A DNA stretch of 64,000 nucleotides, taken from an uncultured Gammaproteobacteria bacterium (lineage in GTDB: Bacteria > Patescibacteriota > Microgenomatia > UBA10105). Below, piece after piece: positions 1 through 64,000 of the stretch. The first letter of the stretch is position 1; every line of letters begins with the position of its first letter. Both the position numbers and the translations under genes were made by a program. The notes below the pieces were generated by a model, which saw nothing but the letters and a program-made list of their open reading frames with translations, ran no database searches and was not told the origin of the DNA. The stretch covers positions 16,316 to 80,315 of the forward strand of contig CAYPMW010000001.1 of NCBI GenBank assembly GCA_964412165.1, given 5' to 3'.

Positions 1-1434
1 ATTTTATTTTTCATCTTCGTTATATTAACATCGATATTTTTAGCTTTTTGGGAACTGGATCAGGTTGATCTTGAAGCGAGTGAGGATATATATATAGCAG
101 ATAGTGTGGGATATCTGCGTCAAGATCCGTATATTGTTCCCCGGCATCATCTGCGAAAACCACATGCTCCAGCGAGTCCTCACCCTTTTTTTGTACAGTT
201 ACTCACATATCTTGTTTTTAGAATATTTGGTTTATCAATATTTTCTGCCAGACTACTCCAAGCAAGTTCATTAATCATTACCACGCTCTTGGTAATGTTT
301 ATTAGTTATCAGCTATATAAATTAAGTATACTAGCTATTTTTTCAGGTTTTATCTATGCAACTATTCCTTTAGTAGTTCGATTTAGCAGAATGGCGGTAC
401 TTGATCCGATGCTAGCACTAATAGTTGCGTTAGGTATGATTTGGTCATGGTCACTTATTTCAGTCAGAGGGAGACACATCTATATTTTTGCAGGTCTTTG
501 TGGTTTAACTCTTGGAATATCGGCGTCAATAAAATTAACTGGTATATTTTACTTTATTCCTTTTGTGATACTACTGTTTCTGTTTTTTATTAAATCTCGA
601 AAAATATTGTATATCAAGGTTTTTTTACTTTTTCTATTCAACGGAGCATTAGTATTCGTATTATTTAATGATCCTTATTCATATATTTACTCCTGGGCAA
701 ATTTTTCAGATCCAAAATATAAAAACATCTCACTTACAGCAATATTAAAGGGTCCTCTGGCATTTCGTTATTGGTACCTGTTCGTTATATCACTTATTGG
801 CTTTGGGATTGTATCAGTATGTATTATCGCAGCTATCCGGTACCGTAGATTTTGGATTTCAAATGAACGAGTATTTATACTTACTTGGTTACTGTCGCCA
901 ATTATTTATCTTATTCTTAACCCCCCTCATATAACCGGGCTTAGTGCTGAATGGTCGTACGTACCGGTGTTTGTTCCTCTTTCACTCATTATAGGAAAAA
1001 CGTTAATTGCTCTGATAAAACGCCAGAATGTAGCAGTCAAGATAAGTGTCATCTGCTTATATTTTGCAACAACCTTTGTGCCTTTACTGAGTTATGGATT
1101 ACGCTTTAAACCAATGCCGCTTGCGTCGTTTCTTCACGCACGCAACGTGGTACGCAACGATTTAGCAGTTACTAAAACAATCTATCGATTAAATCAAGAA
1201 TCACGTAACATTTTAGTGCTTGTACAATTAAAAAGCGTCGGATTTCCACTATGGTTACTTAATGATACGATAAGAACCGAACCTATGTATCGTTCAATTG
1301 ACGTCTATGATTTTGTGGTGACGGATAATCAGGATCTTATAACGACAGTAATTGGTAACGGGTTCACTGTTGTCTCACGTGAAAAGAATCCTACTGAAAG
1401 CGAAATAGTGCTACTTAAAAAAGGTTTGAACTAA
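1..1434 (+). CDS. GT-C fold integral-membrane glycosyltransferase (PMT/ArnT-like), 5' partial at the window edge
   Basis: The reading frame of ORF 106..1434 stays open back to base 1 with no upstream stop. Hydrophobic helices are spread over 440+ aa, as in GT-C enzymes. The family is assigned from architecture only. Confidence 0.45.
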   Translation: MLFFIFVILTSIFLAFWELDQVDLEASEDIYIADSVGYLRQDPYIVPRHHLRKPHAPASPHPFFVQLLTYLVFRIFGLSIFSARLLQASSLIITTLLVMFISYQLYKLSILAIFSGFIYATIPLVVRFSRMAVLDPMLALIVALGMIWSWSLISVRGRHIYIFAGLCGLTLGISASIKLTGIFYFIPFVILLFLFFIKSRKILYIKVFLLFLFNGALVFVLFNDPYSYIYSWANFSDPKYKNISLTAILKGPLAFRYWYLFVISLIGFGIVSVCIIAAIRYRRFWISNERVFILTWLLSPIIYLILNPPHITGLSAEWSYVPVFVPLSLIIGKTLIALIKRQNVAVKISVICLYFATTFVPLLSYGLRFKPMPLASFLHARNVVRNDLAVTKTIYRLNQESRNILVLVQLKSVGFPLWLLNDTIRTEPMYRSIDVYDFVVTDNQDLITTVIGNGFTVVSREKNPTESEIVLLKKGLN

Positions 1435-2841
1435 CCGCTTACAAGGTAATAATGTAATTACTAAGGGTATAAACCAAAATCCAATCAGTAACTCCTTCAG
1501 CCCCTGGGGAAATGCACTTACTTTATATGATTTATACGTTTCCAGCAAAATATTTCGCGCGGGTACCCAATTTATCACGCAGTTTTTCCCCATATTTCTA
1601 AAATTACTCCATGGAAGTTCTACTTGATTGGAAAAAATTGAATTTGCATTAATATAAAATTCGCGATCTGAATAATCAAGTGCATACGGAGCAGTGAAAT
1701 ATTGATTAATGAAAAATATTTCAATAATGAAACTCATTAAAAAGAAATAACGATTTGATTTTTTTTTAAATAATATATTCGCGATGGTTTGCAGTCCAAA
1801 AACGATAAAAAAGGATGTAAAGGGGACAAGTAATGCAATTCGATGCAGTATTTCCCGATTGATGAATTCACCTTGGATTACACGCGCGTGGATGAAGGAA
1901 ATGGAAATTAATACCGCAAATACCGGAAAAATAAGCTCATATTTCTGTTTTTTTATGATAGTAAACATTCCGAGAAGTATTAAGACTACTTTTCCAATAC
2001 TTGTGAGTGTTAACGTCTTGCTTAACCCAAAAAAAACTCCCGCGTAATAGAAAACAGCCGCGACATAAGTTTGTAAGTTAGTATAAAAAGAGGGGGGATT
2101 GAATGCTGTTGCAAAAAGACTTGGAAATAATCGACCAGTAGTATAAACACTTAATCCAATAAACGGCAATATCAATAAAGCAACTGGAGCAATTATTGAT
2201 ATAAGCGAATATTTTTTTCCGGATAATTTGACGATATCCATCACCTGCAAGGCCCAAACCGTGACACTGAAATAAAGCGCAGTTTCTTTGCTTAAAATAT
2301 TAAGACTTAAAAACACAGACGACAGAAATAGATACAATTTACTTCTAGAATTTTTCCATCTCAAGTGAAAATAAATTCCAGATAAAGACCATGCCACGAC
2401 AAACACATCAGCTTTTAAAGTAGAAAGCGCATACGTATCGAAAAAAGGAAAAAATATCGGTAACGAAGCAACACAAAATGCAACCCGAGGCTTAAAAAAA
2501 TTCAGCGCGATTAAAAATATAAAAGGAAAAATAAGAAATCTCGGTATAAAATATACAATATAGATTGCTTTTAAAGTATGTCCGAATAACGCAAAAGAAA
2601 GAGTAAGGAGTAAGGGAACTAGTGGAGGACGTGCCTGTAAACCGGTCAATTGAGGTAAACCCGCGTAATTGTTTAACTCAATAAAACAATATTGTTTTTG
2701 GACATATAACCCATCGGCTTCACCAAGGATTTCTAAAAAGTCCTTTTCAAGAAGATGTATTCGCATAAAAATAGGAATCAATGACAGAATGCAGATTGAG
2801 AGGAATAACCACGAATTTACAGAAAACTGTTTAAATTGCAT
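1411..2841 (-). CDS. GT-C fold membrane glycosyltransferase, ArnT/PMT (GT39/GT83)-like
   Basis: 476-aa ORF that is hydrophobic across its whole length (about 12 predicted helices), with the loops and long C-terminal periplasmic-like tail typical of the 4-amino-arabinose/mannosyl transferase family. Convergent with gene 1, overlapping by 24 nt. Confidence 0.5.
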   Translation of the reverse strand: MQFKQFSVNSWLFLSICILSLIPIFMRIHLLEKDFLEILGEADGLYVQKQYCFIELNNYAGLPQLTGLQARPPLVPLLLTLSFALFGHTLKAIYIVYFIPRFLIFPFIFLIALNFFKPRVAFCVASLPIFFPFFDTYALSTLKADVFVVAWSLSGIYFHLRWKNSRSKLYLFLSSVFLSLNILSKETALYFSVTVWALQVMDIVKLSGKKYSLISIIAPVALLILPFIGLSVYTTGRLFPSLFATAFNPPSFYTNLQTYVAAVFYYAGVFFGLSKTLTLTSIGKVVLILLGMFTIIKKQKYELIFPVFAVLISISFIHARVIQGEFINREILHRIALLVPFTSFFIVFGLQTIANILFKKKSNRYFFLMSFIIEIFFINQYFTAPYALDYSDREFYINANSIFSNQVELPWSNFRNMGKNCVINWVPARNILLETYKSYKVSAFPQGLKELLIGFWFIPLVITLLPCKRLVQTFFK

Positions 2842-3073
2842 ACATATTGAAGTAAAGTAGTTTTTGTTTGCGTAAATCGGTCATCAAATTCCCTATTACG
2901 GTGTGATAATTTTGATTTTAATATTTTGTTACCTTTGTGACTTACAAATAGATGAAATTATTTCTAGTATTCGACATCAAGTATTTCTTTGTCGCATATT
3001 ATAACAATCGATAAAAACTGTCATTCAAGATTCAGTTAAGTAAATGTTATACTCTATTTAGAATTTCTTAAAA

Positions 3074-3859
3074 ATGAAATCCGATCTTACGATTCACATG
3101 ATCGTTAAAAACGAAGAACAGTGGGTGTGGTACGCAATTAATTCAGTACTTAAATTTATTGATCAAATAATTGTTTACGATACTGGATCAAGCGATAATA
3201 CAATAAATATTATTAAAACAATAAAAACCGGCAAATTAATTTTCTCTGAGCTGGGAAATCTTACAGCGCGTGAATTAGTCATACTCCGGAATGATCAGGT
3301 ATATAAAACAGGCACCTCTTGGTTTATGTTGCTCGATGGAGACGAGGTGTGGTCGCAAGCGGGGATACAAGAAGTTCTGCGGAGGATTAAAACGACCCGA
3401 TTACATATATCAGCTTTTATTTCGAAAACTTTAGTGCCCGTTGGTGATTTATTTCATTACCAATCTGATAATGCTGGAAAATATGTAATAAAAAAAAGAC
3501 AGGGGCATTTCAACCTAAGAATTTATAAAAAGATGGAAGGATATCATTGGGAAGGCACATATCCTCTTGAAGCATATGTCAACCGAAGAGGCAAACCAAT
3601 CCAGTCGGAAGAGGACAAACTTGAATTTTTAGATGAACCCTATTGGCATTTGACTCATTTGAAACGCAGTAGTATCGATACTCATATGAAAAGAAAGTTA
3701 GAAGTTGGAGGATATAAAAAAATATATTTACCCGAAGTATTTTTCTACACGAGACCCTGTACGATTCCCTCGCCATGGATATCTTTTGATAATAAGGAAT
3801 TACTTCTAGCTCAGTTTTTAACTCCGTTGATTAAAGTTAAACGAAAACTCGTAACTTGA
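3074..3859 (+). CDS. GT2-like glycosyltransferase (GT-A fold)
   Basis: The N-terminus is HMIVKNEE...YDTGSSDNT and there is a DxD-type motif LLDGDEVW; both are typical of family-2-like nucleotide-sugar transferases. Confidence 0.55.
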   Translation: MKSDLTIHMIVKNEEQWVWYAINSVLKFIDQIIVYDTGSSDNTINIIKTIKTGKLIFSELGNLTARELVILRNDQVYKTGTSWFMLLDGDEVWSQAGIQEVLRRIKTTRLHISAFISKTLVPVGDLFHYQSDNAGKYVIKKRQGHFNLRIYKKMEGYHWEGTYPLEAYVNRRGKPIQSEEDKLEFLDEPYWHLTHLKRSSIDTHMKRKLEVGGYKKIYLPEVFFYTRPCTIPSPWISFDNKELLLAQFLTPLIKVKRKLVT

Positions 3860-3872
3860 TGTTTTTAAACTA

Positions 3873-5078
3873 ATGGAAAATGTGCAAAAGCATAATAAAA
3901 TTATACTCTTAATTACTTTTGGATTATTTCTTCGCCTTATTTTTATTAATCCAGTGCCAGCTCCAGATGCCGCCTCATTCGTAATCTGGTCAGACTATTT
4001 ACACTCTCACAGAATTGCCGATTTATATGAATTTTTACCAAATGGGTATCAACCTTACCCACCGGCATACTATTACGTACTAAAATTTCTTGGATTTCTT
4101 ATATCATTTCTCAAAATACAAAATAATATGTGGTTCGCTCTACTTTTAGTTAAAATTCCTGTATTTATTGCGGATATCGTTGTTGGTCTCCTTATATATA
4201 AATTAGTTCTAGATTGGAAAAAAATTGAGACTAAAGCATTGACGGCAAGTGCATTTTATTTCCTACATCCAGCCGTTATATTTACAGTGTCTGTATGGGG
4301 TCAGATAGACTCGATTATTATATGTTTAACAATGTTAAGTATCTTACTGATTGTAAAAAATAAAACTTTTGCAGGACTAATGTTGTTCACTATAAGTAGT
4401 TTAGTCAAACTACAAACATTTGCCCTATTGCCATTCATGATTTTTTGGTTATTAACCAGAGTTTCACCGAAAAAATTAGTTTTATACATGTTTAGTTGCG
4501 CGTTACTTGTAATACTTCTATCATTACCGCTTCTATTACCTAAAGGCATACATTGGACTCTTTCTTATTATTATAGTTTACCCAACCAATATCCATATAC
4601 ATCCGTGTATTCCTATAGTTTATGGGCTTTATTCGGATTTATGCAATCTGATGGAATAAAACTATTTGGAATACCTTATAAATATGTGGGAATTGGTCTT
4701 TTCTGGATTATCAGTTTTATGATTCTATTACCAATGCAAAAACGAAAATTACATTTTAATTTAATTTTTTTTGCTATATTTTTATTATGGTTTAATTTTG
4801 CTTTTTTTTCAACCCGGATGCATAGTCGCTACTTGATTTATTCATTAGGTTTTATATCAATTTTCTTCCCTCGATTTTCAAAATTAGGAATTGGACTCTC
4901 AATCCTTATGCTTCTTAATTTATTACTACCTCTGAATAATCCCCAATACGTGTATGTGAATCAGATATTAAAAAAACAATTAATCGTCCAGATTTTTGTT
5001 TTATACGCACTCGCTTTATTTGTCTGGAGCATGAAGATTTATTACCAAATGATCAATGCAAAGCAAAAACATGAATAA
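3873..5078 (+). CDS. Polytopic membrane protein, GT-C-like (DUF2029/PMT_2-like) glycosyltransferase
   Basis: 401 aa with at least 10 hydrophobic helices and an aromatic-rich first loop (YEFLPNGYQPYPPAYYYVLKF). The specific family is uncertain. Confidence 0.4.
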   Translation: MENVQKHNKIILLITFGLFLRLIFINPVPAPDAASFVIWSDYLHSHRIADLYEFLPNGYQPYPPAYYYVLKFLGFLISFLKIQNNMWFALLLVKIPVFIADIVVGLLIYKLVLDWKKIETKALTASAFYFLHPAVIFTVSVWGQIDSIIICLTMLSILLIVKNKTFAGLMLFTISSLVKLQTFALLPFMIFWLLTRVSPKKLVLYMFSCALLVILLSLPLLLPKGIHWTLSYYYSLPNQYPYTSVYSYSLWALFGFMQSDGIKLFGIPYKYVGIGLFWIISFMILLPMQKRKLHFNLIFFAIFLLWFNFAFFSTRMHSRYLIYSLGFISIFFPRFSKLGIGLSILMLLNLLLPLNNPQYVYVNQILKKQLIVQIFVLYALALFVWSMKIYYQMINAKQKHE

Positions 5079-6405
5079 AAAAATTATTTATTACCTGGGA
5101 GTAATACTAATTGTACACGTTTGGTTATCGTATGAGGTAAGTTTTACTGCGTGGCCTGAAATGATAACTTATCCCTGGTTGATGGAAAAAGGATTTCTAC
5201 TTTATACCGACGTAATACTACCTTACTTACCATTATTACCCTGGACTTTATTTATTTTTTTCAAGGTATTTGGATTTTCTATAAACAATTTGCATCTTTT
5301 TACGATCATATGGTTGGGAATGATAGATATTTTCATATTTATGATAATCATGAAAAAAAATGGTATTTATCCGGCAATAATCGGTACACTTTTCTTTATC
5401 ATAACCCAATTTTTATTAGAAGGAAATGGATTATGGTTCGATGAATTTGGGATACTATTTATTTTAATAGCATATTTTCTAGTTGAATTTACGAAGGTGT
5501 TTAAGGGTAAATATTTTTTGATGGGTGCACTCATTGGCCTGGCTTTTTTAGTAAAACAAACATACATCCTATTCTTAATTCCTCTATTAAAAAACTATTT
5601 TCCTCATTATAAAAAAATAATATCTATAATTATTGCGGCATTTATCCCATTAGGTGTAGTAATGACCTATTTTTGTATTAATCGACAGTGTCAAGAGTTT
5701 ATGTATTGGAGCATATGGCATCCATTATTTGTGCATTCGCGAATCCCGGGTTTTATGTTACCGCCAAATCGGCGTGAGATTATACTTACTTTGCTGCTGT
5801 TTTTACCTTACCTCGTAATTTTTTTTAATAAACACACACGACTTTGGATAATGGGACTTATATTGTCGTCGTTTCTTATACTTCCACGATTTGCATATTT
5901 TCATTTGATTCCGGCATTAACGTTCGTGAGCATATTATTACCTGAAATTTTAAAAATCAAAAAAATTAAAATGTTAACAGTGATGTATCTGCTACTGTTT
6001 TTCAGTTTAAGCGCATTTTTTATTATAAAATCATGGCAGAAACCAGTGCGCTTTTTTGATCCTGAAGTTTTGAAAGATAGGAATCGATTAGCTGAATCGC
6101 TTCCAACAAATAGTACTATTTATTTTTATAATATACCGGCACATTATTTCGTCATGACACCTTTTACTCCTATTAAGCCATGGGCAGATACGTTTCCGTG
6201 GTATCTGGAAGTGTCTGGCGTCCAAGAGCAAATAATTCAGTCATTACACGATACTCAATATGTGGTACATACACCTTTTCAGAACGAGGGAGATTTTATT
6301 CCCGGCACTTATAAACCGAAGCTGATAAATAAATATTTTCAGGAACATTTTTCACTGCAATCAATGATTACTCCTCAGTTACTCCTATTTAAGCGAGTAT
6401 ACTAA
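5056..6405 (+). CDS. Polytopic membrane protein, probable GT-C-type glycosyl/mannosyltransferase
   Basis: 449 aa, hydrophobic throughout. It overlaps the previous gene by 23 nt in a different frame. The family is inferred from the genomic context and topology only. Confidence 0.35.
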   Translation: MQSKNMNKKIIYYLGVILIVHVWLSYEVSFTAWPEMITYPWLMEKGFLLYTDVILPYLPLLPWTLFIFFKVFGFSINNLHLFTIIWLGMIDIFIFMIIMKKNGIYPAIIGTLFFIITQFLLEGNGLWFDEFGILFILIAYFLVEFTKVFKGKYFLMGALIGLAFLVKQTYILFLIPLLKNYFPHYKKIISIIIAAFIPLGVVMTYFCINRQCQEFMYWSIWHPLFVHSRIPGFMLPPNRREIILTLLLFLPYLVIFFNKHTRLWIMGLILSSFLILPRFAYFHLIPALTFVSILLPEILKIKKIKMLTVMYLLLFFSLSAFFIIKSWQKPVRFFDPEVLKDRNRLAESLPTNSTIYFYNIPAHYFVMTPFTPIKPWADTFPWYLEVSGVQEQIIQSLHDTQYVVHTPFQNEGDFIPGTYKPKLINKYFQEHFSLQSMITPQLLLFKRVY

Positions 6406-6430
6406 CTGTTAACATGTTACAATTTAAACT

Positions 6431-7492
6431 GTGAAAATCGCTTTTTTGTCGTTTTATAATGGCCGAGTAGATAGAGGAGTGGAAGTCGCTACACGGGTTT
6501 TGGCTAAAGGTTTATCGCCACTATTCGATGTAACATTATTCCAAGCTGGGATTAATCAAATGTACGATGTAAAAACTGTCGTATTAAATTCGCAGAAAAA
6601 TTGGCCTGAGGATTCAAGTAATTCATTCTTAAGAATAATATACCTTGATTATTACAGTATAAAGATTTTGTGGTTTACACTACTTTTCCTGCCCTATTTT
6701 ATAAAAGAACGGTATGATGTAGTTGTGCCGACTAATGGAGGATGGCAAAGTGTCATACTGAGGCTCGTGACATGGCTTTACCATAAAAAATTACTTGTGC
6801 AGGGAAACGCTGGAATAGGAAGGGATGACTGGTGGCAATTAGCATGGAAGCCTGACGAATTTATTGCGATCTCACCTCAGGGTTATAAATGGGCTAAAAA
6901 AGTGAGCGCGTCAACCAAGATCCGATATATTCCCTTTGGTGTGTCAGTCGGGCAAATTCTAACTGCCAAACCTGCACATGTTGCGTTAAACAAACCTATT
7001 GTTCTATGTGTGTCAGCATTACTTCCCTACAAAAGAATTGACCTACTTATTCGAGCTGTTTCATTACTGCCGGATGTAAGTTTACTGATTATCGGATTCG
7101 GACCAGACGAAAAACGCATAAGAGATCTAGGTGAAAAAATGCTTGGTAAACGAATTAATCTCTTGACTGAAGTAAAACATAACCAATTATTTTCTTTTTA
7201 CAAGTCAGCTGATGTATTTTCGCTTCCCAGCGCATCAACAGAGGCGCTCGGAATAGTGTATTTGGAAGCTATGGCAGCGGGTTTACCTATAGTAGCACCT
7301 GATGACTATCATAGAAGGTCACTTTTGAAAGATATAGGTATATATGTGGATCCGACTGATGCACCGGAGTATGCGCGCGGAATAAAGAAAGCCTTAGAAG
7401 TTAGCGATAAAAATAGAATTATTGAATTCGCAAAACAGTTTGACTGGGACAAAATCATTCAGACATACGCAGAAGTAATAAGTTCAATGTAG
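6431..7492 (+). CDS. GT4 (GT-B) glycosyltransferase
   Basis: GTG start. The C-terminal motif EALGIVYLEAMAAGLPIVAPDD is the EX7E-type GT1/GT4 signature. Confidence 0.7.
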   Translation: MKIAFLSFYNGRVDRGVEVATRVLAKGLSPLFDVTLFQAGINQMYDVKTVVLNSQKNWPEDSSNSFLRIIYLDYYSIKILWFTLLFLPYFIKERYDVVVPTNGGWQSVILRLVTWLYHKKLLVQGNAGIGRDDWWQLAWKPDEFIAISPQGYKWAKKVSASTKIRYIPFGVSVGQILTAKPAHVALNKPIVLCVSALLPYKRIDLLIRAVSLLPDVSLLIIGFGPDEKRIRDLGEKMLGKRINLLTEVKHNQLFSFYKSADVFSLPSASTEALGIVYLEAMAAGLPIVAPDDYHRRSLLKDIGIYVDPTDAPEYARGIKKALEVSDKNRIIEFAKQFDWDKIIQTYAEVISSM

Positions 7493-7495
7493 TCT

Positions 7496-8329
7496 ATGAA
7501 ATGTAGTGTAATCATACCAGTTTATAACGAGGCATCCGTAATTCTCGATTGTTTACAGTCACTCATTAAACAAACGGTCAAAGCTGAAATTGTAGTAGTG
7601 GATGACGGGTCAACTGATCAAACATCCTTACTTATTAACCAAATTGAAAGATATCTTCCGCTGAAATATCTAACACAAAAGCACCGTGGTCCCGGGGCCG
7701 CTAGAAATTTAGGTGTAATAAATGCGATGGGTAACATACTGGTATTTGTTGATGCCGATATGACTTTTGCTCCTGATTTCATTGAAGATCTTATTGCACC
7801 AATAATTCAAAGTAATACTAAAGGGACTTTTACCACCGAAGAGTTCGTTTCAAATTGGGGAAATATATGGGCGCGATGTTGGAATTTTAATAATAATTTA
7901 TCCGGTAAAAAACGACTTCCTGATAATTATCCTAATACTGCACCGGTTTTTAGAGCGATACTCAAAAGTGAATTTATAAAGGTTCAGGGATTTGATGAAG
8001 AGTCGGGTTGGATTGATGATTGGACGCTTTCGACGAAACTAGGATATAACTCTGTAGCAACAAAGGCTATTTGTTATCATAAGAATCCTGATAATTTACA
8101 CGAGGTTTTCAATCAGGCTATATGGATTGGTAAAAATGAAAATATATCGGGAGATTTAGTGAAAATTATTACAAATGTTCTGCGGTATAATCCAGCAGCA
8201 AGTGTAATGGCCGGGGTGATAAAAATGATACGGTTTAAAGCGCCTGCTTTCGTAATTTTTAAAATTATATATGATCTCGGAATTTTGGTTGGGATATTAA
8301 AAAGTTTTACGGGAATACGATATAGATAA
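7496..8329 (+). CDS. GT2 glycosyltransferase
   Basis: CSVIIPVYNE...VVVDDGSTDQT...VFVDADM are the classic GT2 N-terminal motifs. Confidence 0.75.
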   Translation: MKCSVIIPVYNEASVILDCLQSLIKQTVKAEIVVVDDGSTDQTSLLINQIERYLPLKYLTQKHRGPGAARNLGVINAMGNILVFVDADMTFAPDFIEDLIAPIIQSNTKGTFTTEEFVSNWGNIWARCWNFNNNLSGKKRLPDNYPNTAPVFRAILKSEFIKVQGFDEESGWIDDWTLSTKLGYNSVATKAICYHKNPDNLHEVFNQAIWIGKNENISGDLVKIITNVLRYNPAASVMAGVIKMIRFKAPAFVIFKIIYDLGILVGILKSFTGIRYR

Positions 8330-9720
8330 TGATACTGATTATTTTAGCAAGTTTTATTATTCGGATGGTAAGAATTGATCAATCTCTTTGGCTTGATGAG
8401 GCTGCTCAAGCTATTGAGTCTGCGCGTCCTCTGTCTCAGCAACTTGATATTTCCGGAGATTTTTGGCCACCACTTTATCATATTCTTCTTCATTTTTGGA
8501 TCAGCTTTGGCAGATCTGAAGAATGGTTGCGCCTACTTTCTGTGATATTTGGGGTCGTCACCGTTTATGTCACCTATTTATTTGCTAAGAAAATAACTAG
8601 CCATAAAACTGCTCTATTTGCAGTGATTTTATTGGGTAGTTCACCATTTCATGTGTGGTATTCACAGGAAATTCGACCTTATGCGCTGTCTGCTTTATTG
8701 GGCCTTTTCGCTACCTATTTTCTATTTAATAAAAAGTGGCTCATATACGCTTTTATTAGCTGTGCATTTCTTTATACAATTTATCTAGCCCCTTTTTTGC
8801 TTTTTGCTCATGGAATATGTATTTATATTTTTGAAAAAAAACACTTTTCTCAATGGTTAATTACTGTGAGTCTTGCGGTCGTATTTTTCCTTCCATGGTT
8901 ACCACAATATTATAATCAAATATCAATTGGTAGGGGATTGACTGTCACCTTACCGGGTTGGAGTGAGGTAGTAAGCACTCCACTTCTCAAGGTAGTTCCT
9001 TTGGTTTTCTTAAAATTTTTGATTGGGAGAATTTCTTTTGATAATAAATTTCTTTACGGAGTGGTAGGACTTCTGCTTTTTTTATTCATCGCACACATCT
9101 CATATCAAGCTTTTCAAAAAAACAAAAGATTATTCGGTATAATATCTTTATTTATTGGAGTGCCATTCATTGCGGCATTTTTAGTAAGTATTTGGTTGCC
9201 AATATTGGCTCCACAGAGATTACTTTTTACATTACCATTTTTTTATATTCTCATTTCTTTAGGAGTAATGACCCAGAAAAAGCACCGAGTATTTTTAGTA
9301 GGGTTCTTATTAGTGATACATAGTTACAGCTTATACTTGTATTGGACCCAGCCGCGTTTTCAGCGCGAGCAATGGCGTCAGTCTATTCATTATGTGGAAA
9401 ATAATAGAACATCATCCTCGCTTGCACTTTTCGCATTTCCTGATGCTTTTGCACCATGGCAATGGTATACCAAAAATATGGTCAAGAGTGTTGGTGTAGC
9501 GCCTACGTTTGTTATTGATCCTATGGAGCTTAAAAAATTTGATCCGGTGATCTCTCGCGCAGATCGTCTATTTGTTTATCATTATCTTATGGATCTGACT
9601 GATCCATATAAATATCTTCCTCGGTACCTGCGTTCCCTGGGATTTATTGAGGTTAAAACACGTGATTTTCCTGGAGTTGGCTTTATCACTATCTATGAAA
9701 AAGCTGTTGCATACTATTGA
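8329..9720 (+). CDS. GT-C glycosyltransferase, GT39 (PMT/ArnT)-like
   Basis: 463 aa, polytopic. The first loop carries the DE motif (IDQSLWLDEAAQ) characteristic of PMT/ArnT GT-C enzymes. Confidence 0.55.
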   Translation: MILIILASFIIRMVRIDQSLWLDEAAQAIESARPLSQQLDISGDFWPPLYHILLHFWISFGRSEEWLRLLSVIFGVVTVYVTYLFAKKITSHKTALFAVILLGSSPFHVWYSQEIRPYALSALLGLFATYFLFNKKWLIYAFISCAFLYTIYLAPFLLFAHGICIYIFEKKHFSQWLITVSLAVVFFLPWLPQYYNQISIGRGLTVTLPGWSEVVSTPLLKVVPLVFLKFLIGRISFDNKFLYGVVGLLLFLFIAHISYQAFQKNKRLFGIISLFIGVPFIAAFLVSIWLPILAPQRLLFTLPFFYILISLGVMTQKKHRVFLVGFLLVIHSYSLYLYWTQPRFQREQWRQSIHYVENNRTSSSLALFAFPDAFAPWQWYTKNMVKSVGVAPTFVIDPMELKKFDPVISRADRLFVYHYLMDLTDPYKYLPRYLRSLGFIEVKTRDFPGVGFITIYEKAVAYY

Positions 9721-10432
9721 GAAATTGTTGGGAATCTACCGCTGGCACCCGACAATCGCCCTTCGTTATCTGCCTATTGTTGATGAAATTAAGTCATTAT
9801 CTCTTGAGAATTCTGATATTTTGGAGGTTGGTTCAGGAGGGTTGGGGATTACACCTTACATAAGAAAAAAAGTTATTGGCATTGATGTAGAATTTTCTCC
9901 TCCAATTCACGAGAATTTAATACCTGTAAAAGCTTCAGCGATACGTATACCGTTTAAGGATGATGCATTTGACGTAGTGATTTCAATAGACATGCTCGAA
10001 CATATTGAGGAAAATTACCGCAGGCAAGCAATATTCGAACTACTTAGAGTAACCAGGAAACTATTATGCATCGCAGTTCCTTGCGGGCAGCTATCTCAAA
10101 AACAGGATAGTGAATTAGCTTCTGTATATAAAAAACTACTTAAAAAAGAATTTAATTTTTTTGCAGAACATGAAACATTAGGTCTGCCGGATAAAGACTG
10201 GATAGTCAGTGTAATACATGAAGAAAGCCAAAAACTACAAAAGCAGATTAAACTTAAAACCAACGGGTTTTTAAACTTGGGTTTGCGGTATTTTTTGATG
10301 CGGGGGTGGATATCAAACAATCCATTCGTAAATGTTATTTTCCGGAAAGTTTTACTTATTTTTATACCCTTAATGAGACGATATAATCACGAACCCACTT
10401 ATCGGCAGCATTTTTTTGTTACAATAGGATGA
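9695..10432 (+). CDS. Class I SAM-dependent methyltransferase
   Basis: Motif I LEVGSGGLGI and the post-I acidic residue IGIDVE, plus AFDVVISIDMLEHIEE. The start is set at an internal ATG (MKKLL); the track ORF starts at 9647 and overlaps the upstream gene. Confidence 0.65.
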   Translation: MKKLLHTIEKLLGIYRWHPTIALRYLPIVDEIKSLSLENSDILEVGSGGLGITPYIRKKVIGIDVEFSPPIHENLIPVKASAIRIPFKDDAFDVVISIDMLEHIEENYRRQAIFELLRVTRKLLCIAVPCGQLSQKQDSELASVYKKLLKKEFNFFAEHETLGLPDKDWIVSVIHEESQKLQKQIKLKTNGFLNLGLRYFLMRGWISNNPFVNVIFRKVLLIFIPLMRRYNHEPTYRQHFFVTIG

Positions 10433-11721
10433 TGTTTAGGAAATTAATCGTCCACGGTTTGGCGTTGAGCACTTCAAAAACTGCACAAAATCTTTACTGG
10501 GTTTTTGCCGGAAATGGATTTCTCATTGTGCTTACTTTCTTTGCCACCATTCTTGTAGCTAATTCTGTTTCTAAAGCTGATAATGGGATTTTTTTAGCCC
10601 TTTTGACGCTAGCAAATCTTTTGTCCGAATTAGGCGAGGCAGGTCTTGGATCATCGTTGTCAAGTTTCATCCCCGGGTTGTTACTCATACCAAGCAGTCA
10701 AAATCAACGTGAGGCTAGAACATACTTATCTACCGCATTTAAACTGGAGGTATTTATAAGTTTAATTCTCGGGTTTGGCGTACTCGTTCTTTCATTTCCA
10801 TTATCACGTTGGATTTTTGCTGGTACAAACCCAGTACATGTAATCTTTACAGGGTTAATTACTTCCGTACTCGTGCTGTTTGGTTTTTCCAATTTCGCTC
10901 TTTCTGCATATAAAAAATTCCGGGAAGTAGCGATGATGAATATATTTTACAGTGTAATACGATTAGTGTTGTTGGTATTATTCGCTTTTCTATTCAAACT
11001 TTCAGTGCTTTCCATCCTTATAATCTATCTTCTATCATTTGGCTTTGGATGGATTATTTCCATAATGCTAATTAATAAACAATTTATATTTGAAAAAGCT
11101 TCAAAAGCACATGCTTTGAAACTTATTAAATTTTCAAGTTTACTTGCGATCCAAAAAATCTTTATATCTATATCGAGCCGGTTAGATCTTCTAATGCTCG
11201 TGCCACTCTCAAGTGCAGTAGAAGCAGGAATATATGGTATAGCACAACGTTTTGTACTTATTTATCCCGTAATTATTGGAAGTTTGGGCCAAGTTTTGGC
11301 GCCTCAGTTTGCTGAATTTGCAAAAGGTCATCAGGCAATGCAATTTTTTAAAAAAACTGGAATAGTGATCACGCTGCTACTTATTTCAGAGCTTTTATTT
11401 TATATATTTGCAGAACCTTTAATGTCTCTATTAGTACCAAAATATCAGGAATCAATTCCAGTGTTTCGAGGTTTACTAATCGCCATTACTGGATTTATTA
11501 TTGCGACACCTTTTACTTCATTTCTGATATACACTCTAAAAAAAACGCACGTTACTACTTTTGCCTCGTTTATACAACTGTTCATAATATTTTTATTTAA
11601 TATCTATTTCATACCGAAATATGGAAGATTTGCTCCAGCCATAGGAATTGGAATAGGAAATGTAGTCAGTTGTTTGATTGTAATTGGTGCGAGTGTGTAT
11701 TACTTAGGTAAAGAATCATGA
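10429..11721 (+). CDS. Polysaccharide/oligosaccharide flippase (MOP superfamily, Wzx-like)
   Basis: 430 aa with about 12-14 hydrophobic helices and no soluble domain. It sits inside the glycosyltransferase island. Confidence 0.5.
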   Translation: MMFRKLIVHGLALSTSKTAQNLYWVFAGNGFLIVLTFFATILVANSVSKADNGIFLALLTLANLLSELGEAGLGSSLSSFIPGLLLIPSSQNQREARTYLSTAFKLEVFISLILGFGVLVLSFPLSRWIFAGTNPVHVIFTGLITSVLVLFGFSNFALSAYKKFREVAMMNIFYSVIRLVLLVLFAFLFKLSVLSILIIYLLSFGFGWIISIMLINKQFIFEKASKAHALKLIKFSSLLAIQKIFISISSRLDLLMLVPLSSAVEAGIYGIAQRFVLIYPVIIGSLGQVLAPQFAEFAKGHQAMQFFKKTGIVITLLLISELLFYIFAEPLMSLLVPKYQESIPVFRGLLIAITGFIIATPFTSFLIYTLKKTHVTTFASFIQLFIIFLFNIYFIPKYGRFAPAIGIGIGNVVSCLIVIGASVYYLGKES

Positions 11722-12836
11722 GAGTTGCGATTGATATATCACAAATTGCTTATACAGGTACTGGAATAGAAACTTATACTCGACAGTTAGTAATATCACT
11801 CATGCGTACACATCCAGAGGTTAATCTGATATTATTTGGATTCTCTTTGCGTCAGCATAAAAAATTAACAGATTTTTTAGACCTATTATCAAATGATTTT
11901 GTTAGAGAATCAGCGAAAATATTTTGGCTGCCATCAACAGTTCTCTCATTACTGTGGAACCGTGTACATCGAATTCCAATTGAAACTTTCATCAATCATG
12001 TGGATTTGGTTCATACCTCCGATTGGACTGAACCACCAAGTCATATGCCAAAGGTTACTACTATTCATGATCTCATGATTTTTAAGTATCCAGAAAATTT
12101 TCCCTCAGCAATTATTGATAATCATAAGGCGAAATTATTTTGGGTGAAAAAAGAAAGTAAACTCGTGATTGCGGATTCAGAAAGCACAAAACGAGATATA
12201 ATTGAATATTTGCAGATTCCCGAAAGTAAAATTAGGGTCATATATCTTGGTGTGGATGCTCAATTCTTTCCTCAAACTTCTGAATCAGTCCTCAGGATAA
12301 AAAAACGATATGGGATAAGGAAAGATTATTTATTATGCGTTGGGACTCAAGAACCTAGAAAAAATTTATTTCGTATAGCTCAAGCGTTTAAACAATTAAA
12401 CAGTCATGCTATAGAATTAATAATAGTGGGTAATCCAGGTTGGGGTAATCCTATTAGAGGTAATGAAAATATTAAAGTAGTTGGATATGTAGAGAACAAA
12501 GATTTAGTTTCGCTATACTCGGGAGCAATCGCTTTTATATATCCTTCTTTATATGAAGGTTTCGGTTTACCGCTGCTTGAAGCTATGGCATCAGGGACTC
12601 CGGTATTAACTTCAAATCGTGGTAGTTTAGCAGAAATTGCTGGGAATTTTGCGCATACTATTAATCCAGATCAGACTGAGGATCTGGCCAGCGGAATAAA
12701 GTTTTTGGTCGATATGCCCGAATCAAGAAGAAAAGAAATGATACAAAAGGGAGTACATCATGCTCGGACTTTCACGTGGGAAAAGACTGCTGAGCAATTA
12801 TATCATGTATATCAAGAAATAGTAGAAGGGCTATAA
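11718..12836 (+). CDS. GT4 glycosyltransferase
   Basis: The EGFGLPLLEAMASGTPVLTSNRGSLAEIAG motif. Confidence 0.75.
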   Translation: MRVAIDISQIAYTGTGIETYTRQLVISLMRTHPEVNLILFGFSLRQHKKLTDFLDLLSNDFVRESAKIFWLPSTVLSLLWNRVHRIPIETFINHVDLVHTSDWTEPPSHMPKVTTIHDLMIFKYPENFPSAIIDNHKAKLFWVKKESKLVIADSESTKRDIIEYLQIPESKIRVIYLGVDAQFFPQTSESVLRIKKRYGIRKDYLLCVGTQEPRKNLFRIAQAFKQLNSHAIELIIVGNPGWGNPIRGNENIKVVGYVENKDLVSLYSGAIAFIYPSLYEGFGLPLLEAMASGTPVLTSNRGSLAEIAGNFAHTINPDQTEDLASGIKFLVDMPESRRKEMIQKGVHHARTFTWEKTAEQLYHVYQEIVEGL

Positions 12837-13930
12837 TGTACATAGGAATCGATGCATATGAAGCGAATACTCAGAAACGAGTAGGTATTGGTCAATATGC
12901 ATATCAGCTATTAGTGGAACTGTATCAGACAGATAATAAAAATTCCTACAGATTATTTTTACCTGATAAGCCTCTTTCTGATTTGCCACCGTCCAGATCC
13001 AATTGGAGTTACATAGTTGGAACACCCGGAAAATTCTGGACAATTCACCAATTACCACAACTTCTTAAAAATACTCCAGTTGATCTATTTTTTTCTCTTA
13101 CGCATTATATTCCATGGTTTACAAATATACCTAAAATCTTTTCGATAATGGATCTATCATATATTCATTATCCCTGGATGTTTAATATAAAGGATTATTT
13201 TCAATTACGATATATGACTCACCATTCGGTGATGCATGCACAGAAAATTGTTACCATTTCCCAATTTTGTAAAAGTGAAATAATCAAATTCTATTCATTT
13301 CCAGAAAACGATATAATCGTAATTTACCCCGGGTTATCGAAACTACCAAATTTGTCACCACACGAAATGAGAGTTTTTTTTGATAAATATGATATTTCGA
13401 AAAAATATATCTTATTTGTGGGAACAATTCAGCCGCGGAAAAATATTGTCAGATTAATTGAAGCATACAATAAACTTAATAAAGATATTCAATTAGTAGT
13501 AGTTGGAAAATTGGGCTGGAAATATAAGCCAATTCTGAATGCAATGAATACTAGTTCTAAAAGAGATCAAATATTGATTTTGGATTACGTCAGTTCTCCG
13601 CAGCTGCGATTATTATATGAACATGCTGAGTGTTTCGTATTGCCGTCGCTATATGAAGGATTTGGAATTCCTGTCCTTGAGGCGATTCAGTATGGATGTC
13701 CAATAGTTGTATCAAAACGTTCTAGTTTACCTGAAGTAGCGGGTGAAGCAGGAATCTATATCGATCCTGAAAATAGCGACGATATTGCGCATGGGCTTGA
13801 GATTGCTTTACAATTAAATCCGGAGGAAAAAAATGTGCTGATCAAAAAGGGGCGTGAGCATATAAAAAAATTTAGTTGGAAGTTAAATGGTAATCAATTA
13901 CTTAATTTGTTTAATACTTTTGTATATTAA
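12836..13930 (+). CDS. GT4 glycosyltransferase
   Basis: The EGFGIPVLEAIQYGCPIVVSKRSSLPEVAGEAGIYIDPEN motif. Confidence 0.75.
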   Translation: MYIGIDAYEANTQKRVGIGQYAYQLLVELYQTDNKNSYRLFLPDKPLSDLPPSRSNWSYIVGTPGKFWTIHQLPQLLKNTPVDLFFSLTHYIPWFTNIPKIFSIMDLSYIHYPWMFNIKDYFQLRYMTHHSVMHAQKIVTISQFCKSEIIKFYSFPENDIIVIYPGLSKLPNLSPHEMRVFFDKYDISKKYILFVGTIQPRKNIVRLIEAYNKLNKDIQLVVVGKLGWKYKPILNAMNTSSKRDQILILDYVSSPQLRLLYEHAECFVLPSLYEGFGIPVLEAIQYGCPIVVSKRSSLPEVAGEAGIYIDPENSDDIAHGLEIALQLNPEEKNVLIKKGREHIKKFSWKLNGNQLLNLFNTFVY

Positions 13931-13945
13931 TAGTTTTAAAGGTTT

Positions 13946-14539
13946 ATGAAAGATCGTATGGGACGAGACTTGACGACACAGGAAGTCATTCAAAAAGTTA
14001 TCCAAAGGATAAAATGGATACTTTTAGATATTGAACTTATGTTTTTAACGATAACTGGTTATATACCCATTCATACTATTCGGAAAATTATTTACCGATT
14101 AGCAGGTGTGCGGATAGGTAAAGGATCAACATTACATATGTGGGCAAGATTTTATAATCCTCGTAATATTACCATTGGTGAAGGATCAATAATCGGAGAT
14201 CATGCGATGCTTGATGGAAGAGAAGAAATAAAGATCGGTAGTCATGTCGATATTACATCATGGGTAATGATTTATAACGGAAAGCATGATTATGACAGCG
14301 AGGATTTTCACTCAGTATTTGCTCCAGTGAAAATTGAAGATTATGTGTTTATCGGCCCACGAGTCATCATACTTCCCGGCATAACTGTGGGGAAAGGGGC
14401 AATTATTGGTGCAGGTGCGGTGGTTACAAATAATGTGGAAGCTTATACCATTGTAGGCGGAGTTCCAGCAAAGACCATTGGTATACGAAAAGTAAAAGAT
14501 CTTCATTACCGACTAGGGTGGGCACGATTATTCCAATAA
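13946..14539 (+). CDS. Sugar O-acetyltransferase, left-handed beta-helix (hexapeptide repeat) family
   Basis: Tandem hexapeptide repeats (IGEGSIIGDHAMLDG...VFIGPRVIILPGITVGKGAIIGAGAVV), as in WcaF/WbbJ/maltose O-acetyltransferase-like enzymes. Confidence 0.7.
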   Translation: MKDRMGRDLTTQEVIQKVIQRIKWILLDIELMFLTITGYIPIHTIRKIIYRLAGVRIGKGSTLHMWARFYNPRNITIGEGSIIGDHAMLDGREEIKIGSHVDITSWVMIYNGKHDYDSEDFHSVFAPVKIEDYVFIGPRVIILPGITVGKGAIIGAGAVVTNNVEAYTIVGGVPAKTIGIRKVKDLHYRLGWARLFQ

Positions 14540-14634
14540 GTAAATAGAGTAATTTATCTGCTCAAATGAAGCTAAACAAGAGTGATTATAAAGCCTATAT
14601 TAATTTTCATTGTACAACTTTGACCGTCAATCCG

Positions 14635-14643
14635 TGGTATAAT
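14635..14643 (+). promoter_or_regulatory. Extended -10 promoter element TGgTATAAT, giving a nearly leaderless mRNA for the 1048-aa gene
   Basis: TG at 14635-36 and TATAAT at 14638-43. The ATG is at 14655, so the predicted transcription start leaves a leader of about 5 nt or less. Confidence 0.35.
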
Positions 14644-14654
14644 ACCGTACTTAA

Positions 14655-17600
14655 ATGGTGATGGGGTTAAAAAAAATTCTTGAATGGACTGATACCAATC
14701 TCCTGTTCGTTTTGACAGGATTTTTACTTGCTTTTATCCCTCTTTATCCTAAATTACCTCTTTTTGATGTGATTCCAGGCTACATAGTCAGAGTCAGATT
14801 AGAAGACTTTTTAGTTTTATTAGTAATGGTAATCTGGATTATTCAGATGGTGCGTAAAAAAGCCTCATTTGGACCAAATCCATTAAGTATACCGATACTA
14901 ACGTATCTCCTAATCGGTTTCTTGTCTACATTATCGGCGATTTTTATTACTAAAACGGTTCCGTACGACGTGTTTCATATTGGAAAACTCTACCTTCATT
15001 TTTTCAGAAGAATAGAATATTTCTCTTTATTTTTCATTTTTTTCACTGCTGTCAAAACGAGAAGACAGTTAAAGATTTATCTGTTAATCATCGTTTTAAC
15101 CGTAATTTCTGTTTCGTTGTATGGGTATGGTCAAAAATATTTATACTGGCCAGCTTTTTCAACTATGAATAGAGAGTATGCAAAAGGTTGGGCGCTTTAT
15201 TTAACACAACATGCGCGTGTCATATCCACCTTTGGAGGACATTATGATTTAGCAGCATTTGTAATGATAGTTTTAATTTTATTATGGTCGATTTTGTATG
15301 GGTTAAAAAACGTGTATGCCAAAATCGGAGTCCTATTAGGAATAGCTACTTCATTTTGGTTACTGATTCTAACTGCTTCAAGAACTTCCTTCATTGCCTA
15401 TATGGTAGGAATTACTCTACTTTTTTTCCTATGGACGCTACGTAAAGGATTAAAATGGGCGCTTATTCGTTGGGGTATAGCGGTATTTTTAAGTATGACC
15501 ATTATGCTCACACTTGGGGATTTATCTGAGCGATTCACCAAATTATTAAAAATTGAAGCTCGTCTGAGTGGTATTAAATCATTATTATTTAAACCTCTCG
15601 GAAAACCACCAAGTGGCAACCAAGTCGTGTTTTTGGAAAATAATATTGAAGCAGTTACATCTAAAAGTGATTTTCCACCGCTTCCTGTAAGACCAGGTGA
15701 TGTGATTGAAGATTTTCCAGATGGCATAGAAGCATCAAAAACTGCATCAGGATCAATTACCTTTACTGAGCGTCCACGAACTTATTCTAAAACTGCATTA
15801 GTATATGATCTTTCTACAGGAATTCGATTGGATGCTCTTTGGCCAAGAGCTATTGAAGGATTTAAAAGAAATCCGATATTGGGCTCAGGATATTCAACAC
15901 TCACAAAGATACAAATACAAGAATTTACCGAAGCTGAATCCACTGACAACGATTACCTGCGGGCTTTAGGCGAGACCGGTTTACTTGGTTTTTTTGCTTT
16001 TGGATGGATCTTGTTTACTATTATAATTACGATCTGGAAAAAAAGCCCTTATATTGAAGATAGCGCACTTTATTCTATCTTAGTTGGATTACTAGCCATA
16101 ATAATTGGGTTATTGGTAAACGCAATATATATTGATGTTTTTGAGGCATCAAAAGTAGCATTTTTCTTTTGGGCACTAACGGGTATAATCCTGGGAGGAT
16201 TAAAACTAGTTAAGGAGAATGTTAATATTCGTAGGCACAATTCTCTAGGTATTTCAGATTTAGGACTAATCATCTTTTCAAAATTTATCCAATTAATTAA
16301 ACTAGAAAAAACATATATCATATTATTAGTACTTTTAGCTTTTGTTTTACGTAACTATAATATTAATGAACCACTTGCAGACTGGCACTCATGGCGGCAA
16401 GCAGATACTTCTGCCGTTACAAGAAATTATGTTAGATATGGAATTGATCCGCTCTTTCCTCGTTATGATGACGTCTCATCCTTACAATCTGGTAGACCTA
16501 ATCCTCAGGGGTACCGATTTGTTGAATTCCCGATATACAATATTTTGTCAGTTATAAGCGATAATTTTTTTCCCAATTCAGTTGAATATGCAGGTAGATT
16601 AACTTCAGTTATCGCATCTTTAGGTACACTCATATTGCTATTTAAACTTACACGTAAATACTATTCATTTAAAGTGGCTTTTCTAACCGGCTTTTTTTTC
16701 GCCGTTCTCCCGTACAATATATATTGGTCACGAGTCATACTTCCTGAACCAACATTAGTTTTTTTCACGACAGCCTTACTTTATTGGTTTGACTCATGGC
16801 TTGATACAAATAAACATCGCTATTTAATCATCGCTTCAATAATGGGCGCATTCGCTTTGCTAATTAAATTTACAACCCTTTTTTTTATAGTACCTATACT
16901 TTATATGTGCTGGAAGAAGTGGGGTATAGGATTATTTAGCAAATTATCATTGTATATTTTCGCTATTGCCATAATTACCCCATTTATTCTGTGGCGATTA
17001 CATATTTCCCAATTTCCTGAAGGGATTCCAGCTTTTATGTGGTTATTTAATGGAAATAATATTCGGTTTAAGGGGGCATTTTTTTGGTGGCTATTTGCAG
17101 AAAGGATTGATAAACTAATTTTAGGTGGATGGGGGGTAGTGCTCTTGGTATTGGGATTAGTTAGAAAATCGAGTTCTTTTAACTCACCGAGTAAATTAGG
17201 CTTTCCAACTGACTCAAAACAAAACCTATTTTATTATTGGTTACTTGGACTACTTCTCTATTTAGTTATATTCGCGACAGGAAATGTACAGCATGATTAT
17301 TATCAAATTATTCTTGTTCCAATCATATCATTTTTTCTTGCTTTAGGTGCGGATCTCTTGTTAACGAATAATTCTCTTGTATCGAGTGCTGTATCGCGAA
17401 TCGTTTTTTTCGTAATAGTACTATTTATGCTTATGTTTGGATGGTATCAAGTTAGAGATTTTTATAACATAAATCATCCAGAAATTATTGAAGCAGGAGC
17501 AGAGTTTAACAAATTAGTAGATAATGATCGTGTGAAAGTGATTGCTCCCTATGGTGGAGATACTGCATTTTTGTATCAAACAAATCGTATGGGATGGCCG

Positions 17601-17801
17601 ATTATGGAAGGATCAATCGACGATATGATTGCCAAGGGGGCACATTATTATATCAGTGTCAAGTCAGACGACTTGACAAATGAATTAGATGCAATTGCCA
17701 GTGAGGGGACAGATGTGAAACACCAATTTAAACTAATTAAGAAGACAAATTCATATATAATTATCCAACTGGTACCGGACAAATTACTACCCAAAAAATA
17801 A
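14655..17801 (+). CDS. Fusion protein: N-terminal O-antigen ligase/polymerase-like (Wzy_C) domain plus C-terminal GT39 (PMT/ArnT-like) GT-C domain
   Basis: N-terminal half: many helices, the LTASRTSF motif, a large loop with ALWPRAIEGFKRNPILGSGYST and DNDYLRALGETGLLGF (Wzy_C/WaaL/PglL-like). C-terminal half (from about aa 530): a polytopic GT-C domain with the first-loop motif EPLADWHSWRQADTS. Confidence 0.5.
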   Translation: MVMGLKKILEWTDTNLLFVLTGFLLAFIPLYPKLPLFDVIPGYIVRVRLEDFLVLLVMVIWIIQMVRKKASFGPNPLSIPILTYLLIGFLSTLSAIFITKTVPYDVFHIGKLYLHFFRRIEYFSLFFIFFTAVKTRRQLKIYLLIIVLTVISVSLYGYGQKYLYWPAFSTMNREYAKGWALYLTQHARVISTFGGHYDLAAFVMIVLILLWSILYGLKNVYAKIGVLLGIATSFWLLILTASRTSFIAYMVGITLLFFLWTLRKGLKWALIRWGIAVFLSMTIMLTLGDLSERFTKLLKIEARLSGIKSLLFKPLGKPPSGNQVVFLENNIEAVTSKSDFPPLPVRPGDVIEDFPDGIEASKTASGSITFTERPRTYSKTALVYDLSTGIRLDALWPRAIEGFKRNPILGSGYSTLTKIQIQEFTEAESTDNDYLRALGETGLLGFFAFGWILFTIIITIWKKSPYIEDSALYSILVGLLAIIIGLLVNAIYIDVFEASKVAFFFWALTGIILGGLKLVKENVNIRRHNSLGISDLGLIIFSKFIQLIKLEKTYIILLVLLAFVLRNYNINEPLADWHSWRQADTSAVTRNYVRYGIDPLFPRYDDVSSLQSGRPNPQGYRFVEFPIYNILSVISDNFFPNSVEYAGRLTSVIASLGTLILLFKLTRKYYSFKVAFLTGFFFAVLPYNIYWSRVILPEPTLVFFTTALLYWFDSWLDTNKHRYLIIASIMGAFALLIKFTTLFFIVPILYMCWKKWGIGLFSKLSLYIFAIAIITPFILWRLHISQFPEGIPAFMWLFNGNNIRFKGAFFWWLFAERIDKLILGGWGVVLLVLGLVRKSSSFNSPSKLGFPTDSKQNLFYYWLLGLLLYLVIFATGNVQHDYYQIILVPIISFFLALGADLLLTNNSLVSSAVSRIVFFVIVLFMLMFGWYQVRDFYNINHPEIIEAGAEFNKLVDNDRVKVIAPYGGDTAFLYQTNRMGWPIMEGSIDDMIAKGAHYYISVKSDDLTNELDAIASEGTDVKHQFKLIKKTNSYIIIQLVPDKLLPKK

Positions 17802-17802
17802 T

Positions 17803-18999
17803 ATGAAAGTCCTCATGTTAACGCCCTACTTACCCTATCCACTTATCTCAGGTGGTCAAATCAGATCCTATAATTTATTAAAAAATTTAGCTTTTAAACA
17901 TAATATTACTTTAGTAGCGCTTATTAAAAATGAAGTAGAAAAACAATATATCTCACATATTCAAGAATTCTGTGAAAAAGTAATTGTGGCGAAGCGTCCA
18001 GAGAAACCTTGGACTTTTTTGAATATTATTAAAACCGGTTTGGGATTCTATCCTTTTCTAGTGGTTAGAAATTTTTCAAAAGACGCGAAGAATGCAGTGA
18101 TCAATGAACTTAACACAGATAAATTTGATTTAATACATGCTGAAACGTTTTATGTCATGCCGCATATTCCCAATACAAGTATACCTATACTTCTGGTAGA
18201 GCAAACCATAGAGTATTTAGTTTATCAACATTTTGTTGATACGATGAAAAGTATTCCACTGAGATTCATTTTCTCACTAGACGTATTCAAAATTCGTTTT
18301 TGGGAAGAATTTTTTTGGAAACGGGCGGCTCGGATTGTCGCTATGTCGAAAGCTGATAAGCATGTTATGACTGTACATCTTAAGGATCTTCATGTTTCAA
18401 TAGTTCCAAATGGTGTGGATATTACATTTTTCAAATATCGGAAAAAGTATGTTTCAAAAAACCCAAAAATTCTATTTGTTGGTAATTTCAAATGGTTACA
18501 AAACAGAGAAGCTGTAAATGTATTAGTAAACGAAATCTGGCCTATCATATCATCTAAAATATTAAATGCAGAGTTGTGGATAGTCGGTAAATTTCCCACG
18601 AATGAAATTCTTTCAATGCAGAATGACCGGATTAAAATTTCTGATAATATTCATGATATTCGTTTTGCATACCATACTTCTGATGTATTACTCGCTCCTA
18701 TTTATGGTCCAGGTGGGACACGATATAAAATACTTGAGGCAATGGCATCAGGTATTCCCGTAGTGACAACTCCACAAGGAATTGAAGGACTCGATGTGCG
18801 GGACGAAAAAGAAGCGATAATCCGTAACAACGTTACAGACTTAGCACGTGCCACCATAAAACTTTTAACTAATGATTCTCTTTACCAAATGATATCTATT
18901 AACTCAAATGAGTTTGTACGCAACACGTACAATTGGGCAATTATTGCTCAAGCTCTGGACGAGATTTATAACGAGGTGGCATATGACAAAAAAAATTGA
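17803..18999 (+). CDS. GT4 glycosyltransferase
   Basis: C-terminal motif KILEAMASGIPVVTT with two conserved glutamates, on a GT-B-like scaffold. Confidence 0.65.
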   Translation: MKVLMLTPYLPYPLISGGQIRSYNLLKNLAFKHNITLVALIKNEVEKQYISHIQEFCEKVIVAKRPEKPWTFLNIIKTGLGFYPFLVVRNFSKDAKNAVINELNTDKFDLIHAETFYVMPHIPNTSIPILLVEQTIEYLVYQHFVDTMKSIPLRFIFSLDVFKIRFWEEFFWKRAARIVAMSKADKHVMTVHLKDLHVSIVPNGVDITFFKYRKKYVSKNPKILFVGNFKWLQNREAVNVLVNEIWPIISSKILNAELWIVGKFPTNEILSMQNDRIKISDNIHDIRFAYHTSDVLLAPIYGPGGTRYKILEAMASGIPVVTTPQGIEGLDVRDEKEAIIRNNVTDLARATIKLLTNDSLYQMISINSNEFVRNTYNWAIIAQALDEIYNEVAYDKKN

Positions 19000-19867
19000 T
19001 TTGTCTATAGTTATCGTCTCTCATAATACACGATTACTCCTCAAACGATGTTTAGATACCATGTATTCCAGCTTGTCTAGAGCTCCTTTTACCTATGAAG
19101 TAATCGTTGTTGAAAATAATTCGACTGATGGCACCTTAAAAATGCTCAAATCTTATAAATCAGTAAAAATTATCCTCAACCCCTCAAATTATGGGTATGG
19201 GAAAGCAAATAATCAAGGGATCATGTCTGCAAGAGGCGAAGTGATATTACTTTTAAATTCAGATATTGAAGTACTGAATAATGCAATAGGAGTATTATTT
19301 GCATTTTTTTTGGCACAACCGCAAAATTCTTTCGTAGGAGGGAAATTATTTAATTTAGATTTGACACCACAACCATCATGCGGACCGGCATATTCGTTAA
19401 AGAATATTTTTGTTGCCTTATTTTTAAAGGGTGATTTTAGAGGTAATACAAGATATTCACCAGACACTACGACTGAAGTTGACTGGATTATGGGGTCTTG
19501 CATGATGTTTCATAAATCAATAACAAAGGAAGTGGGTTATTTTGATGAAAACATTTTTATGTATATGGACGAAATAGATTTACAGTATAGAGCCAAAAAA
19601 TTGGGATATAGAATAATTTTTTACCCCGAAGCCAAATTTATACATGTTGGATCTGGAAGTAGTAAAGGGCGTGAACTTCCTATCTTAAATGTTTTTCGCG
19701 GTTTTATTTATTTTTATAAAAAACATTATAATATAGTACATAATCTTATTTTAAGAGTACTATTAATACTCAAATCAAGTATAGCAATCGTGTTTTTTTC
19801 CATATTGAATAATAAATATAATCGAACTATGTATTTAAAAGCTTTAAAAATAGCGTTATCTACGTGA
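18983..19867 (+). CDS. GT2 glycosyltransferase
   Basis: LSIVIVSHN...VIVVENNSTDGT...YGYGKANNQG, followed by a DxD-type motif. The start is taken at the internal ATG (MTKKIDL). Confidence 0.7.
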   Translation: MTKKIDLSIVIVSHNTRLLLKRCLDTMYSSLSRAPFTYEVIVVENNSTDGTLKMLKSYKSVKIILNPSNYGYGKANNQGIMSARGEVILLLNSDIEVLNNAIGVLFAFFLAQPQNSFVGGKLFNLDLTPQPSCGPAYSLKNIFVALFLKGDFRGNTRYSPDTTTEVDWIMGSCMMFHKSITKEVGYFDENIFMYMDEIDLQYRAKKLGYRIIFYPEAKFIHVGSGSSKGRELPILNVFRGFIYFYKKHYNIVHNLILRVLLILKSSIAIVFFSILNNKYNRTMYLKALKIALST

Positions 19868-20766
19868 AAATTGAAGTTTCTATCATTATTCTTAATTATA
19901 ACTCTCAGGATGTTATCCTGAATTGTCTTACTTCAATTCAGAAACATTATAGATCAAAGTTGAAAGATACTTATGAAATTATTGTGGTTGATAATCATTC
20001 GAGCGATAATTCGGTTAAAAATATAAAAGCATTATATCCAGGTGTATTAATTATTGAGAATGATTCGAATGTAGGATTTTCTAAGGGCAATAACCAAGGA
20101 GTTAAAAAAGCCCATGGAAAATATGTATTGTTTTTAAATCCCGATACGCTATTTACTGAAAATGCTCTCGGTCCACTCGTGACATTTATGGATAACCACA
20201 AAGACGTTGGAGTAGCTACTTGCAAAGTTGTATTACAAAATGGGAAGATTGATGACGCATGTCACCGAGGCTTTCCCACTCCTTGGAGAGCATTGACCCA
20301 TTTTACAGGTTTAGGTGTTATTTTTCCGAATTCTATGCTTTTTAACGGATACCATCTCGCATATAAAAGTATTCGAATACCCCATGAGATAGATGCATGC
20401 GCTGGTGCTTTTCTCCTTATTAGGTCAAGTATTGGTAGAAGGTTGCGTTGGCTTGACGAAGATTATTATTGGTATGGTGAAGATTTAGACCTGTGTTACC
20501 GCGTAAAACAATTAGGATACAAAGTGATGTTTCTCCCTCAATATAAAATCCAGCATATAAAAGGAATATCGAGCGGGATAAAAAAACATTCAAAAAAATT
20601 TTCAATAGCCTCAAAACAAACACAGATCACCGCAACCAAATCTCGGTTTGAAGTGATGAGATTATTTTATAATAAACATTACTTAAATTATTATCCTAAT
20701 TGGTTAACAAAATTAGTATTTCTTGGGATTGATATGAAAGAACAGCTAACTCGGTGGAAATTATGA
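19864..20766 (+). CDS. GT2 glycosyltransferase
   Basis: VSIIILNYN...IIVVDNHSSDNS...VGFSKGNNQG...NPDT. GTG start overlapping the upstream stop. Confidence 0.7.
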   Translation: MKIEVSIIILNYNSQDVILNCLTSIQKHYRSKLKDTYEIIVVDNHSSDNSVKNIKALYPGVLIIENDSNVGFSKGNNQGVKKAHGKYVLFLNPDTLFTENALGPLVTFMDNHKDVGVATCKVVLQNGKIDDACHRGFPTPWRALTHFTGLGVIFPNSMLFNGYHLAYKSIRIPHEIDACAGAFLLIRSSIGRRLRWLDEDYYWYGEDLDLCYRVKQLGYKVMFLPQYKIQHIKGISSGIKKHSKKFSIASKQTQITATKSRFEVMRLFYNKHYLNYYPNWLTKLVFLGIDMKEQLTRWKL

Positions 20767-21860
20767 GAATTGGTATCGATGCACGATTATGGAATGAAAC
20801 TGGTGTGGGGAGGTACATCAGAGCATTAGTAAAATATTTACAAAAAATTGATGATAAAAATGAATATATACTGTTTGTTAAAAAAAATGAATATGATTCT
20901 TTACAATTGACAAATGCTCGATGGCGGCTGTTGCTTGCAGATATAAACTGGCATACACTTTCCGAACAATTTGATATACCAAAATTATATATGCAAGCCC
21001 ACCTAGACCTGGTGCATATCCCTTATTTTTCTGTTCCTTATTTTATTTCAAATTCTTTTATTGTCACCATTCATGATTTGACAATATCCAATTTTGCCAC
21101 AGGAAAAGCGACTACCAAACCATGGCCTATATATTTATTAAAAAGACTAGGATATCAGTTTGTACTTTCACATGCACTTTCTAAAGCCAAGCTCATCATC
21201 ACTGTGTCACAAACAGTCAAAAATCAGATTCTTGATACTTATCCGGTAAAGGCGGATAAAATACATGTCACCTATGAGGCGGGAGAACTGGAATATAATT
21301 CAAAAGGCAATACTCGTGTTCCTAAAAAATACATCCTGTACGTCGGTAATGCACATCCACATAAAAATTTAGAACGATTACTGGGTGCATTTAATACATT
21401 AGCTCACATTAATAAAGATTTAAAATTGGTGCTTATTGGAAAACACGATTATTTCTACCAGAGACTCATGAAAAAAATCTCGGACAGGAAGTTACCAGGT
21501 GTAATATTTGTAGGCACAGTTAATAATGGTGAATTGAATATTTGGTATAAACATGCTTTGTGTCTTGTATTTCCTTCTCTATCAGAAGGATTTGGCATCC
21601 CAGGACTTGAGGCAATGGGTTGTGGATGTCCAGTGGTTGCCTCTGATCTACCAATCTTTCATGAAATATATCATGACGCGGCACTTTATTTTGATCCGGG
21701 AGACACTCTTGATATTTCAAATTCTATTCAATCACTGATCGTTGATCAAAAAAAACGCTCAGCCTTAATCAGTAAGGGTAAGCAAATCTTCAAGCTGTAC
21801 AGTTGGGAAAAAATGGCGAGAGAAACTAATATTTTATATGAAAGTAGCACTCGTTTATGA
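20763..21860 (+). CDS. GT4 glycosyltransferase
   Basis: N-terminus MRIGIDAR; C-terminus SEGFGIPGLEAMGCGCPVVASDL. There is an ATGA overlap with the upstream gene. Confidence 0.7.
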   Translation: MRIGIDARLWNETGVGRYIRALVKYLQKIDDKNEYILFVKKNEYDSLQLTNARWRLLLADINWHTLSEQFDIPKLYMQAHLDLVHIPYFSVPYFISNSFIVTIHDLTISNFATGKATTKPWPIYLLKRLGYQFVLSHALSKAKLIITVSQTVKNQILDTYPVKADKIHVTYEAGELEYNSKGNTRVPKKYILYVGNAHPHKNLERLLGAFNTLAHINKDLKLVLIGKHDYFYQRLMKKISDRKLPGVIFVGTVNNGELNIWYKHALCLVFPSLSEGFGIPGLEAMGCGCPVVASDLPIFHEIYHDAALYFDPGDTLDISNSIQSLIVDQKKRSALISKGKQIFKLYSWEKMARETNILYESSTRL

Positions 21861-22941
21861 TCACGTTAATAAAATAGGAGGAGCTGAAAGAATTTTAATA
21901 TTGCTTCATGAAATTTATCCCGAAGCTCCTCTTTATACCGCTGTATATAATAAAAGCGATGCCCAGTGGGCCTCTGTATTTAAAGTTACACCCTCCTTCA
22001 TGCAGTATTTACCCTTTGCAAAATCTAATCATGAGTTTTACCCTTGTTTGCCAATTTTTGCGTTTGAACATTTCCGTTTTGATTCATACGACGTGATAAT
22101 ATCGGTAACATCTGCTGAAGCAAAATGTATTATTACTTCGCCAAATACACTCCATATATGCTATTTACTGACCCCCACTAGATTTATTTGGACTCATTTT
22201 ACTGATTATTTTAAAAATCCATATCTCAAAACTCTCGGATTACCTTTTGTCTCGGCGATGCGTATATGGGATCAATTCGTCTCTCGGCGTCCAGATAAGT
22301 ATGTAGCCATTTCTCAAACAGTAGCCAAACGCATTGAAAAATACTATAATATTTCCCCGCTAATAGTTTATCCCGGCGTAGATGCTGATAGTTATCGGCC
22401 TCTGAACATGCAAAAAAAATCAGGTAAATACTTTCTGATCGTTTCACGTTTAGTTTCGTACAAGCGGATTGATATTGCCATAGAAGCATGTAATGCACTA
22501 CAAATCCCGTTGGTTATTATAGGTAAAGGGAAGGATTATAATGCTTTGCACTCTAGAGCTGGTAGGACAATCTTATTTGTTCATAGCTTGACCGATGATG
22601 AGCTTATTTCGTATTATCAAAATTGTCGTGCATTGATTTTTCCGCAGGAGGAAGATTTCGGTTTAACCGCAGTTGAAGCACTAGCCTGTGGAAAACCGGT
22701 AATCGCATTTCGGAGCGGGGGAGCACTGGAAATAATATCCGAGGGGCTTACGGGAGAATTTTTTTCCCCTCAGACAGCGGAGGCGTTAATAGAAGTTTTG
22801 AAACATTTTGATGAAAAAAAATACGCTGCGTCAGCATGCCGGAATCGTTCACTACGATTTTCAAAAAACCTATTTGTCAAGGAATTTTCGCAGCTGGTGA
22901 AGGAAGAATGGAATCGATTTAAAGATTCCTTATATATATGA
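21838..22941 (+). CDS. GT-B (GT4-like) glycosyltransferase
   Basis: N-terminus MKVALVYDHVNKIGGAERILI; C-terminus EDFGLTAVEALACGKPVIA. Confidence 0.55.
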   Translation: MKVALVYDHVNKIGGAERILILLHEIYPEAPLYTAVYNKSDAQWASVFKVTPSFMQYLPFAKSNHEFYPCLPIFAFEHFRFDSYDVIISVTSAEAKCIITSPNTLHICYLLTPTRFIWTHFTDYFKNPYLKTLGLPFVSAMRIWDQFVSRRPDKYVAISQTVAKRIEKYYNISPLIVYPGVDADSYRPLNMQKKSGKYFLIVSRLVSYKRIDIAIEACNALQIPLVIIGKGKDYNALHSRAGRTILFVHSLTDDELISYYQNCRALIFPQEEDFGLTAVEALACGKPVIAFRSGGALEIISEGLTGEFFSPQTAEALIEVLKHFDEKKYAASACRNRSLRFSKNLFVKEFSQLVKEEWNRFKDSLYI

Positions 22942-24020
22942 AAACTGTTATTTTTGCGGGTGGGGTAGGCACCAGATTATGGCCACTGTCTCGCAAACAT
23001 TCTCCGAAGCAATTTGAAAAAATCATCGGTGATAAATCAACACTGCAGCTTGCTGCACACCGACTTCAACCAGATTTCAATTGGTCAGATATATATGTTT
23101 CAACTGGTATTTCCTATATCAATATCGTAAAAACGCAACTTCCTCAGATTCCTCCGGGTAATATTATTGGGGAGCCGAAAATGCGTGATGTGGGACCGGC
23201 GGTAGGGCTGATGACCTCGATTCTAGCAAAAGAATCACCCTATGAGCCTATGTTGATTTTATGGAGCGATCATCTCGTAAAAAATGAAGAACTTTTTCGA
23301 AAAATACTGTCTGTAGCTGGTAATTTTATTAAAAAGGATTATGAAAAAATAATTTTTATTTCACAAAGACCGCGGTTTGCGAGTGAAAATCTGGGATGGA
23401 TTGAATACGGTGACATCGTATCTACTGTGCAGGGTATACATTTTAATACATTTATCGATTTTCAATACCGTCCTGATGCTGCTACAGCACAAAAGTATTT
23501 TAAAAGCGGTCAACATGCATGGAATTTAGGCTATTTTATTACTACTCCAAAATATTTATGGGATCAATATGAGCGTTTTGCACCAAATCTCCATAAAAAC
23601 ATTCAGAAGATACAAAGAGCATGGGGTACTGATAATTTCAGTGATACCATGGATACAATTTATCCACAGCTTGAGAAAATCTCCTTCGATAATGCCATAC
23701 TTGAAAAACTTAATCCTTCTCAGGCACTGGTGATTTCAGAAAATATAGGATGGAGTGATATAGGTGCATGGGAGGCGCTAAAAGAAGCGCAAGAAAATAC
23801 AGCTGATAAAAATGTGACACAGGGGAAGGTGCTTCTCACTGATACCAGAGATTCTTTAATTTATAATTTTACAGATCAAACTGTAGTGACTATCGATTTG
23901 GACGCTGTTTTGGTGATAAATACGGACGATATAATTCTAGTATGTAAAAAATCTTCCGTACCCAAAATCAAAAAGTTAGTAGAAAGTTTTTCGAACACAG
24001 AGAACGAAAAGTTCACCTAA
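22938..24020 (+). CDS. Mannose-1-phosphate guanylyltransferase-like NDP-sugar pyrophosphorylase
   Basis: N-terminus MKTVIFAGGVGTRLWPLSRKHSPKQF (G-rich nucleotidyltransferase loop); length and layout are ManC/CpsB-like. Confidence 0.6.
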   Translation: MKTVIFAGGVGTRLWPLSRKHSPKQFEKIIGDKSTLQLAAHRLQPDFNWSDIYVSTGISYINIVKTQLPQIPPGNIIGEPKMRDVGPAVGLMTSILAKESPYEPMLILWSDHLVKNEELFRKILSVAGNFIKKDYEKIIFISQRPRFASENLGWIEYGDIVSTVQGIHFNTFIDFQYRPDAATAQKYFKSGQHAWNLGYFITTPKYLWDQYERFAPNLHKNIQKIQRAWGTDNFSDTMDTIYPQLEKISFDNAILEKLNPSQALVISENIGWSDIGAWEALKEAQENTADKNVTQGKVLLTDTRDSLIYNFTDQTVVTIDLDAVLVINTDDIILVCKKSSVPKIKKLVESFSNTENEKFT

Positions 24021-24656
24021 ATGTATACTTTAATAAAACGTGTAATTGATATTTTAGGAGGAGTTCTATTGACGATTATTTTTTCCATACCCGCACTAAT
24101 AGTCGTAATAGCCATTAAATTTGATTCACCAGGTCCTGTGCTTGCGGATACTCCTGAACGTGTAGGTCAAAATGGAAAATTGTTTAAATTATTTAAATTT
24201 CGTTCAATGATAATGAATGCTCATCATCTTCTCCATAACGACCCTAAATTTAATAAATTATATAAACAGTATAAAAAAAATAGTTATAAACTTTATCAAG
24301 ACCCCAGAGTTACACAGGTGGGAAAGTTTATCAGAAAACACTCGCTTGATGAATTACCTCAGCTATTCAATGTTATCAGAGGGGATATGAGTCTTGTTGG
24401 GCCAAGGCCATATTATCCAGATGAATTAGTCGAACAGCAAAAAAAATATCCTCACACTCGAGAATTAGTCGAAATTGTTTTATCTGCAAAACCAGGGATT
24501 ACTGGTGAATGGCAGGTATCAGGGAGAAGTGAAGTCAATTTCGATAAGCGGATTAAAATTGATGCAGAATATGTGAAACGAAAATCTCTCCTACATGATC
24601 TTAAGATTTTACTCAAGAGTCCATTAGCCATGATTACAGGAAAAGGAGCTGTTTGA
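24021..24656 (+). CDS. Priming phosphoglycosyl transferase (bacterial sugar transferase family, small PglC/WbaP-C type)
   Basis: A single N-terminal helix followed by KLFKLFKFRSM...DELPQLFNVIRGDMSLVGPRP, the signature of undecaprenyl-phosphate sugar-1-phosphate transferases. Confidence 0.75.
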   Translation: MYTLIKRVIDILGGVLLTIIFSIPALIVVIAIKFDSPGPVLADTPERVGQNGKLFKLFKFRSMIMNAHHLLHNDPKFNKLYKQYKKNSYKLYQDPRVTQVGKFIRKHSLDELPQLFNVIRGDMSLVGPRPYYPDELVEQQKKYPHTRELVEIVLSAKPGITGEWQVSGRSEVNFDKRIKIDAEYVKRKSLLHDLKILLKSPLAMITGKGAV

Positions 24657-24703
24657 ATTATTAGACCGTATAGATTATATTTATATTTTTGTAATGCGAA
24701 TGT

Positions 24704-26746
24704 ATGAAAAACTTATTCCCAACGTTAAAATTATCTCATGAAAGCGAAGTTATTACACCCCAACTTGAGCCAAAAACCAATACAGAAACATCTCAAGGTG
24801 ATGTATTGATTAGGAAACTGAGTATTTCTTCTAGTATAAAACCCAAGCGTAAATTTGGGATCTTCAAGAGAATACTCCTGGTTATAATACTTATGATTAT
24901 CGTTACAGGAGGAATAAGTATTATATGGGGAGTATTACCTGCGAAAAAAGCATACGATGAAGGAAATAAATTAATTACTGTAGGTAAAGAACTCTCGGAT
25001 TCGCTAAAAAATCAGGATTTGGAACAAGCAAAACAGAAATTACCAGAGGTACGCAGTCAGCTTGAAAGAACTCAAACCGCATGGAGTGGGGTATATCTAC
25101 TTAAATTTGTTCCTTATCTTAATTTATACCATCAGGATGTGGCACATGGCTTAAATGCGGCTTTATACGGCTTAGAAGCACTTGATACCTCAATTTCGGC
25201 GATTGAGCCTTACGCTGATCTTCTTGGGCTTAAAGCAGGTTCAAGTTTCGTATCCGGTTCGGCGGATGAACGGTTACAGCTGGCTGTGAAAACCATGGAC
25301 AAAGTAACTCCTAAGATCAAAGATATAGCCGCCAGCATTGTGAAACTCCAGGAAGAGATTAGTTTAGTTGATCCTAAGAGATATCCTGAAAAAATTAAAG
25401 GTATTTCCGTTAGACCTCGTATTATCGATGGCAAACAGTTAATAGACGACTCGGCAAATTTATTTTTGAGTGCTCAACCACTGCTGGAAATATTACCCCA
25501 GCTTCTCGGAGAACCGGCGTCAAAAAAATATTTGGTTATCTTTCAAAATGACAAAGAATTACGGCCAACTGGTGGTTTTATGACCGCATACGCGATTTTT
25601 AAGATCGAACAGGGAAAATTTATTGTGGAAAAATCAGAAGATATTTATGAGCTTGATAATCGCATTAAAACAAAACGACCTGCTCCTCTGGAAATTCTCA
25701 CCTATCACAAAGAAGTTTATTCATTGTATATCAGAGACAGCAATTTATCTCCAGATTTCCGGATGTCGATGGCGACATTTCAGGAAATGTACCCTGATAA
25801 ATTTGATTTTGACGGAATTATTGCTGTAGATACCCATGTTCTTGTTGAGGCAATTAAAATACTCGGGTCATTCAATATATCAGGAAGAGAGTTTAGTGCA
25901 GAAATCGATAAGCGCTGCGAATGTCCCAAGGTCATTTATGAACTTGAAGATTACGCCACCCGCCCAGTTGCCTATGTGCGAGATACGCGAAAGGATATCA
26001 TAGGACAACTCCTTTATGAAATCATGAAAAAAGCTTTGGGTGTGTCACCGTCCCAGTATTGGGGAAACCTTTTCCAGATGGGACTTCGTGAAATAAATGA
26101 AAAACATATTCTGGCGTGGATGAAAGATGAAAAAGCACAACAAGGTATCGAATCGCTCAATATGGGAGGACGAATTGCCGGAGAAAACATCATTTTAGAG
26201 TACAAAGACAATCAAGGGTGGGACTATATACATATCAATGATTCTAATATGGCAGGGGCAAAATCAAACTTATTCGTACATCATTTTGTCACCCAGAATT
26301 ATGAGGTCGTTGGAGACGGAGAAATCGTCAAAACAGTTACGCTTCAATACAAAAATCCGTATCCCCATTCGGATTGTGGTTTAGAATCAGGGGGGTTATG
26401 TTTAAATGCTTTACTAAGAAACTGGTTTAGGGTATATGTACCTAAAGGAAGTGTACTCATAGAAAGTAAAGGTAGTCAATCACCCAAAGATGGAAAAAGC
26501 GAAGTTGTCAAGGTGAAAGAAGAGCTAGGTAAAACCGTTCTTGAAGGATTTACTGAAGTTAAGCCGTTAGGGAAAGCAGAAGTGGTGATAAAATATAGAT
26601 TACCAATGAGAAAAACAGGAGAGCTTAAATCACTTATACAAAAACAGCCGGGAACAGATGGTCATCAGTATCATATAGAAGTTATGGGTAAAGAGATTGC
26701 TAAATTTAATTTAACGACCGATAAAGTCATCACTGTACCCTTATGA
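24704..26746 (+). CDS. DUF4012-like membrane-anchored extracytoplasmic protein
   Basis: One N-terminal TM helix followed by a 600-aa domain containing LVIFQNDKELRPTGGFMTAYA, which is reminiscent of DUF4012 family proteins. The family assignment is from memory. Confidence 0.45.
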   Translation: MKNLFPTLKLSHESEVITPQLEPKTNTETSQGDVLIRKLSISSSIKPKRKFGIFKRILLVIILMIIVTGGISIIWGVLPAKKAYDEGNKLITVGKELSDSLKNQDLEQAKQKLPEVRSQLERTQTAWSGVYLLKFVPYLNLYHQDVAHGLNAALYGLEALDTSISAIEPYADLLGLKAGSSFVSGSADERLQLAVKTMDKVTPKIKDIAASIVKLQEEISLVDPKRYPEKIKGISVRPRIIDGKQLIDDSANLFLSAQPLLEILPQLLGEPASKKYLVIFQNDKELRPTGGFMTAYAIFKIEQGKFIVEKSEDIYELDNRIKTKRPAPLEILTYHKEVYSLYIRDSNLSPDFRMSMATFQEMYPDKFDFDGIIAVDTHVLVEAIKILGSFNISGREFSAEIDKRCECPKVIYELEDYATRPVAYVRDTRKDIIGQLLYEIMKKALGVSPSQYWGNLFQMGLREINEKHILAWMKDEKAQQGIESLNMGGRIAGENIILEYKDNQGWDYIHINDSNMAGAKSNLFVHHFVTQNYEVVGDGEIVKTVTLQYKNPYPHSDCGLESGGLCLNALLRNWFRVYVPKGSVLIESKGSQSPKDGKSEVVKVKEELGKTVLEGFTEVKPLGKAEVVIKYRLPMRKTGELKSLIQKQPGTDGHQYHIEVMGKEIAKFNLTTDKVITVPL

Positions 26747-27297
26747 CAAGAACTTATAAAACACAAGGTATTATATTATCTCGTCAAAATACAGGTGAAG
26801 CTGACCGAATTATCACACTTTTCAGTAAGCATTTCGGTAAGAAAGTACTCCGTGCGAAAGGCATTAGGAAAATTAAAAGCCGGCGTGCACCATATTTAGA
26901 ACCTTTTTCCCATGTTGATATTTTTTGTCATAAGGGTAAATCATTGGATATCATCACCGAAGTTCAATCGATTGAACCGTATTCATTCATAAGAAGCCGA
27001 CTCGAGAGAGTGGGCTTTGCTTTAAGCGTTCTTGAAATAGTGGATAGATTAACTCCACAACATCAAGAATCAATCGAAGTTTACCTTAAATTAATAGAGT
27101 TTCTCGCCTATCTTAACGATCCAATTACCACTAGAGTTCAGGTAGAATTAATGCTTAAAAATTTTAAACGGAATATACTCATTAGTTTGGGTTTTCTGAA
27201 TAGTGAAAGTATGATAGCAAACACTGATCGTTTGATAGAGTCAATATCTGAGAGAAAACTCAAAAGTCCGCAATTATTGATGTCTTTAAGCCCATAA
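26743..27297 (+). CDS. recO: DNA repair protein RecO (short form)
   Basis: The N-terminal OB-fold pattern KTQGIILSRQNTGEADRIITLFSKHFGK...PFSHVDI. At 184 aa it is shorter than typical RecO. Confidence 0.55.
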   Translation: MTRTYKTQGIILSRQNTGEADRIITLFSKHFGKKVLRAKGIRKIKSRRAPYLEPFSHVDIFCHKGKSLDIITEVQSIEPYSFIRSRLERVGFALSVLEIVDRLTPQHQESIEVYLKLIEFLAYLNDPITTRVQVELMLKNFKRNILISLGFLNSESMIANTDRLIESISERKLKSPQLLMSLSP

Positions 27298-27375
27298 CAG
27301 TAGGGTAAAGATAGAGAACGCTAATTTATAACAGGTTTCACAGACCAATTTTCTGCCCGAGACATCGTATTTGTT

Positions 27376-28551
27376 TTGAAACGAATCTATTTATTTTTCG
27401 TCATCTGGTTTTTTATAACGCAAAGTTTCCAGTGGGTTGCGTATAATAGGCTTAGATTGGTACAGCCGGATAATAAATATTGTAAGCGAGAATATGGTTG
27501 CAATATCTTTATTCCCTCTTCATTTGATTTTCTCACCATGCATTCACGTTGGGATAGTGAATGGTATATCAAAATTGCCCAAACGGGTTATGATTTTTCA
27601 GAAACTGCACAATCAAGTGTGAACTTTTTCCCCTTTTATCCCTGGCTGATTGGTTCACTCTCACATATTATTCCAGATTTTAAAACGGTAAAAAATAGTA
27701 ACTATATTCTCTCTGGTTTTATCATATCCGTTATGTCACTACTGATAGTTATTGGTGTATTATATAACTTATTTCGGGATAAGTGGGGAGTTGAAGTGGC
27801 AGAAAATGCAATTCTGGCAATGCTTACTTTTCCAACCTCTTTTTTCTTCACAGCTGTCTACACAGAATCAGTATTTCTACTCTTTTCCGTTCTCTTATTT
27901 TACTTTTGCAAAAGGAAAAAATTTGTTTGGGCGGCTTTGACTGGATTTTTTGCCGCGCTCACTCGCCCGGTAGGGGTTTTACTCATCATACCCTATAGTA
28001 TAGAACTGGTCTATTCCAGAAAGCTCATTACCAAGAATCAGTTTTATATAGGCCTTTGTAGCTTATTATTTATTACATTAGGGCTGTTTTGGTATATGGT
28101 ACTATTAACATCTCACTATGGTCGGCCGTTTGCATTTATTGAAGCCGCACAGAAATGGGGGAGAGGAAAACCAGCAGAAATAACAAGTTGGGGAAACTAC
28201 ACAAACCTACTAAAATATTTGAATTACGAATACTACTTTTCCGAATCAAGCAGAGCTCACTTGGCACTCGAAACACTTTTTTTAATATTTGGAATTGTGT
28301 TCAGTATAGTGTTAATTATTGACCGAAATATTTCTTATGGTATATGGGCACTTGTTTCAGTACTATTTCCACTATCTAATGGTATCCTTCTCAGCCAAGG
28401 ACGCTATTCCGTCGTAGTTTTTCCCCTGTTTCTTAGTTTAGCTAAAGTAATTACTGGTAATAAATTTCTAACTTTTGGATATTTCACTACTTCAGTACTG
28501 GTATTAAGTTTAGAAACTATATTATTTGTAAATGGCCATTGGGCAGGTTAA
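27376..28551 (+). CDS. GT-C membrane mannosyltransferase-like protein (PIG-V/DUF2029-like)
   Basis: TTG start. The WDSEWYIKIAQTGYDF...NFFPFYPWLIG motif plus 9 or more helices. Confidence 0.5.
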   Translation: MKRIYLFFVIWFFITQSFQWVAYNRLRLVQPDNKYCKREYGCNIFIPSSFDFLTMHSRWDSEWYIKIAQTGYDFSETAQSSVNFFPFYPWLIGSLSHIIPDFKTVKNSNYILSGFIISVMSLLIVIGVLYNLFRDKWGVEVAENAILAMLTFPTSFFFTAVYTESVFLLFSVLLFYFCKRKKFVWAALTGFFAALTRPVGVLLIIPYSIELVYSRKLITKNQFYIGLCSLLFITLGLFWYMVLLTSHYGRPFAFIEAAQKWGRGKPAEITSWGNYTNLLKYLNYEYYFSESSRAHLALETLFLIFGIVFSIVLIIDRNISYGIWALVSVLFPLSNGILLSQGRYSVVVFPLFLSLAKVITGNKFLTFGYFTTSVLVLSLETILFVNGHWAG

Positions 28552-28571
28552 AAAGCTGTATAACACTTGCA

Positions 28572-28599
28572 TTGACAAAAAAAAGGGCTAATTTATAAT
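28572..28599 (+). promoter_or_regulatory. Sigma70-like promoter of glyQS (TTGACA-N16-TATAAT)
   Basis: TTGACA at 28572-77 and TATAAT at 28594-99. Confidence 0.4.
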
Positions 28600-28677
28600 A
28601 ATGTATACGGTAATATCTCAAAAGCATGAGGGTACGGTGTGGTCTATACGCCCTGTATGCATTCGTAACAGGGAAAA

Positions 28678-28732
28678 AGGGTAGTATAACGATTTTTATT
28701 AACTCGTCCCTTATTTCCGGGACGGGTTTTTT
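28678..28732 (+). promoter_or_regulatory. glyQS leader: T-box-like motif plus a terminator/SD-proximal hairpin with a U6 run
   Basis: AGGGTAGTATAACG at 28678-91, then the hairpin CGTCCC(28705-10)/GGGACG(28719-24) and TTTTTT at 28727-32, ending 8 nt before the ATG. The AGGG/CCCT and ACG/CGT alternative pairing mirrors the ileS leader, but the 7-nt bulge TAGTATA does not match tRNA-Gly NCCA. Confidence 0.3.
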
Positions 28733-28739
28733 AGTGAGT

Positions 28740-30143
28740 ATGAATCAATTGGACAAGATAATCAGTTTATGTAAGCGCCGGGGATTTGTCTTTCCCACGA
28801 GCGAAATCTATGGTGGAATGTCAAGCTCGTATGATTACGGTCCATTGGGGGTAGAAATGCTTCGTAGTCTCCGTGATCTTTTTTGGGCAGAATTCGTACA
28901 CAGTCGTGATGATATGGTTGGTCTCGATACGCAAATTCTTCTTCATCCGACTACCTGGATTGCTTCTGGTCATGTGAGTTCTTTCACTGATCCCTTGGTA
29001 GAAGATAAAGTATCTCACAAAAGATACCGTGCAGACCATTTGATTGAAGCATATATTACCGGGCATCCAAATCTCAAAACTGGATCTCACGATCCTAAAA
29101 CTATGACTTTGGATGAGATGGCAAAGTTTATAAAAACATATCTAATAAAAAGTCCTGAAGGGAATGAGATATCCGAGCCAAAGAGATTTAATCTTTTGTT
29201 TGAAACCAAATTGGGTGCGGTAGAAAATACTCAGTCTACACTCTACCTCCGGGGTGAAACTGCGCAGGGAATATTTTCAAATTTTAAAAACGTACTTGAT
29301 TCAACGAGACTAGAACTGCCATTTGGGATTGCCCAAATCGGTAAAGCATTTCGAAACGAAATCACCACAGGACAATTTATATTCCGCACTATTGAACTTG
29401 AACAGGCCGAGATAGAATATTTTTTTAATGCTGACGAAGTGGAATGGCAGAAATTATATGAGTATTGGCGGGAGACGATATGGAATTTCCTGATACATAA
29501 AGTTGGACTCAAGTCAACCCGCCTGCGCTGGAGGAGACATACTGATATAGAAAGAAGCCATTACAGTAAGGAAACATATGATCTCGATTTTGATTATCCG
29601 TTTGGATGGAAGGAACTGTGTGGCTTGGCGTACCGCACAAATTACGACTTGAGTCAACATATGAAATATTCAGGAGCGTCTTTAGAATACGTAGACAAAG
29701 AGACCGGTAGTAAAATCATTCCCCATGTAATTGAACCATCAATAGGACTAAACCGTTTACTATTGTCACTTTTGGTAAATGGTTACTTCGAAGATGGGGA
29801 TCGCGTAGTGCTTAAATTGCACCCTCAAATAGCTCCAATAACAGCGGCAGTTTTTCCATTAGTGGCAAATAAACCTGATTTAGTGCGTAAGGCGCGTGAT
29901 ATATTCAATCGTATGAGGCAGGCAGGGATAAAGACAACCTGGGACGATAGAGGAAATATTGGTAAACGATATTTTTCCCAAGATGAAATCGGAACACCTT
30001 GGTGCATCACTGTGGATTATGATACACTTTCTTTTGATAGCGTCACAGTTCGTGATAGAGATACTAAAAAGCAAGAGCGCGTCGAAATATCTTTGCTACC
30101 TAAATATATAATAAACCGTATGATCCAGAAAGGAGTATTATAA
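28740..30143 (+). CDS. glyQS: Glycine--tRNA ligase, alpha2 (GlyQS) type
   Basis: FPTSEIYGGMSSSYDYGPLGVEMLRSLRDLFW and the class II aaRS core. The start is set at the ATG MNQLD; the track ORF begins further upstream within the leader. Confidence 0.85.
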   Translation: MNQLDKIISLCKRRGFVFPTSEIYGGMSSSYDYGPLGVEMLRSLRDLFWAEFVHSRDDMVGLDTQILLHPTTWIASGHVSSFTDPLVEDKVSHKRYRADHLIEAYITGHPNLKTGSHDPKTMTLDEMAKFIKTYLIKSPEGNEISEPKRFNLLFETKLGAVENTQSTLYLRGETAQGIFSNFKNVLDSTRLELPFGIAQIGKAFRNEITTGQFIFRTIELEQAEIEYFFNADEVEWQKLYEYWRETIWNFLIHKVGLKSTRLRWRRHTDIERSHYSKETYDLDFDYPFGWKELCGLAYRTNYDLSQHMKYSGASLEYVDKETGSKIIPHVIEPSIGLNRLLLSLLVNGYFEDGDRVVLKLHPQIAPITAAVFPLVANKPDLVRKARDIFNRMRQAGIKTTWDDRGNIGKRYFSQDEIGTPWCITVDYDTLSFDSVTVRDRDTKKQERVEISLLPKYIINRMIQKGVL

Positions 30144-30181
30144 AAAACAAAACTGCGATTATAATCACTGCAATAGTACTG

Positions 30182-30601
30182 TTGATAATAATTGGAGGAG
30201 GATACACTGTCATTAAATTTTTCGCATCAAACTCAAAGGTTCAACCGTTGCCCATTGAAACCACTTCACCAAACGTGTACGAACTTGATCCCTCCGTCAC
30301 CGTAGAGCTTACACCGAGGGCTGACAAAAAAGCTGTGAATTTAAGTATCACTAATATACCTCAGGATACCTCACAAATAGAATATGAATTGAGTTATTTG
30401 ACGGGTAACGAATTACCAAAAGGTGCAGTAGGAACTATACGAGTTGATAGTCAGTCGACAATAGAACGAGAAATACTTCTGGGAACATGTTCTAAAAATA
30501 CCTGTACCTATGATGAAGGGGTGAAAAGTGTTACTCTCGTTTTACGCTTCAGTGGTTTACAGGGAATAGCTCAATTTATAAGAGAGTATTCGCTTGATTA
30601 G
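30182..30601 (+). CDS. Hypothetical small membrane-anchored protein
   Basis: The frame is open back to 30146 and encodes a hydrophobic helix (AIIITAIVLLIIIGGG) before a polar domain. The start codon is uncertain: TTG at 30182, or a non-canonical start upstream. Confidence 0.35.
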   Translation: MIIIGGGYTVIKFFASNSKVQPLPIETTSPNVYELDPSVTVELTPRADKKAVNLSITNIPQDTSQIEYELSYLTGNELPKGAVGTIRVDSQSTIEREILLGTCSKNTCTYDEGVKSVTLVLRFSGLQGIAQFIREYSLD

Positions 30602-30743
30602 GTCTCAGTCTCAAGTCTTAGAGGACCAAATAATTCTTGGGAATTTTCTCCAGCCTAATTATAACGTACTTTTTTTTACTCTACATATAGTGTTTCTTCA
30701 GTGGTGAAAACCCCTTGACTTTATTCACGTAAAAAAGGCAAAA

Positions 30744-30771
30744 TGGTGTAAGGTGGTGTAAAATGGTGAAA
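30744..30771 (+). repeat. Three phased direct repeats TGGTG(T/A)AA with 10-bp spacing; candidate MraZ operator
   Basis: TGGTGTAA at 30744-51, TGGTGTAA at 30754-61 and TGGTGAAA at 30764-71. The last repeat overlaps the mraZ ATG at 30763. Confidence 0.45.
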
Positions 30772-31197
30772 GTCTCTAAATTGGGTTTGTTTCTCGGGGA
30801 ATATCGGCATACACTCACGGATAAAAACAGAGTTGCACTGCCAAAACGTATCAGAGTAGAAATTGAAGGATTTGAGGTGATTCTCGCTCAGGGGTATGAC
30901 CAGTGTATTGTGGGATATACAAAAAATACCTGGGAAGATATGGCAATGCAGCCATTAGCCATACCAAGTTATGAAGAACAGGGAAGAGTACTCCGCAGGC
31001 GTTTGTTTTCTACAGCAGTAGTAGTTGAACTTGATACGCAAGGCAGAGCGGTACTACCTGAACGACTGCTTAAATGGGCAACGCTTGAGGGTCAGATTGG
31101 GGAGGAAGTAGTGATAATTGGGGCTGGAGATCATTTCGAGATTTGGCAAATGGATCTATGGGAAAAATATCTTGATCGGATGCAGAATCAGGGGTAA
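30763..31197 (+). CDS. mraZ: Division/cell wall cluster transcriptional regulator MraZ
   Basis: Contains the FLGEYRHTLTDKNRVALPKRIR motif (DxKxR-type) and the second half-repeat; about 144 aa. First gene of the dcw cluster. Confidence 0.8.
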   Translation: MVKVSKLGLFLGEYRHTLTDKNRVALPKRIRVEIEGFEVILAQGYDQCIVGYTKNTWEDMAMQPLAIPSYEEQGRVLRRRLFSTAVVVELDTQGRAVLPERLLKWATLEGQIGEEVVIIGAGDHFEIWQMDLWEKYLDRMQNQG

Positions 31198-31364
31198 CGA
31201 TTGAGGAGATTTGTAAACCTATCGGGTAAGTAGCCTACCCCGGTTTACCTAAACTTAGGAGGTGATTTTTTTGAGTTTTCTACTGAATGGCAATAAAATG
31301 CGTCGCAGATTAGCGCAAATTCTTGCTCAGGCAGCCGAAAGCGAAGCAAATCAGGAAAAGAATA

Positions 31365-32288
31365 ATGAGATTAAACAAGAACAACCAGATACACATACCA
31401 GTTCTGTTGACTGAAGTACTGGGGTATCTACAAGTTGTTCCGGACAATTGGTATATTGATGCGACGGCCGGTTTCGGCGGACATACAGAGAAAATAATAG
31501 ATCAAGGGGGAAGAGTTCTCGCTATTGAATGGGATAAAGATGCAGTTGCATTCTTAGAAGGAAAATTTACAGGTGAAATCAAATCAAGACGGTTAATCAT
31601 AGCGAAAGGAAATTTTATACACGTAAGAAGATTTTCACTGAAATTTGGACTACCAAAGATAAAGGGAATTCTTTTTGATCTGGGAATGTCGACTTTTCAA
31701 ATAAAGAACTCTATGAAAGGATTTTCTTTTTTAAAGCATGAAAAACTGGATATGCGGATGACGGAGGATATTCAGACTGATGCATATACGATTATTAATT
31801 CAAGTAGTTTGGATGAGCTGACCTTTATCTTCATGAAATATGGGGAAGAACGGTTTGCACTTGAAATAGCTCGTGATATCGTCCGTATTCGTAAAGTAAA
31901 ACCAATTAGATACGCTGATGAATTAGCTGAAATAGTAGAGAAAATATATAAATCAAAACATCTACGTATAGAGCAACACGCTGCCACTCAGATTTTTCAA
32001 GCTTTACGTATGTATACAAACCACGAATTAGACAACTTGAAGTTAGCACTGCCTGACTCATATTCACTACTTGATATAGGTGGACGTCTGGTCGTTATCA
32101 GTTTTCATTCGCTCGAAGACCGGATGGTAAAACAACATTTTCAGCGATTCCAAAAAGAACATGGTGCTCTCGAGCTTACTCATAAGCCGATCCGGGCTCG
32201 GAAAGAAGAAATTCAGAGGAACCCATCTGCCCGAAGCGCTAAATTAAGAGTTGTAGGAAAAAATCATTCATATGAAGTCAAATCATAG
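31365..32288 (+). CDS. rsmH: 16S rRNA (cytosine1402-N4)-methyltransferase RsmH
   Basis: HIPVLLTEVLGYL...YIDATAGFGGHTEKII. The start is taken at the internal ATG (MRLNK). Confidence 0.85.
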   Translation: MRLNKNNQIHIPVLLTEVLGYLQVVPDNWYIDATAGFGGHTEKIIDQGGRVLAIEWDKDAVAFLEGKFTGEIKSRRLIIAKGNFIHVRRFSLKFGLPKIKGILFDLGMSTFQIKNSMKGFSFLKHEKLDMRMTEDIQTDAYTIINSSSLDELTFIFMKYGEERFALEIARDIVRIRKVKPIRYADELAEIVEKIYKSKHLRIEQHAATQIFQALRMYTNHELDNLKLALPDSYSLLDIGGRLVVISFHSLEDRMVKQHFQRFQKEHGALELTHKPIRARKEEIQRNPSARSAKLRVVGKNHSYEVKS

Positions 32289-32604
32289 AAAGCTTTCAGA
32301 TATGAGTAGTAAAGCAATTTTTACAGTACTGCCTGTTGTATGTGCTGGATTAATAATTATTCTTTTAGTTATTCAGGTTGTAGTGTCAAACAGGCTTGCG
32401 GCAATGGGATCTCATTTAGTAGAGATCGAGTCTGACATTAATAATTTGAACAATGAAAAAAATCGATTGAGTGAAAAAATTGCTTCATCTTCGTCCCATT
32501 TGACACTGTTACAAAAAGCTCGTGAGATAGGTTTTACTCAGCCGATAAATCCAATGTTTTATACCTCTCAGCAGTCTGTGGCTTTTGATGGTAGTGATAA
32601 TTAA
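32272..32604 (+). CDS. ftsL: Cell division protein FtsL-like
   Basis: 110 aa with a single TM helix and a coiled-coil (NNLNNEKNRLSEKIASS). It sits in the canonical position between rsmH and ftsI. Confidence 0.5.
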   Translation: MKSNHRKLSDMSSKAIFTVLPVVCAGLIIILLVIQVVVSNRLAAMGSHLVEIESDINNLNNEKNRLSEKIASSSSHLTLLQKAREIGFTQPINPMFYTSQQSVAFDGSDN

Positions 32605-32612
32605 ACTCAAGT

Positions 32613-34289
32613 ATGTGGCGGCAACGGCTTATTCTCAGCTTGTTTGTATTTGTATTTATTGCAGTGGCAGTTCGGTTATTTTATTTCCAGATACTAGTAG
32701 GAGAAACTCTTGCACAGGCGGCTTCAAACCAATATTACTTTACTCTTGATTTACTCCCTCAGCGAGGAAAAATAATAACGAGCGACAAGAATCCTTTGGT
32801 TATGAACCAGCCTGCGTATTTAACATATGCTGAAGTAAAAAAAATTGCAAATATTTCAGAATTTACCGATAAAATTTCAACAATTCTTGAGCTGGATAAA
32901 AATGACTTGATAGGTAGACTCAATCAGGAAAAAATTGTTTGGGTATCACTCAAGCACAAAGTAGAAGAAGAAAAACGCCAACAACTAGAGAATTTACAAC
33001 TCACAGGTCTTGGTTTTGAAAAGGAAGGCAAGCGGTATTATCCTGAAGCTTCAATGGCAGCTCAGTTATTGGGTTTTTTAGGGAGTGATGATTACGGTAA
33101 TGATAAAGGATATTTTGGGGTTGAAGGTTACTACAATCGGGCACTCGCTGGAAAATCCGGTTCACTTATCCAAGAGAAGGATGCTCGGGGGTATCCGATG
33201 CTATTAGGGGAAACGCAGCGTATTAATGCAGAAGATGGTCAGGATTTGGTTCTTTATCTTGATCGGACTGTTCAAACGATCATCGAAACTAAATTGGAGG
33301 AGGGAATAAATAAATATGGAGCTAAAGAAGGTTTAATTGGCGTGATGGACCCTACTACGGGTGGAATTCTGGGTATGGCAGCTTGGCCAAAATATGATCC
33401 TCGTGAATATTCAAAATCTGATCAAAACTTGTTTGTAAATCCGTTAGTGGCTGATTCCTACGAACCGGGTTCTATATTTAAGATCATTGTGATGGCATCA
33501 GCCATAAATGAGAAAAAAGTCACTCAAAAAACGGAATTTAACGAGGACGGTCCGATTCAAATTGGAGAGTATCAAATAAAAACGTGGAATGATGTGTACA
33601 AAGGTAAAATCACGACTGCAAAAATCATCGAAACTTCATCAAATCCGGGAATGGTACAAGTCGGAAGACTTTTGGGCAAAGAAAATTTATATAAATATTT
33701 AAAAAAATTTGGTTTCAACGACAAAACCGGTGTTGACTTGGAAGATGAAACTGCCACACCCTTGCGACCATTTGTGGAGTGGGCGGACATAGATTTTGCT
33801 ACAGTAACTTTTGGACAAGGAATAGCCGTAACTCCGACTCAAATGCTTCAAGCTGTATCGGCAATTGCCAATGGTGGTAAATTAATCCGTCCCAGAGTAG
33901 TCAGAGAGATTGTAGACGCAACGGGTAAAGTTTTAGAACACAGGCCGGAGGTGATACGAGAAGTAATCAAGCCGACTGCAGCAAAAATAATCACTGATAT
34001 TATGATTCAGGCGGTAGATAATGGTGAAGTACGTTATTTCAAACCTAAAGGATATAGAATCGCAGGGAAGACTGGCACCGCTCAAGTTCCAATTAAGGGG
34101 CATTACGATCCAGATAAGACAATTGCCTCTTATATTGGTTTTGCTCCGGCTGACAAACCAAAATTTGTTATCATCGTGAGACTCACAGAACCTACACGCA
34201 GTCCATGGGGTTCAACAACCGCTGCTCCAGTGTTTTTCTCGGTAGCTCAAGAGCTGTTTACCTACTATGGAATCCCCCCAACAAATTAG
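32613..34289 (+). CDS. ftsI: Penicillin-binding protein, class B transpeptidase (FtsI/PBP2-like)
   Basis: N-terminal TM helix, the SxxK motif (SIFK) and the KTGT motif (AGKTGTAQ). Confidence 0.8.
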   Translation: MWRQRLILSLFVFVFIAVAVRLFYFQILVGETLAQAASNQYYFTLDLLPQRGKIITSDKNPLVMNQPAYLTYAEVKKIANISEFTDKISTILELDKNDLIGRLNQEKIVWVSLKHKVEEEKRQQLENLQLTGLGFEKEGKRYYPEASMAAQLLGFLGSDDYGNDKGYFGVEGYYNRALAGKSGSLIQEKDARGYPMLLGETQRINAEDGQDLVLYLDRTVQTIIETKLEEGINKYGAKEGLIGVMDPTTGGILGMAAWPKYDPREYSKSDQNLFVNPLVADSYEPGSIFKIIVMASAINEKKVTQKTEFNEDGPIQIGEYQIKTWNDVYKGKITTAKIIETSSNPGMVQVGRLLGKENLYKYLKKFGFNDKTGVDLEDETATPLRPFVEWADIDFATVTFGQGIAVTPTQMLQAVSAIANGGKLIRPRVVREIVDATGKVLEHRPEVIREVIKPTAAKIITDIMIQAVDNGEVRYFKPKGYRIAGKTGTAQVPIKGHYDPDKTIASYIGFAPADKPKFVIIVRLTEPTRSPWGSTTAAPVFFSVAQELFTYYGIPPTN

Positions 34290-34394
34290 TGGATACATTT
34301 TGTTACAATATACAACTATACGGTAATCCGTAATCAAAGGTAATTAAAATTAATTTAGTGGGATAGTCGATTTCACCTGTAAGTTTACATTAAG

Positions 34395-35132
34395 ATGCTT
34401 AGACAAAACCATAATTGCACTGATTACTTTTCAGTATATTCCAGGTGTAACAATTTTCATTGTTTTATTACAGAGCGTGGTAAAGGGAGTTTTCTTGATA
34501 CAACTGAAGCTCTTTCAAGATTTGATGAAATAAAATCCGAATTGGGTATAAACGATGGATCTTTGTATCTTATGAACCAAGTACACTCAAATAAAATACA
34601 GGTGGTAACCTCGAAGTCTCAAAATAACCCTTACGTTGATGCGCTAGTAACTGCTGAAAAAAATATTTACCTCGGAGTGAGAGTGGCAGATTGCGTCCCT
34701 GTATTTTTTTATGACTCTAAAAAAGAAGTGGCGGGAGTGGCTCATGCAGGATGGAAGGGAACACTTGGTAATATAACCAAAAGGGTCATCGATACGTTTA
34801 TTGCGTTTGGCTCGAGTACCGATGACATATATATAGCTATAGGTCCACATATTGGCCCATGTTGTTATAATGTACCTCTGGAAAGAGCTAATTTATTTTC
34901 CGAAACTTTTAGTGATAGTTTAGTCGTATCCACACGTAGCGGTAAGACTTATCTGGATATAGGTCGAGTAAATTACATACAACTAGTGCACATGGGAATT
35001 AAAAAAAACCATATCGACATCCCACCTACCTGCACATCATGTCAAATCGACCGATTTTTTTCCTTTCGTAAAGACTCAAAACCAACATTTGGTGAAATGT
35101 TAGGCGTTATTGGGATGGAGTCTATAGAATGA
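34395..35132 (+). CDS. pgeF: YfiH/PgeF-family (DUF152, laccase-domain) purine nucleoside phosphorylase / peptidoglycan editing factor
   Basis: VRVADCVPVFFYD...VAHAGWKGT...GPHIGPCCYNV, the family motifs including Cys/His ligands. Confidence 0.75.
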   Translation: MLRQNHNCTDYFSVYSRCNNFHCFITERGKGSFLDTTEALSRFDEIKSELGINDGSLYLMNQVHSNKIQVVTSKSQNNPYVDALVTAEKNIYLGVRVADCVPVFFYDSKKEVAGVAHAGWKGTLGNITKRVIDTFIAFGSSTDDIYIAIGPHIGPCCYNVPLERANLFSETFSDSLVVSTRSGKTYLDIGRVNYIQLVHMGIKKNHIDIPPTCTSCQIDRFFSFRKDSKPTFGEMLGVIGMESIE

Positions 35133-36541
35133 GTATGTCACTCTCAGATTCTACCGTCGCCCACTTCGTAGGCATAAAAGGTGTCGCAATGACTAGTCTG
35201 GCAATCATTGCTCAAGAGATGGGAATACAGGTTACTGGATCAGACACCACAGAAGTTTTTCCGACCGATGCAATACTCAAACGATTTGGCATTACTTATA
35301 TGCATGGTTTTTCTCCTAAGCATATTCCTCATAATTGTGATGTTTTGGTATATACAGGAGCGCATGAAGGACAACAGAATCGAGAAGTCATCGCTGCGAA
35401 GAAAAAGGGAATCGCTACCTTACCTCATGCACGGGCGTTAGCCGACGTGATGCGGGAAAAAAAAACCATATCTATAGCTGGTTCACATGGTAAAACAACC
35501 ACGTCTGCTCTTATAAGCAGTATGTTTACCACAGCGGGAACTAATCCATCATATGCTACCGGTTGCGCTGAAATACTGCATTTAGGCAGACCTGCAAAAT
35601 TCGGAACTGGTGAATGGTTTATCGCTGAGGCAGATGAATATGTGACTGATCCGACATCAGATCAGACGCCTCGTTTCCTCTGGCAGTATCCAGAGATTTT
35701 AACGGTGACTAATATAGACTTTGATCATCCCGATGTGTATAAATCCTTAGGTGATGTAATCATGGCGTTTAAACGATTTGCACAAAACGTGAATAATAGC
35801 GGAGCTATAATTCTTAACTACGATGATGATTCATCTATGAATATTGCCTCTACAGTAAAACGAAAATTGTATACGTTTGGACAACATCAGAAAGCAGATT
35901 TTCATATATCAAAGATTACATTCACGAAATATACTACATTTTTTAACCTGCGTTTTAGAAATGATTGGAACCATACCTTTGGGTTGAATATTCCCGGTGA
36001 ACATAATGTGTACAATGCGTCGGCAGCAATTGCTACAAGTTTTTTGGCTAAAATACCGTTAAAAGCTATAACTAAAGCACTTGGGGCATTTAGGGGTACT
36101 AAAAGAAGATTTGAATTGATTAGAGAAATAAATGGCAAGCAATTGTTTGATGATTACGCTCATCATCCTGCTGAAATTCGAGCCACGCTTAAAGCGGCAA
36201 AAAATCGGTATCCACATAACCGTATAATTGTGATATTTCAACCCCATACGTATAGTCGAACTGAAAGTTTGTTACAGGATTTTGGTAAAGCATTTTCTTT
36301 TGCTGACAAGATCGTTCTCATGCCGATTTATGCGTCCGCCCGGGAAAAAACAAGGAATAGTTCGTTGGATTTACGCCTGATAGAATCCATCAGGAGCAAT
36401 AAACCAGAAGCTGTCCGGATGGCCTCAAAATCGCATATGTTACAATACATCAAGTCCTTTTCCAAACCTGGTGATCTAATCATAACCATGGGTGCTGGTA
36501 GCATTTTCTCGTGGTTGGAAGAAATTTTAGAGATTTTGTGA
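35129..36541 (+). CDS. murC: UDP-N-acetylmuramate--L-alanine ligase MurC
   Basis: N-terminus HFVGIKGVAMTSLAIIAQEMGIQVTGSD and the P-loop GSHGKTTT. Confidence 0.85.
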   Translation: MSMSLSDSTVAHFVGIKGVAMTSLAIIAQEMGIQVTGSDTTEVFPTDAILKRFGITYMHGFSPKHIPHNCDVLVYTGAHEGQQNREVIAAKKKGIATLPHARALADVMREKKTISIAGSHGKTTTSALISSMFTTAGTNPSYATGCAEILHLGRPAKFGTGEWFIAEADEYVTDPTSDQTPRFLWQYPEILTVTNIDFDHPDVYKSLGDVIMAFKRFAQNVNNSGAIILNYDDDSSMNIASTVKRKLYTFGQHQKADFHISKITFTKYTTFFNLRFRNDWNHTFGLNIPGEHNVYNASAAIATSFLAKIPLKAITKALGAFRGTKRRFELIREINGKQLFDDYAHHPAEIRATLKAAKNRYPHNRIIVIFQPHTYSRTESLLQDFGKAFSFADKIVLMPIYASAREKTRNSSLDLRLIESIRSNKPEAVRMASKSHMLQYIKSFSKPGDLIITMGAGSIFSWLEEILEIL

Positions 36542-36543
36542 AT

Positions 36544-37536
36544 ATGGACAAGACATTAGTGCGAGAAACGTTACTCAAAAGACTTGAAAAAGGCCAGGTC
36601 GGATTCGATGTGCCATTGGTTCGATACACGACTCTAAAAATAGGTGGACCTGCAGATTTTTTTTACCGAGCACAGACACGTGATGAACTGGAAAAAGCGA
36701 TTAAAACTGCCATAGCAGTCAAATTACCTTATTTTGTTCTTGGTGGGGGATCAAATGTCGTCATATCCGATAAAGGGTTTCGAGGATTTATCATCAAAAA
36801 CGAATCACGTACGATCACCATCATCAAACGCCAAGGATCAATCAAAAAGGGTAAAATTCAATTGCGCCAGGCATTGGTACAAGCTGATTCCGGTGTGTTG
36901 ATAAATCAGCTGGTACGTTTTACCTGTAATGAAGGACTTGGTGGACTTGAACGCCACTTGGGCTTACCAGGAACTGTTGGTGGTGCTCTCTACATGAATT
37001 CAAAATGGACAAAACCACTTACTTACGTTGGCGATGTTTTATATCATGCGAATATAATTGATAGTTCCGGCAATACTAAAACAGTTAACCAGAGTTACTT
37101 TAAATTCGGATATGATCAAAGCATTCTCCAGGAAACCCACGATACGGTACTTAGCGCTACATTCCGTCTTACCACGACAGATAAGAAATTACTTTGGGAA
37201 CGCGCTGAAAGCTCAATGGCATATCGCAGGCAAACGCAGCCGATGGGAGTGGCCACAGCTGGCTGTACGTTTCGTAATATAGCCTTATCTGATGCAATGC
37301 GTATTTCAACGCCGCGCTATACTACCTCAGCTGGTTACTTGGTAGATCAGGTTGGTTTAAAAACCTTTGCGGTTGGCCAAGCTCGTTACTCGGACAAGCA
37401 TGCAAATTTCATCATCAATTCAGGTGAGGCTAGCGCTCATGAGGTGAAACACCTGATTGACGAAGCGAAGAGGCGGGTGAAAGAAAAATTTTCAGTTGAA
37501 ATTCAGCCTGAAATAGTCTTGGTGGGAGAATTTTAA
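36544..37536 (+). CDS. murB: UDP-N-acetylenolpyruvoylglucosamine reductase MurB
   Basis: TTLKIGGPADFF...VLGGGSNVV (the FAD-binding domain). The start is at the ATG immediately after the murC stop. Confidence 0.8.
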   Translation: MDKTLVRETLLKRLEKGQVGFDVPLVRYTTLKIGGPADFFYRAQTRDELEKAIKTAIAVKLPYFVLGGGSNVVISDKGFRGFIIKNESRTITIIKRQGSIKKGKIQLRQALVQADSGVLINQLVRFTCNEGLGGLERHLGLPGTVGGALYMNSKWTKPLTYVGDVLYHANIIDSSGNTKTVNQSYFKFGYDQSILQETHDTVLSATFRLTTTDKKLLWERAESSMAYRRQTQPMGVATAGCTFRNIALSDAMRISTPRYTTSAGYLVDQVGLKTFAVGQARYSDKHANFIINSGEASAHEVKHLIDEAKRRVKEKFSVEIQPEIVLVGEF

Positions 37537-37542
37537 AATCAT

Positions 37543-38871
37543 ATGGATAAATTCCAAGTAACTGGCGGTAAGGCTCTCCGAGGTGAGATTAGTGTCGGTG
37601 GAGCAAAAAATGTAGCGATGAAAGTGATCATTGCTGGTCTTCTTACCGAAGATACAATTACCATACACAATGTTCCCTTTATTTCATCTGTTTTAGGGAC
37701 GACTAGGATAGTTGAACCATTGGGCATGCGGGTTGAACGTACAGATCATACGCTAACGTTATCATCCCGCGGAGTCGAGAATTATAAAATTCCACTTGAA
37801 TACGGAGGTTTATATAGAACTGCCACCATGGTGATTGGTCCGCTGCTTCACCGATTTGGGAAAGCAGTTGTACCAAACCCGGGAGGATGTAGATTGGGTA
37901 AACGTCCGGTCGATTGGCATATGGGGGCATTACAAAGTATGGGTGCAGACATAGTCTACAAAGATGGTTATTACTATGCTGAAACTCGTAAACTCTCCGG
38001 AGCTCGGATTCATTTTCCCAAAAATACTCATACCGGTACAGAAACAGTGATTTTAGCGGCCTGTCTAGCTAAGGGCGAGACAGTAATTGAAAATGCAGCA
38101 CAAGAACCGGAAATCGATGATCTGATTCGTCTTTTGAATTCAATGGGAGCACTCATCAAAAGAGACGGCGCGACGATTCAAATTACAGGCGTGGCAAAAC
38201 TAAAGGGCACTGAGTTTACTATCATGCCAGATCGAAATGAAGTTGTGTCGTATGCAATAGCTGGAATTATTACCAATGGAGACGTAGTCATACATGGTAC
38301 TCAAAGAGAGCACTTACGTACGTTTCTTGATGCGCTTGACACTGTAAATGCGGGGTGGGAGCCCATATCAAGTACTTCAACTCGATTCTTTTGGAAAGGA
38401 AAACTAAAGAGTAGTCAAATTATTACTCGTCCCCATCCGGGTTTTATGACTGATTGGCAAGCCCCATGGGCAGTATTAGCCTCGTACGCAGAGGGAATAT
38501 CCACAATTCACGAAACAGTATTTGAACAACGATTTACCTATGTAATAGAATTAAGAAAGATGGGTGCAAAAATTGATTTCTTTGATCCACCGGTTGATAA
38601 TCAGCAAGACTTTTATAATTTTAACTGGCATAATCGAGATGAAAAAATGCACCAGGCTATTCGCATACAAGGTGCAACTCGGCTACATGAGGCGGTAGTG
38701 GAAATCTCTGATTTGCGCGCTGGGGCGACTTTGGTGATTGCTGCGCTAGTGGCCCAGGGGACAACAATCATCTACGGAGTAGAACACATTGATAGGGGAT
38801 ACGAAGCGTTTGAGGCTCAACTCACTGAGCTCGGGGCTGAAATAGTCCGCGTGAAGGAGTCAAATTTGTGA
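37543..38871 (+). CDS. murA: UDP-N-acetylglucosamine 1-carboxyvinyltransferase MurA
   Basis: MDKFQVTGGKALRGEISVGGAKNVAMKVI and an overall EPT fold. Confidence 0.9.
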   Translation: MDKFQVTGGKALRGEISVGGAKNVAMKVIIAGLLTEDTITIHNVPFISSVLGTTRIVEPLGMRVERTDHTLTLSSRGVENYKIPLEYGGLYRTATMVIGPLLHRFGKAVVPNPGGCRLGKRPVDWHMGALQSMGADIVYKDGYYYAETRKLSGARIHFPKNTHTGTETVILAACLAKGETVIENAAQEPEIDDLIRLLNSMGALIKRDGATIQITGVAKLKGTEFTIMPDRNEVVSYAIAGIITNGDVVIHGTQREHLRTFLDALDTVNAGWEPISSTSTRFFWKGKLKSSQIITRPHPGFMTDWQAPWAVLASYAEGISTIHETVFEQRFTYVIELRKMGAKIDFFDPPVDNQQDFYNFNWHNRDEKMHQAIRIQGATRLHEAVVEISDLRAGATLVIAALVAQGTTIIYGVEHIDRGYEAFEAQLTELGAEIVRVKESNL

Positions 38872-40160
38872 AAAATGTAACAGTAATAGTTTTGGTTGGA
38901 GGAGAGTCACGCAGATTTTGGCCTCTGTCCAATAAAATACTATTTCCTTTAGCTGGAAAAACGTATTTAGAACGTCAAATTGAAAAACTAAAAAAAAACG
39001 GTTTCCCAAATATCCTTGTAGTAACCACACCGTTTATTAAAGAACGTTTTATCGATAAACAAATTGAAGTAATTGTACAAGAAGGGAAAGGTCAGGGAAG
39101 AGCAATTTTATCAGCCAAAGCTAGTATAGGGGCAAAGCCGATTTTAGTCGTAAATGGAGATGATTTGGTAGAGGATGAGTTATTTACATCGATCAAACCA
39201 TTTATTGAAAGCGAGCAAAATTTTCTGGTGGGGATCAAACCAGCAGGATATTTCCCCGGAGGTTATTTAGAATTTGACGGTTCAGAAATAATAGGCATCA
39301 AGGAAAAACCTGGTGAAGGTAACGAACCAAGTACATGTCTAAAGCTAGTTTGCGATTACTATCATGACTGTTCGAAGCTTCTGTCGTATCTAGAACGTAC
39401 TCAAGAGACTGATTTTGATTCACACTATGAATCTGCCCTGAATTTGATGATGAAAGATGGTGAGCGATTTTCTTTGGTACAATACCGTGGAGTATGGCTG
39501 CCTTTAAAATATCCATGGCATGTTCTGGCGATCATGGATTATGTGCTTCAGAAAGAGTTTACCTCCGCTTATTCTCACCCATCTGTATTTATACATAAAA
39601 CTGCGGAAATTTCAGGCGCGGTCGTAATTGATGCGAACGTTAAAATTATGGAGTATGCAAAAATTGTGGGTCCTACTTATATTGGTGCTGGATCAGTCAT
39701 CGGAAATCATACCATGGTTAGATCGTCAATGATTGGTGAACATGCAGTCATTGGATTCGGATCGGATGTGACTAGAAGCTTTATTGGAAACGAGACCTGG
39801 CTTCATACGAACTACGTTGGTGATAGTGTACTTTCCGATAATGTCGGGGTCGGTGCTGGTGCAGTTTTAGCAAATTTACGGCTAGATGAAAAAGAAATCG
39901 AGTCAAGTGTAAATGGGATAAGAATTAACACTAATCGAATCAAAGCTGGCGCTTTTGTAGGAGAGGGGAGTCGAATCGGAATCCAGGCTCAAGTGATGCC
40001 GGGAATAAAAATTGGCAGATTTAGTCTGATCGGGCCAGGTGTGCTTTTAAACGAAGATTTAGGCGATAATAAACGCTGTTATATCAAACAGGAGCACACG
40101 GTAACTGATTATTATCCAGTTAATATCCCTGATCGAGATCGATTCCGCAAATTGCTGTAA
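38868..40160 (+). CDS. GlmU-like bifunctional sugar-1-phosphate nucleotidyltransferase / LbH acyltransferase
   Basis: N-terminus VLVGGESRRFWPLS (NTP-transferase); the C-terminus has a long run of hexapeptide repeats (IGAGSVIGNHTMV...VGVGAGAVLANL). Confidence 0.5.
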   Translation: MKNVTVIVLVGGESRRFWPLSNKILFPLAGKTYLERQIEKLKKNGFPNILVVTTPFIKERFIDKQIEVIVQEGKGQGRAILSAKASIGAKPILVVNGDDLVEDELFTSIKPFIESEQNFLVGIKPAGYFPGGYLEFDGSEIIGIKEKPGEGNEPSTCLKLVCDYYHDCSKLLSYLERTQETDFDSHYESALNLMMKDGERFSLVQYRGVWLPLKYPWHVLAIMDYVLQKEFTSAYSHPSVFIHKTAEISGAVVIDANVKIMEYAKIVGPTYIGAGSVIGNHTMVRSSMIGEHAVIGFGSDVTRSFIGNETWLHTNYVGDSVLSDNVGVGAGAVLANLRLDEKEIESSVNGIRINTNRIKAGAFVGEGSRIGIQAQVMPGIKIGRFSLIGPGVLLNEDLGDNKRCYIKQEHTVTDYYPVNIPDRDRFRKLL

Positions 40161-40172
40161 CACCTGATACAT

Positions 40173-40913
40173 GTGAATGTTCGTATGTTAACACGCCATT
40201 TTCCGATACTCATATTACCAGGTTGGATGATGGATGCAGCTCATTATACTGTTTGTGCGAACGAATTTAAGAATTTAAGGTATGAAACGTACACGGTCTC
40301 GTTTCCGGGTTTTCCAAATGGACCGTCTATTGAAAAAGCATATGGTTTAACTGATTATGTAATATATTTAGATAAATATTTAAAGAAACATCAAATAAAA
40401 AAAGGAATTTTCATCTGTCATTCATTCGGCGGGAGAGTTGCACTTAAGTACCTGTCTCAAAATCCAGATAAAGCTTATGCTTTGATTCTTTCCGGAACAC
40501 CGGGATTTCCTAGCCAGCGCTTATACACAATACTTATTATAGGGCTCACAAAATTAGGAAATATAGTCTCGTACATTCCACCAATACTTTTTTTTCGTAA
40601 TACACTCAAACGTCTGATATATAAACGACTGGGATCAAAAGATTATTATTTTTCCCAAGGACTAATGAAGGAAACCTTCATCCGCATTGTGAATGAATCC
40701 TTAATTGACTATATGAGAAAAATCCGCCTACCAACTCTTCTTTTATGGGGTGAGAAGGACAACATGGTGAAAGTAACAGTTGCGAAAAGGATGCGTGAGG
40801 CAATAAAAAATGTCAGTCTCATAATTATTCCTGGGGGCAATCACAGTTTATTAATTAATCAGCCGAAGCGTTTTGTCCAAGAAGTTGTTGGGTATCTAGA
40901 CAAATTGACATGA
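40173..40913 (+). CDS. Alpha/beta hydrolase fold protein
   Basis: The nucleophile elbow HSFGG, a C-terminal His (GGNHS), and the right length. Confidence 0.55.
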   Translation: MNVRMLTRHFPILILPGWMMDAAHYTVCANEFKNLRYETYTVSFPGFPNGPSIEKAYGLTDYVIYLDKYLKKHQIKKGIFICHSFGGRVALKYLSQNPDKAYALILSGTPGFPSQRLYTILIIGLTKLGNIVSYIPPILFFRNTLKRLIYKRLGSKDYYFSQGLMKETFIRIVNESLIDYMRKIRLPTLLLWGEKDNMVKVTVAKRMREAIKNVSLIIIPGGNHSLLINQPKRFVQEVVGYLDKLT

Positions 40914-42373
40914 AAATTCAAGTTTTAATCGCCCTAGTCTGGGTAATTCGTATAATAGGAAATTTAATGTCCTTCATACATTTATGGTATGTGAAGGAAT
41001 ACCGGTGGGACAGGATGATGGTTCATTTTCGTCGTACACGTCAGGGTAAAATGCTACTGTTTATTCCTTGGCGAATTCCCCCATTTACCCCAAAAACTAT
41101 GTTGATTTCGATTTTTTCAGTACTCACTTTGATACTTTTATATGTTTTTCAACCCGTAACACTCATATGGAAAATATTCATTCTTGATCTTATCACGTTT
41201 CCGGTGGTCAGTTTTTGGGTAACCATATTAGGAATACCAACCCGAATGTATCACCGACGCGTGATTGCCCGTGCCAGAGAAATTATTGCTTCACGTGATA
41301 ATTTGTTGACCGTTGGAATAACTGGGAGTTATGGTAAAAGTTCCACAAAAGAATATCTGTATACGATCCTCAGTCAAAAATATCAAACACTGAAGACGCA
41401 AACAAGTAAAAATTCGGCAATTGGTGTATCAGAGGTAATCCTAAATCACTTAAAACCTGACTATGAACGATTTGTAGTGGAAATGGGGGCGTATAAAACG
41501 CATGATATTGAAGAAATGGCGCTTATTTCCCGACCACAGGTAGGTATCATTACGGCAATCAATGCACAGCATCAAGATCTTTTTGGATCGCTCGAAAATA
41601 CGATACGCACAAAATACGAACTAATTCAAAATCTTTATGGGAAGCGAATTGGGATTTTTAATGCAGACAACGAGTTTACATTTGAGATGGCAGAGAGAGC
41701 GAAAAAAGAAGAATTTACTGTCTTTATATATACTCTACGTCGGGTAATCTTTAAGACCAATCATGTATTTTGGGGAGAAAAAATTAAAGCCACCTTAAAC
41801 GGTCTTGAGATGACTGTTAAATATAATCATTTTTCCCAGCCTGTAATGGTACCGCTACTCGGCAAGCATCAAGCTCAGAATATACTTGCAGCTATTGCTG
41901 GAGCTGTGGCGTTGGGTATGACCTTTAATGAAGCAGTCAGAGCGGCGAGACTGCTTAGGGCAAATCCCAAAACCATGGAACCATTAGCAGGAATAAACGG
42001 CTCGCTATTTATCAATGATACGTTTAATAATAACCCCGATGCGGCAAAGGCAGCCATAGAATTCCTAAAACTATCAAAAGGTAAAAGAATACTAGTGTTT
42101 CAACCCATGATCGAGTTGGGTGAGTTTACCGATGTTGCTCATCGAGAGATTGGAACGTTGGCAGCTCAAATTTGTGATGAAATTCTTTTAACCAATGACA
42201 ATTTTAACGCACCCTTCATGCAGGGTGTACTTAAAGCTAAAAAAAGGGTTAATCTTAGGATAGCAAGTCCTAAAGGGATTGCCGAGCACCTGGCAATCGT
42301 GGTGGCCAAAGATGATACTGTAGTTTTTAAAGGAAAAGAAGCTGAGCTTTCTTTATCACTGCTTACTAAATAA
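40910..42373 (+). CDS. murF: UDP-MurNAc-tripeptide--D-Ala-D-Ala ligase MurF, with an atypical hydrophobic N-terminal region
   Basis: GITGSYGKSSTKE (P-loop), LGKHQAQNILAAIAGAVALG and INDTFNNNPDAAKAA (MurF-type). The first 110 aa or so are hydrophobic and lack the canonical MurF domain 1. Confidence 0.65.
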   Translation: MKIQVLIALVWVIRIIGNLMSFIHLWYVKEYRWDRMMVHFRRTRQGKMLLFIPWRIPPFTPKTMLISIFSVLTLILLYVFQPVTLIWKIFILDLITFPVVSFWVTILGIPTRMYHRRVIARAREIIASRDNLLTVGITGSYGKSSTKEYLYTILSQKYQTLKTQTSKNSAIGVSEVILNHLKPDYERFVVEMGAYKTHDIEEMALISRPQVGIITAINAQHQDLFGSLENTIRTKYELIQNLYGKRIGIFNADNEFTFEMAERAKKEEFTVFIYTLRRVIFKTNHVFWGEKIKATLNGLEMTVKYNHFSQPVMVPLLGKHQAQNILAAIAGAVALGMTFNEAVRAARLLRANPKTMEPLAGINGSLFINDTFNNNPDAAKAAIEFLKLSKGKRILVFQPMIELGEFTDVAHREIGTLAAQICDEILLTNDNFNAPFMQGVLKAKKRVNLRIASPKGIAEHLAIVVAKDDTVVFKGKEAELSLSLLTK

Positions 42374-42376
42374 TAT

Positions 42377-43600
42377 ATGTTTGAGCGGGCTGTACTTATC
42401 GGTGTATCGCCGAATATTGGTTGGGATGACTGGCGTTTAACACTCAAGTTATTATTGCATCCGAGTGAGTGGTACATAGGCATCTGGGTCGGTAAAGTCG
42501 AGGACTGGTTTCATGATTATTTTCGGATCAAACACGCTGTCAGTTTCGACTCAGCCCGATCGGCTTTATATATCCTACTTACATCACTTGAATTGGATAA
42601 GGGGAGTGAGATACTTCTTCAAGCATTTACCTGCACTGCAGTTCCAAATGCCATTTTGGCTTCTGGTTATATGCCAGTATATACCGATATTGATGCAACG
42701 CTTAATCTTGATGCGTCGGATGCTCAAGCGAAACTCTCAAAAAAGACACGCGCTTTGATCATACAACATACATTTGGCGTACCAGCAAATATGGAGAAGG
42801 TATATTCCTTTTGTAAAAATAATAATCTTATTTTAATCGAAGATTGTGCTCATTCACTTAGTGCAACGTTTAAGGGAAAATTAGTAGGCACATTTGGTAA
42901 AGCTGCGATATTCAGTTTCGGTAGAGATAAGCTAATATCTTCGGTTTGTGGTGGAATGCTCATTACAGATGACTCTATTTTATATCAAAAAATAAAAAAG
43001 AGGCAGTCGGAATTGCCATATCCATCTCGGATTTTGATTATAAGGCGGCTTTTGCATCCGTTGATCACGTTACCCGCTATGTATATATATACCTATTTTA
43101 ATCTCGGTAAATTTCTTATCGCCATTTGTAGAGCAAGTGGACTAATTACACATCCGGTGTCAGACGACGAGTCAAGAGGAGTTATGTCACTTCGCGAGAT
43201 AAAAAAATTTCCGGATGCCCTCGCCCAAATGGCATTTCATCAACTCGAGAAACTTCAGGCTATGAATGTTCGTCGTAAACATATTACCGATAGCTATTTC
43301 AAGGCAATTAAAGGGGTAAAATTACCCTCGAAAACTACTGGAGCAGTGTATTTACGGTTTAATCTCCTCAGTTCACGCGCCGACGAGCTGCGTTTCAAGG
43401 CGAAACAAAGGGGTATACTACTGGGTGCGTGGTATAGCCATATTATTGATCCTAAATCAGTTGCTTATAAAAGTGTACGTTATGAAGTGGGCAGTTGCCC
43501 TCATGCAGAAAAGGCAGCTAAAGAATCGGTTAACCTGCCAACGTATTCACTGTTAACAGACAGACAAATAACTGAGGTGATTAAACTGATATCAGTCTAA
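42377..43600 (+). CDS. DegT/DnrJ/EryC1/StrS-family PLP-dependent sugar aminotransferase-like
   Basis: KHAVSFDSARSALYILL...ILLQAFTCTAVPNAI...FSFGRDKLIS (SFxxxK Lys motif). Confidence 0.6.
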   Translation: MFERAVLIGVSPNIGWDDWRLTLKLLLHPSEWYIGIWVGKVEDWFHDYFRIKHAVSFDSARSALYILLTSLELDKGSEILLQAFTCTAVPNAILASGYMPVYTDIDATLNLDASDAQAKLSKKTRALIIQHTFGVPANMEKVYSFCKNNNLILIEDCAHSLSATFKGKLVGTFGKAAIFSFGRDKLISSVCGGMLITDDSILYQKIKKRQSELPYPSRILIIRRLLHPLITLPAMYIYTYFNLGKFLIAICRASGLITHPVSDDESRGVMSLREIKKFPDALAQMAFHQLEKLQAMNVRRKHITDSYFKAIKGVKLPSKTTGAVYLRFNLLSSRADELRFKAKQRGILLGAWYSHIIDPKSVAYKSVRYEVGSCPHAEKAAKESVNLPTYSLLTDRQITEVIKLISV

Positions 43601-44266
43601 ATGATGCCAAACTTAAATGTAATTTCGCTAGAAGTAGGTATGATGCGCACAAAATGTTATCTGATTATTGATTCTGATTCAAGGGGAGCTGTGGTGATCG
43701 ATCCAGGCGACGAAGCGGAATATATTAAAACCATTTTAAATGACCATCATGCAACGTTGACTGAAATAATCGCCACCCACGGTCATTTCGACCATGTTTT
43801 AGGAGTATTTGAACTCCAGTCAGTTTACAACTGTCCATTTTATATGAATTCCAAAGATGAATTTCTTCTCAAAAAGTTGCCATATTCGGTAAAAAAGTAT
43901 CTGAGTTTGCATGACGAGGTATTCATTCCGGAAATCACGAAGCCTTTACAGGTAGATACATCCATTAAATTTTTTGAATTTGCAGTGGAGATTATCGAAA
44001 CCCCTGGGCATACACCAGGTAGTATTAGCCTGTATGTGAAGGATGAAGGAATTTTATTTACTGGGGATACTCTTTTTGCTCAAGGTGGTGTCGGTAGAAC
44101 CGATTTTTCATATTCCAACGCTTCGAAATTACGCGATTCGATCAAAAAGTTATTTCTATTCCCTTTAGATACCGTCATCTATCCAGGACATGGAGAAAAA
44201 TCAACACTCGAAGTTGAATTAGAGTATCATAAAAAATTTTTTTCATACCCAGACGAAAAAGGTTAA
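43601..44266 (+). CDS. MBL-fold metallo-hydrolase (glyoxalase II-like)
   Basis: ATHGHFDHVLG (HxHxDH), ETPGHTPGS, and a downstream GDTLF/HGE. Confidence 0.7.
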   Translation: MMPNLNVISLEVGMMRTKCYLIIDSDSRGAVVIDPGDEAEYIKTILNDHHATLTEIIATHGHFDHVLGVFELQSVYNCPFYMNSKDEFLLKKLPYSVKKYLSLHDEVFIPEITKPLQVDTSIKFFEFAVEIIETPGHTPGSISLYVKDEGILFTGDTLFAQGGVGRTDFSYSNASKLRDSIKKLFLFPLDTVIYPGHGEKSTLEVELEYHKKFFSYPDEKG

Positions 44267-44281
44267 TTAATAAGATGAATT

Positions 44282-45301
44282 ATGGATTTTTTAAAGATTA
44301 AACTTGTCAATAATCTAAGCCACTGGGATAAATTTATCCTAAACAAAAGTCCCTGGAGTTTTTTTCAGTCATACGCGTGGGGAGACGTACAACGTCTCAT
44401 CGGCATAGAGGTAATGCGTTTTGGAGTCTATGATCGTGACAAAATGCGAGGAGCGTTCCAAATGTTCATCATCAAAGCCCGTCGCGGAACATTTATACAC
44501 GTACGGCACGGGCCGGTTTTTGATACCCGGGACCCACATGCGCTGGTCAACTATTGGAATCTATTTACTCATGAAATGGTACGTATCGCGCATGAAAAAG
44601 GTGCTTTTTGTGTCAGAGTAAGTCCAATGTATAAGGATGATTTGGTGTATAGGCAAATGCTCGGTAATTTACATTATATTCCGGCACCAATTCATCGACT
44701 CGATTTCGAGACATGTTGGTTGCTTGATCTTCAAAAAAACGAAGCAGACCTATTTACATCTATGCGTAAAACCACGCGGTATCTTATAAGACAAGCTATT
44801 AAATTAGGAGTTGAGGTAGAGATCTCCCAAAATATAGATGCGTTTCTCAGATTGTATGAACGTACGACTGTTCGCCACCATTTTATACCCCACAAGGGGA
44901 TTCGTGAGGAATACTCGATTTACACTAAAAACAAGCAAGGCATACTCCTTTTAGGAAAATATCGACGGGAAGTTTTATCAGGAGCACTGATTATTTTTTT
45001 TGGTAATCAAGCTATCTATCATCATGGTGCATCATTAGCCAGTAAAATTCCTGCTTCGTATCTTCTTCAGTGGGTAGCGATACAAGAAGCGAGGAAACGC
45101 AAGCTTAAGTTTTATAATTTTGGAGGAATTGCCCCGCCGAACGTACCGCGTCATCCCTGGAGGGGTTTATCGCTTTTTAAAAGAGGGTTTGGTGGAGAGG
45201 AAATTCATTTCATACACGCTCATGATCTTCCCACGAGTCCTCTCTATGGAGTATCATATACACTGGACAAGATAAGAAAAATAGTTCGCGGATACGAATA
45301 A
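44282..45301 (+). CDS. FemAB/FemX-family aminoacyl-tRNA-dependent peptidoglycan peptide-branch transferase-like
   Basis: The N-terminus WDKFILNKSPWSFFQSYAWGDV is characteristic of FemABX proteins; about 340 aa with a duplicated GNAT-like layout. Confidence 0.55.
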   Translation: MDFLKIKLVNNLSHWDKFILNKSPWSFFQSYAWGDVQRLIGIEVMRFGVYDRDKMRGAFQMFIIKARRGTFIHVRHGPVFDTRDPHALVNYWNLFTHEMVRIAHEKGAFCVRVSPMYKDDLVYRQMLGNLHYIPAPIHRLDFETCWLLDLQKNEADLFTSMRKTTRYLIRQAIKLGVEVEISQNIDAFLRLYERTTVRHHFIPHKGIREEYSIYTKNKQGILLLGKYRREVLSGALIIFFGNQAIYHHGASLASKIPASYLLQWVAIQEARKRKLKFYNFGGIAPPNVPRHPWRGLSLFKRGFGGEEIHFIHAHDLPTSPLYGVSYTLDKIRKIVRGYE

Positions 45302-45349
45302 TACTTAAAGCGCCCTAAAAATTGCCGACTTCGATTATAATAAATATAT

Positions 45350-45721
45350 ATGGAAACTATCAGACAGCATCATATTTCCTTAAAAAATGCATTTTCAGGG
45401 ATTTGGTGGGCACTGAGGACCCAGCCGAACTTTAAGATACATCTCACACTTTCTATACTCGCGGTTTTTTTGGGAGTAATATTTAAACTAACACTCCCTG
45501 AATGGGTGATACTCATCTTTACTATTTTTTGGGGACTGGCGACTGAAATGCTTAACACCAGCATTGAGGCGATAACGGATTTAGTTACTCAGGAATGGAG
45601 ACAGGAAGCTAAGATCGCTAAAGACGTATCAGCCGGGATGATGCTCGTAGTGGCACTTGGCGCGCTGTGTATAGGGTTTATATTATTTGTGCCGAAAATA
45701 TGGCATTTGATTATTACCTAA
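45350..45721 (+). CDS. dgkA: Diacylglycerol/undecaprenol kinase (DgkA family)
   Basis: 123 aa with 3 TM helices and the ATEMLNTSIEAITDLV motif. Confidence 0.7.
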   Translation: METIRQHHISLKNAFSGIWWALRTQPNFKIHLTLSILAVFLGVIFKLTLPEWVILIFTIFWGLATEMLNTSIEAITDLVTQEWRQEAKIAKDVSAGMMLVVALGALCIGFILFVPKIWHLIIT

Positions 45722-45725
45722 ACGC

Positions 45726-46766
45726 ATGATCATTATTCTCACCATATTACTTTTTTCCGTAATTCTTAATAGCTTACTTTTCATACCATTCATTAATTTA
45801 CTATATAAGATCAGATTCCAAAGGCAGAAACAGCAAACTAAGGATGCATTTGATCAGCCTACGCCAATTTTTGATAGATTACATAATACTAAAGTTGGAA
45901 TTCCAGTTGGGGGAGGATTATTGATCCTGTTTACGACAGCAATGTTATTTCCCATACTTCTGTTACTTTTCAAATTTTTCTTCATACCCATTACTGCTCT
46001 TTACTCATTGGAACAAGAAGTAAAAATTGTGATGTTTACGTTTTTATCATTTGCGGTACTTGGATTATATGACGATTTAAAAAAGACATTTGATATTAGA
46101 AAAAATGCTTTTTTCGGATTACGGTTGCGTCATAAACTAATCATTGAAATTATTTTATCACTTATCGTTTCTTACTGGATGTTTTTTGAATTAAAAATTC
46201 AAATAATTCATATACCGTTGGTAGGAGTCGTAAGTTTGGGGGTATTTTTCATACCGTTTGCAGTATTTGTGATGGTTGCTTTCAGTAATGCATATAATAT
46301 TACCGATGGGTTAGATGGACTAGCTGCAGGAATTTTGCTTATATCACTTATGGCGTTTCTGGTGATCTCAGCTTCGATTATTGATACGTCTTTGTCAATT
46401 TTTCTCGCTCTCTGGCTTGGAGGAATTCTGGCATTTTTATACTTTAATGTATATCCAGCCAGGATTATATTGGGAGATGTTGGCGCTCTCTCGTTTGGCG
46501 CCACGTTTGCTGTCATTGGACTACTACTCGGTAAAACGTTTGCCTTACTCGTGATTGGAGGAATTTTTGTGATTGAGGTAGCCTCATCGCTCCTTCAGCT
46601 GTTATCAAAAAAATTTCTCAAAAAGAAGGCATTTGAAGTCTCACCACTACATCTACTACTCCAACACCGAGGGTGGCCTGAGCCTAAAGTGGTAATGAGG
46701 TTTTGGATAGTCAGCATTATACTATCCATCTTAGGCCTTTGGTTTGCCTTAATCACCAGACAATAA
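45726..46766 (+). CDS. mraY: Phospho-N-acetylmuramoyl-pentapeptide transferase MraY
   Basis: AFSNAYNITDGLDGLAAG and a polytopic topology. Confidence 0.9.
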   Translation: MIIILTILLFSVILNSLLFIPFINLLYKIRFQRQKQQTKDAFDQPTPIFDRLHNTKVGIPVGGGLLILFTTAMLFPILLLLFKFFFIPITALYSLEQEVKIVMFTFLSFAVLGLYDDLKKTFDIRKNAFFGLRLRHKLIIEIILSLIVSYWMFFELKIQIIHIPLVGVVSLGVFFIPFAVFVMVAFSNAYNITDGLDGLAAGILLISLMAFLVISASIIDTSLSIFLALWLGGILAFLYFNVYPARIILGDVGALSFGATFAVIGLLLGKTFALLVIGGIFVIEVASSLLQLLSKKFLKKKAFEVSPLHLLLQHRGWPEPKVVMRFWIVSIILSILGLWFALITRQ

Positions 46767-46770
46767 ATCT

Positions 46771-48165
46771 ATGGATTTTTCTGATAAAAAAGTTGCCATC
46801 ATGGGGCTTTCTGTTGAAGGGACTGACTCTGCAAAATTTTTTGCTCACGAGGGTGCAGATGTGCATTGTTTCGACAGGCGTTCAAAAGCAGATTTCGTCG
46901 AATCAATCAAAGACTTGGAGCTACTGGGTGTAAAATTTAATTTTGGACCTGACTACCTTTCAGAACTCGAAACATTTGATCTCATAGTCCGAACGCCAGG
47001 CATGAATTTAAATTTACCCCAGTTAGTTAGAGCAAAAGCACGTGGTCAGATTATCACAAGTCTGACTAAGATATTTTTCGAGTTGTGTCAGGCACCGATT
47101 ATTGGTGTCACGGGTACAAAAGGCAAAGGCACGACGTCAGCACTGATCGGAGAGATTCTAAAAACAAACGGAGATATGGTGTATGTGGGAGGAAATATCG
47201 GTACACCGCTTTTATCCCAAGTCAGAAAGATCACGCGGAAAGATTGGATTGTGCTTGAACTTTCGTCATTTCAACTTGAGGATCTTACTCAGAGTCCACA
47301 CATAGCTGTGGTATTAAATATTACTCAAGATCATCTTAAAAATTTTGATCCTTATTCGACAAATTACCATAAAACGAAAGTAGACTATATTCAAGCAAAA
47401 ACATCTTTAGTTAGGTATCAAACGAATGATGATTTCTGTGTGGTTAATGCCGATTACGACGTTTCGAAGACATTTGCGTCATTAACTCAGGCGCAAAAAT
47501 ATTATTTTTCTAGTAAATTTCCCACTCAAGGAGTATATGTAAAAGATAATCAGCTTATATTAGAAATCCGAAATACCTATTTTGAGATTTGTCGTTCAAG
47601 CGAATTTCAGTTGCGTGGAAAGCATAATTGGGAAAATATTGCTGCTGCCTCGCTTTCTGCTTATCTAGCTGGGGCAAGTAAAGATAGCATCCGGCAGGCT
47701 GTTAGAGCATTTCGAGGTCTGGCGCATCGTTTGGAATATGTGGGTGAAAAAAATGGAATCAAGTATTACGACGATTCATTTTCAACTACGCCTGAAACAT
47801 CAATCGCCGCACTAAAATCTTTCGCAGAACCAATCATATTAATTGTAGGCGGTTCAGAAAAGGGGTCTGATTACACCGAGTTGGGTAAAACTATATCTGA
47901 TTCAAAAATTAGATGCATAATTCTTATCGGTACTACTGCAGAAAAAATTGAGAAAGCTGTTTTTCATGCGTGTGAGAGAGCAAAAATTAGAGTACCTCCA
48001 ATTATTAGGCATCCTGGGAATATGGAAGATATAGTCAAAGCCGCTCGCAGTGTGGCATCACCCGGAGATGTAGTACTACTTTCACCAGCATGTGCCTCAT
48101 TTGATATGTTTAAGAATTACAAAGAACGAGGAAAACTTTTCAAACAATATGCCAAGACGAATTGA
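46771..48165 (+). CDS. murD: UDP-N-acetylmuramoylalanine--D-glutamate ligase MurD
   Basis: N-terminal Rossmann KVAIMGLSVEGTDSAKFF and the P-loop GVTGTKGKGTT. Confidence 0.8.
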   Translation: MDFSDKKVAIMGLSVEGTDSAKFFAHEGADVHCFDRRSKADFVESIKDLELLGVKFNFGPDYLSELETFDLIVRTPGMNLNLPQLVRAKARGQIITSLTKIFFELCQAPIIGVTGTKGKGTTSALIGEILKTNGDMVYVGGNIGTPLLSQVRKITRKDWIVLELSSFQLEDLTQSPHIAVVLNITQDHLKNFDPYSTNYHKTKVDYIQAKTSLVRYQTNDDFCVVNADYDVSKTFASLTQAQKYYFSSKFPTQGVYVKDNQLILEIRNTYFEICRSSEFQLRGKHNWENIAAASLSAYLAGASKDSIRQAVRAFRGLAHRLEYVGEKNGIKYYDDSFSTTPETSIAALKSFAEPIILIVGGSEKGSDYTELGKTISDSKIRCIILIGTTAEKIEKAVFHACERAKIRVPPIIRHPGNMEDIVKAARSVASPGDVVLLSPACASFDMFKNYKERGKLFKQYAKTN

Positions 48166-49273
48166 TCACCAAAAGCGCTCACGTGTGGTAACTAAAAGGT
48201 GGAGAATTGATTTACCGCTTCTGGTAACGCTTATTGGTTTATCACTTTTTGGTCTTGTAGCTATATTTAATGCTTCAACAGTGATAGCCTTAAGGGATTT
48301 TGGTAATCAGTACTATTTTTTTAAAGACCAGCTGAAATTTCTCCTCATTGGATTTATTACCCTGGGAGTGATCTCTCAGATTCATTACCGTCATTGGTAT
48401 ATTGTATCAGTACCACTTCTGATAATCACTATACTACTACTACTGGCTGTATTTATTCCAGGGATAGGAGTGCATGCACTAGGAGCTAAACGATGGGTGA
48501 ATCTAGGATTTATCATTCTTCAGCCAACAGAACTTGCCAAATTAACTATCGTGATATATTTATCTGCATGGTTCTCAAGAAAAGAAAAGGGCCGGTTACT
48601 CCCATTTTTAGTTTTAGTCGGACTCATACTTGGATTAGTCATATTACAGCCAGATTTGGGTACAGCGGTTATTATCATCACTATCGCAGGTGTACTATAT
48701 TTTCTCTCTGGTGCTCCACTAAAACATTTTTTTCTTCTGGCACCTCTCCTATTAGGTATTTTTGTAATACTTGCTGTCATCGCTCCCTATCGTTTTACTC
48801 GAATTATGACTTTTTTAAACCCTAATATCGATCCCTTAGGTTCTTCGTATCATATTCGGCAAATACTTATTGCTCTTGGATCAGGAGGTATGTTTGGTGT
48901 TGGGCTTGGTAAATCCAGACAAAAATTTGAATATTTGCCCGAAGCAAACACAGACTCAATTTTTGCGGTGATTGGAGAGGAAATTGGTTTTTTTGGAGCC
49001 CTTGTAATACTTGTATGTTTCCTGTTTATTTTCCACCGGACGTTTCTTATTGCCCGGAAATCACCTGATATGTTCAGTTTCCTTCTCGGATGTGGAATAG
49101 CTACATGGTTCTCAGTCCAAACACTTATTAATTTAGCATCGATGGTAGCGTTGGTGCCTTTAACGGGAGTGCCTTTACCACTTCTATCGTATGGAGGATC
49201 AAATTTGATTAGTCTGCTTATCGGTTTTGGAATTGTGTGTAATATAAGCACAAAATCCTCTCCGCAGACATGA
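48149..49273 (+). CDS. ftsW: SEDS-family peptidoglycan glycosyltransferase FtsW
   Basis: SEDS motifs (LQPSE-like LQPTELAKL, PDLGTAVI and GGSN), at the dcw position between murD and murG. The start is taken at the internal ATG MPRRID. Confidence 0.8.
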   Translation: MPRRIDHQKRSRVVTKRWRIDLPLLVTLIGLSLFGLVAIFNASTVIALRDFGNQYYFFKDQLKFLLIGFITLGVISQIHYRHWYIVSVPLLIITILLLLAVFIPGIGVHALGAKRWVNLGFIILQPTELAKLTIVIYLSAWFSRKEKGRLLPFLVLVGLILGLVILQPDLGTAVIIITIAGVLYFLSGAPLKHFFLLAPLLLGIFVILAVIAPYRFTRIMTFLNPNIDPLGSSYHIRQILIALGSGGMFGVGLGKSRQKFEYLPEANTDSIFAVIGEEIGFFGALVILVCFLFIFHRTFLIARKSPDMFSFLLGCGIATWFSVQTLINLASMVALVPLTGVPLPLLSYGGSNLISLLIGFGIVCNISTKSSPQT

Positions 49274-50370
49274 AGAAGATATTTATTACTGGAGGACATC
49301 TCACACCGGCGCTAGCAATGATTGATGAGCTCAAAAAGCGTGATTTCGGGATTTTTTATATCGGGAGAAAGTACGCCCTTGAAGGCGAATCGGTGGAATC
49401 TGAAGAATGGCGAGTCATGGGTGAAAAAAAAATATCTTTTTTGGAGTTAACGACTGGCCGACTCCAAAGAAGATTAACCTCCTATACAGTTTATTCAATC
49501 TTAAAAATTCCGTTTGGAATTATACAGGCTTCTCGATACGTCACCACTTACAAACCAGATGTAATTCTCTCGTTTGGTGGATATGTAGCTCTACCTCTTG
49601 CCTATGCCGGATGGTTACAAAAAGTGCCCATCGTCACACACGAACAGACGGTTATACAAGGACTAGCCAATCGGTTTATCTCAAAAATATCTGCCAGAAT
49701 CTGTACATCGTGGCCATCTCAAAATTACGCGCGAGGTGATAAATGCACCTATACGGGGAATCCTTTGCGGAAAGAAATCTTTCAGCATAAAACGTTTCCG
49801 CCTAGGAAATCCAACAAACCCGTGATTTATATTACCGGAGGAAATCTTGGTTCCCACTCAATCAATGTACTGATAAAAGAAATGCTTACACCTTTACTTG
49901 AAGATTTTGTTGTAGTTCACCAGTGCGGCAGATCTCGAGTATATAATGATTTTAAATCATTAAGCGATTTACGCTCCAAACTACCGGCGAATTTGCAGGC
50001 TGATTATTATCTATTCGAATATATAGGAGACGACTTAATAGGGACTATCCTAAATGCTGCCGAAATTGTGGTATCAAGAGCCGGCGCCAATACAATTATG
50101 GAACTGATGGCGTTGAGAAAGGCAGCTCTACTTATTCCTTTACCGTGGTCTGGTGGCGCAGAACAACAAAAAAATGCTGAATTTCTAGTCGACCGTAGAG
50201 CAGCACTAGTTCTTAAACAAGAAGATCTTACTTCGGATACATTACTCCGTACAATACATACCGTATACCGAGATCGCCAGATGTATAAAAATAATATGAA
50301 TCAACTACGCTCACTCGTGATATCAGACGCAGCCTCTCGAATCGCTGACGTGATAGAATCCGTACTGTGA
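49270..50370 (+). CDS. murG: Undecaprenyldiphospho-muramoylpentapeptide beta-N-acetylglucosaminyltransferase MurG
   Basis: MKKIFITGGHLTPALAM (the GGTGGH-type N-terminus), a GT28 layout, and the dcw position. Confidence 0.8.
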   Translation: MKKIFITGGHLTPALAMIDELKKRDFGIFYIGRKYALEGESVESEEWRVMGEKKISFLELTTGRLQRRLTSYTVYSILKIPFGIIQASRYVTTYKPDVILSFGGYVALPLAYAGWLQKVPIVTHEQTVIQGLANRFISKISARICTSWPSQNYARGDKCTYTGNPLRKEIFQHKTFPPRKSNKPVIYITGGNLGSHSINVLIKEMLTPLLEDFVVVHQCGRSRVYNDFKSLSDLRSKLPANLQADYYLFEYIGDDLIGTILNAAEIVVSRAGANTIMELMALRKAALLIPLPWSGGAEQQKNAEFLVDRRAALVLKQEDLTSDTLLRTIHTVYRDRQMYKNNMNQLRSLVISDAASRIADVIESVL

Positions 50371-51110
50371 GATATCACACAAGACGTAGATACCAGCCTC
50401 TTCGTTTGGTAGTTAATTTGGTACTGGCAGTATGTCTCCTGTCAATCTTTCTGATTTCTACGGTCTTTAAGCTGAGAACTATCGTAATTTATGGAAGTCC
50501 TCAAGAGTTTACTAATTTTAACTTTCTGAGTCACAGTCAAAATATACTTTTTATAGATACTCACGCTTTAGAAAAAGAAATTTCGTTACGTCATCCTTCA
50601 ATAAAATCGGTTAAGGTAACTAAGCGATTTCCGGATTCGTTAGAAATATATATTGAAGTGCGTACGCCAATTATGAGAATAACTGTAGGTAGTGAGGGAT
50701 TATTTATTGACCAAGAAGGGAAAGTATTGTCTGCTGACGCGAGTCAAAAGCATTTGGATTATCCGACTTTACGCTGCCTAGTTGACAAAGCGAATGTCGG
50801 AGAAGTATTGGATGTGCCAAATATTGTGTTGGTAGCCGAGACAGTTAATACAATTTTGGAACATAAGACAGCAAAAATCAAAGAAGTTTCTTGTCAGGAT
50901 GATGGTAGCTTTAGTTTTTTGGCTGACGGGTTGGAGATAATTATTTCGGCTCAAAATAATCCTGATGATATCGACTCCTCTTTACAATACTTATTTAAAC
51001 AGTTTAGAATAGAAGGAACAAGACCAAAAAAAATTGATCTCCGTTTTAACAAGCCGGTATTTAATCCGGTACAATTTGAAGAGGCATCAGGTACGGAAGA
51101 CTTAGAATGA
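50367..51110 (+). CDS. ftsQ: Cell division protein FtsQ/DivIB-like
   Basis: GTG start in a GTGA overlap. There is a single TM helix and a POTRA-like region. It sits in the position before ftsA. Confidence 0.5.
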   Translation: MRYHTRRRYQPLRLVVNLVLAVCLLSIFLISTVFKLRTIVIYGSPQEFTNFNFLSHSQNILFIDTHALEKEISLRHPSIKSVKVTKRFPDSLEIYIEVRTPIMRITVGSEGLFIDQEGKVLSADASQKHLDYPTLRCLVDKANVGEVLDVPNIVLVAETVNTILEHKTAKIKEVSCQDDGSFSFLADGLEIIISAQNNPDDIDSSLQYLFKQFRIEGTRPKKIDLRFNKPVFNPVQFEEASGTEDLE

Positions 51111-51131
51111 GTATAAAATGAGTTTGTATAT

Positions 51132-52424
51132 ATGCGGGATAAGATCATCGCCGGAATTGATATAGGTACATCAAAAATCACCACAATCATCGCGGCTGTA
51201 AAAGAGGAGGGGCCACTTCATATCATTGGGGTGTCTACTGTTGATAGCAAAGGTTTACGTAAGGGACAGGTAGTAGATATCGAGGATGCGGTAGGTGCGA
51301 TTTCACCCTCACTAGAAGGTGCAGAACGAATGGCTGGGTGTTCGGTTAATAGTGCATTCATAAGTATCGGCGGGAGCCACATTGCTTCGCAAAATTCCCA
51401 TGGTGTAGTAGCAGTTGCCAACCCGGAAACCGAAATTACCCTGCAGGATGTCAATCGAGTGGTTGATGCAGCACGGGCAATTTCATTATCATCTTCGCGT
51501 GAAGTGATTCATGTATTGCCAAGGGGATTTACTGTTGATGGGCAAGATGGTATCGCTGATCCGATTGGTATGACAGGTGTACGGCTTGAAGTGGATACGC
51601 ATCTTGTGACCGGGGGTGCTACTGCTATCAGAAATCTAGAAAAATGCGTACAAGAGTTGGGTGTAACGGTTGAGGGGATGGTTTTTGGAGGACTCGCATC
51701 AGCACAGGCAGTTCTTTCGGATACGGAAAAAGAATTGGGAGTCACACTGGTCGACATAGGAGGCGGTACGACAGATATAGCTATATTTGTGGAAGGCGCA
51801 CTTTCATATTCTTCGGTGATACCGATTGGTGCAAAGAATATCACCAATGATTTAGCCATAGGACTCAGAGTTTCCTTGGAAAGTTCTGAAAAAATAAAGT
51901 TGTTACTGTCACAAAAAAACAGAAGTCCGACACTACCAGATGACGATGCACACAGTAAACAAAAACAGGTCGACGAAATAGACATGAGCGAATTAAATCT
52001 TCCCGAGGATTTAAAAAAAGTTTCACGTAAAACACTGGTCGAAGGGATCATCAAGCCGAGACTTAATGAAATTTTTGCCATGGTAGGGTTGGAGATTAAA
52101 AAGAGCGGTTTCGGAGGTATGACACCTTCAGGTTTAGTACTTTGCGGTGGAGGAGCAGAGACGGTCGGAATAGTTGAGGCAGCACGGAGAAACCTGGCTA
52201 TGCCAGTTCGAGTTGGAATCCCGACTCACGTGACCGGCTTAGTAGATGAGATACTTCTTCCTGCTTATGCAACTGGTGTGGGACTCGTAGTTTATGGGTC
52301 ACGGATGGGCTTACGTGAGGCACAACCACAGTTTTTAAATAAAGTCGGTAAAATAACTGGAAAATTTCCGGTGAAAGGAATATTAGGAAAAGTTCTCGAT
52401 GTACTGAAAACCTTCTTACCCTAA
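51132..52424 (+). CDS. ftsA: Cell division protein FtsA
   Basis: IIAGIDIGTSKITTIIAAV (actin-fold phosphate 1) and later DIGGGTTDIAIF. Confidence 0.85.
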   Translation: MRDKIIAGIDIGTSKITTIIAAVKEEGPLHIIGVSTVDSKGLRKGQVVDIEDAVGAISPSLEGAERMAGCSVNSAFISIGGSHIASQNSHGVVAVANPETEITLQDVNRVVDAARAISLSSSREVIHVLPRGFTVDGQDGIADPIGMTGVRLEVDTHLVTGGATAIRNLEKCVQELGVTVEGMVFGGLASAQAVLSDTEKELGVTLVDIGGGTTDIAIFVEGALSYSSVIPIGAKNITNDLAIGLRVSLESSEKIKLLLSQKNRSPTLPDDDAHSKQKQVDEIDMSELNLPEDLKKVSRKTLVEGIIKPRLNEIFAMVGLEIKKSGFGGMTPSGLVLCGGGAETVGIVEAARRNLAMPVRVGIPTHVTGLVDEILLPAYATGVGLVVYGSRMGLREAQPQFLNKVGKITGKFPVKGILGKVLDVLKTFLP

Positions 52425-52514
52425 AATTAAACCTGCTTGTCTTGGTTGAAGATAACAGTAATTAATGTTAGTATACTGCCTACTATAGTTTGTTCGTTTC
52501 ATTGAAAAACTTTT

Positions 52515-53696
52515 ATGCTCATCAAACCAGATCTAGCACGGTTTGCTAAAATTAAAGTTGTCGGCATTGGTGGCGGTGGAGGAAATGCTCTCAACTCCAT
52601 GATCTCCGAGTCTCAGATTCAGGGTGTTGATTTTATCGGTGTAAATACAGATGCACAAGCGCTTCTGACATGTTTCTCCCCAATCAAAATCCAAATTGGC
52701 GAAAATCTTACCCGAGGTTTGGGATCTGGTGGAAATCCGGAAATAGGCAAGCAGGCAGCGGAAGAGTCCAGAGAAAAAATTAAAGAACATCTTATCGATT
52801 CGGATATGATATTTCTCACATGCGGTGAAGGAGGTGGTACAGGTACCGGGGCAACACCGGTACTGGCCGAAATCGCTAAAGAATTAGGAGTTCTAACAGT
52901 TGCTGTAGCTACAAAGCCATTTTCATTTGAAGGAACACGGAGAATGGTTCAAGCCGAGGAAGGCATCTTAGAATTAAAAGAAAAAGTTGACACACTTATC
53001 GTCATACCCAACCAGAGACTTCTTGATGTAGTTGATAAAAAGCTCACGCTTATAGAGGCGTTTAGAGTTGCTGATAGTGTGCTTGGTCAGGGTGTCCAGG
53101 GAATATCCGATTTAATTACAACTCCTGGACTTATAAATGTTGATTTTGCAGATGTACGTACTATCATGAACAATTCAGGTTCAGCTCTCATGGGTATTGG
53201 TACGGGCACTGGAGAAAATCGCGCGACAGTAGCTGCACGTATGGCGATTGCATCTCCGCTTCTTGAGATTTCAATCGATGGAGCAAAAGGCGTGTTATTC
53301 AATATCACCGGAGGGCAGGACCTGACTATGGCCGAAGTTGATTCGGCAGCAAAAATGATAGCTGAGGCGGTAGATCCCGACGCAAATATCATATTTGGCG
53401 CAACTATTGATGAATCCATGGTCGATCAAGTCAAAATCACGGTGATTGCCACAGGATTTGATGAAACGAGAAAGACCTTACAGGGGCTGACGAGACCGTT
53501 CTCAGTGCATCAGCACATACCTAATTCGAGTATAGCGCAATCCTCCGGTGCGCCTCCTGTTTCCACTACGCCTCAAAATCAGACTGATGATACAAATGGT
53601 AGTTCACCCCTCACTCCACCTACCGCAACTTCGACCGATATCCCTCCAGAAGAAGACCAATGGGACATCCCCGCTTTCCTAAGACAGAGAAGTTAA
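52515..53696 (+). CDS. ftsZ: Cell division GTPase FtsZ
   Basis: [27 protein letters not shown] (T7-region family motifs), and the C-terminal conserved peptide DIPAFLRQ. Confidence 0.95.
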
Positions 53697-54206
53697 ATGG
53701 ATGCAACTTCCCTTCAATTATCCTATAATATATCAATGAGTGGTAAAAGTGAACTAATCATTCCGTCAGCTGAGCTTCCGCGAGAATTATTAGATAACGA
53801 AGCGTTTAGACTTATTGATGAGTTTAGAAAAACATTTCGCGCAACTCCTGAGTTTCTCAAAGCTTTGGGAGAACATTATTTTGGTGAGCTTGATGATGGA
53901 CAACTGATTAAACCTGATAACCAAAGAAGCATTTCTTTCTGGTATAAAGGAGTACCATGGGAGGTTGAAGATAGATATACTGAGGATGGGCAGCGGTTAA
54001 GTGTAACCGTCACTAGTCCTGTCAATTTCCCATTTCAGACAATTTTGATTAGCTTGGTTGCGAAAAGAAAGATAGATCAAAAAAATCAAATTGAACCCAA
54101 AGTTCAGGCGATTGGGATAAATGAATCTTTACAACCGGTTATATACAGAAATTCGCAACAAGCAGTTGATGTTATATTAAGGATCTTAAATTTTTACAAA
54201 ATGTAG
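53697..54206 (+). CDS. Hypothetical protein, translationally coupled to ftsZ
   Basis: Its ATG lies immediately after the ftsZ TAA (53694-96). It is a 169-aa soluble protein with no family I can recognise. Confidence 0.4.
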   Translation: MDATSLQLSYNISMSGKSELIIPSAELPRELLDNEAFRLIDEFRKTFRATPEFLKALGEHYFGELDDGQLIKPDNQRSISFWYKGVPWEVEDRYTEDGQRLSVTVTSPVNFPFQTILISLVAKRKIDQKNQIEPKVQAIGINESLQPVIYRNSQQAVDVILRILNFYKM

Positions 54207-54282
54207 ATTCTGTTATATACTTAATGTAATTAAAAAGCGTTTGACTGGTAATCACCAGGGAATGTGTTTATACATCGCTGAA

Positions 54283-54579
54283 AGAAGAACATAGAGATCC
54301 TGTAATAAAATTCTAGTTAAATCTTGGAATTAAGGTTCAGGATGCGTATATAAGTAGACCTTTCCGGGTAAGCCCGTAATAGCAGGAAGTAAGGGTTGTA
54401 GGTAATAAGTTGTAGGTTGTAGGAAGAAATAAGTTTCTTACAACCCACAACCTACAACTGAAGTAAGGTGGTACCACGAATTAGTTAAGAGTTTAGAATT
54501 AAGTGTTAAGAATTCTAAGTTCTCAAACTATCGTCCTTAGATTCGACTACAATTGTGGTTGGAGATAAGGACCCTTTTT
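54283..54579 (+). promoter_or_regulatory. ileS leader with a T-box-like riboswitch signature (translational, SD-sequestering type)
   Basis: Leader of about 300 nt. Long imperfect hairpin at 54409-54458 (Stem III-like). T-box-like AAGGTGGTACCACG at 54465-78. Sequester hairpin GTCCTTA(54533-39)/TAAGGAC(54566-72) contains the SD AAGGA, followed by TTTTT at 54575-79 and the ATG at 54580. Alternative pairing AAGG(54465-68)/CCTT(54535-38) and ACG(54476-78)/CGT(54532-34) flanks the bulge UGGUACC. Confidence 0.5.
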
Positions 54580-57420
54580 ATGGTAAAAAAACACACATTT
54601 CAACCGGTTTCAGCGAAAGTAAACTTCCCCGAACTTGAAGAACGGATTCTTAAGTTTTGGAAAGAAAATCAGATTTTTGAAAAATCAATTGCAGCGCGAC
54701 CTGCATCAAAAACCTGGACGTTTTTAGACGGACCACCGTTTATTACCGGGCTTCCCCATTACGGGAGCCTTCTATCGAGCATTCCCAAAGATCTCTTCCC
54801 CCGTTACTGGACAATGAAGGGATATCGCGTGCGGCGAGTGTGGGGGTGGGATTGCCATGGACTTCCTGCGGAGAATAAGGTTGAGGATAAGTTGGGAATC
54901 ACGCGGAAAAAAGACATTGAAGAAAAAGTAGGCATCAAGAAATTTATTGAAGAATGCAAACTTTATGTGAGTGACGTTTCAGGAGAGTGGAAATGGTATG
55001 TGGACCATATCGGAAGGTGGGTTGATTTTGCACACGCCTACAAAACTATGGACATGCCGTACATGGAAACGGTGATGTGGGTATTTAAATCGCTCTATGA
55101 TAAAGGATACATTTACAAAGGCTTACGTGTATCACTTTACTGCCCCCATTGCGCCACTCCAATTTCAAATTTTGAAGTGGCAATGGATGCTGATAATTAT
55201 CGGTCAGTGACTGATCCGGGAACAATTTATAAATATCCTCTGCAAGATGTAAAAGATACGTACATATTAGCTTGGTCAACCACGCCGTGGAACAAACTCG
55301 TGACCCCGGCATTAGCGGTAAATCCCAAATTGATATACGTTAAAGTAGCACAGGCAGATGAATATTATATTCTGGCAAAATCTAGGGTAAAAATGCTAAA
55401 TAAGGAGCCTTTTAAAGTGGTAGATGAATTTCTTGGTCAAGAATTGGTAGGCAAAGCTTTCCAGCCACACTACGATTTCTATAAAGTAGATCCTGGTAAG
55501 AAAGCATTTATTATAGTGAACGGCGAGTTTGTGACCGCCGAGGAAGGTACGGGAGTCGTCACGATCGCCGCATACGGTGAGGAAGATTTGGCTGTCATGC
55601 AAAGGGAAAGCATCCAGATTGTCATGCATCTTGACGATGAAGGTATCCTCAAGCCGTTTGTGCCCAAATGGGGTGGAATGTATTATCTCAAAGCAAATAT
55701 TGAGATTAATAAAGATCTTGCGGCCCGTGGACTTATATATGATGATAAACCGTACTCTCATACCGTACCAACCTGCTGGAGATGTCATACACGACTTATA
55801 TTCGCTCCCCAGGATGCTTGGTATGTGAATGTACAATCGCTCAAAAAGAGGATGAAGGAGACTAATGAGGCAGTCAATTGGTTCCCCAAACACTTTAAGT
55901 ATGGTAGATACCTCAAAAGCCTTGAGTTTGCACCTGACTGGTGCATATCAAGGAGTAGATATTGGGGGTCGCCGGTGCCTGTGTGGGAGTGTGAGTGTGG
56001 CGAGAGATTCGTACCGGGTTCGATATCAGAACTAGAGATCCTATCAGGGAAGCATATTGCAGATCTACACAAACCGGCAATTGATCAGGTGACCATAAAG
56101 TGTCCAAAATGTAATCAACAGGCAAAACGCGTTCCTGAAGTGCTTGATAGTTGGATTGAGGCTGGATCTGCGCCTTTTGCTGAGCGTCATTTTCCATTTG
56201 AAAAAGACCTGAGACTCACAGACTTTTTTCCACCTGACTTTATTGTTGAATATACTGGGCAGATCAGAGCCTGGTTTTACGTGTTACACGTACTAGCCAC
56301 TGCGCTTTTTGAATCACACGCGTTTAAAAATGTGGTAGTTACTGGTGTTATTTTAGGAACTGATGGGCGAAAAATGAGCAAAAACTATGGTAATTACCCC
56401 GATCCCAAAGAATTGCTTCAGAAATATGGCGGCGATGCTCTACGCCTGTACCTCATGGGAAGTCCGGTGATGCATGGAGAAGACATTATCATTTCAGAAA
56501 ATGAATACCGCAATCAGGTCAAAGGAATGCTACTCATACTCTGGAACGTATATAACTTTTTTGTAACTAACGCTTTGGTTGATGGGTGGTCTGCGAAAAA
56601 TACTCCCCCCAAACCCGTACATGTTTTGGATAAATGGATCCTCTCCCGTCTTTATGAGCATATAGAGACCATGGCTGAAAAAGGGTATGAAAAGTATGAT
56701 AGCGTGTTTGTCGTACAGTCGGCAGAAAAATTTATACGCGAGTTATCATTATGGTACGTGCGGCGAAGTCGAAATCGCTTCGGGCCAGGTAGTCCGAATT
56801 CCATAGATAAAGAAAGAGCGTACCACACGCTGTGGTTTGTTTTAAAAGAATATGTTAAATCCATATCCCCGTTAATACCATTTGTTACTGAATCAATGTA
56901 TCGCAATCTTACTGGCGAGATTTCGGTTCACCTAGCGGACTGGCCCACACTTCCTTCTGAGTGGCGCAGTGTCATCCTTGAGAAGGATATGACAAATGCG
57001 ATAAAACTGGCATCCCGTGTTCATGCTTTCCGTAAACAGACGGGCGTGATAGTCCGAATTCCTATTAAAACGCTTGAATACACCGGACCAGACGAGATAA
57101 GTGGCCACGTTCGAGAGATACTTCTGGAAGAAATAAATGTGTATGATCTTGTTTACAAAGGCACGTCGAGTGACTATACTGTTTCTGGTAAAACGGATGA
57201 AATAAATCTTGATATTCAAGCAGGGTATGTGCGAAAAATTATCCGGCAAGTACAGAATCTCAGAAAAGAAAAAAAGTTAAACTTGAGCCAGCCGATCAAG
57301 CTCCAATTAGACGCACGCGATAAAGGGAAAATAACCAGCAATTTACTCGAAAAAATTAAGCAAAAAACACTCGCATCTGAAATCGTATGGGGAGACGGTC
57401 TTTCTATTTCGACTGGATAA
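54580..57420 (+). CDS. ileS: Isoleucine--tRNA ligase
   Basis: MVKKHTFQPVSAKVNFPELEERILKFW, the HIGH-region PHYGS, the KMSKS-type GRKMSKNYGN, an editing domain, and a total of about 946 aa. The start is at the internal ATG with the SD AAGGA 9 nt upstream. Confidence 0.9.
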   Translation: MVKKHTFQPVSAKVNFPELEERILKFWKENQIFEKSIAARPASKTWTFLDGPPFITGLPHYGSLLSSIPKDLFPRYWTMKGYRVRRVWGWDCHGLPAENKVEDKLGITRKKDIEEKVGIKKFIEECKLYVSDVSGEWKWYVDHIGRWVDFAHAYKTMDMPYMETVMWVFKSLYDKGYIYKGLRVSLYCPHCATPISNFEVAMDADNYRSVTDPGTIYKYPLQDVKDTYILAWSTTPWNKLVTPALAVNPKLIYVKVAQADEYYILAKSRVKMLNKEPFKVVDEFLGQELVGKAFQPHYDFYKVDPGKKAFIIVNGEFVTAEEGTGVVTIAAYGEEDLAVMQRESIQIVMHLDDEGILKPFVPKWGGMYYLKANIEINKDLAARGLIYDDKPYSHTVPTCWRCHTRLIFAPQDAWYVNVQSLKKRMKETNEAVNWFPKHFKYGRYLKSLEFAPDWCISRSRYWGSPVPVWECECGERFVPGSISELEILSGKHIADLHKPAIDQVTIKCPKCNQQAKRVPEVLDSWIEAGSAPFAERHFPFEKDLRLTDFFPPDFIVEYTGQIRAWFYVLHVLATALFESHAFKNVVVTGVILGTDGRKMSKNYGNYPDPKELLQKYGGDALRLYLMGSPVMHGEDIIISENEYRNQVKGMLLILWNVYNFFVTNALVDGWSAKNTPPKPVHVLDKWILSRLYEHIETMAEKGYEKYDSVFVVQSAEKFIRELSLWYVRRSRNRFGPGSPNSIDKERAYHTLWFVLKEYVKSISPLIPFVTESMYRNLTGEISVHLADWPTLPSEWRSVILEKDMTNAIKLASRVHAFRKQTGVIVRIPIKTLEYTGPDEISGHVREILLEEINVYDLVYKGTSSDYTVSGKTDEINLDIQAGYVRKIIRQVQNLRKEKKLNLSQPIKLQLDARDKGKITSNLLEKIKQKTLASEIVWGDGLSISTG

Positions 57421-58454
57421 TTTTTTTTCCGGTTGTACTTTTAAGTAGTATTAGTCTGGTTACTCTTCTATCAATAGGGCACAATTTTTTTTATTCTCAA
57501 TTATTATTTGTATTTTTAGGACTGGTATTATTTTATCTCCTGTCTCGGTTTGATTTCTCAATATTTCAATATTTGGTTTATTTCCTCTATATCGCCTGCA
57601 TTCTATTTCTCCTTTTATCATTTTTGGGGCCAAATGTCCGAGGATCATCTCGTTGGCTGGAAATTGGTGATTTTCGTTTGCAACCTTCTGAATTTATTAA
57701 GCCCTTTCTCTGTCTCAGTTTTGCCGGATTTATTATGCGTCATCCACCTCTTAAAATAAAAACAATTCTTATCCATACCATAATCATGCTGGTGCCGAGT
57801 TTACTTGTTTTTCTTCAGCCCGATTTAGGTAATTCACTCATTTTTGCCAGTATTTGGCTCTCTCTCATGATATTTGGAGGAATTTCACTTCGATATATCG
57901 CGGCCGTATTCCTAGGAGGGATAAGTATTATACCTCTCTCATTTTCGTTTCTTCGCGAGTATCAGCGTTTAAGAATACTAGCGTTTCTTAATCCTTGGTT
58001 TGATCCACAAGGTGCCGGATACAATGCGATACAATCGATGATTACAGTGGGTTCTGGGCAGCTTTTTGGCCGCGGATTTGGTAAAGGCACCCAATCTTTT
58101 TTGAAATTTTTACCTGAACACCACACCGATTTTATTTTTGCAGCCTTGACTGAATTATTTGGGTTTATGGGAAGCACGGTCGTATTAGTTTTGTATTTTG
58201 TATTTTTATGGAGGCTACTTAGTCATATCCGAAACCATGCGCATAATAAAATGGTTGTCTTATATATATCAGGTCTGTTTATACAGCTATTCGTCCAGAT
58301 TGTGATTAATATTGGTATGAACATGGGGATTGTACCGATCACGGGGATTACGCTACCGTTCCTTTCGTATGGCGGAAGTTCACTCCTCACTTCATGGATA
58401 AGTTTAGGAATTTTGATGTCTGCTATTCAAAAACCGCGCGTAGTGGAAAATTAG
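57387..58454 (+). CDS. Second SEDS-family protein (RodA/FtsW-like)
   Basis: LQPSEFIKP, QPDLGNS and SYGGSSLL motifs, with 10 helices. It overlaps the ileS end by 34 nt. Confidence 0.7.
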   Translation: MGRRSFYFDWIIFFPVVLLSSISLVTLLSIGHNFFYSQLLFVFLGLVLFYLLSRFDFSIFQYLVYFLYIACILFLLLSFLGPNVRGSSRWLEIGDFRLQPSEFIKPFLCLSFAGFIMRHPPLKIKTILIHTIIMLVPSLLVFLQPDLGNSLIFASIWLSLMIFGGISLRYIAAVFLGGISIIPLSFSFLREYQRLRILAFLNPWFDPQGAGYNAIQSMITVGSGQLFGRGFGKGTQSFLKFLPEHHTDFIFAALTELFGFMGSTVVLVLYFVFLWRLLSHIRNHAHNKMVVLYISGLFIQLFVQIVINIGMNMGIVPITGITLPFLSYGGSSLLTSWISLGILMSAIQKPRVVEN

Positions 58455-58467
58455 CTTTTCCATTCCA

Positions 58468-58496
58468 TTGCAAAAAAACAATAATTTTGTTAAGAT
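58468..58496 (+). promoter_or_regulatory. Sigma70-like promoter upstream of rplU (TTGCAA-N17-TAAGAT)
   Basis: TTGCAA at 58468-73 and TAAGAT at 58491-96. Confidence 0.4.
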
Positions 58497-58517
58497 ACGC
58501 TCAGTCAGCCGACATTT

Positions 58518-58545
58518 GACCTGGATACCGCCAGGTCTTTGTTTT
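58518..58545 (+). terminator. Hairpin plus U-run in the rplU leader; intrinsic-terminator-like, and/or the terminator of the upstream SEDS gene
   Basis: GACCTGG(58518-24)-ATACCG-CCAGGTC(58531-37) followed by TTTGTTTT at 58538-45, 5 nt before the rplU ATG. Confidence 0.45.
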
Positions 58546-58550
58546 AAAGT

Positions 58551-58913
58551 ATGTTTGCTATTGTTAAAATCGGTGCTCACCAGTACCGAGTTTCACCAGG
58601 AGACTCGATCCGTGTCGACCATATCGAAGGCAAAGTTGGGGATATCACCTATCTTCCAGCTTTACTTGTGGTAGAAGGAGGTAATGTTCGTGTAGGAAAA
58701 GAGGTTAGAGCGGTGAAAATACCAGCAATCATCAAAAGTCATGGAAAAGGTGAAAAAATTGATACGTATCGGTTTAAAGCAAAATCAAGATACCGTAAGC
58801 ACCGCGGCTTTCGCACCTTTGCAACTACACTGGAAATTAAACAGTGGGAAGAGAGTGAATTACCCCAAAAACCCCTCGCAAAACGGAGAATCTCCGTAAA
58901 AAGAAAAAAATGA
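58551..58913 (+). CDS. rplU: 50S ribosomal protein L21
   Basis: MFAIVKIGAHQYRVSPGDSIRVDHIEG, the classic bL21 N-terminus. Confidence 0.9.
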   Translation: MFAIVKIGAHQYRVSPGDSIRVDHIEGKVGDITYLPALLVVEGGNVRVGKEVRAVKIPAIIKSHGKGEKIDTYRFKAKSRYRKHRGFRTFATTLEIKQWEESELPQKPLAKRRISVKRKK

Positions 58914-60091
58914 CCGAGTACCTTTTTATTTTAGGGTACGCATATGAATTATGCGAAGCGGAGCTGCGTCATTTTTTAAATTTAAACTATCCCGGGTCGA
59001 TCATAACTCCACTTCATAAACCAGTGTGCATGATAAAAACTACCCAAACTATAGACCCCACGCAAGTGATCGGCATCCTTGGGGGAGTGGTTAAAATTGC
59101 CAAAGTTCGTGATGTCATACCAGCTCCAACGTCAAGTCACTTACGGCGTTTCTTTGATGACTATGATGCACGTACACTTATATTCGGAATTAGTTCTTAC
59201 GGAAGCCCAGAGAAAAACTCAAGGACAATCCTACCGGAATTGAAAGCCATTTTACAGAAAAAGATAACCCACGTGCGGTTTATCGAACCGAAGGTAGGGA
59301 GTAGTTTATCGAGTGTAGTAGTAAAAAAACAACACGTGAAGGAAATTATTTTGGTTGAAACCCATTTAGGTTGGTATGTAGGAGAAACCCTTACAGTACA
59401 GGATCCAGACGAGTGGAGTAGCCGCGATACCAAGCGTCCTCATATCTCTCCAAAATCAGGGATGTTGCCTCTTAAAGTTGCGCGGATGATGGTCAACTTA
59501 GCACTTTCTCAGGGGGATAAAACCGGTTGTTTACTTGATCCATTTTGTGGTATGGGGACTATCCTAGGAGAAGCATTAGTGTCAGGATGGAGTGTAGTTG
59601 GCAGTGACCTCTCCCGCGACGCAGTACAAAAAACCCGTGAAAATCTTCTTTGGCTATCCCAACGTAATCCGTCATTAAAAAGAAAGTTTCAGGTATTTGT
59701 ATCAGACGCCACCCACATTTCCAAAAGTATCATTAAACCTCAAATAGATGCTATTGTGTCCGAGCCATTTCTTGGAGCTTTATTTGAGAAAAAAGGTGAG
59801 CTACTTTACCAGAAAGGGCTAAAAGTCACAGAAACTAGTATTCGAGATATGTTTAAAGGGCTTGAGAAACTCTATCTTGGTGCATTCAAAGACTGGCGAA
59901 ATATTCTCAGACCGAATGCCAGGATCGTGATTGCATTGCCACAACTTTCCTATGATAACCAACTGTATATCGTGAAAAATCTCATTGACAAGTGTGAAAA
60001 AGTGGGATATACTTTCACACAAAATACTCTTAAATATTGCAGGCCCCACGCAATTGTAAAACGAAGTATTCATATATTTACTTTCAAATAA
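58910..60091 (+). CDS. THUMP-domain class I SAM-dependent RNA methyltransferase (UPF0020, RlmL/Trm14-like)
   Basis: N-terminus LFILGYAYELCEAELRHF (THUMP-type start), motif I LDPFCGMGTILGEA, and the motif IV-like VSEPFLG. There is an ATGA overlap with rplU. Confidence 0.5.
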   Translation: MTEYLFILGYAYELCEAELRHFLNLNYPGSIITPLHKPVCMIKTTQTIDPTQVIGILGGVVKIAKVRDVIPAPTSSHLRRFFDDYDARTLIFGISSYGSPEKNSRTILPELKAILQKKITHVRFIEPKVGSSLSSVVVKKQHVKEIILVETHLGWYVGETLTVQDPDEWSSRDTKRPHISPKSGMLPLKVARMMVNLALSQGDKTGCLLDPFCGMGTILGEALVSGWSVVGSDLSRDAVQKTRENLLWLSQRNPSLKRKFQVFVSDATHISKSIIKPQIDAIVSEPFLGALFEKKGELLYQKGLKVTETSIRDMFKGLEKLYLGAFKDWRNILRPNARIVIALPQLSYDNQLYIVKNLIDKCEKVGYTFTQNTLKYCRPHAIVKRSIHIFTFK

Positions 60092-60095
60092 CACT

Positions 60096-60344
60096 ATGGC
60101 ACATATAAAAACCGGTGGAACAACCAAAGGCAACAGAGATTCCCGGTCAAAACGGCTTGGGGTGAAAATTTATGGTGGTCAACGTGCCATAGTGGGGAGT
60201 ATCATAGTGAGACAAAAAGGTACCAAAGTTCACCCCGGTCAGGGGACATCCATGGGTAAAGATTTTTCGATATTTGCTAAAGTTGATGGACTGGTACGAT
60301 TTAAAACAAACGCAGGAAAAAAATACGTCTTAGTAAAGGTATAA
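60096..60344 (+). CDS. rpmA: 50S ribosomal protein L27 (no N-terminal propeptide)
   Basis: MAHIKTGGTTKGNRDSRSKRLGVKIYGGQ...VRQKGTKVHPG. Confidence 0.9.
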   Translation: MAHIKTGGTTKGNRDSRSKRLGVKIYGGQRAIVGSIIVRQKGTKVHPGQGTSMGKDFSIFAKVDGLVRFKTNAGKKYVLVKV

Positions 60345-61178
60345 ATGGCTGATCCTAATCAAATCATTGAACTTGAGATAGATTTGTTACAACCAAATCC
60401 GTTGCAACCTCGCAGTATTATCACTGCAGAATCATTAAAAGATTTATCGAGTTCCATCAAAGAAAGCGGGATACTTGAACCATTAGTGGTAGCCAAAACT
60501 CCAGCTGGATATCAAATTATTGCCGGTGAGCGCAGATGGCGGGCGGCTAAACTAGCTGGGTTGGCCCACGTGCCGGTCCTCATCAAAGAAACGACTGCCA
60601 GGGAAATGCTGGAAATGGCGATTGTGGAAAATGTCCAGCGGGAGGATCTCAATCCGATTGAAAGAGCTCAAGCGTTTGAACGGTTGATTGAGGAATTTGG
60701 GTTACCTGTTTCAGAAATTGCCAAACGGATTGGTAAAAGCGATTCTTATGTTTCAAATACAATTCGACTTCTGACGCTTCCGGATGCCATCAAAGATGGT
60801 CTCATGTCTGGGTCAATCACAGAAGGTCATGCTCGGGCAATTGCCGGGTTAGGTGATGTCAAGCTGATGGTGGACGCATATAAAGCAATACTATCTGAAA
60901 GTGCCTCGGTGAGGAAAACCGAGGACCTCGTCAGACGCCTCAAATCCGAGACACAACAAAAACCACATTCACGAATTGAACGCATACATAATGAAGAGCT
61001 TGACCGTATAGCTCAAAACTTGGCGCAGGAAGTAGAGGGTTTAGTGAAAATCACTCAATCCAAAGTTGAAGCGCGGATTGTTTATGTGATCAGGGGAAAT
61101 TTAGAAAAAACCTCCCAAATTATTAAAGAAATCCACCGCCGGATGACTCAAAGGCCAATAATTCAAAACCCAGCGTAA
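60345..61178 (+). CDS. parB: ParB/Spo0J-family partition (or Noc-like) protein; no adjacent parA
   Basis: LLQPNPLQPR (box I) and IAGERRWRAAKLAG (the GERRxRA box II), plus an HTH region. Confidence 0.8.
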   Translation: MADPNQIIELEIDLLQPNPLQPRSIITAESLKDLSSSIKESGILEPLVVAKTPAGYQIIAGERRWRAAKLAGLAHVPVLIKETTAREMLEMAIVENVQREDLNPIERAQAFERLIEEFGLPVSEIAKRIGKSDSYVSNTIRLLTLPDAIKDGLMSGSITEGHARAIAGLGDVKLMVDAYKAILSESASVRKTEDLVRRLKSETQQKPHSRIERIHNEELDRIAQNLAQEVEGLVKITQSKVEARIVYVIRGNLEKTSQIIKEIHRRMTQRPIIQNPA

Positions 61179-61738
61179 GTGATTCTTGATACCGTCCCAA
61201 ATTTACTAAATGGCCAATAGACGAGTTGAGATCTACCAATAATTGCGTCTTTGTGAATGGTTCCCCATTCCCGAGAATCAGAACTGCGTGATCTGTTGTC
61301 GCCGACGACAAATATGTGGTCTTCAGGTACGACAATGTCTTTACCTTCTTTTAAGTAAGCTCCTTGGTGGGTAGTGACATTTATTCCGATATAAGGTTCT
61401 TCCAAGACTTTCCCATTGATATAAAAGTGGTTGTTCTCAAGTTTTATCTCATCCCCGGGAAGGCCGATGATCCGCTTAATAAAATCAATATCCGGGTTTT
61501 GAGGAGACTTAAAGACGACTACGTCTCCCCGTTTCGGATCGCTAAATTTATATTCGAACTTATTGGTGAGTATATATTCTCCGTCTGTAAAGTTTGGTTC
61601 CATTGAAGCGCCTTTCACTTGGTGTGGTTGGTAGAGGAATAAGTACACCACGACAAATATAGCCAGTGCCACGACGATTGACTCCATGATGTCAAATAAA
61701 AAGCCAAAAATATGCTTTATGATGACCAAAAAAAACAT
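61163..61738 (-). CDS. lepB: Signal peptidase I
   Basis: An N-terminal TM helix, the GASMEPNF (Ser box) and VVGDNRSRSSDSREWG (GDNR box) motifs. Confidence 0.8.
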   Translation of the reverse strand: MFFLVIIKHIFGFLFDIMESIVVALAIFVVVYLFLYQPHQVKGASMEPNFTDGEYILTNKFEYKFSDPKRGDVVVFKSPQNPDIDFIKRIIGLPGDEIKLENNHFYINGKVLEEPYIGINVTTHQGAYLKEGKDIVVPEDHIFVVGDNRSRSSDSREWGTIHKDAIIGRSQLVYWPFSKFGTVSRITYAGF

Positions 61739-61741
61739 ATA

Positions 61742-61770
61742 AAAAGGCCTTCCTGAAGTTGAAGGCTCCC
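61742..61770 (-). promoter_or_regulatory. lepB leader hairpin whose 3' arm carries the SD, followed by a U-run abutting the start codon
   Basis: On the minus-strand RNA: GCCUUC-AACUUCAG-GAAGGC, then CUUUUUAU, then AUG. The SD GGAAGG is 9 nt from the AUG and lies in the stem. Confidence 0.4.
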
Positions 61771-61786
61771 ATTACCCAAACCTGGG

Positions 61787-61823
61787 TTAGATAAAGTATA
61801 AACAAATGTTATAATACATGCAA
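61787..61823. promoter_or_regulatory. Interleaved divergent promoters: + strand for tRNA-Val and - strand for lepB
   Basis: Plus strand: TTAGAT(61787-92)-N17-TATAAT(61810-15). Minus strand: TTGCAT (complement of 61818-23)-N17-TATACT (complement of 61795-800). Confidence 0.35.
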
Positions 61824-61852
61824 TACTTTTTCCAAGAACGAATAACACAGCA

Positions 61853-61925
61853 GGATCCGTAGCTCAGTTGGGAGAGCGTTCGGTTCACATCCGAAAGGTC
61901 GATGGTCCGAGTCCATCCGGATCCA
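61853..61925 (+). tRNA. tRNA-Val (anticodon CAC)
   Basis: A 73-nt cloverleaf: acceptor GGATCCG/CGGATCC, D arm GCTC-AGTTGGGA-GAGC, anticodon stem TTCGG/CCGAA with loop TTCACAT (anticodon CAC), T arm GATGG-TCCGAGT-CCATC, and discriminator A. The CCA end is not encoded. Confidence 0.85.
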
Positions 61926-61942
61926 CAGTTTTGCATCACGGT

Positions 61943-64000
61943 TCACTGATTCTGCAAGGAGTTTATAAGCTGGTAAATTGTCCCCAAAAGAAGCGTTTTA
62001 CCATTGAGATTGATGAGTCTTGGATAAAATGAATTGATATCTCTCTCCATTCGTTTCAATTGATCTATTGCTCTACCTGTTTTTTCTTCTTTTGCGTATC
62101 TTTCAGTTACTTCAGTTTTAAGAAGTAGGCTTTTATACAGAGTTTTATTGGTGATCCATTTAAGATCGAATGCCGAATGCAAATCATTGCGCAAGGTTTT
62201 GAAATTCACCGCAGTGTCGATATTAGTACTTGATAAGTCAGTTGGATTATATATCAGACTATACGTATCTGTATCATTTTTTCCCGCTACCCCCGAAAAG
62301 TTTTTCATTTCGACATTTGCGTCCTGATCATAAAAATAGACATCTAACCTATATTCTTCTAAGGTGGGAGAGGTGATGAGTATTTGATAGGAATCTTTTT
62401 TAGGTTGTTTTAAATAAAGTACTTTTAGGGGTTTTGCGCCACTGGGCTTGCGGGATGATTCGTTAAACAGAGGATACTCAAGAAATTCACTTCCATGAAG
62501 ATTGCCACTACTATCACTAAGAGTTAGAGAAACTTTTGGATCAACTGCCATAGCGATATATGAAAAATCACTATTGGTGAGAGTATAATATCCAATCCGT
62601 CGTATCGTCTCATAATAGGGTGCCAAAGTCGTCCTGTCTGTATAAAACGGGTCCTTGATCGAATATGAATCTCCAGATTGTTCTGTTGCAACCACAAAAT
62701 GACTGTTACTCGGGCTTTGGGGATGATTCACATCGAGAATTACCGGACTGTTTGGACTTAGTGCATTTGACAAATCCGCGGTAGGTGAAGCATGATATTC
62801 AAGTTGTGGACTTGTGGGATCTAGTTCATGACTCAAACGCGTAAGCCGCGATACTAGTAGCCAATTAGTAGCTCCATTTCTAAACGATCCGTCGTTTTGC
62901 GACCGCATCCATTCATTGAGAGTTCCAGGAGTAAGATCCTTTGTCGGAAGAGGAGACGTGTTAGCGGAGAAGTCCCCGGGAGTCTTGGTGACGTTAAAGT
63001 ACTTCAGAATCATTGAAACAGAAGTGAGAGCGCAACCATATGCTGCTACGGTTTTTTGTCCGGTACCCGACCAATTATCAGCGTGATCATACGTATCGTC
63101 CCCCCACTCAGGATTGGCTTGGGAAAAATAGGGGAAAGGGACATAATCCTCTGCAAGCCCAATCCGCCAATTTGCTCCATCATGCCCGGCATAATACATT
63201 CGTAATTTGTGAGCATCGCGAATGACTCGCGGAGCAGCAATCATCGTATCATCAAAATCATTAGTTAATGTATTTCCAATAGTTAGAATGTGGTTCGTAT
63301 CTTTTGTCCAATAGATTCCATCAGTCGAAGTCGCATGGCTGATATACCTTGGGGGAACACCAGCGTGGTACCACATATGATACGAGTTATCGTCAATATA
63401 AACTGAAGGCGCTGCAACGGTATTAGCTTCCCAACTTAGTGTAGGTTCAAGAACGGGATTTGCATTTCTGGTCCATATAAATCCATCGGGAGATGTGGCA
63501 TATCCAATTCGCCAAGTTCCATTACTATCTCTCGCCCCGTACCATAATTTATACATATCTTCATGAAAGACCACTTCAGGCGTATTCACTCCTTCAGCTT
63601 CCCATGGTACCGAACTTTTAGTAAATATAAAATGATGTTCAGACCAATTAATACCGTCACTTGAACTAGAGCGACTTATTCTAAAAGATTCTTTTTGAGA
63701 AAAATTAAAAGATGAAAACCACATGGTATATGTATTACCACCAAATATTACTGAAGGTTCACCCAATTCTTGCTCCCAAGAATCATTTGGTTTAGGAGTT
63801 AAAACTGGATTATTATAAAATTTAATCCAATTAATACCTTCGTTTGAGGTCGCAAGTCCTATTTGTCCTACTTTTCCATTAAATCCTGTGTACCACATTT
63901 TATATCCTGTTTTATCAATTACAACTCTTGGGGCACTTACCAACTGATTATCCCACTGATTTATTTGTCCAATACCTAGTATAGGATTACTCCTTTTCAT
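61943..64000 (-). CDS. Secreted/surface multi-domain protein: N-terminal beta-propeller repeats (GH43/GH130-like blades) plus a C39-like papain-fold cysteine peptidase domain. The start codon coincides with the window end and the gene may continue beyond it.
   Basis: Five or more repeats of the pattern P.V.......Y.MWY.G. Further on, AAYGCALTSVSMILKYF (Cys) and HFVVATE...IKDPF (His/Asp) resemble Peptidase_C39-like domains. TGA stop at 61943-45. Confidence 0.45.
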   Translation of the reverse strand: MKRSNPILGIGQINQWDNQLVSAPRVVIDKTGYKMWYTGFNGKVGQIGLATSNEGINWIKFYNNPVLTPKPNDSWEQELGEPSVIFGGNTYTMWFSSFNFSQKESFRISRSSSSDGINWSEHHFIFTKSSVPWEAEGVNTPEVVFHEDMYKLWYGARDSNGTWRIGYATSPDGFIWTRNANPVLEPTLSWEANTVAAPSVYIDDNSYHMWYHAGVPPRYISHATSTDGIYWTKDTNHILTIGNTLTNDFDDTMIAAPRVIRDAHKLRMYYAGHDGANWRIGLAEDYVPFPYFSQANPEWGDDTYDHADNWSGTGQKTVAAYGCALTSVSMILKYFNVTKTPGDFSANTSPLPTKDLTPGTLNEWMRSQNDGSFRNGATNWLLVSRLTRLSHELDPTSPQLEYHASPTADLSNALSPNSPVILDVNHPQSPSNSHFVVATEQSGDSYSIKDPFYTDRTTLAPYYETIRRIGYYTLTNSDFSYIAMAVDPKVSLTLSDSSGNLHGSEFLEYPLFNESSRKPSGAKPLKVLYLKQPKKDSYQILITSPTLEEYRLDVYFYDQDANVEMKNFSGVAGKNDTDTYSLIYNPTDLSSTNIDTAVNFKTLRNDLHSAFDLKWITNKTLYKSLLLKTEVTERYAKEEKTGRAIDQLKRMERDINSFYPRLINLNGKTLLLGTIYQLINSLQNQ

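Follow-up and report, generated by a model that had tools for sequence, protein, structure and literature searches.

Three-component periplasmic glycan modification systems include GtrA/GtrB/GtrC, ArnC/ArnT, CsbB/YfhO, GacI/GacL and PgfS/PgfM, in which a GT2 enzyme charges polyprenyl phosphate with one sugar and one GT-C enzyme transfers it outside the membrane. The mycobacterial enzymes of LM/LAM and arabinogalactan (PimE, MptA/B, Rv1635c, Emb, Aft) form a large, divergent GT-C set that uses polyprenyl-phosphate sugars. Loci of the Wzx/Wzy type (O-antigen, capsule, Gram-positive EPS) combine a Bac_transf priming enzyme with many GT4 and GT2 transferases, an acetyltransferase, a Wzx flippase and a Wzy_C protein, and in the eps cluster of Bifidobacterium longum 105-A a DUF4012 gene directly follows the priming gene (PMC5412050).

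Positions 1-28,551 of the window (the whole stretch of DNA analysed, 64 kb) are a genuine glycan-building gene cluster, exceptionally rich in GT-C enzymes, that resembles each of these systems in part. The host is an ultra-small Gottesmanbacteria-type bacterium (Microgenomates, CPR/Patescibacteria). The locus has the Wzx/Wzy gene set, including the DUF4012 gene after the priming gene, but in it Wzy_C and a GT39-like GT-C module form one protein, eight further GT-C modules are present, and the host genome is a CPR genome of about 1 Mb, a group in which no lipid A pathway is known (PMC5220378). No Wzz/PCP chain-length regulator, GtrA-type flippase or recognisable LCP ligase was found in the 64-kb window, and no tyrosine kinase at the locus. 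The three-component systems differ in having one GT-C per locus, a GtrA-like small flippase and separate partners, which here are partly fused (Wzy_C::GT-C in this genome, GT2::GT-C in relatives). Unlike in mycobacteria, a single locus combines the GT-C set with a Wzx/Wzy pathway; identities to the mycobacterial enzymes are very low and phosphatidylinositol anchor genes were not recognised.

Gene content and assembly

ORF calling and Pfam searches gave 24 ORFs whose content and coordinates agree with the preliminary description. GT-C scores are quoted as bits/Pfam cutoff.

Upstream of the window, from contig L002: methyltransferase, then a 535-aa PMT_2 protein, and the end of a GT2
1-1434 (+): g01, GT-C, PMT/ArnT-like (PMT 32.4/22.7 bits)
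1411-2841 (-): g02, GT-C (PMT_2 40.9/26.1 bits), convergent with g01
3074-3859 (+): g03, soluble GT2, 261 aa (Glycos_transf_2, 40.9 bits)
3873-5078 (+): g04, GT-C of GPI-mannosyltransferase I/ALG6/PimE type, from profile and predicted fold
5056-6405 (+): g05, GT-C (PMT_2 30.8/26.1 bits), E35 conserved among orthologs
6431-7492 (+): g06, GT4 (Glycos_transf_1, 102 bits)
7496-8329 (+): g07, GT2 (Glycos_transf_2, 108 bits), single C-terminal hydrophobic helix
8329-9720 (+): g08, GT-C (PMT_2 30.2/26.1 bits), D23-E24 conserved
9647-10432 (+): g09, SAM-dependent methyltransferase (Methyltransf_11)
10429-11721 (+): g10, Wzx-type flippase (Polysacc_synt, 55.1 bits)
11718-12836 (+): g11, GT4 (Glycos_transf_1, 100 bits)
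12836-13930 (+): g12, GT4 (Glycos_transf_1, 112 bits)
13946-14539 (+): g13, WcaF-like hexapeptide O-acetyltransferase (Hexapep; NCBIfam WcaF family 109 bits, below cutoff)
14655-17801 (+): g14, 1048 aa, Wzy_C module (about 1-545) and PMT_2/PMT GT-C module (g14C, about 550-1048)
17803-18999 (+): g15, GT4 (Glyco_trans_1_4, 81.8 bits)
18908-19867 (+): g16, GT2
19864-20766 (+): g17, GT2
20754-21860 (+): g18, GT4 (Glycos_transf_1, 110 bits)
21838-22941 (+): g19, GT4 (Glycos_transf_1, 95 bits)
22938-24020 (+): g20, mannose-1-phosphate guanylyltransferase-like (NTP_transferase and ManC beta-helix)
24021-24656 (+): g21, small monotopic polyprenyl-phosphate hexose-1-phosphate transferase (priming), 211 aa (Bac_transf, 196 bits)
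24704-26746 (+): g22, DUF4012 protein (77.5 bits)
26743-27297 (+): g23, RecO (RecO_N, 77.9 bits), start overlapping the DUF4012 stop
27376-28551 (+): g24, GT-C, PIG-V/Gpi18-like (Mannosyl_trans2 24.0/22.4 bits)

The ManC-like enzyme, priming transferase, acetyltransferase, methyltransferase, flippase and DUF4012 protein named previously were each recovered with Pfam or NCBIfam, and Pfam bore out six GT4 enzymes and four GT2 enzymes (earlier given as four to five). All 24 genes had been described as co-oriented; 23 are, the exception being 1411-2841. A divergent gap of 232 bp at 2842-3073 divides transcription. As a glycan gene, 26743-27297 was rejected, its RecO_N match identifying housekeeping RecO. 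The true start of g09 is probably about 48 nt further downstream (orthologs have 245-250 aa). The g20 protein is ManC-like but lacks the isomerase domain (its NCBIfam GMP_PMI match, at 221 bits below cutoff, spans model positions 2-351 of 467), and g21 matches the EPS_sugtrans/WbaP/WcaJ catalytic domain and has one N-terminal hydrophobic helix.

The left window edge cuts the cluster, about 2.4 kb more lying upstream on the independent contig L002; the 535-aa PMT_2 protein there supplies a ninth GT-C domain. L002 also carries the whole of g01 (full length 483 aa), whose first 6 residues fall outside the window. The locus is not chimeric, as judged from gene order in independent MAGs and from Logan contigs of two other sequencing runs, which match window positions 1-5477 (99.98%) and 24668-28490 (100%). 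The peptidoglycan and cell-division (dcw) cluster (MraZ-RsmH-FtsI-Mur-MraY-FtsW-MurG-FtsQAZ) follows immediately downstream, encoded on the same strand.

GT-C enzymes, their partners and DUF4012

All seven polytopic proteins named in the preliminary description are of GT-C type and not transporters, an alternative that was tested: six of the seven exceed Pfam thresholds, and 3873-5078 was placed by profile and fold. For this last protein, g04, the Pfam search gave no match even at E<=10; a PDB search with a profile of 36 sequences matched GPI mannosyltransferase I (1.8e-7), and the AF2 model (pLDDT 93.9) matches the folds of ALG6, GPI-MT-I, PIG-U, PimE and ALG3. Residues D32, D146, K179, H317 and R319 are invariant. 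In six of the polytopic proteins conserved acidic residues follow soon after the first TM helix, such as W59-D60 after TM1 of g24. NCBIfam matches, all far below curated cutoffs, linked g01 (about 11 hydrophobic segments) weakly to ArnT, g08 to the mycobacterial mannosyltransferase MnslTaseMT1671 (1.8e-9) and g24 to a surface-glycopolymer family (AZOBR_p60025, 4e-7). Because pairwise identity reaches at most 22-28% (best E 3e-5), these enzymes are, judged by their sequences, distinct old lineages rather than a recent paralog burst; the GT-C class assigned earlier holds, while "paralogs" overstates their relatedness.

The protein at 14655-17801 had been listed as a GT-C enzyme, which is correct for its C-terminal half (PMT_2 46.9 bits, PMT 41.5 bits) but overlooked the N-terminal Wzy_C polymerase/ligase module (51.9 bits). 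More than 120 full-length ortholog clusters share 49-63% identity, the named ones being from Gottesmanbacteria/Microgenomates, and the ortholog alignment shows invariant residues in both halves; the modules also occur apart or in other fusions. A profile of the Wzy_C orthologs found no match in the PDB, and the module may be a polymerase, a ligase or a protein O-oligosaccharyltransferase.

The soluble GT2 g03, which has no TM segment, always lies immediately upstream of g04; its best matches, GmaR and SunS, are weak. Comparison of g07 with the PDB gave chondroitin synthase/GalT1 as best, with DPMS, GtrB and ArnC weaker. In other organisms a g16-type GT2 is joined to a g14C-type GT-C; one such GT2::PMT_2 protein shares 35% identity with g16 and 47% with g14C and is by these similarities a Rosetta-stone protein linking the two. 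In NCBIfam and PDB comparisons none of the four GT2 enzymes in the window was specifically like a polyprenyl-phosphate sugar synthase. The GT2 upstream of the window, examined through its ortholog, ranked GtrB, ArnC and DPMS best in one comparison and ArnC, PgfS, AglJ and a Dol-P-hexose transferase best in another. The pathway had been proposed as complete, but within the window it is not.

The AF2 model of g22 (pLDDT 81.6) begins with a TM helix, continues through a helical stalk and an alpha/beta core and ends in a beta-sandwich, with fold matches to LCP (LytR-CpsA-Psr) family members and, for the sandwich, to LTA4H-N. The resemblance of the predicted core to LCP glycopolymer-to-wall ligases is one of fold only: sequence and profile comparisons with LCP show no similarity, and the stalk, which is long, and the sandwich are additions relative to LCP transferases. 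CPR and Gram-positive bacteria are enriched in DUF4012 (PMC6744442).

Conservation among relatives

At least six independent related genomes retain the order of the genes, with identities of 27-61%. The constant parts are the cytoplasmic core, the g14 fusion and the Bac_transf-DUF4012-RecO-GlyRS end, while the stand-alone GT-C genes differ from genome to genome. Genes g01 and g02 occur in two of the six distinct related genomes covering the region (L003-L005 share one identical protein set); the g02 ortholog is inverted likewise in L003 and L006 and absent from L007, L009, L010 and L011. The accessory gene g24 is inserted between RecO and GlyRS and is missing there in L086 and L088. Other genomes carry DUF2079, DUF2142, DUF6798 or an additional polytopic ORF in the variable slots, and the order of g03-g08 is shuffled in a Curtissbacteria genome (L013). 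Since the locus is conserved and syntenic in Gottesmanbacteria-type CPR genomes, this lineage has it as a rule; the abundance of GT-C enzymes is exceptional, as first described, but calling the locus unusual for a minimal genome needs that qualification.

Proposed function

A lipid-linked glycan pathway with many outer-face GT-C enzymes is supported at the level of gene families, and we somewhat favor reading the cluster as the principal cell-envelope glycopolymer locus, one encoding a Wzx/Wzy-type wall or membrane polymer to which exchangeable GT-C enzymes add decorations outside the membrane. The assignments made here are to families, whose known roles suggest the following steps. The ManC-like g20 would supply GDP-mannose, and g21 would load polyprenyl phosphate with a sugar-1-phosphate at the cytoplasmic face. 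A modified oligosaccharide unit would be assembled by the six GT4 enzymes and several of the GT2 type together with the acetyl- and methyltransferases; g10 would move it to the outer face, and the Wzy_C module of g14 would polymerise it or transfer it onto the final acceptor. In a parallel branch the upstream GtrB/ArnC/PgfS-like GT2 would load polyprenyl phosphate with single sugars, as g16-type GT2 enzymes may also do, and from these donors g01, g02, g04, g05, g08, g14C, g24 and the upstream PMT_2 protein would add branches or extensions at the outer face. The DUF4012 protein, whose gene always neighbors that of the priming transferase, probably serves outside the cytoplasm as a factor for assembly or attachment.

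Protein O-glycosylation seems unlikely. A PglL/PilO-like Wzy_C enzyme would then glycosylate Ser/Thr residues in surface proteins (pilins, S-layer, adhesins) from a lipid-linked oligosaccharide, and PMT-like GT-C enzymes would put mannose or single sugars on proteins, as in actinobacterial Pmt and streptococcal Pgf. PglL-type enzymes bear Wzy_C, PMT (PF02366) matches occur in g01 and g14C, PgfS of the S. mutans protein-glycosylation machinery is the best or second-best NCBIfam match of the upstream GT2 ortholog, and the weak best matches of g03 are protein or peptide glycosyltransferases. Type IV pili and surface proteins are also abundant in CPR genomes (PMC6744442, PMC8080830). However, no candidate acceptor (pilin, S-layer) is encoded within the 64-kb window, the specific matches are all far below family cutoffs, and six GT4 and four GT2 enzymes with Wzx and a priming enzyme suit a long repeat-unit polysaccharide at least equally.

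A lipoglycan like lipomannan/LAM, in which GT-C enzymes would polymerise mannan or another homopolymer on a lipid anchor from polyprenyl-phosphate mannose, as mycobacterial MptA/MptB/PimE/EmbC do, appears less probable still; the Wzx/GT4 part would then make a separate glycan or the anchor. The presence of ManC, a faint precomputed MptA_B_family match of g04 beside its PimE fold and GPI-mannosyltransferase I profile matches, the resemblance of g08 to the LAM-capping mannosyltransferase MT1671 and the PIG-V/Gpi18-like g24 point this way, and to our knowledge only Actinobacteria have a comparable number of GT-C enzymes. Against this, the matches are all weak, PimA/PimB-type or phosphatidylinositol-related genes were not recognised at the locus, and a GT-C set that varies among close relatives suits decoration better than an essential backbone. 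We give least credence to a composite of at least two unrelated glycan pathways (upstream GT2/methyltransferase/GT-C, g03-g08 and Wzx/Wzy) brought side by side by the packing of envelope genes in a compact genome. The inverted g02 and the divergent gap, two methyltransferases, several GT2 and GT-C groupings, the interleaved RecO and GlyRS and the shuffled g03-g08 would fit such a composite, but overall gene order is held across Gottesmanbacteria-type genomes and the 31 kb contain a single priming transferase and a single Wzx.

Against the favored reading of a decorated envelope glycopolymer count the missing chain-length regulator, GtrA-type flippase and recognisable LCP ligase in the window and the lack of a clear polyprenyl-phosphate sugar synthase among its four GT2 enzymes; the locus may also code for more than one product. 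By analogy with serotype-converting gtr systems, a fixed core with variable GT-C enzymes fits diversification of the surface glycan by plug-in modules.

Gene content and conservation of the locus

The region 1-28551 carries an envelope glycan locus that is conserved within its lineage. Its enzyme families are known ones, but their combination is unusual: GT-C enzymes (polytopic membrane glycosyltransferases) are numerous, Wzy_C and GT-C modules are joined in a conserved fusion, and there are GT-C slots that vary between genomes. ORF listing together with Pfam and NCBIfam scans identified 24 ORFs in this region (g01-g24).

Genes of the glycan locus
1-1434, g01: PMT
1411-2841, minus strand, g02: PMT_2
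3074-3859, g03: GT2
3873-5078, g04: polytopic protein without a Pfam match
5056-6405, g05: PMT_2
6431-7492, g06: GT4
7496-8329, g07: GT2
8329-9720, g08: PMT_2
9647-10432, g09: methyltransferase
10429-11721, g10: Wzx
11718-13930, g11 and g12: GT4, two genes
13946-14539, g13: WcaF-like acetyltransferase
14655-17801, g14: Wzy_C + PMT_2/PMT fusion, 1048 aa
17803-18999, g15: GT4
18908-20766, g16 and g17: GT2, two genes
20754-22941, g18 and g19: GT4, two genes
22938-24020, g20: ManC-like
24021-24656, g21: Bac_transf, 211 aa
24704-26746, g22: DUF4012
26743-27297, g23: RecO
27376-28551, g24: Mannosyl_trans2 (PIG-V-like)

The gene families and counts given in a preliminary description of this DNA agree with these scans. 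That description had treated all 24 genes as co-oriented, but g02 lies on the other strand, and it had wrongly placed RecO in the glycan pathway. For g14 it had recognized the GT-C C-terminus and overlooked the Wzy_C half. The gene call for g24 on an independent contig starts at ATG 27538, compared with the longer ORF from TTG 27376; the longer form is more likely because in orthologs the conserved W-D motif is preceded by a first TM helix. An exact-sequence look-up of the long form returned no record. A promoter and terminator scan gave matches fewer than or equal to those in shuffled sequence and was uninformative.

Positions 1-5477 are matched at 99.98% by L002, a Logan contig that stems from a different sequencing run and reaches 2.4 kb further left, where it carries the end of a GT2 gene, a methyltransferase, a 535-aa PMT_2 protein and then the full 483-aa g01, so the locus begins outside the window. 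A second independent contig is identical to 24668-28490. Chimeric assembly, which the preliminary description had named among the outcomes that would refute it, is ruled out by these contigs and by synteny.

The best named homologs all belong to Candidatus Gottesmanbacteria or Microgenomates, and we infer the host lineage from these best matches. The order of the left half is kept, at 27-61% amino acid identity, in GCA_001779175.1, LCEX01000003, JAHFKJ010000001, CAYLWN010000001, CAYHKY010000001 and DQGR01000086. It begins with GT2, methyltransferase, PMT_2, (g01, g02), g03, g04, g05, GT4 and GT2, and continues with (an extra polytopic ORF or DUF2079), g08, methyltransferase, Wzx, GT4 and GT4, the parentheses marking variable positions. 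The right half is conserved in GCA_016186795.1 (1.118-Mb contig) and CAYHKY010000001 in the order acetyltransferase, fusion, GT4, GT2(-GT2), GT4, GT4, ManC, Bac_transf, DUF4012, RecO and GlyRS. The variable positions are occupied by GT-C-like genes in every case: g01/g02 are present in two of six distinct related genomes covering the region (three of the compared loci, L003-L005, represent one identical protein set), g24 is absent between RecO and GlyRS in other genomes, and other genomes carry DUF2079, DUF2142, DUF6798 or an unannotated polytopic ORF. Three of the compared records (CAYLWN010000077, CAYLWN010000001 and CAYHKY010000001) are titled "uncultured Gammaproteobacteria bacterium", yet hold a Gottesmanbacteria-type locus in full synteny, which indicates that record titles are unreliable for taxonomy.

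The GC content is 0.30-0.38 in 1-28000 versus 0.38-0.43 in 28000-64000, and AT skew is negative over the polytopic genes. The lower GC probably results from Phe/Ile/Leu-rich membrane proteins, an explanation preferred over foreign origin because synteny of the locus extends through the lineage. In 1-31000, IS elements, tRNA and flanking repeats were all lacking, which together with this synteny argues against a mobile island or recent horizontal transfer.

GT-C assignment of the polytopic proteins

Six of the seven polytopic proteins that the preliminary description had named as GT-C enzymes passed Pfam gathering scores, and a crude Kyte-Doolittle scan gave 7-11 hydrophobic segments per GT-C protein. 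PF02366 matched g01 and the C-terminal half of g14 (g14C), whose orthologs are named "glycosyltransferase family 39 protein" by NCBI. The remaining protein, g04, matched no Pfam or NCBIfam family, even at permissive thresholds. Its homologs are hypothetical membrane proteins in Gottesman-, Curtiss-, Davies- and Levybacteria, and distant ones bear PF03155 (ALG6/8) or PF09594 (GT87) or the name "Gpi18-like mannosyltransferase". A g04 profile of 36 sequences matched GPI mannosyltransferase I in the PDB (1.8e-7). The AlphaFold (AF2) model of g04, the one GT-C protein whose fold was tested, has a pLDDT of 93.9 and matched ALG6 in Foldseek (2.6e-7, TM-score 0.70), as well as GPI-MT-I, PIG-U, PimE and ALG3. 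Residues D32, D146, K179, H317 and R319 are invariant. On the basis of the profile match, the predicted fold and the domains of its homologs, g04 is assigned to GT-C. The Pfam families and the g04 profile and Foldseek matches thus uphold the GT-C identity of the polytopic proteins and rule out their being transporters.

A conserved Asp or Glu soon after TM1 was found in the PMT_2 protein upstream of the window (D49-E50-E51), g04 (D32), g05 (E35), g08 (D23-E24), g14C (D576/D584) and g24 (D60), while g01 and g02 have too few orthologs for this comparison. All-against-all BLASTP of the polytopic proteins gave at best 22-28% identity, with E values no better than 3e-5. This rules out recent paralog expansion; what had been called paralogs represent old, distinct GT-C lineages brought together in a single locus. 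The locus holds at least nine GT-C-type modules when Wzy_C is counted in, which we take to be GT-C-like following recent structural classifications. By a crude measure, 1-2 polytopic ORFs per 21 kb surround the g04 homologs of Bacillota/Chloroflexota versus 6-7 in Gottesmanbacteria-type loci.

The Wzy_C fusion, donor supply and DUF4012

The Wzy_C domain of g14 scored 51.9 bits in Pfam. The g14 architecture is present full-length, at 49-63% identity, in more than 120 clusters, with many invariant residues in each half, and 3845 relatives were retrieved when 1.84 billion representative proteins were scanned. A g14 ortholog profile had no match in the PDB. The two modules also stand alone (~546 aa and ~479 aa); in some relatives the Wzy_C module is joined to other C-terminal regions, and in others the PMT_2 module follows a GT2. 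One such GT2::PMT_2 protein from another organism (P0060, 799 aa) shows 35% identity to g16 (18908-19867) over the whole GT2 length and 47% identity to the C-terminal half of g14 (16290-17801). As a Rosetta-stone case, this fusion hints at a functional tie between g16 and g14C, so that g16 and the GT-C module of g14 may act together.

A source of lipid-linked donor sugars was sought among the GT2 proteins. Within the window, none of g03, g07, g16 and g17 showed a signal specific to polyprenyl-phosphate sugar synthases. For the GT2 upstream of the window, 69 C-terminal residues are visible on L002. Its full-length orthologs matched GtrB (sll0501), ArnC and DPMS on top in the PDB, and ArnC, PgfS, AglJ and Dol-P-hexose transferase on top in NCBIfam, all below curated cutoffs. 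This GtrB/ArnC/PgfS-like GT2 and the GT2::GT-C fusions of relatives lend indirect support to the GT-C proteins being putative users of polyprenyl-phosphate-linked sugars. In the search for a GtrA-like small flippase, the only unassigned ORF of 100 aa or more in 1-28551 lay inside g14 on the opposite strand, and the precomputed Pfam matches of syntenic loci contained no GtrA.

DUF4012 is reported to be enriched in CPR (Patescibacteria) and Gram-positives and common to both (PMC6744442), and an EPS cluster of Bifidobacterium has it beside the gene for the priming enzyme (PMC5412050). Residues D283, R287, R344, D345, D376, R420, R426 and R429 of the protein are invariant. In Foldseek, the DUF4012 model matched LCP-family structures (3owq, E 2.9e-3; 3tep, E 1.2e-2). 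The LCP-family status of three matched entries, including these two, was checked with an LCP consensus sequence written by hand, which retrieved all three plus TagT, TagU and TagV. Sequence-level tests of LCP membership (PF03816) were negative, and a motif likeness seen by eye was dropped when hhalign did not reproduce it. A regex search found no LCP genes in the fetched related loci. As a lead from the model, DUF4012 may resemble LCP proteins at the fold level only.

Candidate pathways and genomic setting

The glycan locus is directly continued on the same strand by genes for GlyRS, MraZ, RsmH, FtsI, Mur ligases, MurB, MurA, GlmU, a DegT aminotransferase, FemAB, DagK, MraY, MurD, FtsW, MurG, FtsQ, FtsA and FtsZ, followed by IleRS, RodA, L21, ParB and signal peptidase. 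Counted with this wall/division cluster, the glycan locus makes up one envelope-gene run of ~54 kb. The co-oriented dcw/peptidoglycan cluster (28626-54206) has unusual inserts: a YfiH-like laccase-family gene, an alpha/beta hydrolase, the DegT aminotransferase, a metallo-beta-lactamase-fold gene, FemAB and DagK. ORFs without a Pfam match lie at 30182-30601 (139 aa, between GlyRS and MraZ) and 53697-54206 (169 aa, directly after FtsZ). Two SEDS-family genes, FtsW-like (48092-49273) and RodA-like (57387-58454), add further polytopic glycan-handling proteins to the GT-C set within the 64 kb. A large protein on the minus strand running off the right edge (61943-64000) has a GH130-like (beta-mannoside phosphorylase) segment and Peptidase_C39_2, and, in view of the ManC and mannosyltransferase-like genes, may be relevant to the turnover of mannosides.

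We lean slightly towards the product being a Wzx/Wzy-type polymer. In this scheme g21 would prime the unit and the GT4/GT2 set would build it, Wzx would move it across the membrane, where the Wzy_C module would handle it, and the GT-C enzymes would decorate the polymer at the outer face from polyprenyl-phosphate sugars. The priming transferase and flippase are present (Bac_transf 196 bits, Polysacc_synt 55 bits); a family scan of window ORFs of at least 90-100 aa found no Wzz/PCP chain-length regulator. Family membership is the established part of this scheme, and each proposed role is borrowed by analogy from family members elsewhere.

The Wzy_C Pfam family also takes in WaaL ligases and PglL O-oligosaccharyltransferases, and PgfS is among the matches of the upstream GT2. 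Protein O-glycosylation of a PglL/Pmt/Pgf-like kind appears unlikely, and no candidate glycoprotein acceptor gene lies near the locus. A lipomannan-like lipoglycan, which could be reconciled with the ManC-like and PIG-V-like genes, is rather more doubtful. That several unrelated pathways merely lie side by side is improbable for a locus whose order is shared across the lineage.

Beyond the Wzx/Wzy-type polymer itself, a broader reading is doubtful at present. The main surface polymer of Gottesmanbacteria-type CPR might be made by machinery new to description, in which the Wzy_C::GT39-like fusion protein would link polymerisation or ligation to external side-chain glycosylation, genome-variable GT-C cassettes would set a "serotype", and DUF4012, as a transferase with an LCP fold that its sequence does not reveal, would join the lipid-linked polymer to peptidoglycan. 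A literature search with incomplete coverage found nothing on GT-C arrays, O-antigen ligase, Wzy_C::GT39 fusions or a DUF4012 role in CPR. These bacteria are thought to be host-attached. Their genomes encode numerous glycosyltransferases, and the structure of their envelope is described as unclear (PMC5220378, PMC8080830).

The locus occupies ~3% of a ~1.1-Mb genome, scaled from the 1,118,283-bp contig of a relative, and this share together with its lineage-wide order makes it a prime candidate for the surface glycan. Such a glycan may serve in attachment, host or phage recognition, or antigenic variation. Expression and structural studies could take the Wzy_C::GT-C fusion, the variable set of GT-C modules and DUF4012 as targets. 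The locus also offers a testable idea on DUF4012, and if the broader reading is true, this widespread CPR/Gram-positive family would gain a function.

Follow-up and report, generated by a model that had tools for sequence, protein, structure and literature searches.

The O-antigen ligase WaaL (CAZy GT121; PDB 7TPG/7TPJ) acts on a lipid A-core acceptor and, like PglL and PglS, relies on a catalytic His (PMC10920833 for the family comparison); in PglS this residue is H324, and the H324A variant is inactive. The acceptor-activating His of WaaL is H313 in C. metallidurans and H338 in the E. coli translation used here. At the same position, SEDS proteins and the inverting polymerases of clan GT-C1 typically carry Asp or Glu, with His being the mark of ligases (PMC10920833), and a Wzy_C domain is frequent in beta-linking Wzy polymerases (PMC12502699). 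The functions of the essential EL1 Asp and of the other site residues of ArnT-type enzymes have also been described (PMC7801869). WadA of Brucella and Mesorhizobium provides a precedent for a bimodular enzyme, in which a GT121 ligase is joined to a GT25 domain.

We analysed a stretch of DNA of 64,000 nucleotides (the window) that encodes a protein to which these are the closest known systems. Its N-terminal half (N-module) resembles the inverting Wzy polymerases and SEDS proteins (clan GT-C1: GT125-129, GT119) in having Asp/Glu at the acceptor-activating position and one to two conserved Arg residues, and the polymerases also in its Wzy_C domain and in being encoded by the sole Wzy-like gene of a Wzx/PGT cluster. 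The polymerases (GT125-129) are expected to have a Wzz/PCP co-polymerase, however, and none lies within 10 kb of 80 N-module loci. Unlike WaaL, the N-module has Asp in place of the catalytic His, carries extra invariant external motifs, sits beside or is fused with a GT-C_A enzyme, and occurs in ultra-small bacteria (CPR) that reportedly lack a Gram-negative envelope. It shares with PglL, PglS and PilO the Wzy_C superfamily, Und-PP-glycan donors and the make-up of the cluster, but has neither their catalytic His nor a linked acceptor protein. The C-terminal half (C-module) matches ArnT (GT83) and PMT (GT39) in fold, in the Pfam families PMT_2/PMT, in the EL1 Asp, in counterparts of E84, D158 and K203 and in a C-terminal external alpha/beta domain; it departs from them in T585, F625 and a distinctive ADWHSWRQADT loop, and has no significant sequence match to a solved GT-C enzyme. 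As in WadA, a membrane module of the Wzy_C superfamily is covalently joined to a glycosyltransferase for the same product, and all fused forms fall into a single clade. Whereas the partner in WadA is described as a globular GT25 domain, the C-module is a second polytopic GT-C enzyme, which would act outside the membrane with a lipid-phosphate sugar.

The fusion gene and its split relatives

The fusion gene (14655..17801, + strand) is one uninterrupted ORF of 1048 residues plus a stop codon, as described in the initial annotation, and the four motifs quoted there lie where they had been placed: LTASRTSF at residues 239-246, ALWPRAIEGFKRNPILGSGYST at 394-415, DNDYLRALGETGLLGF at 431-446 and EPLADWHSWRQADTS at 572-586. 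Each half scores in Pfam when run separately. The N-terminal half matches Wzy_C at 229-449 (E 9.5e-14, 51.9 bits, cut-off 31.7; 58.8 bits for the isolated N-module region), and the C-terminal half matches both PMT_2 at 643-780 (E 4.6e-12, 46.9 bits, cut-off 26.1) and PMT at 624-767 (E 1.5e-10, 41.5 bits, cut-off 22.7). The proposed architecture, a Wzy_C-superfamily module followed by a PMT_2/ArnT-like GT-C module, both predicted to face outward, is borne out. The best 120 database homologues all measure 992-1081 aa, with 95-100% query coverage and 49-63% identity; because these are full-length and come from many independent assemblies, an artificial joining of two genes by a frameshift or assembly error is excluded. 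More than 120 distinct full-length homologues of the fusion occur, mostly in Candidatus Gottesmanbacteria. The 1048-residue membrane protein is thus genuine, and it combines two distinct sugar-transferring enzymes that depend on lipid carriers. A promoter and terminator scan around the gene gave nothing above chance. The architecture had been put forward as undescribed, and we found no paper on the Wzy_C/PMT_2 pair, whether in CPR bacteria, Saccharibacteria included, or elsewhere, nor on a GT-C_B module covalently joined to a GT-C_A module; since coverage of the literature was incomplete, this is absence of evidence only, and in public data such proteins are common under generic names.

Whether orthologues are split or fused was surveyed in 80 related genome loci across Patescibacteria, and both arrangements occur. 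The modules are fused in 17 loci, and in 60 they are separate genes that lie side by side in the same direction, among them one (L044) in which the contig end cuts the C-module after 58 residues; the remaining three loci are truncated before the site. An N-module without a C-module was found in none of the 80, and the two-enzyme module is present in at least 581 species-level genomes. In the fusion, the modules are connected by a K/R-rich cytoplasmic linker (aa 517-550; 16203..16304, +) with an amphipathic helix, as judged from the helices of the model. In the split relatives, the end of the N protein is K/R-rich, and its stop codon is met or overlapped by the start of the C gene, with a start/stop overlap of 4-8 nt at those junctions that read clearly. 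The fusion came from the joining of two genes that occur across Patescibacteria as obligate neighbours. It is specific to one lineage, the clade of fused forms, and the real unit of interest is the conserved pair, not the fusion as such.

Folds and active sites of the two modules

Searches of PDB sequences returned nothing for the full-length profile A1 (E ≤ 1), the N-module profile A2 (E ≤ 10) or the C-module profile A3 (E ≤ 10), which leaves fold comparison as the basis of every structural assignment. The AlphaFold2 model of the fusion protein has a mean pLDDT of 77.6 and a pTM of 0.67, and is poor in the external loops of the N-module (pLDDT <50 at 163-194 and 290-430). The N-module (aa 1-516; 14655..16202, +), a predicted Und-PP-glycan transferase, is shown by the model to adopt a 12-TM WaaL/Wzy-type (GT-C_B) fold, with the polytopic layout of WaaL and SEDS proteins and the long external loop near the C-terminus (aa 288-432). 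Its best structural match is the WaaL ligase, a comparison that is biased because no solved clan GT-C1 polymerase appeared among the fold matches. R243 (codon 15381..15383, +) aligns with R215 of E. coli WaaL, an essential Arg of that enzyme; both hhalign and hmmsearch pair LTASRTSF with LTQTRATLL. R391 (15825..15827, +) probably corresponds to R288, the second conserved Arg in E. coli WaaL, by a motif-level match (IRLDALWP versus GARLAMYE) within the Wzy_C profile match. A conserved Arg for binding the diphosphate of Und-PP is accordingly represented by R243 from two methods and by R391 at motif level. D431 (15945..15947, +) occupies the place of the catalytic His of ligases: it and E. coli WaaL H338 both map to Wzy_C profile position ~130, and the ungapped register agrees at N, A, G and G. 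R243, R391 and D431 are each invariant in 81 of 81 sequences. The extra invariant external motifs are PLYPKLPLFD..GYIVRVRLED, STMNRE and STFGGHYD. Weak matches to a repeat-unit polymerase model (TIGR04370, 21.8 bits with a cut-off of 40) and to TuaE (16 bits with a cut-off of 400) stay below threshold.

The membrane part of the C-module (aa 551-937; 16305..17465, +) is shown by the model to have the GT-C_A (ArnT/PMT/STT3-type) fold with 11-13 TM helices, in keeping with its matches to Pfam PMT_2 and PMT, and is followed by the external alpha/beta domain (aa 938-1048; 17466..17798, +). In the fold comparison, ArnT, STT3 and ALG enzymes match it equally as well as PMTs, and its likeness to the STT3/PglB/AglB fold is generic. 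A WWDYG motif in the C-terminal domain is the hallmark of the STT3/PglB/AglB (GT66) family; WWD[YFW]G is absent from the translation of the fusion, in which the sole WW lies in FFWWLFAERI, in a membrane-proximal loop. Alignment of profile A3 to E. coli ArnT by hhalign, which is weak (E 0.016), pairs WRQADT with WQPDET and makes D584 (16404..16406, +) the EL1 Asp, counterpart of ArnT D55 and Pmt1 D77. The same weak alignment points to E624 (16524..16526, +) as the counterpart of ArnT E84 (RFVEFP to RYFEKP), to E698 (16746..16748, +), which is E or D across the family, as that of D158 in EL2 (ILPEP to AVLDP), and to K738 (16866..16868, +) as a candidate for K203 (LLIKF to VMTKG). ArnT K203 is the salt-bridge partner of D158 (PMC7801869; E. 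coli-to-C. metallidurans numbering inferred). R817 (17103..17105, +), in an 'AERI' followed by a hydrophobic stretch, is a candidate lipid-phosphate-binding Arg that matches at motif level the Arg of the 'AERV' motif known from TMTC, STT3 and PglB (PMC7801869). D584, E624, K738 and R817 are invariant in the family. The second acidic residue of the D-E/D-D pair (ArnT E56 position) is replaced by an invariant Thr, T585, and the residue beside E624 is F625 where ArnT has K85, leaving the C-module without the second acidic residue and without a K85-type phosphate contact. Judged from these alignments, the C-module keeps an ArnT/PMT-type active-site set, and the invariant residues on the external loops of each module indicate that both are under selection.

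A syntenic glycan cluster

The pair lies in a cluster with the conserved order GT4-GT4-acetyltransferase-[N][C]-GT4-GT2-GT2-GT4-GT4-ManC-PGT-DUF4012, which adjoins the dcw cell-wall cluster, where a separate FtsW is located. The upstream partners GT4, GT4 and a WcaF-like O-acetyltransferase (11718..14539, +; Pfam, NCBIfam) are kept in 50-55 of 59 split loci and 16 of 17 fused loci. Downstream follow GT4, GT2 (18908), GT2 (19864), GT4 and GT4 (17803..22941, +; Pfam), and both GT2s are kept in every split (59/59) and fused (17/17) locus. The GT2s of the cluster give generic family matches only, with no polyprenyl-phosphate-sugar synthase recognisable among them. ManC, a small Bac_transf priming PGT and a DUF4012 protein, all syntenic, complete the series (22938..26746, +); the role of ManC is GDP-mannose supply. 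A Wzx-type flippase (Polysacc_synt; 10429..11721, +) precedes the cluster in the window, and such a gene occurs within 10 kb of the pair in merely 4 of 17 fused and 5 of 59 split loci. The PGT at 24021 (E 4e-58) and the flippase at 10429 (E 1e-14) had been correctly named beforehand, and the Und-P-dependent setting claimed for the gene is confirmed. Across the 80 loci, neither a Wzz/PCP co-polymerase nor an LCP ligase occurs within 10 kb, and the survey revealed no acceptor-protein gene linked to the pair.

The window's cluster contains no second Wzy-like gene. The ORF at 3873-5078 is unlikely to be an alternative Wzy: it has no Pfam match and resembles another GT-C-type membrane protein. The DUF4012 protein has only one TM helix, at its N-terminus, in contrast to the two-TM topology of PCPs, and was for this reason rejected as a chain-length regulator of the Wzz/PCP kind. 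Descent of the C-module as a recent paralogue of the standalone PMT_2 genes in the window was likewise ruled out, since the similarity is only marginal.

Functional readings of the pair

Most likely, the fusion finishes a conserved cell-surface glycan. Our preferred reading, to which we assign a probability of roughly 0.4, is a two-step enzyme of glycan assembly on the outer face that combines en bloc transfer of an Und-PP-glycan, as Wzy-type polymerisation, with the transfer of a single sugar. The PGT and about eight cytoplasmic GT4/GT2 enzymes of the cluster would assemble on undecaprenyl diphosphate an oligosaccharide that is acetylated and contains mannose, and Wzx would turn it to the outer face. 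In the N-module, R243 and R391 would hold the Und-PP donor while D431, acting as a base, would activate a sugar hydroxyl, so that the glycan would be moved en bloc with inversion. We read this step as Wzy-type polymerisation of the oligosaccharide unit because the residue is Asp and not the ligase His, and because the cluster encodes no Wzy-like protein besides the N-module. With an ArnT-like site (D584, E624, E698, K738 and R817), the C-module would take one sugar from a polyprenyl-phosphate monosaccharide and attach it to this chain, where it could be a branch, a cap or the sugar that serves as acceptor. The two activities would be kept side by side at 1:1 by fusion or, where the genes are split, by coupled translation, and the final acceptor could be a polymer, a lipid or a protein. 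Several observations count against a polymerase. The loci have no Wzz/PCP or LCP nearby (a PCP may be encoded elsewhere in the genome), a unit made by about eight GTs is large for a repeat unit, cross-phylum conservation of the cluster is seen more typically with a defined oligosaccharide or core structure than with a variable polymer, and the nearest solved structure is a ligase, albeit from a biased sample of fold matches. The His/Asp rule itself is a family-level correlation, short of proof.

Some of these observations would suit a ligase logic like that of WadA, in which the C-module sets an acceptor sugar from a polyprenyl-phosphate donor and the N-module ligates the whole Und-PP-oligosaccharide onto it once, without polymerisation; a membrane glycolipid, a wall polymer or a protein-linked sugar could then be the final acceptor. 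The strict pairing or fusion of a Wzy_C-superfamily module with a glycosyltransferase has a parallel in WadA, whose GT25 provides the GT121 ligase with the last sugar of the core, a cluster with PGT, many GTs, Wzx and a Wzy_C protein and devoid of PCP and LCP suits en bloc transfer, and both the conservation of the cluster across phyla and WaaL as best structural match favour it. Yet the ligase catalytic position is Asp, not His, throughout the 81 sequences, no acceptor can be named, and lipid A-core is not expected because of the envelope reported for CPR bacteria; we consider this logic conceivable but doubtful. The initial annotation had proposed a dedicated protein O-glycosylation or S-layer glycosylation step; spelled out, this would be a PglL/PilO-type O-oligosaccharyltransferase (acting on Ser/Thr of pilins or S-layer proteins) joined to a PMT-type O-mannosyltransferase. 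The architecture from which it was drawn stands, but the assignment as O-oligosaccharyltransferase finds no support with D431 at the site of the catalytic His of WaaL, PglL and PglS in 81 of 81 sequences, nor does the dedicated role, as no target-protein gene is linked to the pair and the PMT D-E pair is incomplete, its second residue being an invariant Thr. With ArnT, STT3 and ALG enzymes fitting the C-module no worse than PMTs, protein glycosylation appears unlikely. Finally, one module alone might be catalytic and the other a scaffold or substrate-delivery partner, such as a subunit for binding or recycling the lipid carrier. The Phe and Thr at the ArnT K85 and E56 positions are in line with this, and N-module paralogues fused to Metallophos hint at lipid-carrier handling; nevertheless, acidic and basic residues at the expected active sites are invariant in both modules over large evolutionary distances, which makes a single catalytic module very improbable.

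Little of the CPR/Patescibacteria envelope has been characterised, although it mediates host attachment, and a pair that is always adjacent or fused within a syntenic glycan cluster offers a concrete, testable handle on a conserved surface glycan of these bacteria. The fused form is a natural single-chain construct for studying how Und-PP- and Und-P-dependent steps are coordinated outside the membrane, and the His-to-Asp state of the N-module could be used to test the rule that has been put forward for CAZy clan GT-C1 to tell ligases from polymerases. More tentatively, the pair may be the core of a vertically inherited surface-glycoconjugate pathway of Patescibacteria, in which an Und-PP en bloc transferase and a polyprenyl-P GT-C enzyme work as one machine. 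If so, such coupling would be a mode without prior description that could replace the LCP/PCP machinery of other monoderms, and the pair could make a defining component of the envelope in these episymbionts.

Kindred modules also occur in further fusions. In P0129 a GT2 of the 18908 type is fused to a C-module, which is suggestive, though not proof, of a linked polyprenyl-phosphate-sugar synthase. This GT2+C-module protein and the N-module+Metallophos paralogues point the same way as the two-step assembly reading.

Conserved gene pair and its fusion

The fusion gene (14655-17801, + strand) is an intact ORF encoding 1048 aa. The initial annotation had described a Wzy_C domain joined to a GT39 domain, and the four motifs that it quoted lie at residues 239-246, 394-415, 431-446 and 572-586. 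Each half scores separately in Pfam: Wzy_C matches residues 229-449 (E 9.5e-14), PMT_2 residues 643-780 (E 4.6e-12) and PMT residues 624-767 (E 1.5e-10), all above the gathering threshold, which bears out a Wzy_C module followed by a GT-C module. The sole NCBIfam match, Agl23, falls below threshold. A search of ~5.8 billion proteins returned 1742 hits. The best 120 all measure 992-1081 aa, align over 95-100% of the query with 49-63% identity and in nearly all cases contain both domains; artificial joining of two genes is thus ruled out. Named members of the 120 belong to Candidatus Gottesmanbacteria, Microgenomates or Patescibacteria, with the labels 'glycosyltransferase family 39 protein' or 'O-antigen ligase family protein'. 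A 52-sequence alignment shows invariant residues distributed across both halves.

Four architectures were found among 1.84 billion cluster representatives: the complete fusion, N-modules on their own (~500-570 aa, aligning with residues 3-520), C-modules on their own (~470-500 aa, aligning with residues 551-1040) and long proteins that match the N-module alone and carry a Metallophos domain. N-module relatives occur in at least 581 species-representative genomes. We fetched 80 loci with an N-module profile and located the C-module by tblastn. Both modules share one ORF at 17 loci; at 60, the C-module is the next gene downstream on the same strand, with spacing from a few-nt overlap to a 143-nt gap (including L044, where the contig end cuts the C-module after 58 residues); and at three the contig stops before the C-module site. 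None of the 80 was scored by tblastn as an N-module without a C-module. This answers whether orthologues are split or fused, a point raised initially. Among the split loci are those of Curtiss-, Chisholm-, Beckwith-, Woese- and Pacebacteria, Paceibacterota, Parcubacteria and one TM6 genome. At clearly read junctions, the two genes share 4-8 nt across stop and start (ATGA/GTGA type), a sign that the split genes may be translationally coupled. A neighbour-joining tree of N-modules groups the fused forms in one clade, in which L017 (genuinely split) and L028 (a truncated locus) are the only exceptions; the fusion therefore reflects one lineage-specific event affecting a conserved gene pair.

A literature search found no paper describing the pair or its fusion, and to that extent the architecture is undescribed as first proposed; but the protein families are already known, there is a precedent for a bimodular ligase, and homologues are in databases under generic names. 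The conserved pair and its cluster weigh more than the fusion itself. At two loci (L040 9116-11838 and L041 11604-14308), two tandem C-module paralogues follow the N-module gene. The TM6 locus (L056; CP011212.1, a complete Dependentiae genome) has a split pair nested among Parcubacteria-type sequences, which could reflect horizontal transfer. Many representative MAGs with a CPR-type locus (L006, L011, L012, L016, L019 and L020 among them) are titled 'uncultured Gammaproteobacteria' or 'Pseudomonadales', and these titles look unreliable.

Catalytic residues and topology of the two modules

R243 of the N-module pairs with E. coli WaaL R215 in hhalign and hmmsearch, and R391 matches WaaL R288 at the motif level only. 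On the Wzy_C profile, WaaL 205-354 maps to positions 6-146 and fusion protein residues 229-449 to positions 2-148, placing WaaL H338 (HLHNEIIEAG) and D431 (STDNDYLRALG) at the same position, ~130; this ungapped register also pairs N, A, G and G. All 81 N-modules compared keep R243, R391 and D431 unchanged. At the D431-equivalent position GT121 O-ligases have an acceptor-activating His, whereas SEDS proteins and all inverting clan GT-C1 polymerase families except GT127 have Asp or Glu (Meitil et al. 2024, PMC10920833). PglS requires its His, the H324A variant being inactive, and the Wzy_C domain is common among beta-linking Wzy polymerases (PMC12502699). Because an invariant Asp replaces the catalytic His of WaaL and PglS, the N-module family, as aligned here, lacks the residue diagnostic of ligases and O-OTases and bears the acidic signature of polymerases and SEDS proteins. 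In a paralogous N-module family from outside the window, fused to a C-terminal membrane region (P0136, P0138, P0140 and P0159), Lys replaces Arg at the R243 position and the STDN Asp is kept; with a Metallophos phosphoesterase domain detected in P0136 and P0159, this family may couple an Und-PP-releasing transferase to a phosphatase.

The C-module aligns weakly but coherently with E. coli ArnT (hhalign, E 0.016), pairing WRQADT with WQPDET, RFVEFP with RYFEKP, ILPEP with AVLDP and LLIKF with VMTKG. In this alignment, D584 corresponds to the universal essential Asp (ArnT D55), E624 to E84, E698 to D158 and K738 to K203, whereas ArnT E56, the second acidic residue, and K85, a phosphate contact, are replaced by T585 and F625 (ArnT numbering from 5ezm, roles from PMC7801869). 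R817, the invariant Arg of an 'AERI' motif, resembles at the motif level a lipid-phosphate-binding Arg (PMC7801869), and the WWDYG motif is absent from the fusion protein. From these residues, the C-module looks catalytically competent, yet distinct as a subfamily.

A sequence-based search for solved structures with the protein and its modules gave no match. In the AlphaFold2 model (mean pLDDT 77.6, pTM 0.67), confidence is high for the membrane cores and low for the external loops 163-194 and 290-430 of the N-half. Fold comparison of the C-half scored STT3B at 21.9, Pmt4 and ALG12 at 21.6, ALG9 at 20.4, AglB at 19.3, Pmt2 at 18.7, PglB at 17.1 and ArnT at 15.9; Foldseek ranked ArnT first (E 6e-7, target TM-score ~0.6) and also recovered WaaL (target TM-score 0.65). 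Because so many GT-C_A enzymes match, the modelled C-half is a generic GT-C_A fold, and the more specific GT39 assignment is unjustified. By its helix pattern, the N-module has 12 TM helices with both termini intracellular, followed by a K/R-rich linker (517-550), 11-13 further TM helices and a C-terminal external alpha/beta domain (938-1048). Under the positive-inside rule and the model, this pattern would fit an external position for both catalytic faces, no added junction helix being required.

Gene cluster and predicted function

The core order at 76 informative loci is GT4-GT4-WcaF-like acetyltransferase-[N][C]-GT4-GT2-GT2-GT4-GT4, both GT2s being present at all 76, and ManC, the priming transferase and DUF4012 come after it wherever the contig extends far enough. 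The window's cluster is syntenic as far as RecO in two Gottesmanbacteria assemblies, and the neighbours named initially, a Bac_transf priming transferase (24021) and a Polysacc_synt flippase (10429), are correct. The DUF4012 protein (24704-26746, 680 aa), from a CPR-enriched family (Meheust et al. 2019), combines one N-terminal TM helix with a large external domain; it is the last cluster gene, straight after the priming transferase, wherever the contig reaches. In some lineages a GT2 is joined to the C-module N-terminus, as in P0129, a protein from outside the window whose GT2 domain is closest to that encoded at 18908-19867 of the window (35% identity, 174 bits); such fusions hint that the 18908-type GT2 feeds the GT-C or works alongside it.

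We tentatively favour, at a probability of about 0.4, polymerisation by the N-module plus decoration or priming, because of the Asp signature and because the cluster contains no Wzy-like gene besides the N-module. The N-module would move a flipped Und-PP-glycan en bloc onto a sugar hydroxyl, and the C-module would use a polyprenyl-phosphate donor to attach one sugar to that product. A close rival, by analogy with the bimodular WadA, is that the acceptor sugar is installed first and a single ligation follows. No LCP, Wzz/PCP or GtrA family was seen to recur near the pair. The cluster's many GTs, its conservation across phyla and the missing PCP and LCP speak for this scheme, which we consider somewhat less probable than polymerisation. 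Direct protein O-oligosaccharyltransfer combined with PMT activity, as initially proposed, is weakened by the Asp found in all 81 N-modules where ligases and O-OTases have the catalytic His, and appears improbable.

Surrounding genes

Just before the fusion gene, a 115-nt gap (14540-14654) contains an extended -10-like element, TGGTATAAT, at ~14633-14641; a consensus promoter scan of the upstream region gave nothing above chance. Six further GT-C-type membrane genes inside 30 kb form an unusually dense outer-face glycosylation set: 106-1434(+), 1411-2841(-), 5056-6405(+), 8329-9720(+) and 27376-28551(+), with Pfam matches to PMT, PMT_2 (three genes) and PIG-V-like, and a polytopic 401-aa ORF (3873-5078(+)) that has no Pfam match and resembles GT-C genes. 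Directly downstream of the glycan cluster lies a complete dcw cluster (31323-53696) with its own FtsW, comprising MraW, an FtsI-type PBP, MurE, MurA, a GlmU-like protein, MurF, a DegT aminotransferase, FemAB, MraY, MurD, FtsW, MurG, FtsA and FtsZ; RecO, the PIG-V-like GT-C, an aminoacyl-tRNA synthetase and two short ORFs (30182-31197) stand between the two. At 61943-64000(-), an ORF of 685 aa that reaches the window's last base, and whose start may lie past the edge, combines a GH130 (mannoside phosphorylase-like) match with a Peptidase_C39_2 domain, an odd pairing.

Follow-up and report, generated by a model that had tools for sequence, protein, structure and literature searches.

The window analysed here is a 64,000-nt stretch of DNA from a member of the Patescibacteria (Microgenomates) in the candidate phyla radiation (CPR), whose nearest relative shares only 65–66% amino acid identity with it; the sole tRNA gene of this organism inside the window is that for tRNA-Val. 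The window encodes, on the forward strand, glycyl-tRNA synthetase (glyQS), ileS and ribosomal protein L21 (rplU) and, on the minus strand, signal peptidase I (lepB). A sequence-only reading had described a hairpin followed by a U-run upstream of each of these genes, and all four are present where that reading placed them, 8–14 nt before the start codons.

Placement and fold strength of the four hairpins

Folding of local segments recovers a 10-bp stem at glyQS (28701–28728; −17.0 kcal/mol, z −3.9, 1/200 shuffles as good), a 7+9-bp stem at ileS (54533–54572; −21.9 kcal/mol, z −4.95, 0/200) and a 7-bp stem at rplU (58518–58537; −14.7 kcal/mol, z −3.5, 0/200); the 55-nt leader of lepB (minus strand) folds at −16.4 kcal/mol with a z of only −1.5 (15/200 shuffles as good). 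When the entire window was scanned with a terminator consensus, terminator-like sites were no commoner than in shuffles. Only six sites on both strands had at least four G-C pairs; ranked by pairs and G-C pairs, those of glyQS, rplU and lepB come first, all three 9–14 nt from a start codon (the ileS helix was missed because of its inner extension). Set against a chance expectation of ~0.04 by our own estimate (6/128,000 × 15 nt × 57 genes), the placement of hairpins before start codons is far from random. A plausible promoter lies upstream of every one of the four, those of rplU and lepB being positional counterparts of the relatives' promoters, which bears out the view that the structures are embedded in leaders and are not just the 3' ends of preceding genes.

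We consider it likely that the four hairpins are of two kinds, those of ileS and glyQS being switch helices of T-box leaders and those of rplU and lepB being genome-specific, terminator-like insertions. The T-box riboswitch of ileS appears intact and that of glyQS degenerate, both being, as judged from sequence, of the tRNA-sensing type.

T-box-like leaders of ileS and glyQS

The ileS leader and gene comprise the following features:

54193–54221, + strand: promoter TTTACA-17-TATACT (10/12 consensus match)
54245–54258, + strand: ultrashort Stem I, CUGG-UAAUCA-CCAG, with specifier AUC (54251–54253) plus A in the terminal loop
54353–54383, + strand: Stem IIA/B (pseudoknot) motif AGUAGACCUUUCCGGGUAAGCCCGUAAUAGC, pattern from nine relatives
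54395–54458, + strand: long Stem III (MFE fold), directly 5' of the T-box sequence
54464–54539, + strand: predicted T-box discriminator/antiterminator, 9/9 pairs, MFE fold with the 3' arm withheld
54464–54468 / 54535–54539, + strand: A1, UAAGG / CCUUA
54469–54475, + strand: antiterminator bulge UGGUACC
54476–54479 / 54531–54534, + strand: A2, ACGA / UCGU, with a 51-nt hairpin insertion atop it
54533–54579, + strand: predicted terminator/sequestrator GUCCUUA...UAAGGAC (54533–54539 / 54566–54572) with an inner 9-bp extension; on its 3' side CC, then U5 (54575–54579) touching the ATG
54580–57420, + strand: ileS, ATG 54580

The leader carries AAGGUGGUACCACGA, unique in the window; the T-box sequence AAGGTGGTACCNYG of its antiterminator and the Stem IIA/B pattern likewise occur once each (0 expected in either case), and among 169 loci the latter matches only the nine T-box ileS leaders. 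The antiterminator and terminator helices are mutually exclusive. This type of leader is common to nine relatives, with the U-run mostly fused to the ATG (gap of 0–2 nt in 9/10), and at least seven ileS relatives have a covarying Stem I of 4 bp with AUC plus A in its terminal loop; the ninth, L029, has AUC plus A on a 3-bp stem, as seen by eye. A2 covaries across the nine (ACGA/UCGU, ACGG/CCGU, AUGG/CCAU, GCGA/UCGC), as do the Stem I stems, and the relatives' terminators fold at −14 to −22 kcal/mol. Rfam RF00230 gives the leader only 14.9 bits vs a gathering score of 93, and misses the relatives too. We identify the ileS hairpin as the predicted terminator/sequestrator of a compact T-box riboswitch.

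By analogy with the T-box family, tRNA binding and control at two levels would be expected. In the ON state, the AUC specifier of the Stem I loop and the UGGU of the 7-nt bulge would both base-pair with uncharged tRNA-Ile, which would hold the antiterminator; RNA polymerase would then pass the U-run, with the 17 nt ahead of the AUG still single-stranded. In the OFF state, with the tRNA charged, the helix would form, transcription would stop in the U-run touching the AUG, and the initiation region would be buried in any read-through RNA.

Termination at ileS may be weak, because CC(C) parts the helix from U5 and because A2 and Stem III carry insertions. Such insertions and an ultrashort Stem I have been linked to translational T-boxes (review PMC7583486), and these traits, together with the CC(C) interruption, favour an alternative in which the helices of CPR T-boxes act at translation only, like the sequestrators of Actinobacterial ileS T-boxes, the U-run being the A/U-rich initiation region of SD-independent mRNAs. 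We regard this as unlikely, however, given that at 6/10 ileS T-box loci a G+C-rich stem is followed directly by U6–U8, the classic anatomy of an intrinsic terminator, and that the U6 of glyQS also lies directly at its stem.

The predicted terminator/sequestrator of ileS has its counterpart at glyQS, where the features are:

28572–28599, + strand: promoter TTGACA-16-TATAAT (12/12), predicted TSS ~28606; the syntenic T-box locus L168 has a promoter of similar sequence at the same place
28606–28714, + strand: putative T-box-derived leader in the antiterminator fold, matched by model R1
28616–28631, + strand: Stem I hairpin, loop AAAGCA (28621–28626), codon position AGC (28623–28625)
28651–28673, + strand: Stem III
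28677–28681 / 28708–28712, + strand: A1
28682–28688, + strand: 7-nt bulge UAGUAUA
28689–28692 / 28704–28707, + strand: A2
28701–28732, + strand: terminator AACUCGUCCC / GGGACGGGUU, a 10-bp stem with an 8-nt loop, followed by U6 (28727–28732)
28740–30143, + strand: glyQS, alpha2-type glycyl-tRNA synthetase, ATG 28740

In public gene calls glyQS is 505 aa long, its start codon (ATG 28626) falling within the riboswitch. Three independent assemblies carry the identical leader.

Our custom model R1, which was built from 22 independent glyQS T-boxes and has compensatory changes at 17 of its 19 pairs, matches 28606–28714 over its full length with 23.1 bits (E=4e-4), starting at the predicted TSS; with filters off this is the single best match in the window, and 17/19 modelled pairs are kept. 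Rfam RF00230 gives the same leader only 12.9 bits vs the gathering score of 93. The leader is orthologous with those of L168, a canonical T-box locus that is syntenic (recO-glyRS-x-mraZ) and has a similar promoter, and of L085, whose terminator arms are near-identical. The terminator's 5' arm doubles as the antiterminator's 3' strand; the antiterminator is the MFE fold once the 3' arm is withheld, and the terminator fold is favoured over it by 11.0 kcal/mol. The orthologous position and the retained helices argue for descent from the T-box family.

The tRNA-contact motifs have changed, the specifier from GGC to AGC and the bulge from UGGAACC to UAGUAUA, as has the K-turn, and the leader probably no longer reads tRNA-Gly canonically, which would make it a leaky or otherwise relieved attenuator. 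That it is still a working sensor, recognizing tRNA-Gly through non-canonical contacts or another tRNA or ligand (AGC-A loop, UAGU bulge), seems to us improbable. The leader has kept every helix, a bulge of 7 nt, the purine that follows the codon position and a perfect terminator, a pattern that resembles selection for a switch rather than neutral decay despite the alteration of 11 of ~25 conserved unpaired positions, and its promoter matches the consensus perfectly, as attenuator control would lead one to expect. However, UGG, the partner of the CCA end common to all tRNAs, is unchanged in 29/29 other T-boxes tabulated, whereas UAG gives an A-C mismatch with any tRNA; the G-A motif of the K-turn is lost, and there is no regulatory logic in a Ser-type specifier before GlyRS. 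A caveat for the reading as a relieved attenuator is that a glyQS T-box unable to bind tRNA would leave unexplained how an essential gene is expressed from behind a 10-bp terminator.

Inserted hairpins before rplU and lepB

The two remaining loci are arranged as follows:

58468–58496, + strand: rplU promoter TTGCAA-17-TAAGAT, predicted TSS ~58503; counterpart of the relatives' cATTGCAAt-17-TAnAAT
58518–58545, + strand: terminator-like hairpin GACCUGG-AUACCG-CCAGGUC plus tail UUUGUUUU, specific to this genome
58551–58913, + strand: rplU (L21), ATG 58551, first gene of rplU–methyltransferase–rpmA
61795–61823, − strand: lepB promoter TTGCAT-17-TATACT, predicted TSS ~61788; the nearest relatives have TTGACG-17-TAGACT as its counterpart; overlap with the divergent tRNA-Val promoter (61788–61815, + strand)
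61774–61787, − strand: 5'-terminal hairpin of the lepB leader, ACCCA-GGUU-UGGGU
61741–61770, − strand: terminator-like hairpin GCCUUC-AACUUCAG-GAAGGC (61770–61744, core 61766–61747), extended by GGG/CUU, plus U5 (61745–61741)
61163–61738, − strand: lepB, signal peptidase I, ATG 61738

At both genes a ~50-nt hairpin-bearing segment is inserted between the conserved promoter and the start codon; the relatives' counterpart start codons stand 6–9 nt after the −10 box (leaderless). Indeed, a −10-like box ends 4–11 nt before the ATG in 52/66 rplU relatives, and the eight nearest lepB relatives are leaderless (TTGACG-17-TAGACT, 6–9 nt, ATG). A hairpin with a T-tail precedes rplU in 0/66 relatives and a lepB-type hairpin is absent from 8/8 nearest relatives, conservation being judged in both cases against genomes no closer than ~65% amino acid identity. 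Neither leader yielded a switch, an alternative pairing or a known family (no Rfam match at lepB, and none even at E≤10 at rplU), and neither hairpin is a repeat or similar to other hairpins.

These features tentatively suggest, as the most likely reading, that the two hairpins are constitutive promoter-proximal terminators, which might limit read-through out of the upstream genes on the same strand (ileS-rodA before rplU; a 685-aa gene, 61943–64000, minus strand, before lepB) and might also damp the gene's own promoter. It is conceivable, if somewhat unlikely, that they are merely operon-end terminators of those upstream genes, situated just past the next promoter and of collateral effect there: each is the first terminator-like structure past the upstream co-directional stop (58454, 61943), shows no alternative pairing and is lineage-specific, as is often so with insulators. 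However, comparison of the scan tables with the ORF list gives terminator-free operon ends after 14539, 30601, 34289, 45301, 52424 and 54206, relatives lack any rodA-rplU terminator, and a terminator sited ahead of the promoter would give insulation at no cost to the downstream gene.

Firmicute rplU-X-rpmA operons carry an autoregulatory leader (Rfam RF00559), and structured rplU leaders occur in a few relatives (L076, L005, L011). By this likeness the rplU and lepB hairpins could be regulated elements bound by a protein or small RNA, with ribosomal-protein autoregulation at rplU, although the failure to match Rfam, the lack of conservation in the 66 rplU relatives and the mutual dissimilarity of the unrepeated hairpins make this very unlikely.

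SD-like purines and the case for a single device

The only plausible SD of each gene had been placed in the 3' arm of its stem. Only ileS (AAGGA, 54567–54571) and lepB (GGAAGG, 9 nt upstream) have an SD-like core 8–9 nt from the ATG, the distance being 15–17 nt at glyQS and rplU; across the window there is no SD enrichment (6/56 genes with an SD-like core vs 8.9% background). Purines resembling an SD in the 3' arms are mostly a by-product: a T-box 3' arm is purine-rich because pairing to the conserved CCCU/CCUU strand dictates its sequence.

That all four hairpins form one SD-sequestering, terminating device for general attenuation or gating of housekeeping genes is highly unlikely. The geometry is identical throughout (promoter, hairpin, U-run and start codon within 14 nt), the placement is non-random, and the ileS and lepB cores are spaced as are the window's few clear SDs. 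Yet two of the leaders appear to be T-boxes with sensor domains of their own and the other two have neither sensor nor alternative fold, the purines of glyQS and rplU stand far from the ATG in a genome without SD enrichment, and no relative examined has the rplU or the lepB hairpin. None of the other ~50 genes of the window has the design, which removes the basis for a general housekeeping strategy. Shared attenuation fails at rplU and lepB for want of alternative pairing, family match and conservation, and holds for ileS and glyQS, whose hairpins belong to the putative T-box attenuation device. Translational gating likewise has no common design across the four genes; at ileS and glyQS the T-box OFF fold would bury 8–20 nt before the start codon, which makes it plausible that transcription and translation are both gated at these two genes.

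Hairpins at four start codons

The sequence-only reading had described a hairpin followed by a U-run immediately before the start codons of glyQS, ileS, rplU and lepB, and on sequence inspection and folding all four sites read exactly as stated there; the finding at these genes is real. The plausible promoter it had noted upstream of each hairpin also has a counterpart, as a promoter-like site was found at all four.

Hairpins and promoter-like sites of the four leaders (energies and z-scores from folds of local segments, for lepB of the 55-nt leader)
28572-28599, plus strand: glyQS promoter, perfect TTGACA-16-TATAAT
28701-28728, plus strand: glyQS hairpin, 10-bp stem; -17.0 kcal/mol, z -3.9; U6, then ATG 28740 after 7 nt
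54193-54221, plus strand: ileS promoter, TTTACA-17-TATACT
54533-54572, plus strand: ileS hairpin, 7+9 bp; -21.9 kcal/mol, z -4.95; CC, then U5 adjoining ATG 54580
58468-58496, plus strand: rplU promoter, TTGCAA-17-TAAGAT, in the same place as promoters in relatives
58518-58537, plus strand: rplU hairpin, 7 bp; -14.7 kcal/mol, z -3.5; tail UUUGUUUU, ATG 58551
61823-61795, minus strand: lepB promoter, TTGCAT-17-TATACT, in the same place as promoters in relatives
61787-61774, minus strand: 5'-terminal hairpin of the lepB leader
61770-61744, minus strand: lepB hairpin; -16.4 kcal/mol, z only -1.5; U5, ATG 61738

Consensus scans of the whole window found no overall excess of terminator-like sites, with at least four G-C pairs in just six of them, counting both strands. 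Ranked by pairs and G-C pairs, the top three are the glyQS, rplU and lepB hairpins, each lying 9-14 nt 5' of a start codon, a placement for which we estimate a chance expectation of ~0.04. In the same scan these three hairpins have the predicted anatomy of an intrinsic terminator (a G+C-rich stem-loop running directly into a U-tract), which the ileS hairpin fits only loosely, with CC(C) between its stem and U5. The Shine-Dalgarno (SD) sequence that had been assigned to the 3' arm of each stem is not confirmed: the spacing to the start codon is suitable only at ileS (8 nt) and lepB (9 nt), being 15-17 nt at glyQS and rplU, and the genome has no SD enrichment. GGAG, GAGG or AGGA occurs at -20 to -5 of 6 of the 56 genes in the window, equal to the background of 8.9%, and genes inside operons likewise lack an SD.

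The further proposal, that one common device serves all four leaders, is not supported. The ileS and glyQS hairpins are explained as additions to the T-box family with variant features, and the rplU and lepB hairpins remain orphan leader terminators.

The window comes from an isolated lineage of Patescibacteria (Microgenomates), as judged from the distance of its nearest relatives: the best IleRS relatives among 185,579 species genomes are MAGs of Gottesmanbacteria and Levybacteria at no more than 66% identity, and GlyRS identity reaches at most 63% in JGI metagenomes and at most 65% among 5.8 billion proteins, its own sequence aside. Identical copies, leaders included, occur only in three assemblies of the same organism, and no close relatives were found for a covariation analysis of the four hairpins. 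Pfam confirmed GlyRS, RodA, L21, a methyltransferase, L27, ParB and LepB. At the gathering threshold, Rfam returned only tRNA from the window and 11 related loci, and weak T-box matches appeared at E≤10. Across ~1.5 Mb of related loci, the histogram of terminator-to-start distances peaks at -3 to +6 nt (30/191); on inspection the peak consists largely of TTG pseudo-starts made by the T-run itself and of in-gene hairpins, the real cases being ileS T-boxes and a few other ileS leaders.

The ileS leader

Judged by its sequence, the ileS leader is a predicted T-box with an ultrashort Stem I, of the kind known from Actinobacterial ileS.

T-box elements of the ileS leader
54245-54258, plus strand: ultrashort Stem I, CUGG-UAAUCA-CCAG, a 4-bp hairpin with AUC (Ile) and then A in the terminal loop
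54353-54383, plus strand: Stem IIA/B conserved sequence motif (sequence pattern match only)
54464-54479, plus strand: T-box sequence, UAAGG-UGGUACC-ACGA; one copy in the window, expected 0

A long Stem III also lies upstream of the T-box sequence. All nine nucleotides of the partner strand UCGU-CCUUA (54531-54539) pair with the T-box sequence, forming helices A1 and A2 of an antiterminator around a 7-nt bulge that begins UGGU, whose fourth base, U, is complementary to the discriminator base A73 of tRNA-Ile. The same strand, UCGUCCUUA, is the 5' arm of the ileS hairpin noted previously and pairs alternatively with UAAGGAC (54566-54572), such that the two helices are mutually exclusive. Folding without the 3' arm gives the antiterminator as the MFE structure and leaves the final 17 nt 5' of the AUG unpaired; when that arm is included, the terminator fold is more stable by 8.8 kcal/mol.

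The same leader is present in 9 of 80 related ileS loci, a class that we defined by motif patterns, the covariance model having been dropped since MAFFT misaligned the variable 5' half. Matches to the IIA/B pattern are confined to those nine relatives and the window. At least seven relatives carry AUC followed by A in the terminal loop of a covarying 4-bp stem (CUGG/CCAG, CCGG/CCGG, GAAG/CUUC, GGGA/UCCU), and one further ileS locus, L029, carries it on a 3-bp stem; helix A2 covaries as well (ACGA/UCGU, ACGG/CCGU, AUGG/CCAU, GCGA/UCGC). The OFF helices (the terminator or sequestrator) of the nine relatives range from -14 to -22 kcal/mol, and the ATG follows the U-run by 0-2 nt in 9 of the 10 leaders, window counted. 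Rfam's T-box model, RF00230, gives the ileS leader 14.9 bits against a gathering score of 93, which is a detection threshold and not a functional feature, and the relatives fall below detection too; we attribute the low score to the absence of the long Stem I that the model expects.

The ileS leader resembles the Actinobacterial ileS T-boxes (Mycobacterium, Nocardia; class II, translational) in several respects: its very short Stem I ends in a loop with AUC-A and has no distal motifs for elbow binding, the IIA/B sequence motif occurs in a region of the leader, the bulge is UGGU, A2 carries insertions and Stem III is long (PMC7583486); the OFF helix also covers an SD-like AAGGA. The ileS leader differs in that the OFF helix is terminator-like (a G+C-rich stem and U5-U8), more so in the nine Microgenomates relatives, in that the U-run ends 0-2 nt from the start codon, fused to it, and in that the host is a Patescibacterium; the Actinobacterial leaders are controlled at the level of translation only (PMC7583486). 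As T-boxes on ileS and glyS were already known outside Firmicutes, namely in Actinobacteria, Chloroflexi and Deinococcus (PMC2494555), those described here are an extension, not a new principle. The short-Stem-I model of TBDB was searched in Actinobacteria only (PMC7778990), and no report of a T-box riboswitch in the candidate phyla radiation (CPR)/Patescibacteria was found in the literature searched.

Some Microgenomates ileS loci that lack the T-box carry a leader segment that is the reverse complement of ileS codons ~8-13 (L010, L021, L023, L035, L042, L057 and L076, with a weaker case at L059; ~-45 to +45 around the ileS start), for example CCCGUUAGAGAU versus AUCUCUAACGGG in L021. In seven of the eight, the MFE fold of -70 to +30 contains an 11-17-bp long-range helix that encloses the start codon, and this helix covaries among loci (L057, CCCCGUUACGGAU / AUCUGUAACGGGG; L010, CCCCGUACCUUG / CAAGGUGCGGGG; L023, CCGUACCAUUUU / AAAAUGGUGCGG). 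These folds suggest a second kind of ileS leader device, one that does not depend on the T-box. The ileS leader of L008 has, ~75 nt before the start, a terminator of the same type as that of the T-box leaders (CCGCUCGUCCUUU ... AAGGAGAGCGG, UUUUAUAAUG) and lacks both the UGGUACC bulge and a match to the IIA/B pattern; it may be another diverged T-box.

The glyQS leader

The 5' arm of the glyQS terminator, AACUCGUCCC, is also the 3' strand of a predicted antiterminator with T-box geometry (AAGGG, a 7-nt bulge, ACGA ... UCGU, CCCUU), which comes out as the MFE structure once the 3' arm is left out of the fold. We built a covariance model, R1, from 22 independent metagenomic glyQS T-boxes (19 pairs, 17 with compensatory changes), all of which have an ultrashort Stem I with GGC and a purine in the terminal loop and no Stem II. 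Run over the whole window with filters off, R1 returned a single significant match (28606-28714, 23.1 bits, E=4e-4), which is full length (model positions 1-111 of 111) and begins at the predicted TSS; its score is just under the lowest listed family match (26-91 bits for family matches at E≤0.01). RF00230 scored 12.9 bits on this leader against a gathering score of 93. Of the 19 pairs in the model, 17 are retained in the window copy, among them one that changed on both sides, from C-G to U-A. By the covariance model, the overall architecture of the leader matches that of glyQS T-boxes.

The motifs that contact tRNA depart from the family. A canonical T-box is found at the syntenic glyQS locus L168 (gene order recO-glyRS-x-mraZ as in the window, with a similar promoter), with Stem I CUCA-AGGGCA-UGAG and AGGGUGGAAUCGCGG.

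Deviant motifs of the glyQS leader
28623-28625: specifier, family GGC, window AGC
28682-28688: bulge, family UGGAACC, window UAGUAUA
K-turn 5' side: family UGA, window U-A
K-turn 3' side: family GGAGC, window GGUAC

A glycine specifier (GGC/GGN) is absent from the Stem I loop, which reads AAAGCA (28621-28626; family consensus UGGCA), and UGGN for the NCCA end of tRNA is absent from the 7-nt bulge, although UGG is invariant in the 29 other glyQS T-boxes tabulated. The window copy has lost every tRNA-contact motif and kept all switch helices. An assembly error was considered as the source of the deviant sequence and rejected, the sequence being identical in three independent assemblies. A stronger antiterminator that would offset the defects was likewise rejected: the terminator fold is favored by 11.0 kcal/mol in the window versus 9.4 in L168 and 6.0 in the related locus L085, a gap at least as large as that of canonical relatives. 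Because the contact and tertiary motifs are lost and the antiterminator is uncompensated, the sequence identifies the glyQS leader as a putative T-box-derived attenuator and not a bona fide tRNA-Gly sensor.

Read from AUG 28626, within the Stem I loop, the frame stays open into GlyRS and corresponds to the public gene call of 505 aa; GlyRS homologues begin at the position of ATG 28740 (467 aa), versus the called protein P0001 (505 aa; window 28626-30143). The additional 38 codons, open across the riboswitch, probably reflect an error of annotation; they could also bear on how the terminator is overcome. On the joint reading set out below, which we consider unlikely, the scaffold of this leader, its tRNA contacts lost and its switch helices kept, may now serve something else, such as another effector or ribosome-coupled read-through that begins at AUG 28626.

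Ultrashort-Stem-I glyQS T-boxes were found at 35 of 73 metagenomic GlyRS loci (L082-L168), examples being L123:1287-1436, L126:1294-1441 and L168:848-990. Their Stem I of 4-5 bp presents GGC plus a purine in its terminal loop; a K-turn is present and Stem II absent. Most of them nevertheless end in a classic terminator with a U-run, and 17 of the 19 consensus pairs show compensatory changes.

Like the glyQS T-box of Bacillus subtilis and Geobacillus (RF00230), the window leader lies upstream of a glycyl-tRNA synthetase gene and has Stem III but not Stem II, and in it a terminator competes with an antiterminator whose bulge is 7 nt long. Unlike it, the leader has an ultrashort Stem I (as in the 35 metagenomic leaders) in place of a long one with T-loop motifs, and the window copy has AGC not GGC, UAGUAUA not UGGAACC, and a lost K-turn.

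The 3' arm of a T-box terminator is AAGG/AGGG-rich by necessity, as it is complementary to the conserved CCCU/CCUU strand. It is plausible that the OFF helix occludes the initiation region even without an SD, as the helix ends 8-12 nt from the AUG. Single terminator hairpins that overlap the RBS are catalogued for metabolite riboswitches. The dual-acting examples in one review combine RBS control with Rho-dependent termination or mRNA decay. On the predicted folds, the leaders described here would share with dual transcription/translation platforms a single helix that lies ahead of a U-run and also masks the initiation region, both being released in the ON fold. They would differ from these platforms in having a T-box as sensor and a U-run that abuts the AUG, in a host without SD enrichment.

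Transcriptional T-boxes generally require a long Stem I, and truncated ones require Stem II (PMC7583486, 2020 review). An ultrashort Stem I combined with terminator-like helices, the absence of Stem II in the glyQS class and the fusion of the U-run to the AUG are all departures from the published T-box picture.

The rplU and lepB leaders and a joint reading

In 52 of 66 relatives, the rplU ATG lies 4-11 nt (mode 7-8) after a -10-like box and is therefore leaderless or nearly so, and a hairpin plus T-rich tail precedes this ATG in not one of the 66. The eight nearest relatives at lepB read TTGACG-17-TAGACT, 6-9 nt, ATG. In the window the promoters of both genes are kept, but ~50 nt with a hairpin (6-7 bp in its G+C-rich stem, 6-8 nt in its loop, then a U-rich tail) lies between the -10 box and the ATG. 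No alternative pairing was found in either leader, nor any T-box signal with R1, and Rfam at E≤10 gave nothing meaningful for them. Two other origins were rejected: the hairpins belong to no repeat family, as copies of a repeat or mobile element would, and a leaderless promoter overlapping the hairpin would need a -10 box 5-10 nt from the ATG, where inspection showed nothing acceptable at either gene.

Each of the two hairpins is the first terminator-like site past the co-directional upstream gene, and by our reading of the scan tables the other operon ends in the window have no terminator. Unlike ordinary intrinsic terminators or constitutive attenuators, they lie 15-20 nt after the predicted TSS of the gene itself and 9-14 nt ahead of its start codon, not at a 3' end. 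The rplU leader shares with the L21 leader (RF00559) and other r-protein leaders its position as a structured leader before an rplU-X-rpmA operon; unlike RF00559, it is a single 7-bp hairpin, not conserved in the 66 relatives, and 58455-58560 has no sequence or structure match to that family at E≤10. We infer, with low confidence because no genome closer than 65% identity offers a conservation test, that the two hairpins may be constitutive promoter-proximal terminators acting as insulators and dampers.

Taken together, these observations allow a joint reading that we consider unlikely as a whole, comprising a compact Patescibacterial T-box class, a re-used glyQS scaffold and a genome-specific shift to attenuation control. 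In the compact class, an ultrashort Stem I (at glyQS without any Stem II) would go together with a true intrinsic terminator, its U-tract fused with the start codon, such that one helix would gate both transcription and translation. If true, this would contradict the current rule, by which transcriptional control by a T-box takes a long Stem I of the elbow-binding type; the compact design (ultrashort Stem I, terminator-like helix, U-run at the AUG) calls that rule into question. The leaderless rplU and lepB would have been made leadered by inserted promoter-proximal terminators, which could mean a genome-specific move to attenuation.

These leaders extend T-box control of ileS and glyQS to the CPR, bacteria with few known regulators. 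The Rfam T-box model misses such leaders, and gene callers extend the GlyRS ORF through the riboswitch (505 versus 467 aa). The compact leaders offer natural test cases for transcriptional control with a short Stem I and for combined control of transcription and translation, and the degenerate glyQS copy is a natural experiment in what is left of a T-box once its tRNA contacts are gone. At rplU and lepB the main lesson is one of caution: hairpins that look alike and lie ahead of start codons can have different mechanisms.

In these Patescibacteria, genes by default have leaderless-type starts, with a TAnAAT box whose end is 6-9 nt from the ATG and which often has TTGAAG or TTGACA in front of it at a spacing of 17 nt. 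Beside rplU (52/66), they occur at many ileS and glyQS loci, having been seen at rplU, lepB, ileS and glyQS starts of L001-L080 and L081-L160 and at 45350, 6431 and 3074 in the window. Upstream of rplU in the related loci L022 and L033, an extended -10 box, TTTTTTTTGATACAAT, comes straight after a terminator hairpin with T8, and the rplU ATG behind it is leaderless, so that the terminator overlaps the next promoter, versus the promoter-then-terminator order of the window. The lepB promoter (61823-61795, minus strand) overlaps back to back with a promoter-like site of tRNA-Val(CAC) (61788-61815, plus strand, TG-extended -10). The order ileS ... lepB(-) / tRNA(+) recurs in several relatives, with the tRNA gene ~7 kb past the ileS start in 7 of 11 loci scanned, and tRNA-antisense sequence lies upstream of lepB in many loci.

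Follow-up and report, generated by a model that had tools for sequence, protein, structure and literature searches.

Phased (A/G)TGG boxes at the mraZ promoter of a Microgenomates genome form a probable MraZ autoregulatory operator

MraZ boxes have been defined experimentally in distantly related bacteria. The MBRs of Bacillus subtilis are three GTGG[A/T]G repeats separated by 4-nt spacers that are unique in the genome and are needed for MraZ-mediated repression. The Burkholderia cenocepacia promoter PmraBc has seven-nucleotide repeats with 3-nt spacers, which lie downstream of the -10 element and overlap the transcription start site; EMSA demonstrated the binding. The B. cenocepacia paper describes the Escherichia coli MraZ repeats as likewise located downstream of the -10 and overlapping the transcription start. 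The E. coli K-12 promoter, which we read directly, has the arrangement TTGACA-N18-TAAACT-N7-GTGGG-N5-GTGGG-N5-GTGGG-N19-ATG, and its record annotates MraZ as a repressor. The Mollicutes MraZ box is AAAGTG[T/G]. In the cryoEM structures of MraZ, four subunits of an opened oligomer each engage one box through K13, R15, and R86, and binding is cooperative. The Mycoplasma genitalium protein was studied using a GFP reporter in E. coli with and without MraZ supplied in trans (PMC12957436). Activation was reported for the Mycoplasma gallisepticum protein on overexpression.

The window analyzed here is a 64-kb stretch of DNA whose closest proteins and loci belong to Candidatus Microgenomates/Gottesmanbacteria metagenome-assembled genomes of the Candidate Phyla Radiation (CPR). 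Upstream of its mraZ gene, which encodes a cell-division regulator, are glyS and a hypothetical gene; downstream are rsmH/mraW (PF01795), an ftsL-sized ORF, and a PBP/ftsI gene. This locus is the head of a dcw cluster in its canonical context. A phmmer comparison with PDB sequences aligned MraZ residues 9–139 with the M. pneumoniae and M. genitalium proteins (E values of 6e-20 to 2e-16). The alignment places K21, R23, and R95 of the window protein opposite the base-contacting K13, R15, and R86 of M. genitalium MraZ, and neither R23 nor R95 varies among 35 homologs. Of the two DXXXR motifs, the second is preserved as DTQGR. The first is TDKNR in the window's clade (30817–30831, residues 19–23), with its Asp displaced by one position compared to M. 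genitalium D11; distant Microgenomates homologs carry the Asp at the canonical place, for example LDDRGR. The contacting Lys and Arg residues are thus kept, and the first motif is not literally DXXXR. The coordinates of the gene and of the promoter elements are collected in Table 1.

Table 1. Features of the mraZ promoter region and gene in the window. Distances with a plus sign are counted from the first T of the -35 hexamer.
Feature	Sequence	Position	Strand	Remarks
U-box	GTGGTGAAA	30701–30709	+	Lies 42 bp (~4 helical turns) from box 1 and 5 nt from the -35, upstream of both
-35 hexamer with C-rich 5' extension	CCCC and TTGACT (30715–30720)	30711–30720	+	From alignment and promoter scan
Degenerate spacer remnant	GTAAAAAAGG	30729–30738	+	Most relatives have GTGAAAAATGGG here, that is, GTGAAA at +10 and the first RTGG box at +17/18
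-10-like hexamer	CAAAAT	30739–30744	+	18 nt after the -35; the final AT is the first two bases of box 1
Operator box 1 (predicted)	ATGGTGTAA	30743–30751	+	+28; overlaps the -10 and the predicted transcription start region
Operator box 2 (predicted)	GTGGTGTAA	30753–30761	+	+38; identical to a B. subtilis GTGGTG repeat
Operator box 3 (predicted)	ATGGTGAAA	30763–30771	+	+48; holds the mraZ start codon and the Val-Lys codons
mraZ ORF		30763–31197	+	144 codons; Pfam MraZ PF02381, E value 8.7e-26; PDB matches 1n0e, 9qlg, 9sx6

The initial annotation described TGGTG repeats beginning at 30744, 30754, and 30764, one helical turn apart, and direct reading of the sequence returned the same positions and steps: TGGTGTAA at 30744–51 and again at 30754–61, and TGGTGAAA at 30764–71, with a mutual spacing of exactly 10 bp. 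The phasing holds, but the repeat unit has to be shifted because the conserved core, (A/G)TGG, starts one base earlier. In this register the window has three same-strand direct repeats with an MraZ-type core, ATGGT, GTGGT, and ATGGT, at 30743, 30753, and 30763. An alternative register of GTGT, GTGT, and GTGA (30746, 30756, and 30766) was rejected; relatives conserve the RTGG register only (ATGGG, ATGGA, GTGGG, and GTGGT). Along the promoter the order is CCCCTTGACT, which contains the -35, ttattcacgtaaaaaaggCAAAAT, which contains the -10-like hexamer, and then GGTGTAAGGTGGTGTAAAATGGTGAAAGTC. A promoter scan independently returned TTGACT-18-CAAAAT at 30715–30744. The -35 is therefore where the initial annotation had placed it. 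The array is not merely downstream of it, since the first box overlaps the -10. Transcription is predicted to start at about 30750–52, which would leave a leader of ~12 nt. The third repeat does overlap the mraZ start codon, the first ATG of the ORF being 30763–65.

The number of copies of the single word TGGTGWAA is unexceptional, with eight found in the 64-kb window against 5.4 expected. However, four of the eight fall within 70 bp, and they include a fourth copy at 30702 that was absent from the initial annotation. The phased triple TGGTG-N5-TGGTG-N5-TGGTG occurs once in 64 kb. Shuffles give an expectation of 0.09 for the triple with up to two mismatches, and base composition gives ~4e-5 per window for the exact triple. 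No other RTGG[TG]-N5-RTGG[TG] pair was found on either strand of the window. CCYCTTGAC was not significant as a general promoter signature, with two matches in the window.

The conservation of the array was determined in a set of Microgenomates mraZ loci consisting of 80 from species-representative genomes, 80 from metagenomes, and four contigs with an identical protein. Each locus was anchored twice, initially by the conserved FLGEY codons and later by the -35 hexamer. At least three TGGs in one 10-bp phase within 60 nt after an invariant TTGAC were present in 118 of 133 non-redundant loci, compared to 1 of 752 control TTGAC sites elsewhere within the same loci. RTGG-N6 repeated three times within 160 nt upstream of mraZ was present at 62 of the 80 genome loci, and there were two matches elsewhere in ~398 kb on both strands. 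The initial annotation had named conservation upstream of mraZ orthologs as a check, and these counts bear it out: the repeats are kept there and are rare elsewhere. Many loci with the same promoter-operator block and a Microgenomates-type mraZ are deposited under the label "uncultured Gammaproteobacteria bacterium" (MAG TPA_asm; L002, L003, L007, L008, and many others), and L017, labelled "Bathyarchaeia archaeon," is also a Microgenomates-type mraZ locus. These organism labels are evidently unreliable.

Alignment of the promoters on the -35 shows where the array is anchored. TTGAC is invariant and the preceding C is conserved in 86% of the 78 loci aligned in this way. Conservation is below 0.2 bit per column upstream of about -20 and is strong from there to ~+55. 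In the per-column profile, counted with the first T of the -35 as reference, TGG peaks at +18/19, +28/29, +38/39, and +48/49. The corresponding boxes are RTGG in 65% of loci at +17/18, ATGG in 118 of 118 at +27/28, RTGG in 86% at +37/38, and RTGG in 81% at +47/48, where a T follows. The family-wide core is RTGG[G/T]. The T of TGG is at +8 or +9 modulo 10 from the -35 in all 118 loci, and the distance from the -35 to the FLGEY codons varies from 50 to 151 nt. The phase is thus fixed to the -35 while the distance to the coding sequence is not, and these data assign the array to the promoter rather than to the ribosome-binding site or the coding sequence. In each of the 118 loci, the six bases up to and including the AT of the invariant ATGG box follow the pattern nAnnAT (CAAAAT, GAAAAT, AACTAT, GACTAT, and others). 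Their location 17–18 nt after the -35 identifies them as the -10 element, so the operator shares two bases with the -10. GTGAAA is found at +10 in 59 of the 118 loci. The window array is in the +9 register, and its boxes 1–3 are the counterparts of family boxes two to four. No TGG is present at +18/+19 in the window; the spacer box typical of its relatives is degenerate, and three boxes remain.

A group of Daviesbacteria-type loci (L006, L021, L028, L046, L047, L063, L113, L116, L151, and similar) has long mraZ leaders, 82–151 nt from the -35. Just ahead of the start codon, these leaders have a conserved (T)TCTGCCCAGAA that resembles GCCTGCCC, a sequence found downstream of mraZ in the window's clade.

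The location of the start codon inside the last box raises the question of whether the boxes in this clade are a by-product of translation signals. The window and L001–L003, L083, L084, and L087 (proteins P0002–P0024) share an 8-residue N-terminal extension, MVK(V/L)xKxG, and more distant homologs begin at MFLGEY. Most differences among the extension codons of these seven lineages are at wobble positions. Codon 4 is GTC, GTA, GTT, ATA, CTT, or ATT; codon 6 is AAA, AAG, or CGG; and codon 8 is GGT or GGA, leaving the Gly invariant. L083 has GTG-GTA-AAA where the others have ATG-GTG-AAA. There is no in-frame start upstream of 30763 in the window, and a TAA is present at 30730. The wobble-type variation and the lack of an upstream in-frame start indicate that the extension is translated and that the start codon is inside the last operator box. 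The last box of L088 likewise supplies the ATG, with a shorter extension. Box 2 and its flank, AAGGTGGTG (30750–58), lie 6 nt before the ATG and appear to resemble an extended Shine-Dalgarno sequence, TAAGGAGGTG. The conservation of boxes 2 and 3 within the clade is therefore not independent evidence for an operator because both are also under Shine-Dalgarno and start-codon constraint there.

These features could be read to mean that box 2 is a Shine-Dalgarno sequence, box 3 is the start codon followed by Val-Lys, box 1 is the -10 and start region, and the phasing is a coincidence. The resemblance of AAGGTGGTG to a Shine-Dalgarno sequence, the conservation of MVK as protein, and the coding-type substitutions in codons 4–8 all fit this reading, which we nevertheless consider very unlikely. 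In most Microgenomates the phased boxes are well upstream of the start codon. Gottesmanbacteria-type loci have an in-frame TAG after the last box, and the distance from the first base of this box to the ATG downstream is 16 nt. The box phase relative to the -35 stays constant in Daviesbacteria-type loci, where the FLGEY codons are 82–151 nt away. The -35/-10 spacer, an untranscribed stretch, contains boxes as well, and the chance expectation of the triple (~4e-5) argues against coincidence. Across lineages the box phase tracks the -35 and not the start codon, and a pure Shine-Dalgarno or coding by-product was rejected on these grounds.

Conserved elements are also found upstream of the -35. 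The sequence (G/T)TGGTGA is at exactly -14 from the -35 in all seven clade lineages (GTGGTGA in six and TTGGTGA in L087), 41–42 bp upstream of box 1; this is the U-box of Table 1. GTGA[AT] within 22 nt upstream of the -35 was detected in 68 of 118 loci, compared to 5% of random 22-nt windows. The position of this GTGAAA/U-box element floats between -15 and -11 in the wider group and is fixed only in the window's clade. The U-box may serve MraZ as an additional site, or it may be a promoter-upstream element. A palindrome-like ACTCTA-cata-TAGTGT (30678–30693) precedes it on the same strand by about 8 nt. L001, L003, and L084 share the form ACACTA-N4-TAGTGT, and six of the seven clade lineages show no variation in the CTAC...TAGTGT columns. 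By its sequence, this element looks like a site for a dimeric regulator.

The additional conserved elements around the -35, which include GTGAAA at about -12 and +10 and the ACTCTA-N4-TAGTGT element, suggest that other factors may act at the mraZ promoter. They would also fit a reading in which the phased boxes themselves are bound by a different regulator or a nucleoid protein, or act as RNA in the 5' leader. This reading is extremely improbable. The motif equals the experimentally defined MraZ box of four distant species, and it is confined to the region upstream of mraZ as judged by the window and the loci of its relatives. At the RNA level, direct TGG repeats cannot pair with each other, and part of the array is upstream of any plausible transcription start. 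An Rfam search of 30550–30900 at a permissive threshold returned only mir-202, an animal miRNA, at 20.8 bits compared to a gathering score of 51. Folding of the leader was not better than that of shuffled sequences (z = -1.2). An RNA element was rejected because there was no Rfam match above noise and the folding was ordinary. A DnaA box was considered by eye and rejected: a single Gottesmanbacteria-type box, TATGGATAT, agrees at seven of nine positions with the reverse-complemented DnaA box, TGTGGATAA, and the window boxes match at about five of nine.

The gap between mraZ and rsmH contains several elements of its own. A nested hairpin follows the mraZ stop codon on the plus strand (31213–31248; GTAAACC-tatc-GGGTA-agtagcc-TACCC-c-GGTTTAC). 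By inspection, the arms differ in relatives and still pair, for example GAGCAAATC...AGGCAT...ATGCCT...GATTTGCTC in L003, and a GCCTGCCC(T/G)G motif is common to L002, L003, L083, L084, and L085. The hairpin is not unusually stable (z = -0.15), has no T-tract, and has no Rfam match. A conserved small plus-strand ORF of 47 amino acids (31271–31414) begins with TTG as (M)SFLLNGNKMRRRLAQILAQ..., is preceded by the Shine-Dalgarno sequence AGGAGGTGA at 31257–65, and extends past the rsmH start (ATG 31365) in a different frame. It had no significant Pfam or NCBIfam match. Its N-terminal motif, (L/R)LNGxxMRxxL, directly follows mraZ in 28 of 165 loci when a strict pattern is applied, and in many cases it abuts the mraZ stop codon or overlaps it, for example MVRLNGAQMRQKL... 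in L005. Judged from sequence, the ORF may encode an undescribed small protein of the dcw cluster in Microgenomates. The promoter scan also returned a promoter-like TTGAGT-17-TAAAAT at 31271–31299 on the plus strand, at the start of the small ORF. Thus, transcription of rsmH and the dcw genes after it might also start from a second promoter that MraZ does not control.

The conservation of the array, its match to the published boxes, and the retention of the contact residues support the proposal of the initial annotation that this is an MraZ autoregulatory operator. We conclude that the phased boxes at 30743–30771 very probably serve this function and that the autoregulation is probably negative; MraZ binding, the transcription start, and the sign of the regulation are all inferred from sequence. 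In the proposed mechanism, the MraZ oligomer would open and each of its subunits would place a cradle-like AbrB-type motif in the major groove at a single (A/G)TGG core. With a core every 10 bp, one face of the helix would present all of them, and binding would be cooperative. Boxes 2 and 3 would cover the predicted start site and the early transcribed region. Since two bases of the -10 belong to box 1 and the start would lie under boxes 2 and 3, bound MraZ would exclude RNA polymerase or block formation of the open complex. The expected outcome is repression of mraZ and of the downstream dcw genes.

The sign of the regulation is not guaranteed because of the M. gallisepticum report that overexpressed MraZ activates. 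The boxes could be a real MraZ operator at which MraZ activates or has a dual role, and the conserved box-like element at 30701–09 is upstream of the -35, where activators often bind. We regard activation as unlikely. The -10 and the bases immediately after it are overlapped by the strongest and best-conserved boxes. This is the geometry of a repressor site, and it recurs in E. coli, B. cenocepacia, B. subtilis, and M. genitalium, for all of which repression was demonstrated. Repression by MraZ bound across the -10 and the start is the preferred interpretation.

A more tentative proposal, which we consider possible but doubtful, is that the operator was remodelled in the window's clade by loss of the spacer box, acquisition of a bipartite arrangement with the distal GTGGTGAAA, use of the last box as coding sequence, and use of the middle box as the Shine-Dalgarno sequence. 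If this is correct, an MraZ oligomer could contact the DNA on both sides of the -35, with the distal GTGGTGAAA four helical turns upstream of box 1. The last box would have been captured as the start codon and the Met-Val-Lys of the 8-residue extension, and a single 30-bp stretch would be under a triple constraint as operator, ribosome-binding site, and coding sequence.

The motif, the spacing, the placement, and the mechanism are already described, and the biology is expected rather than surprising. The phylum is new for an MraZ operator, since our literature search found no paper joining MraZ with the CPR, Patescibacteria, or Microgenomates. The analysis would extend the known MraZ autorepression circuit of the division and cell-wall operon to the CPR. 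It also provides a well-defined reference for a sigma-70-type promoter of the CPR, with a -35 of TTGACA and a -10 of nAnnAT. We know of no transcription factor–operator pair in the CPR that has been tested experimentally.

The operator logic proposed in the initial annotation agrees with the known sites: the RTGG[G/T] box and the 10-bp period correspond to those of B. subtilis, E. coli, and M. genitalium. The window shares with B. cenocepacia the seven-nucleotide repeats and 3-nt spacers in the -10/transcription start region. B. cenocepacia has four repeats and a 100-nt leader, whereas the predicted leader of the window is only ~12 nt. The M. genitalium and M. gallisepticum operators (cryoEM 9qlg and 9sx6) have the same layout of a heptamer with a 3-nt A-rich spacer, and the transcription start is within the array. 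In contrast to the four boxes with a GTGT core in Mycoplasma, the window has three strong boxes with an RTGG core and a distal box-like element 42 bp upstream. As in B. subtilis Pmra, there are three sense-strand direct repeats with a 10-bp period; the middle box of the window is exactly GTGGTG and the outer two are ATGGTG. The triple is unique in both cases (in the genome there and in the window here) and overlaps the core promoter. Unlike B. subtilis Pmra, the predicted operator of the window has A as the first base in two of three boxes and the start codon inside the last box. The E. coli promoter Pmra shares the -35 element (TTGACA there and TTGACT in the window), the 18-nt spacer, and the 10-bp period. 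Its array extends from 7 nt after the -10 to 19 nt before the ATG, whereas the window array extends from within the -10 into the coding sequence, and the fifth base of the box is G in E. coli and T in the window. The E. coli boxes at +37, +47, and +57 are in the same phase as those of most Microgenomates (+17, +27, +37, and +47), one nucleotide off from the window (+28, +38, and +48). The near identity of the E. coli and Microgenomates geometries, with TTGACA, a 17–18-nt spacer, and the same helical phase from the -35, points to a very old and rigid architecture.
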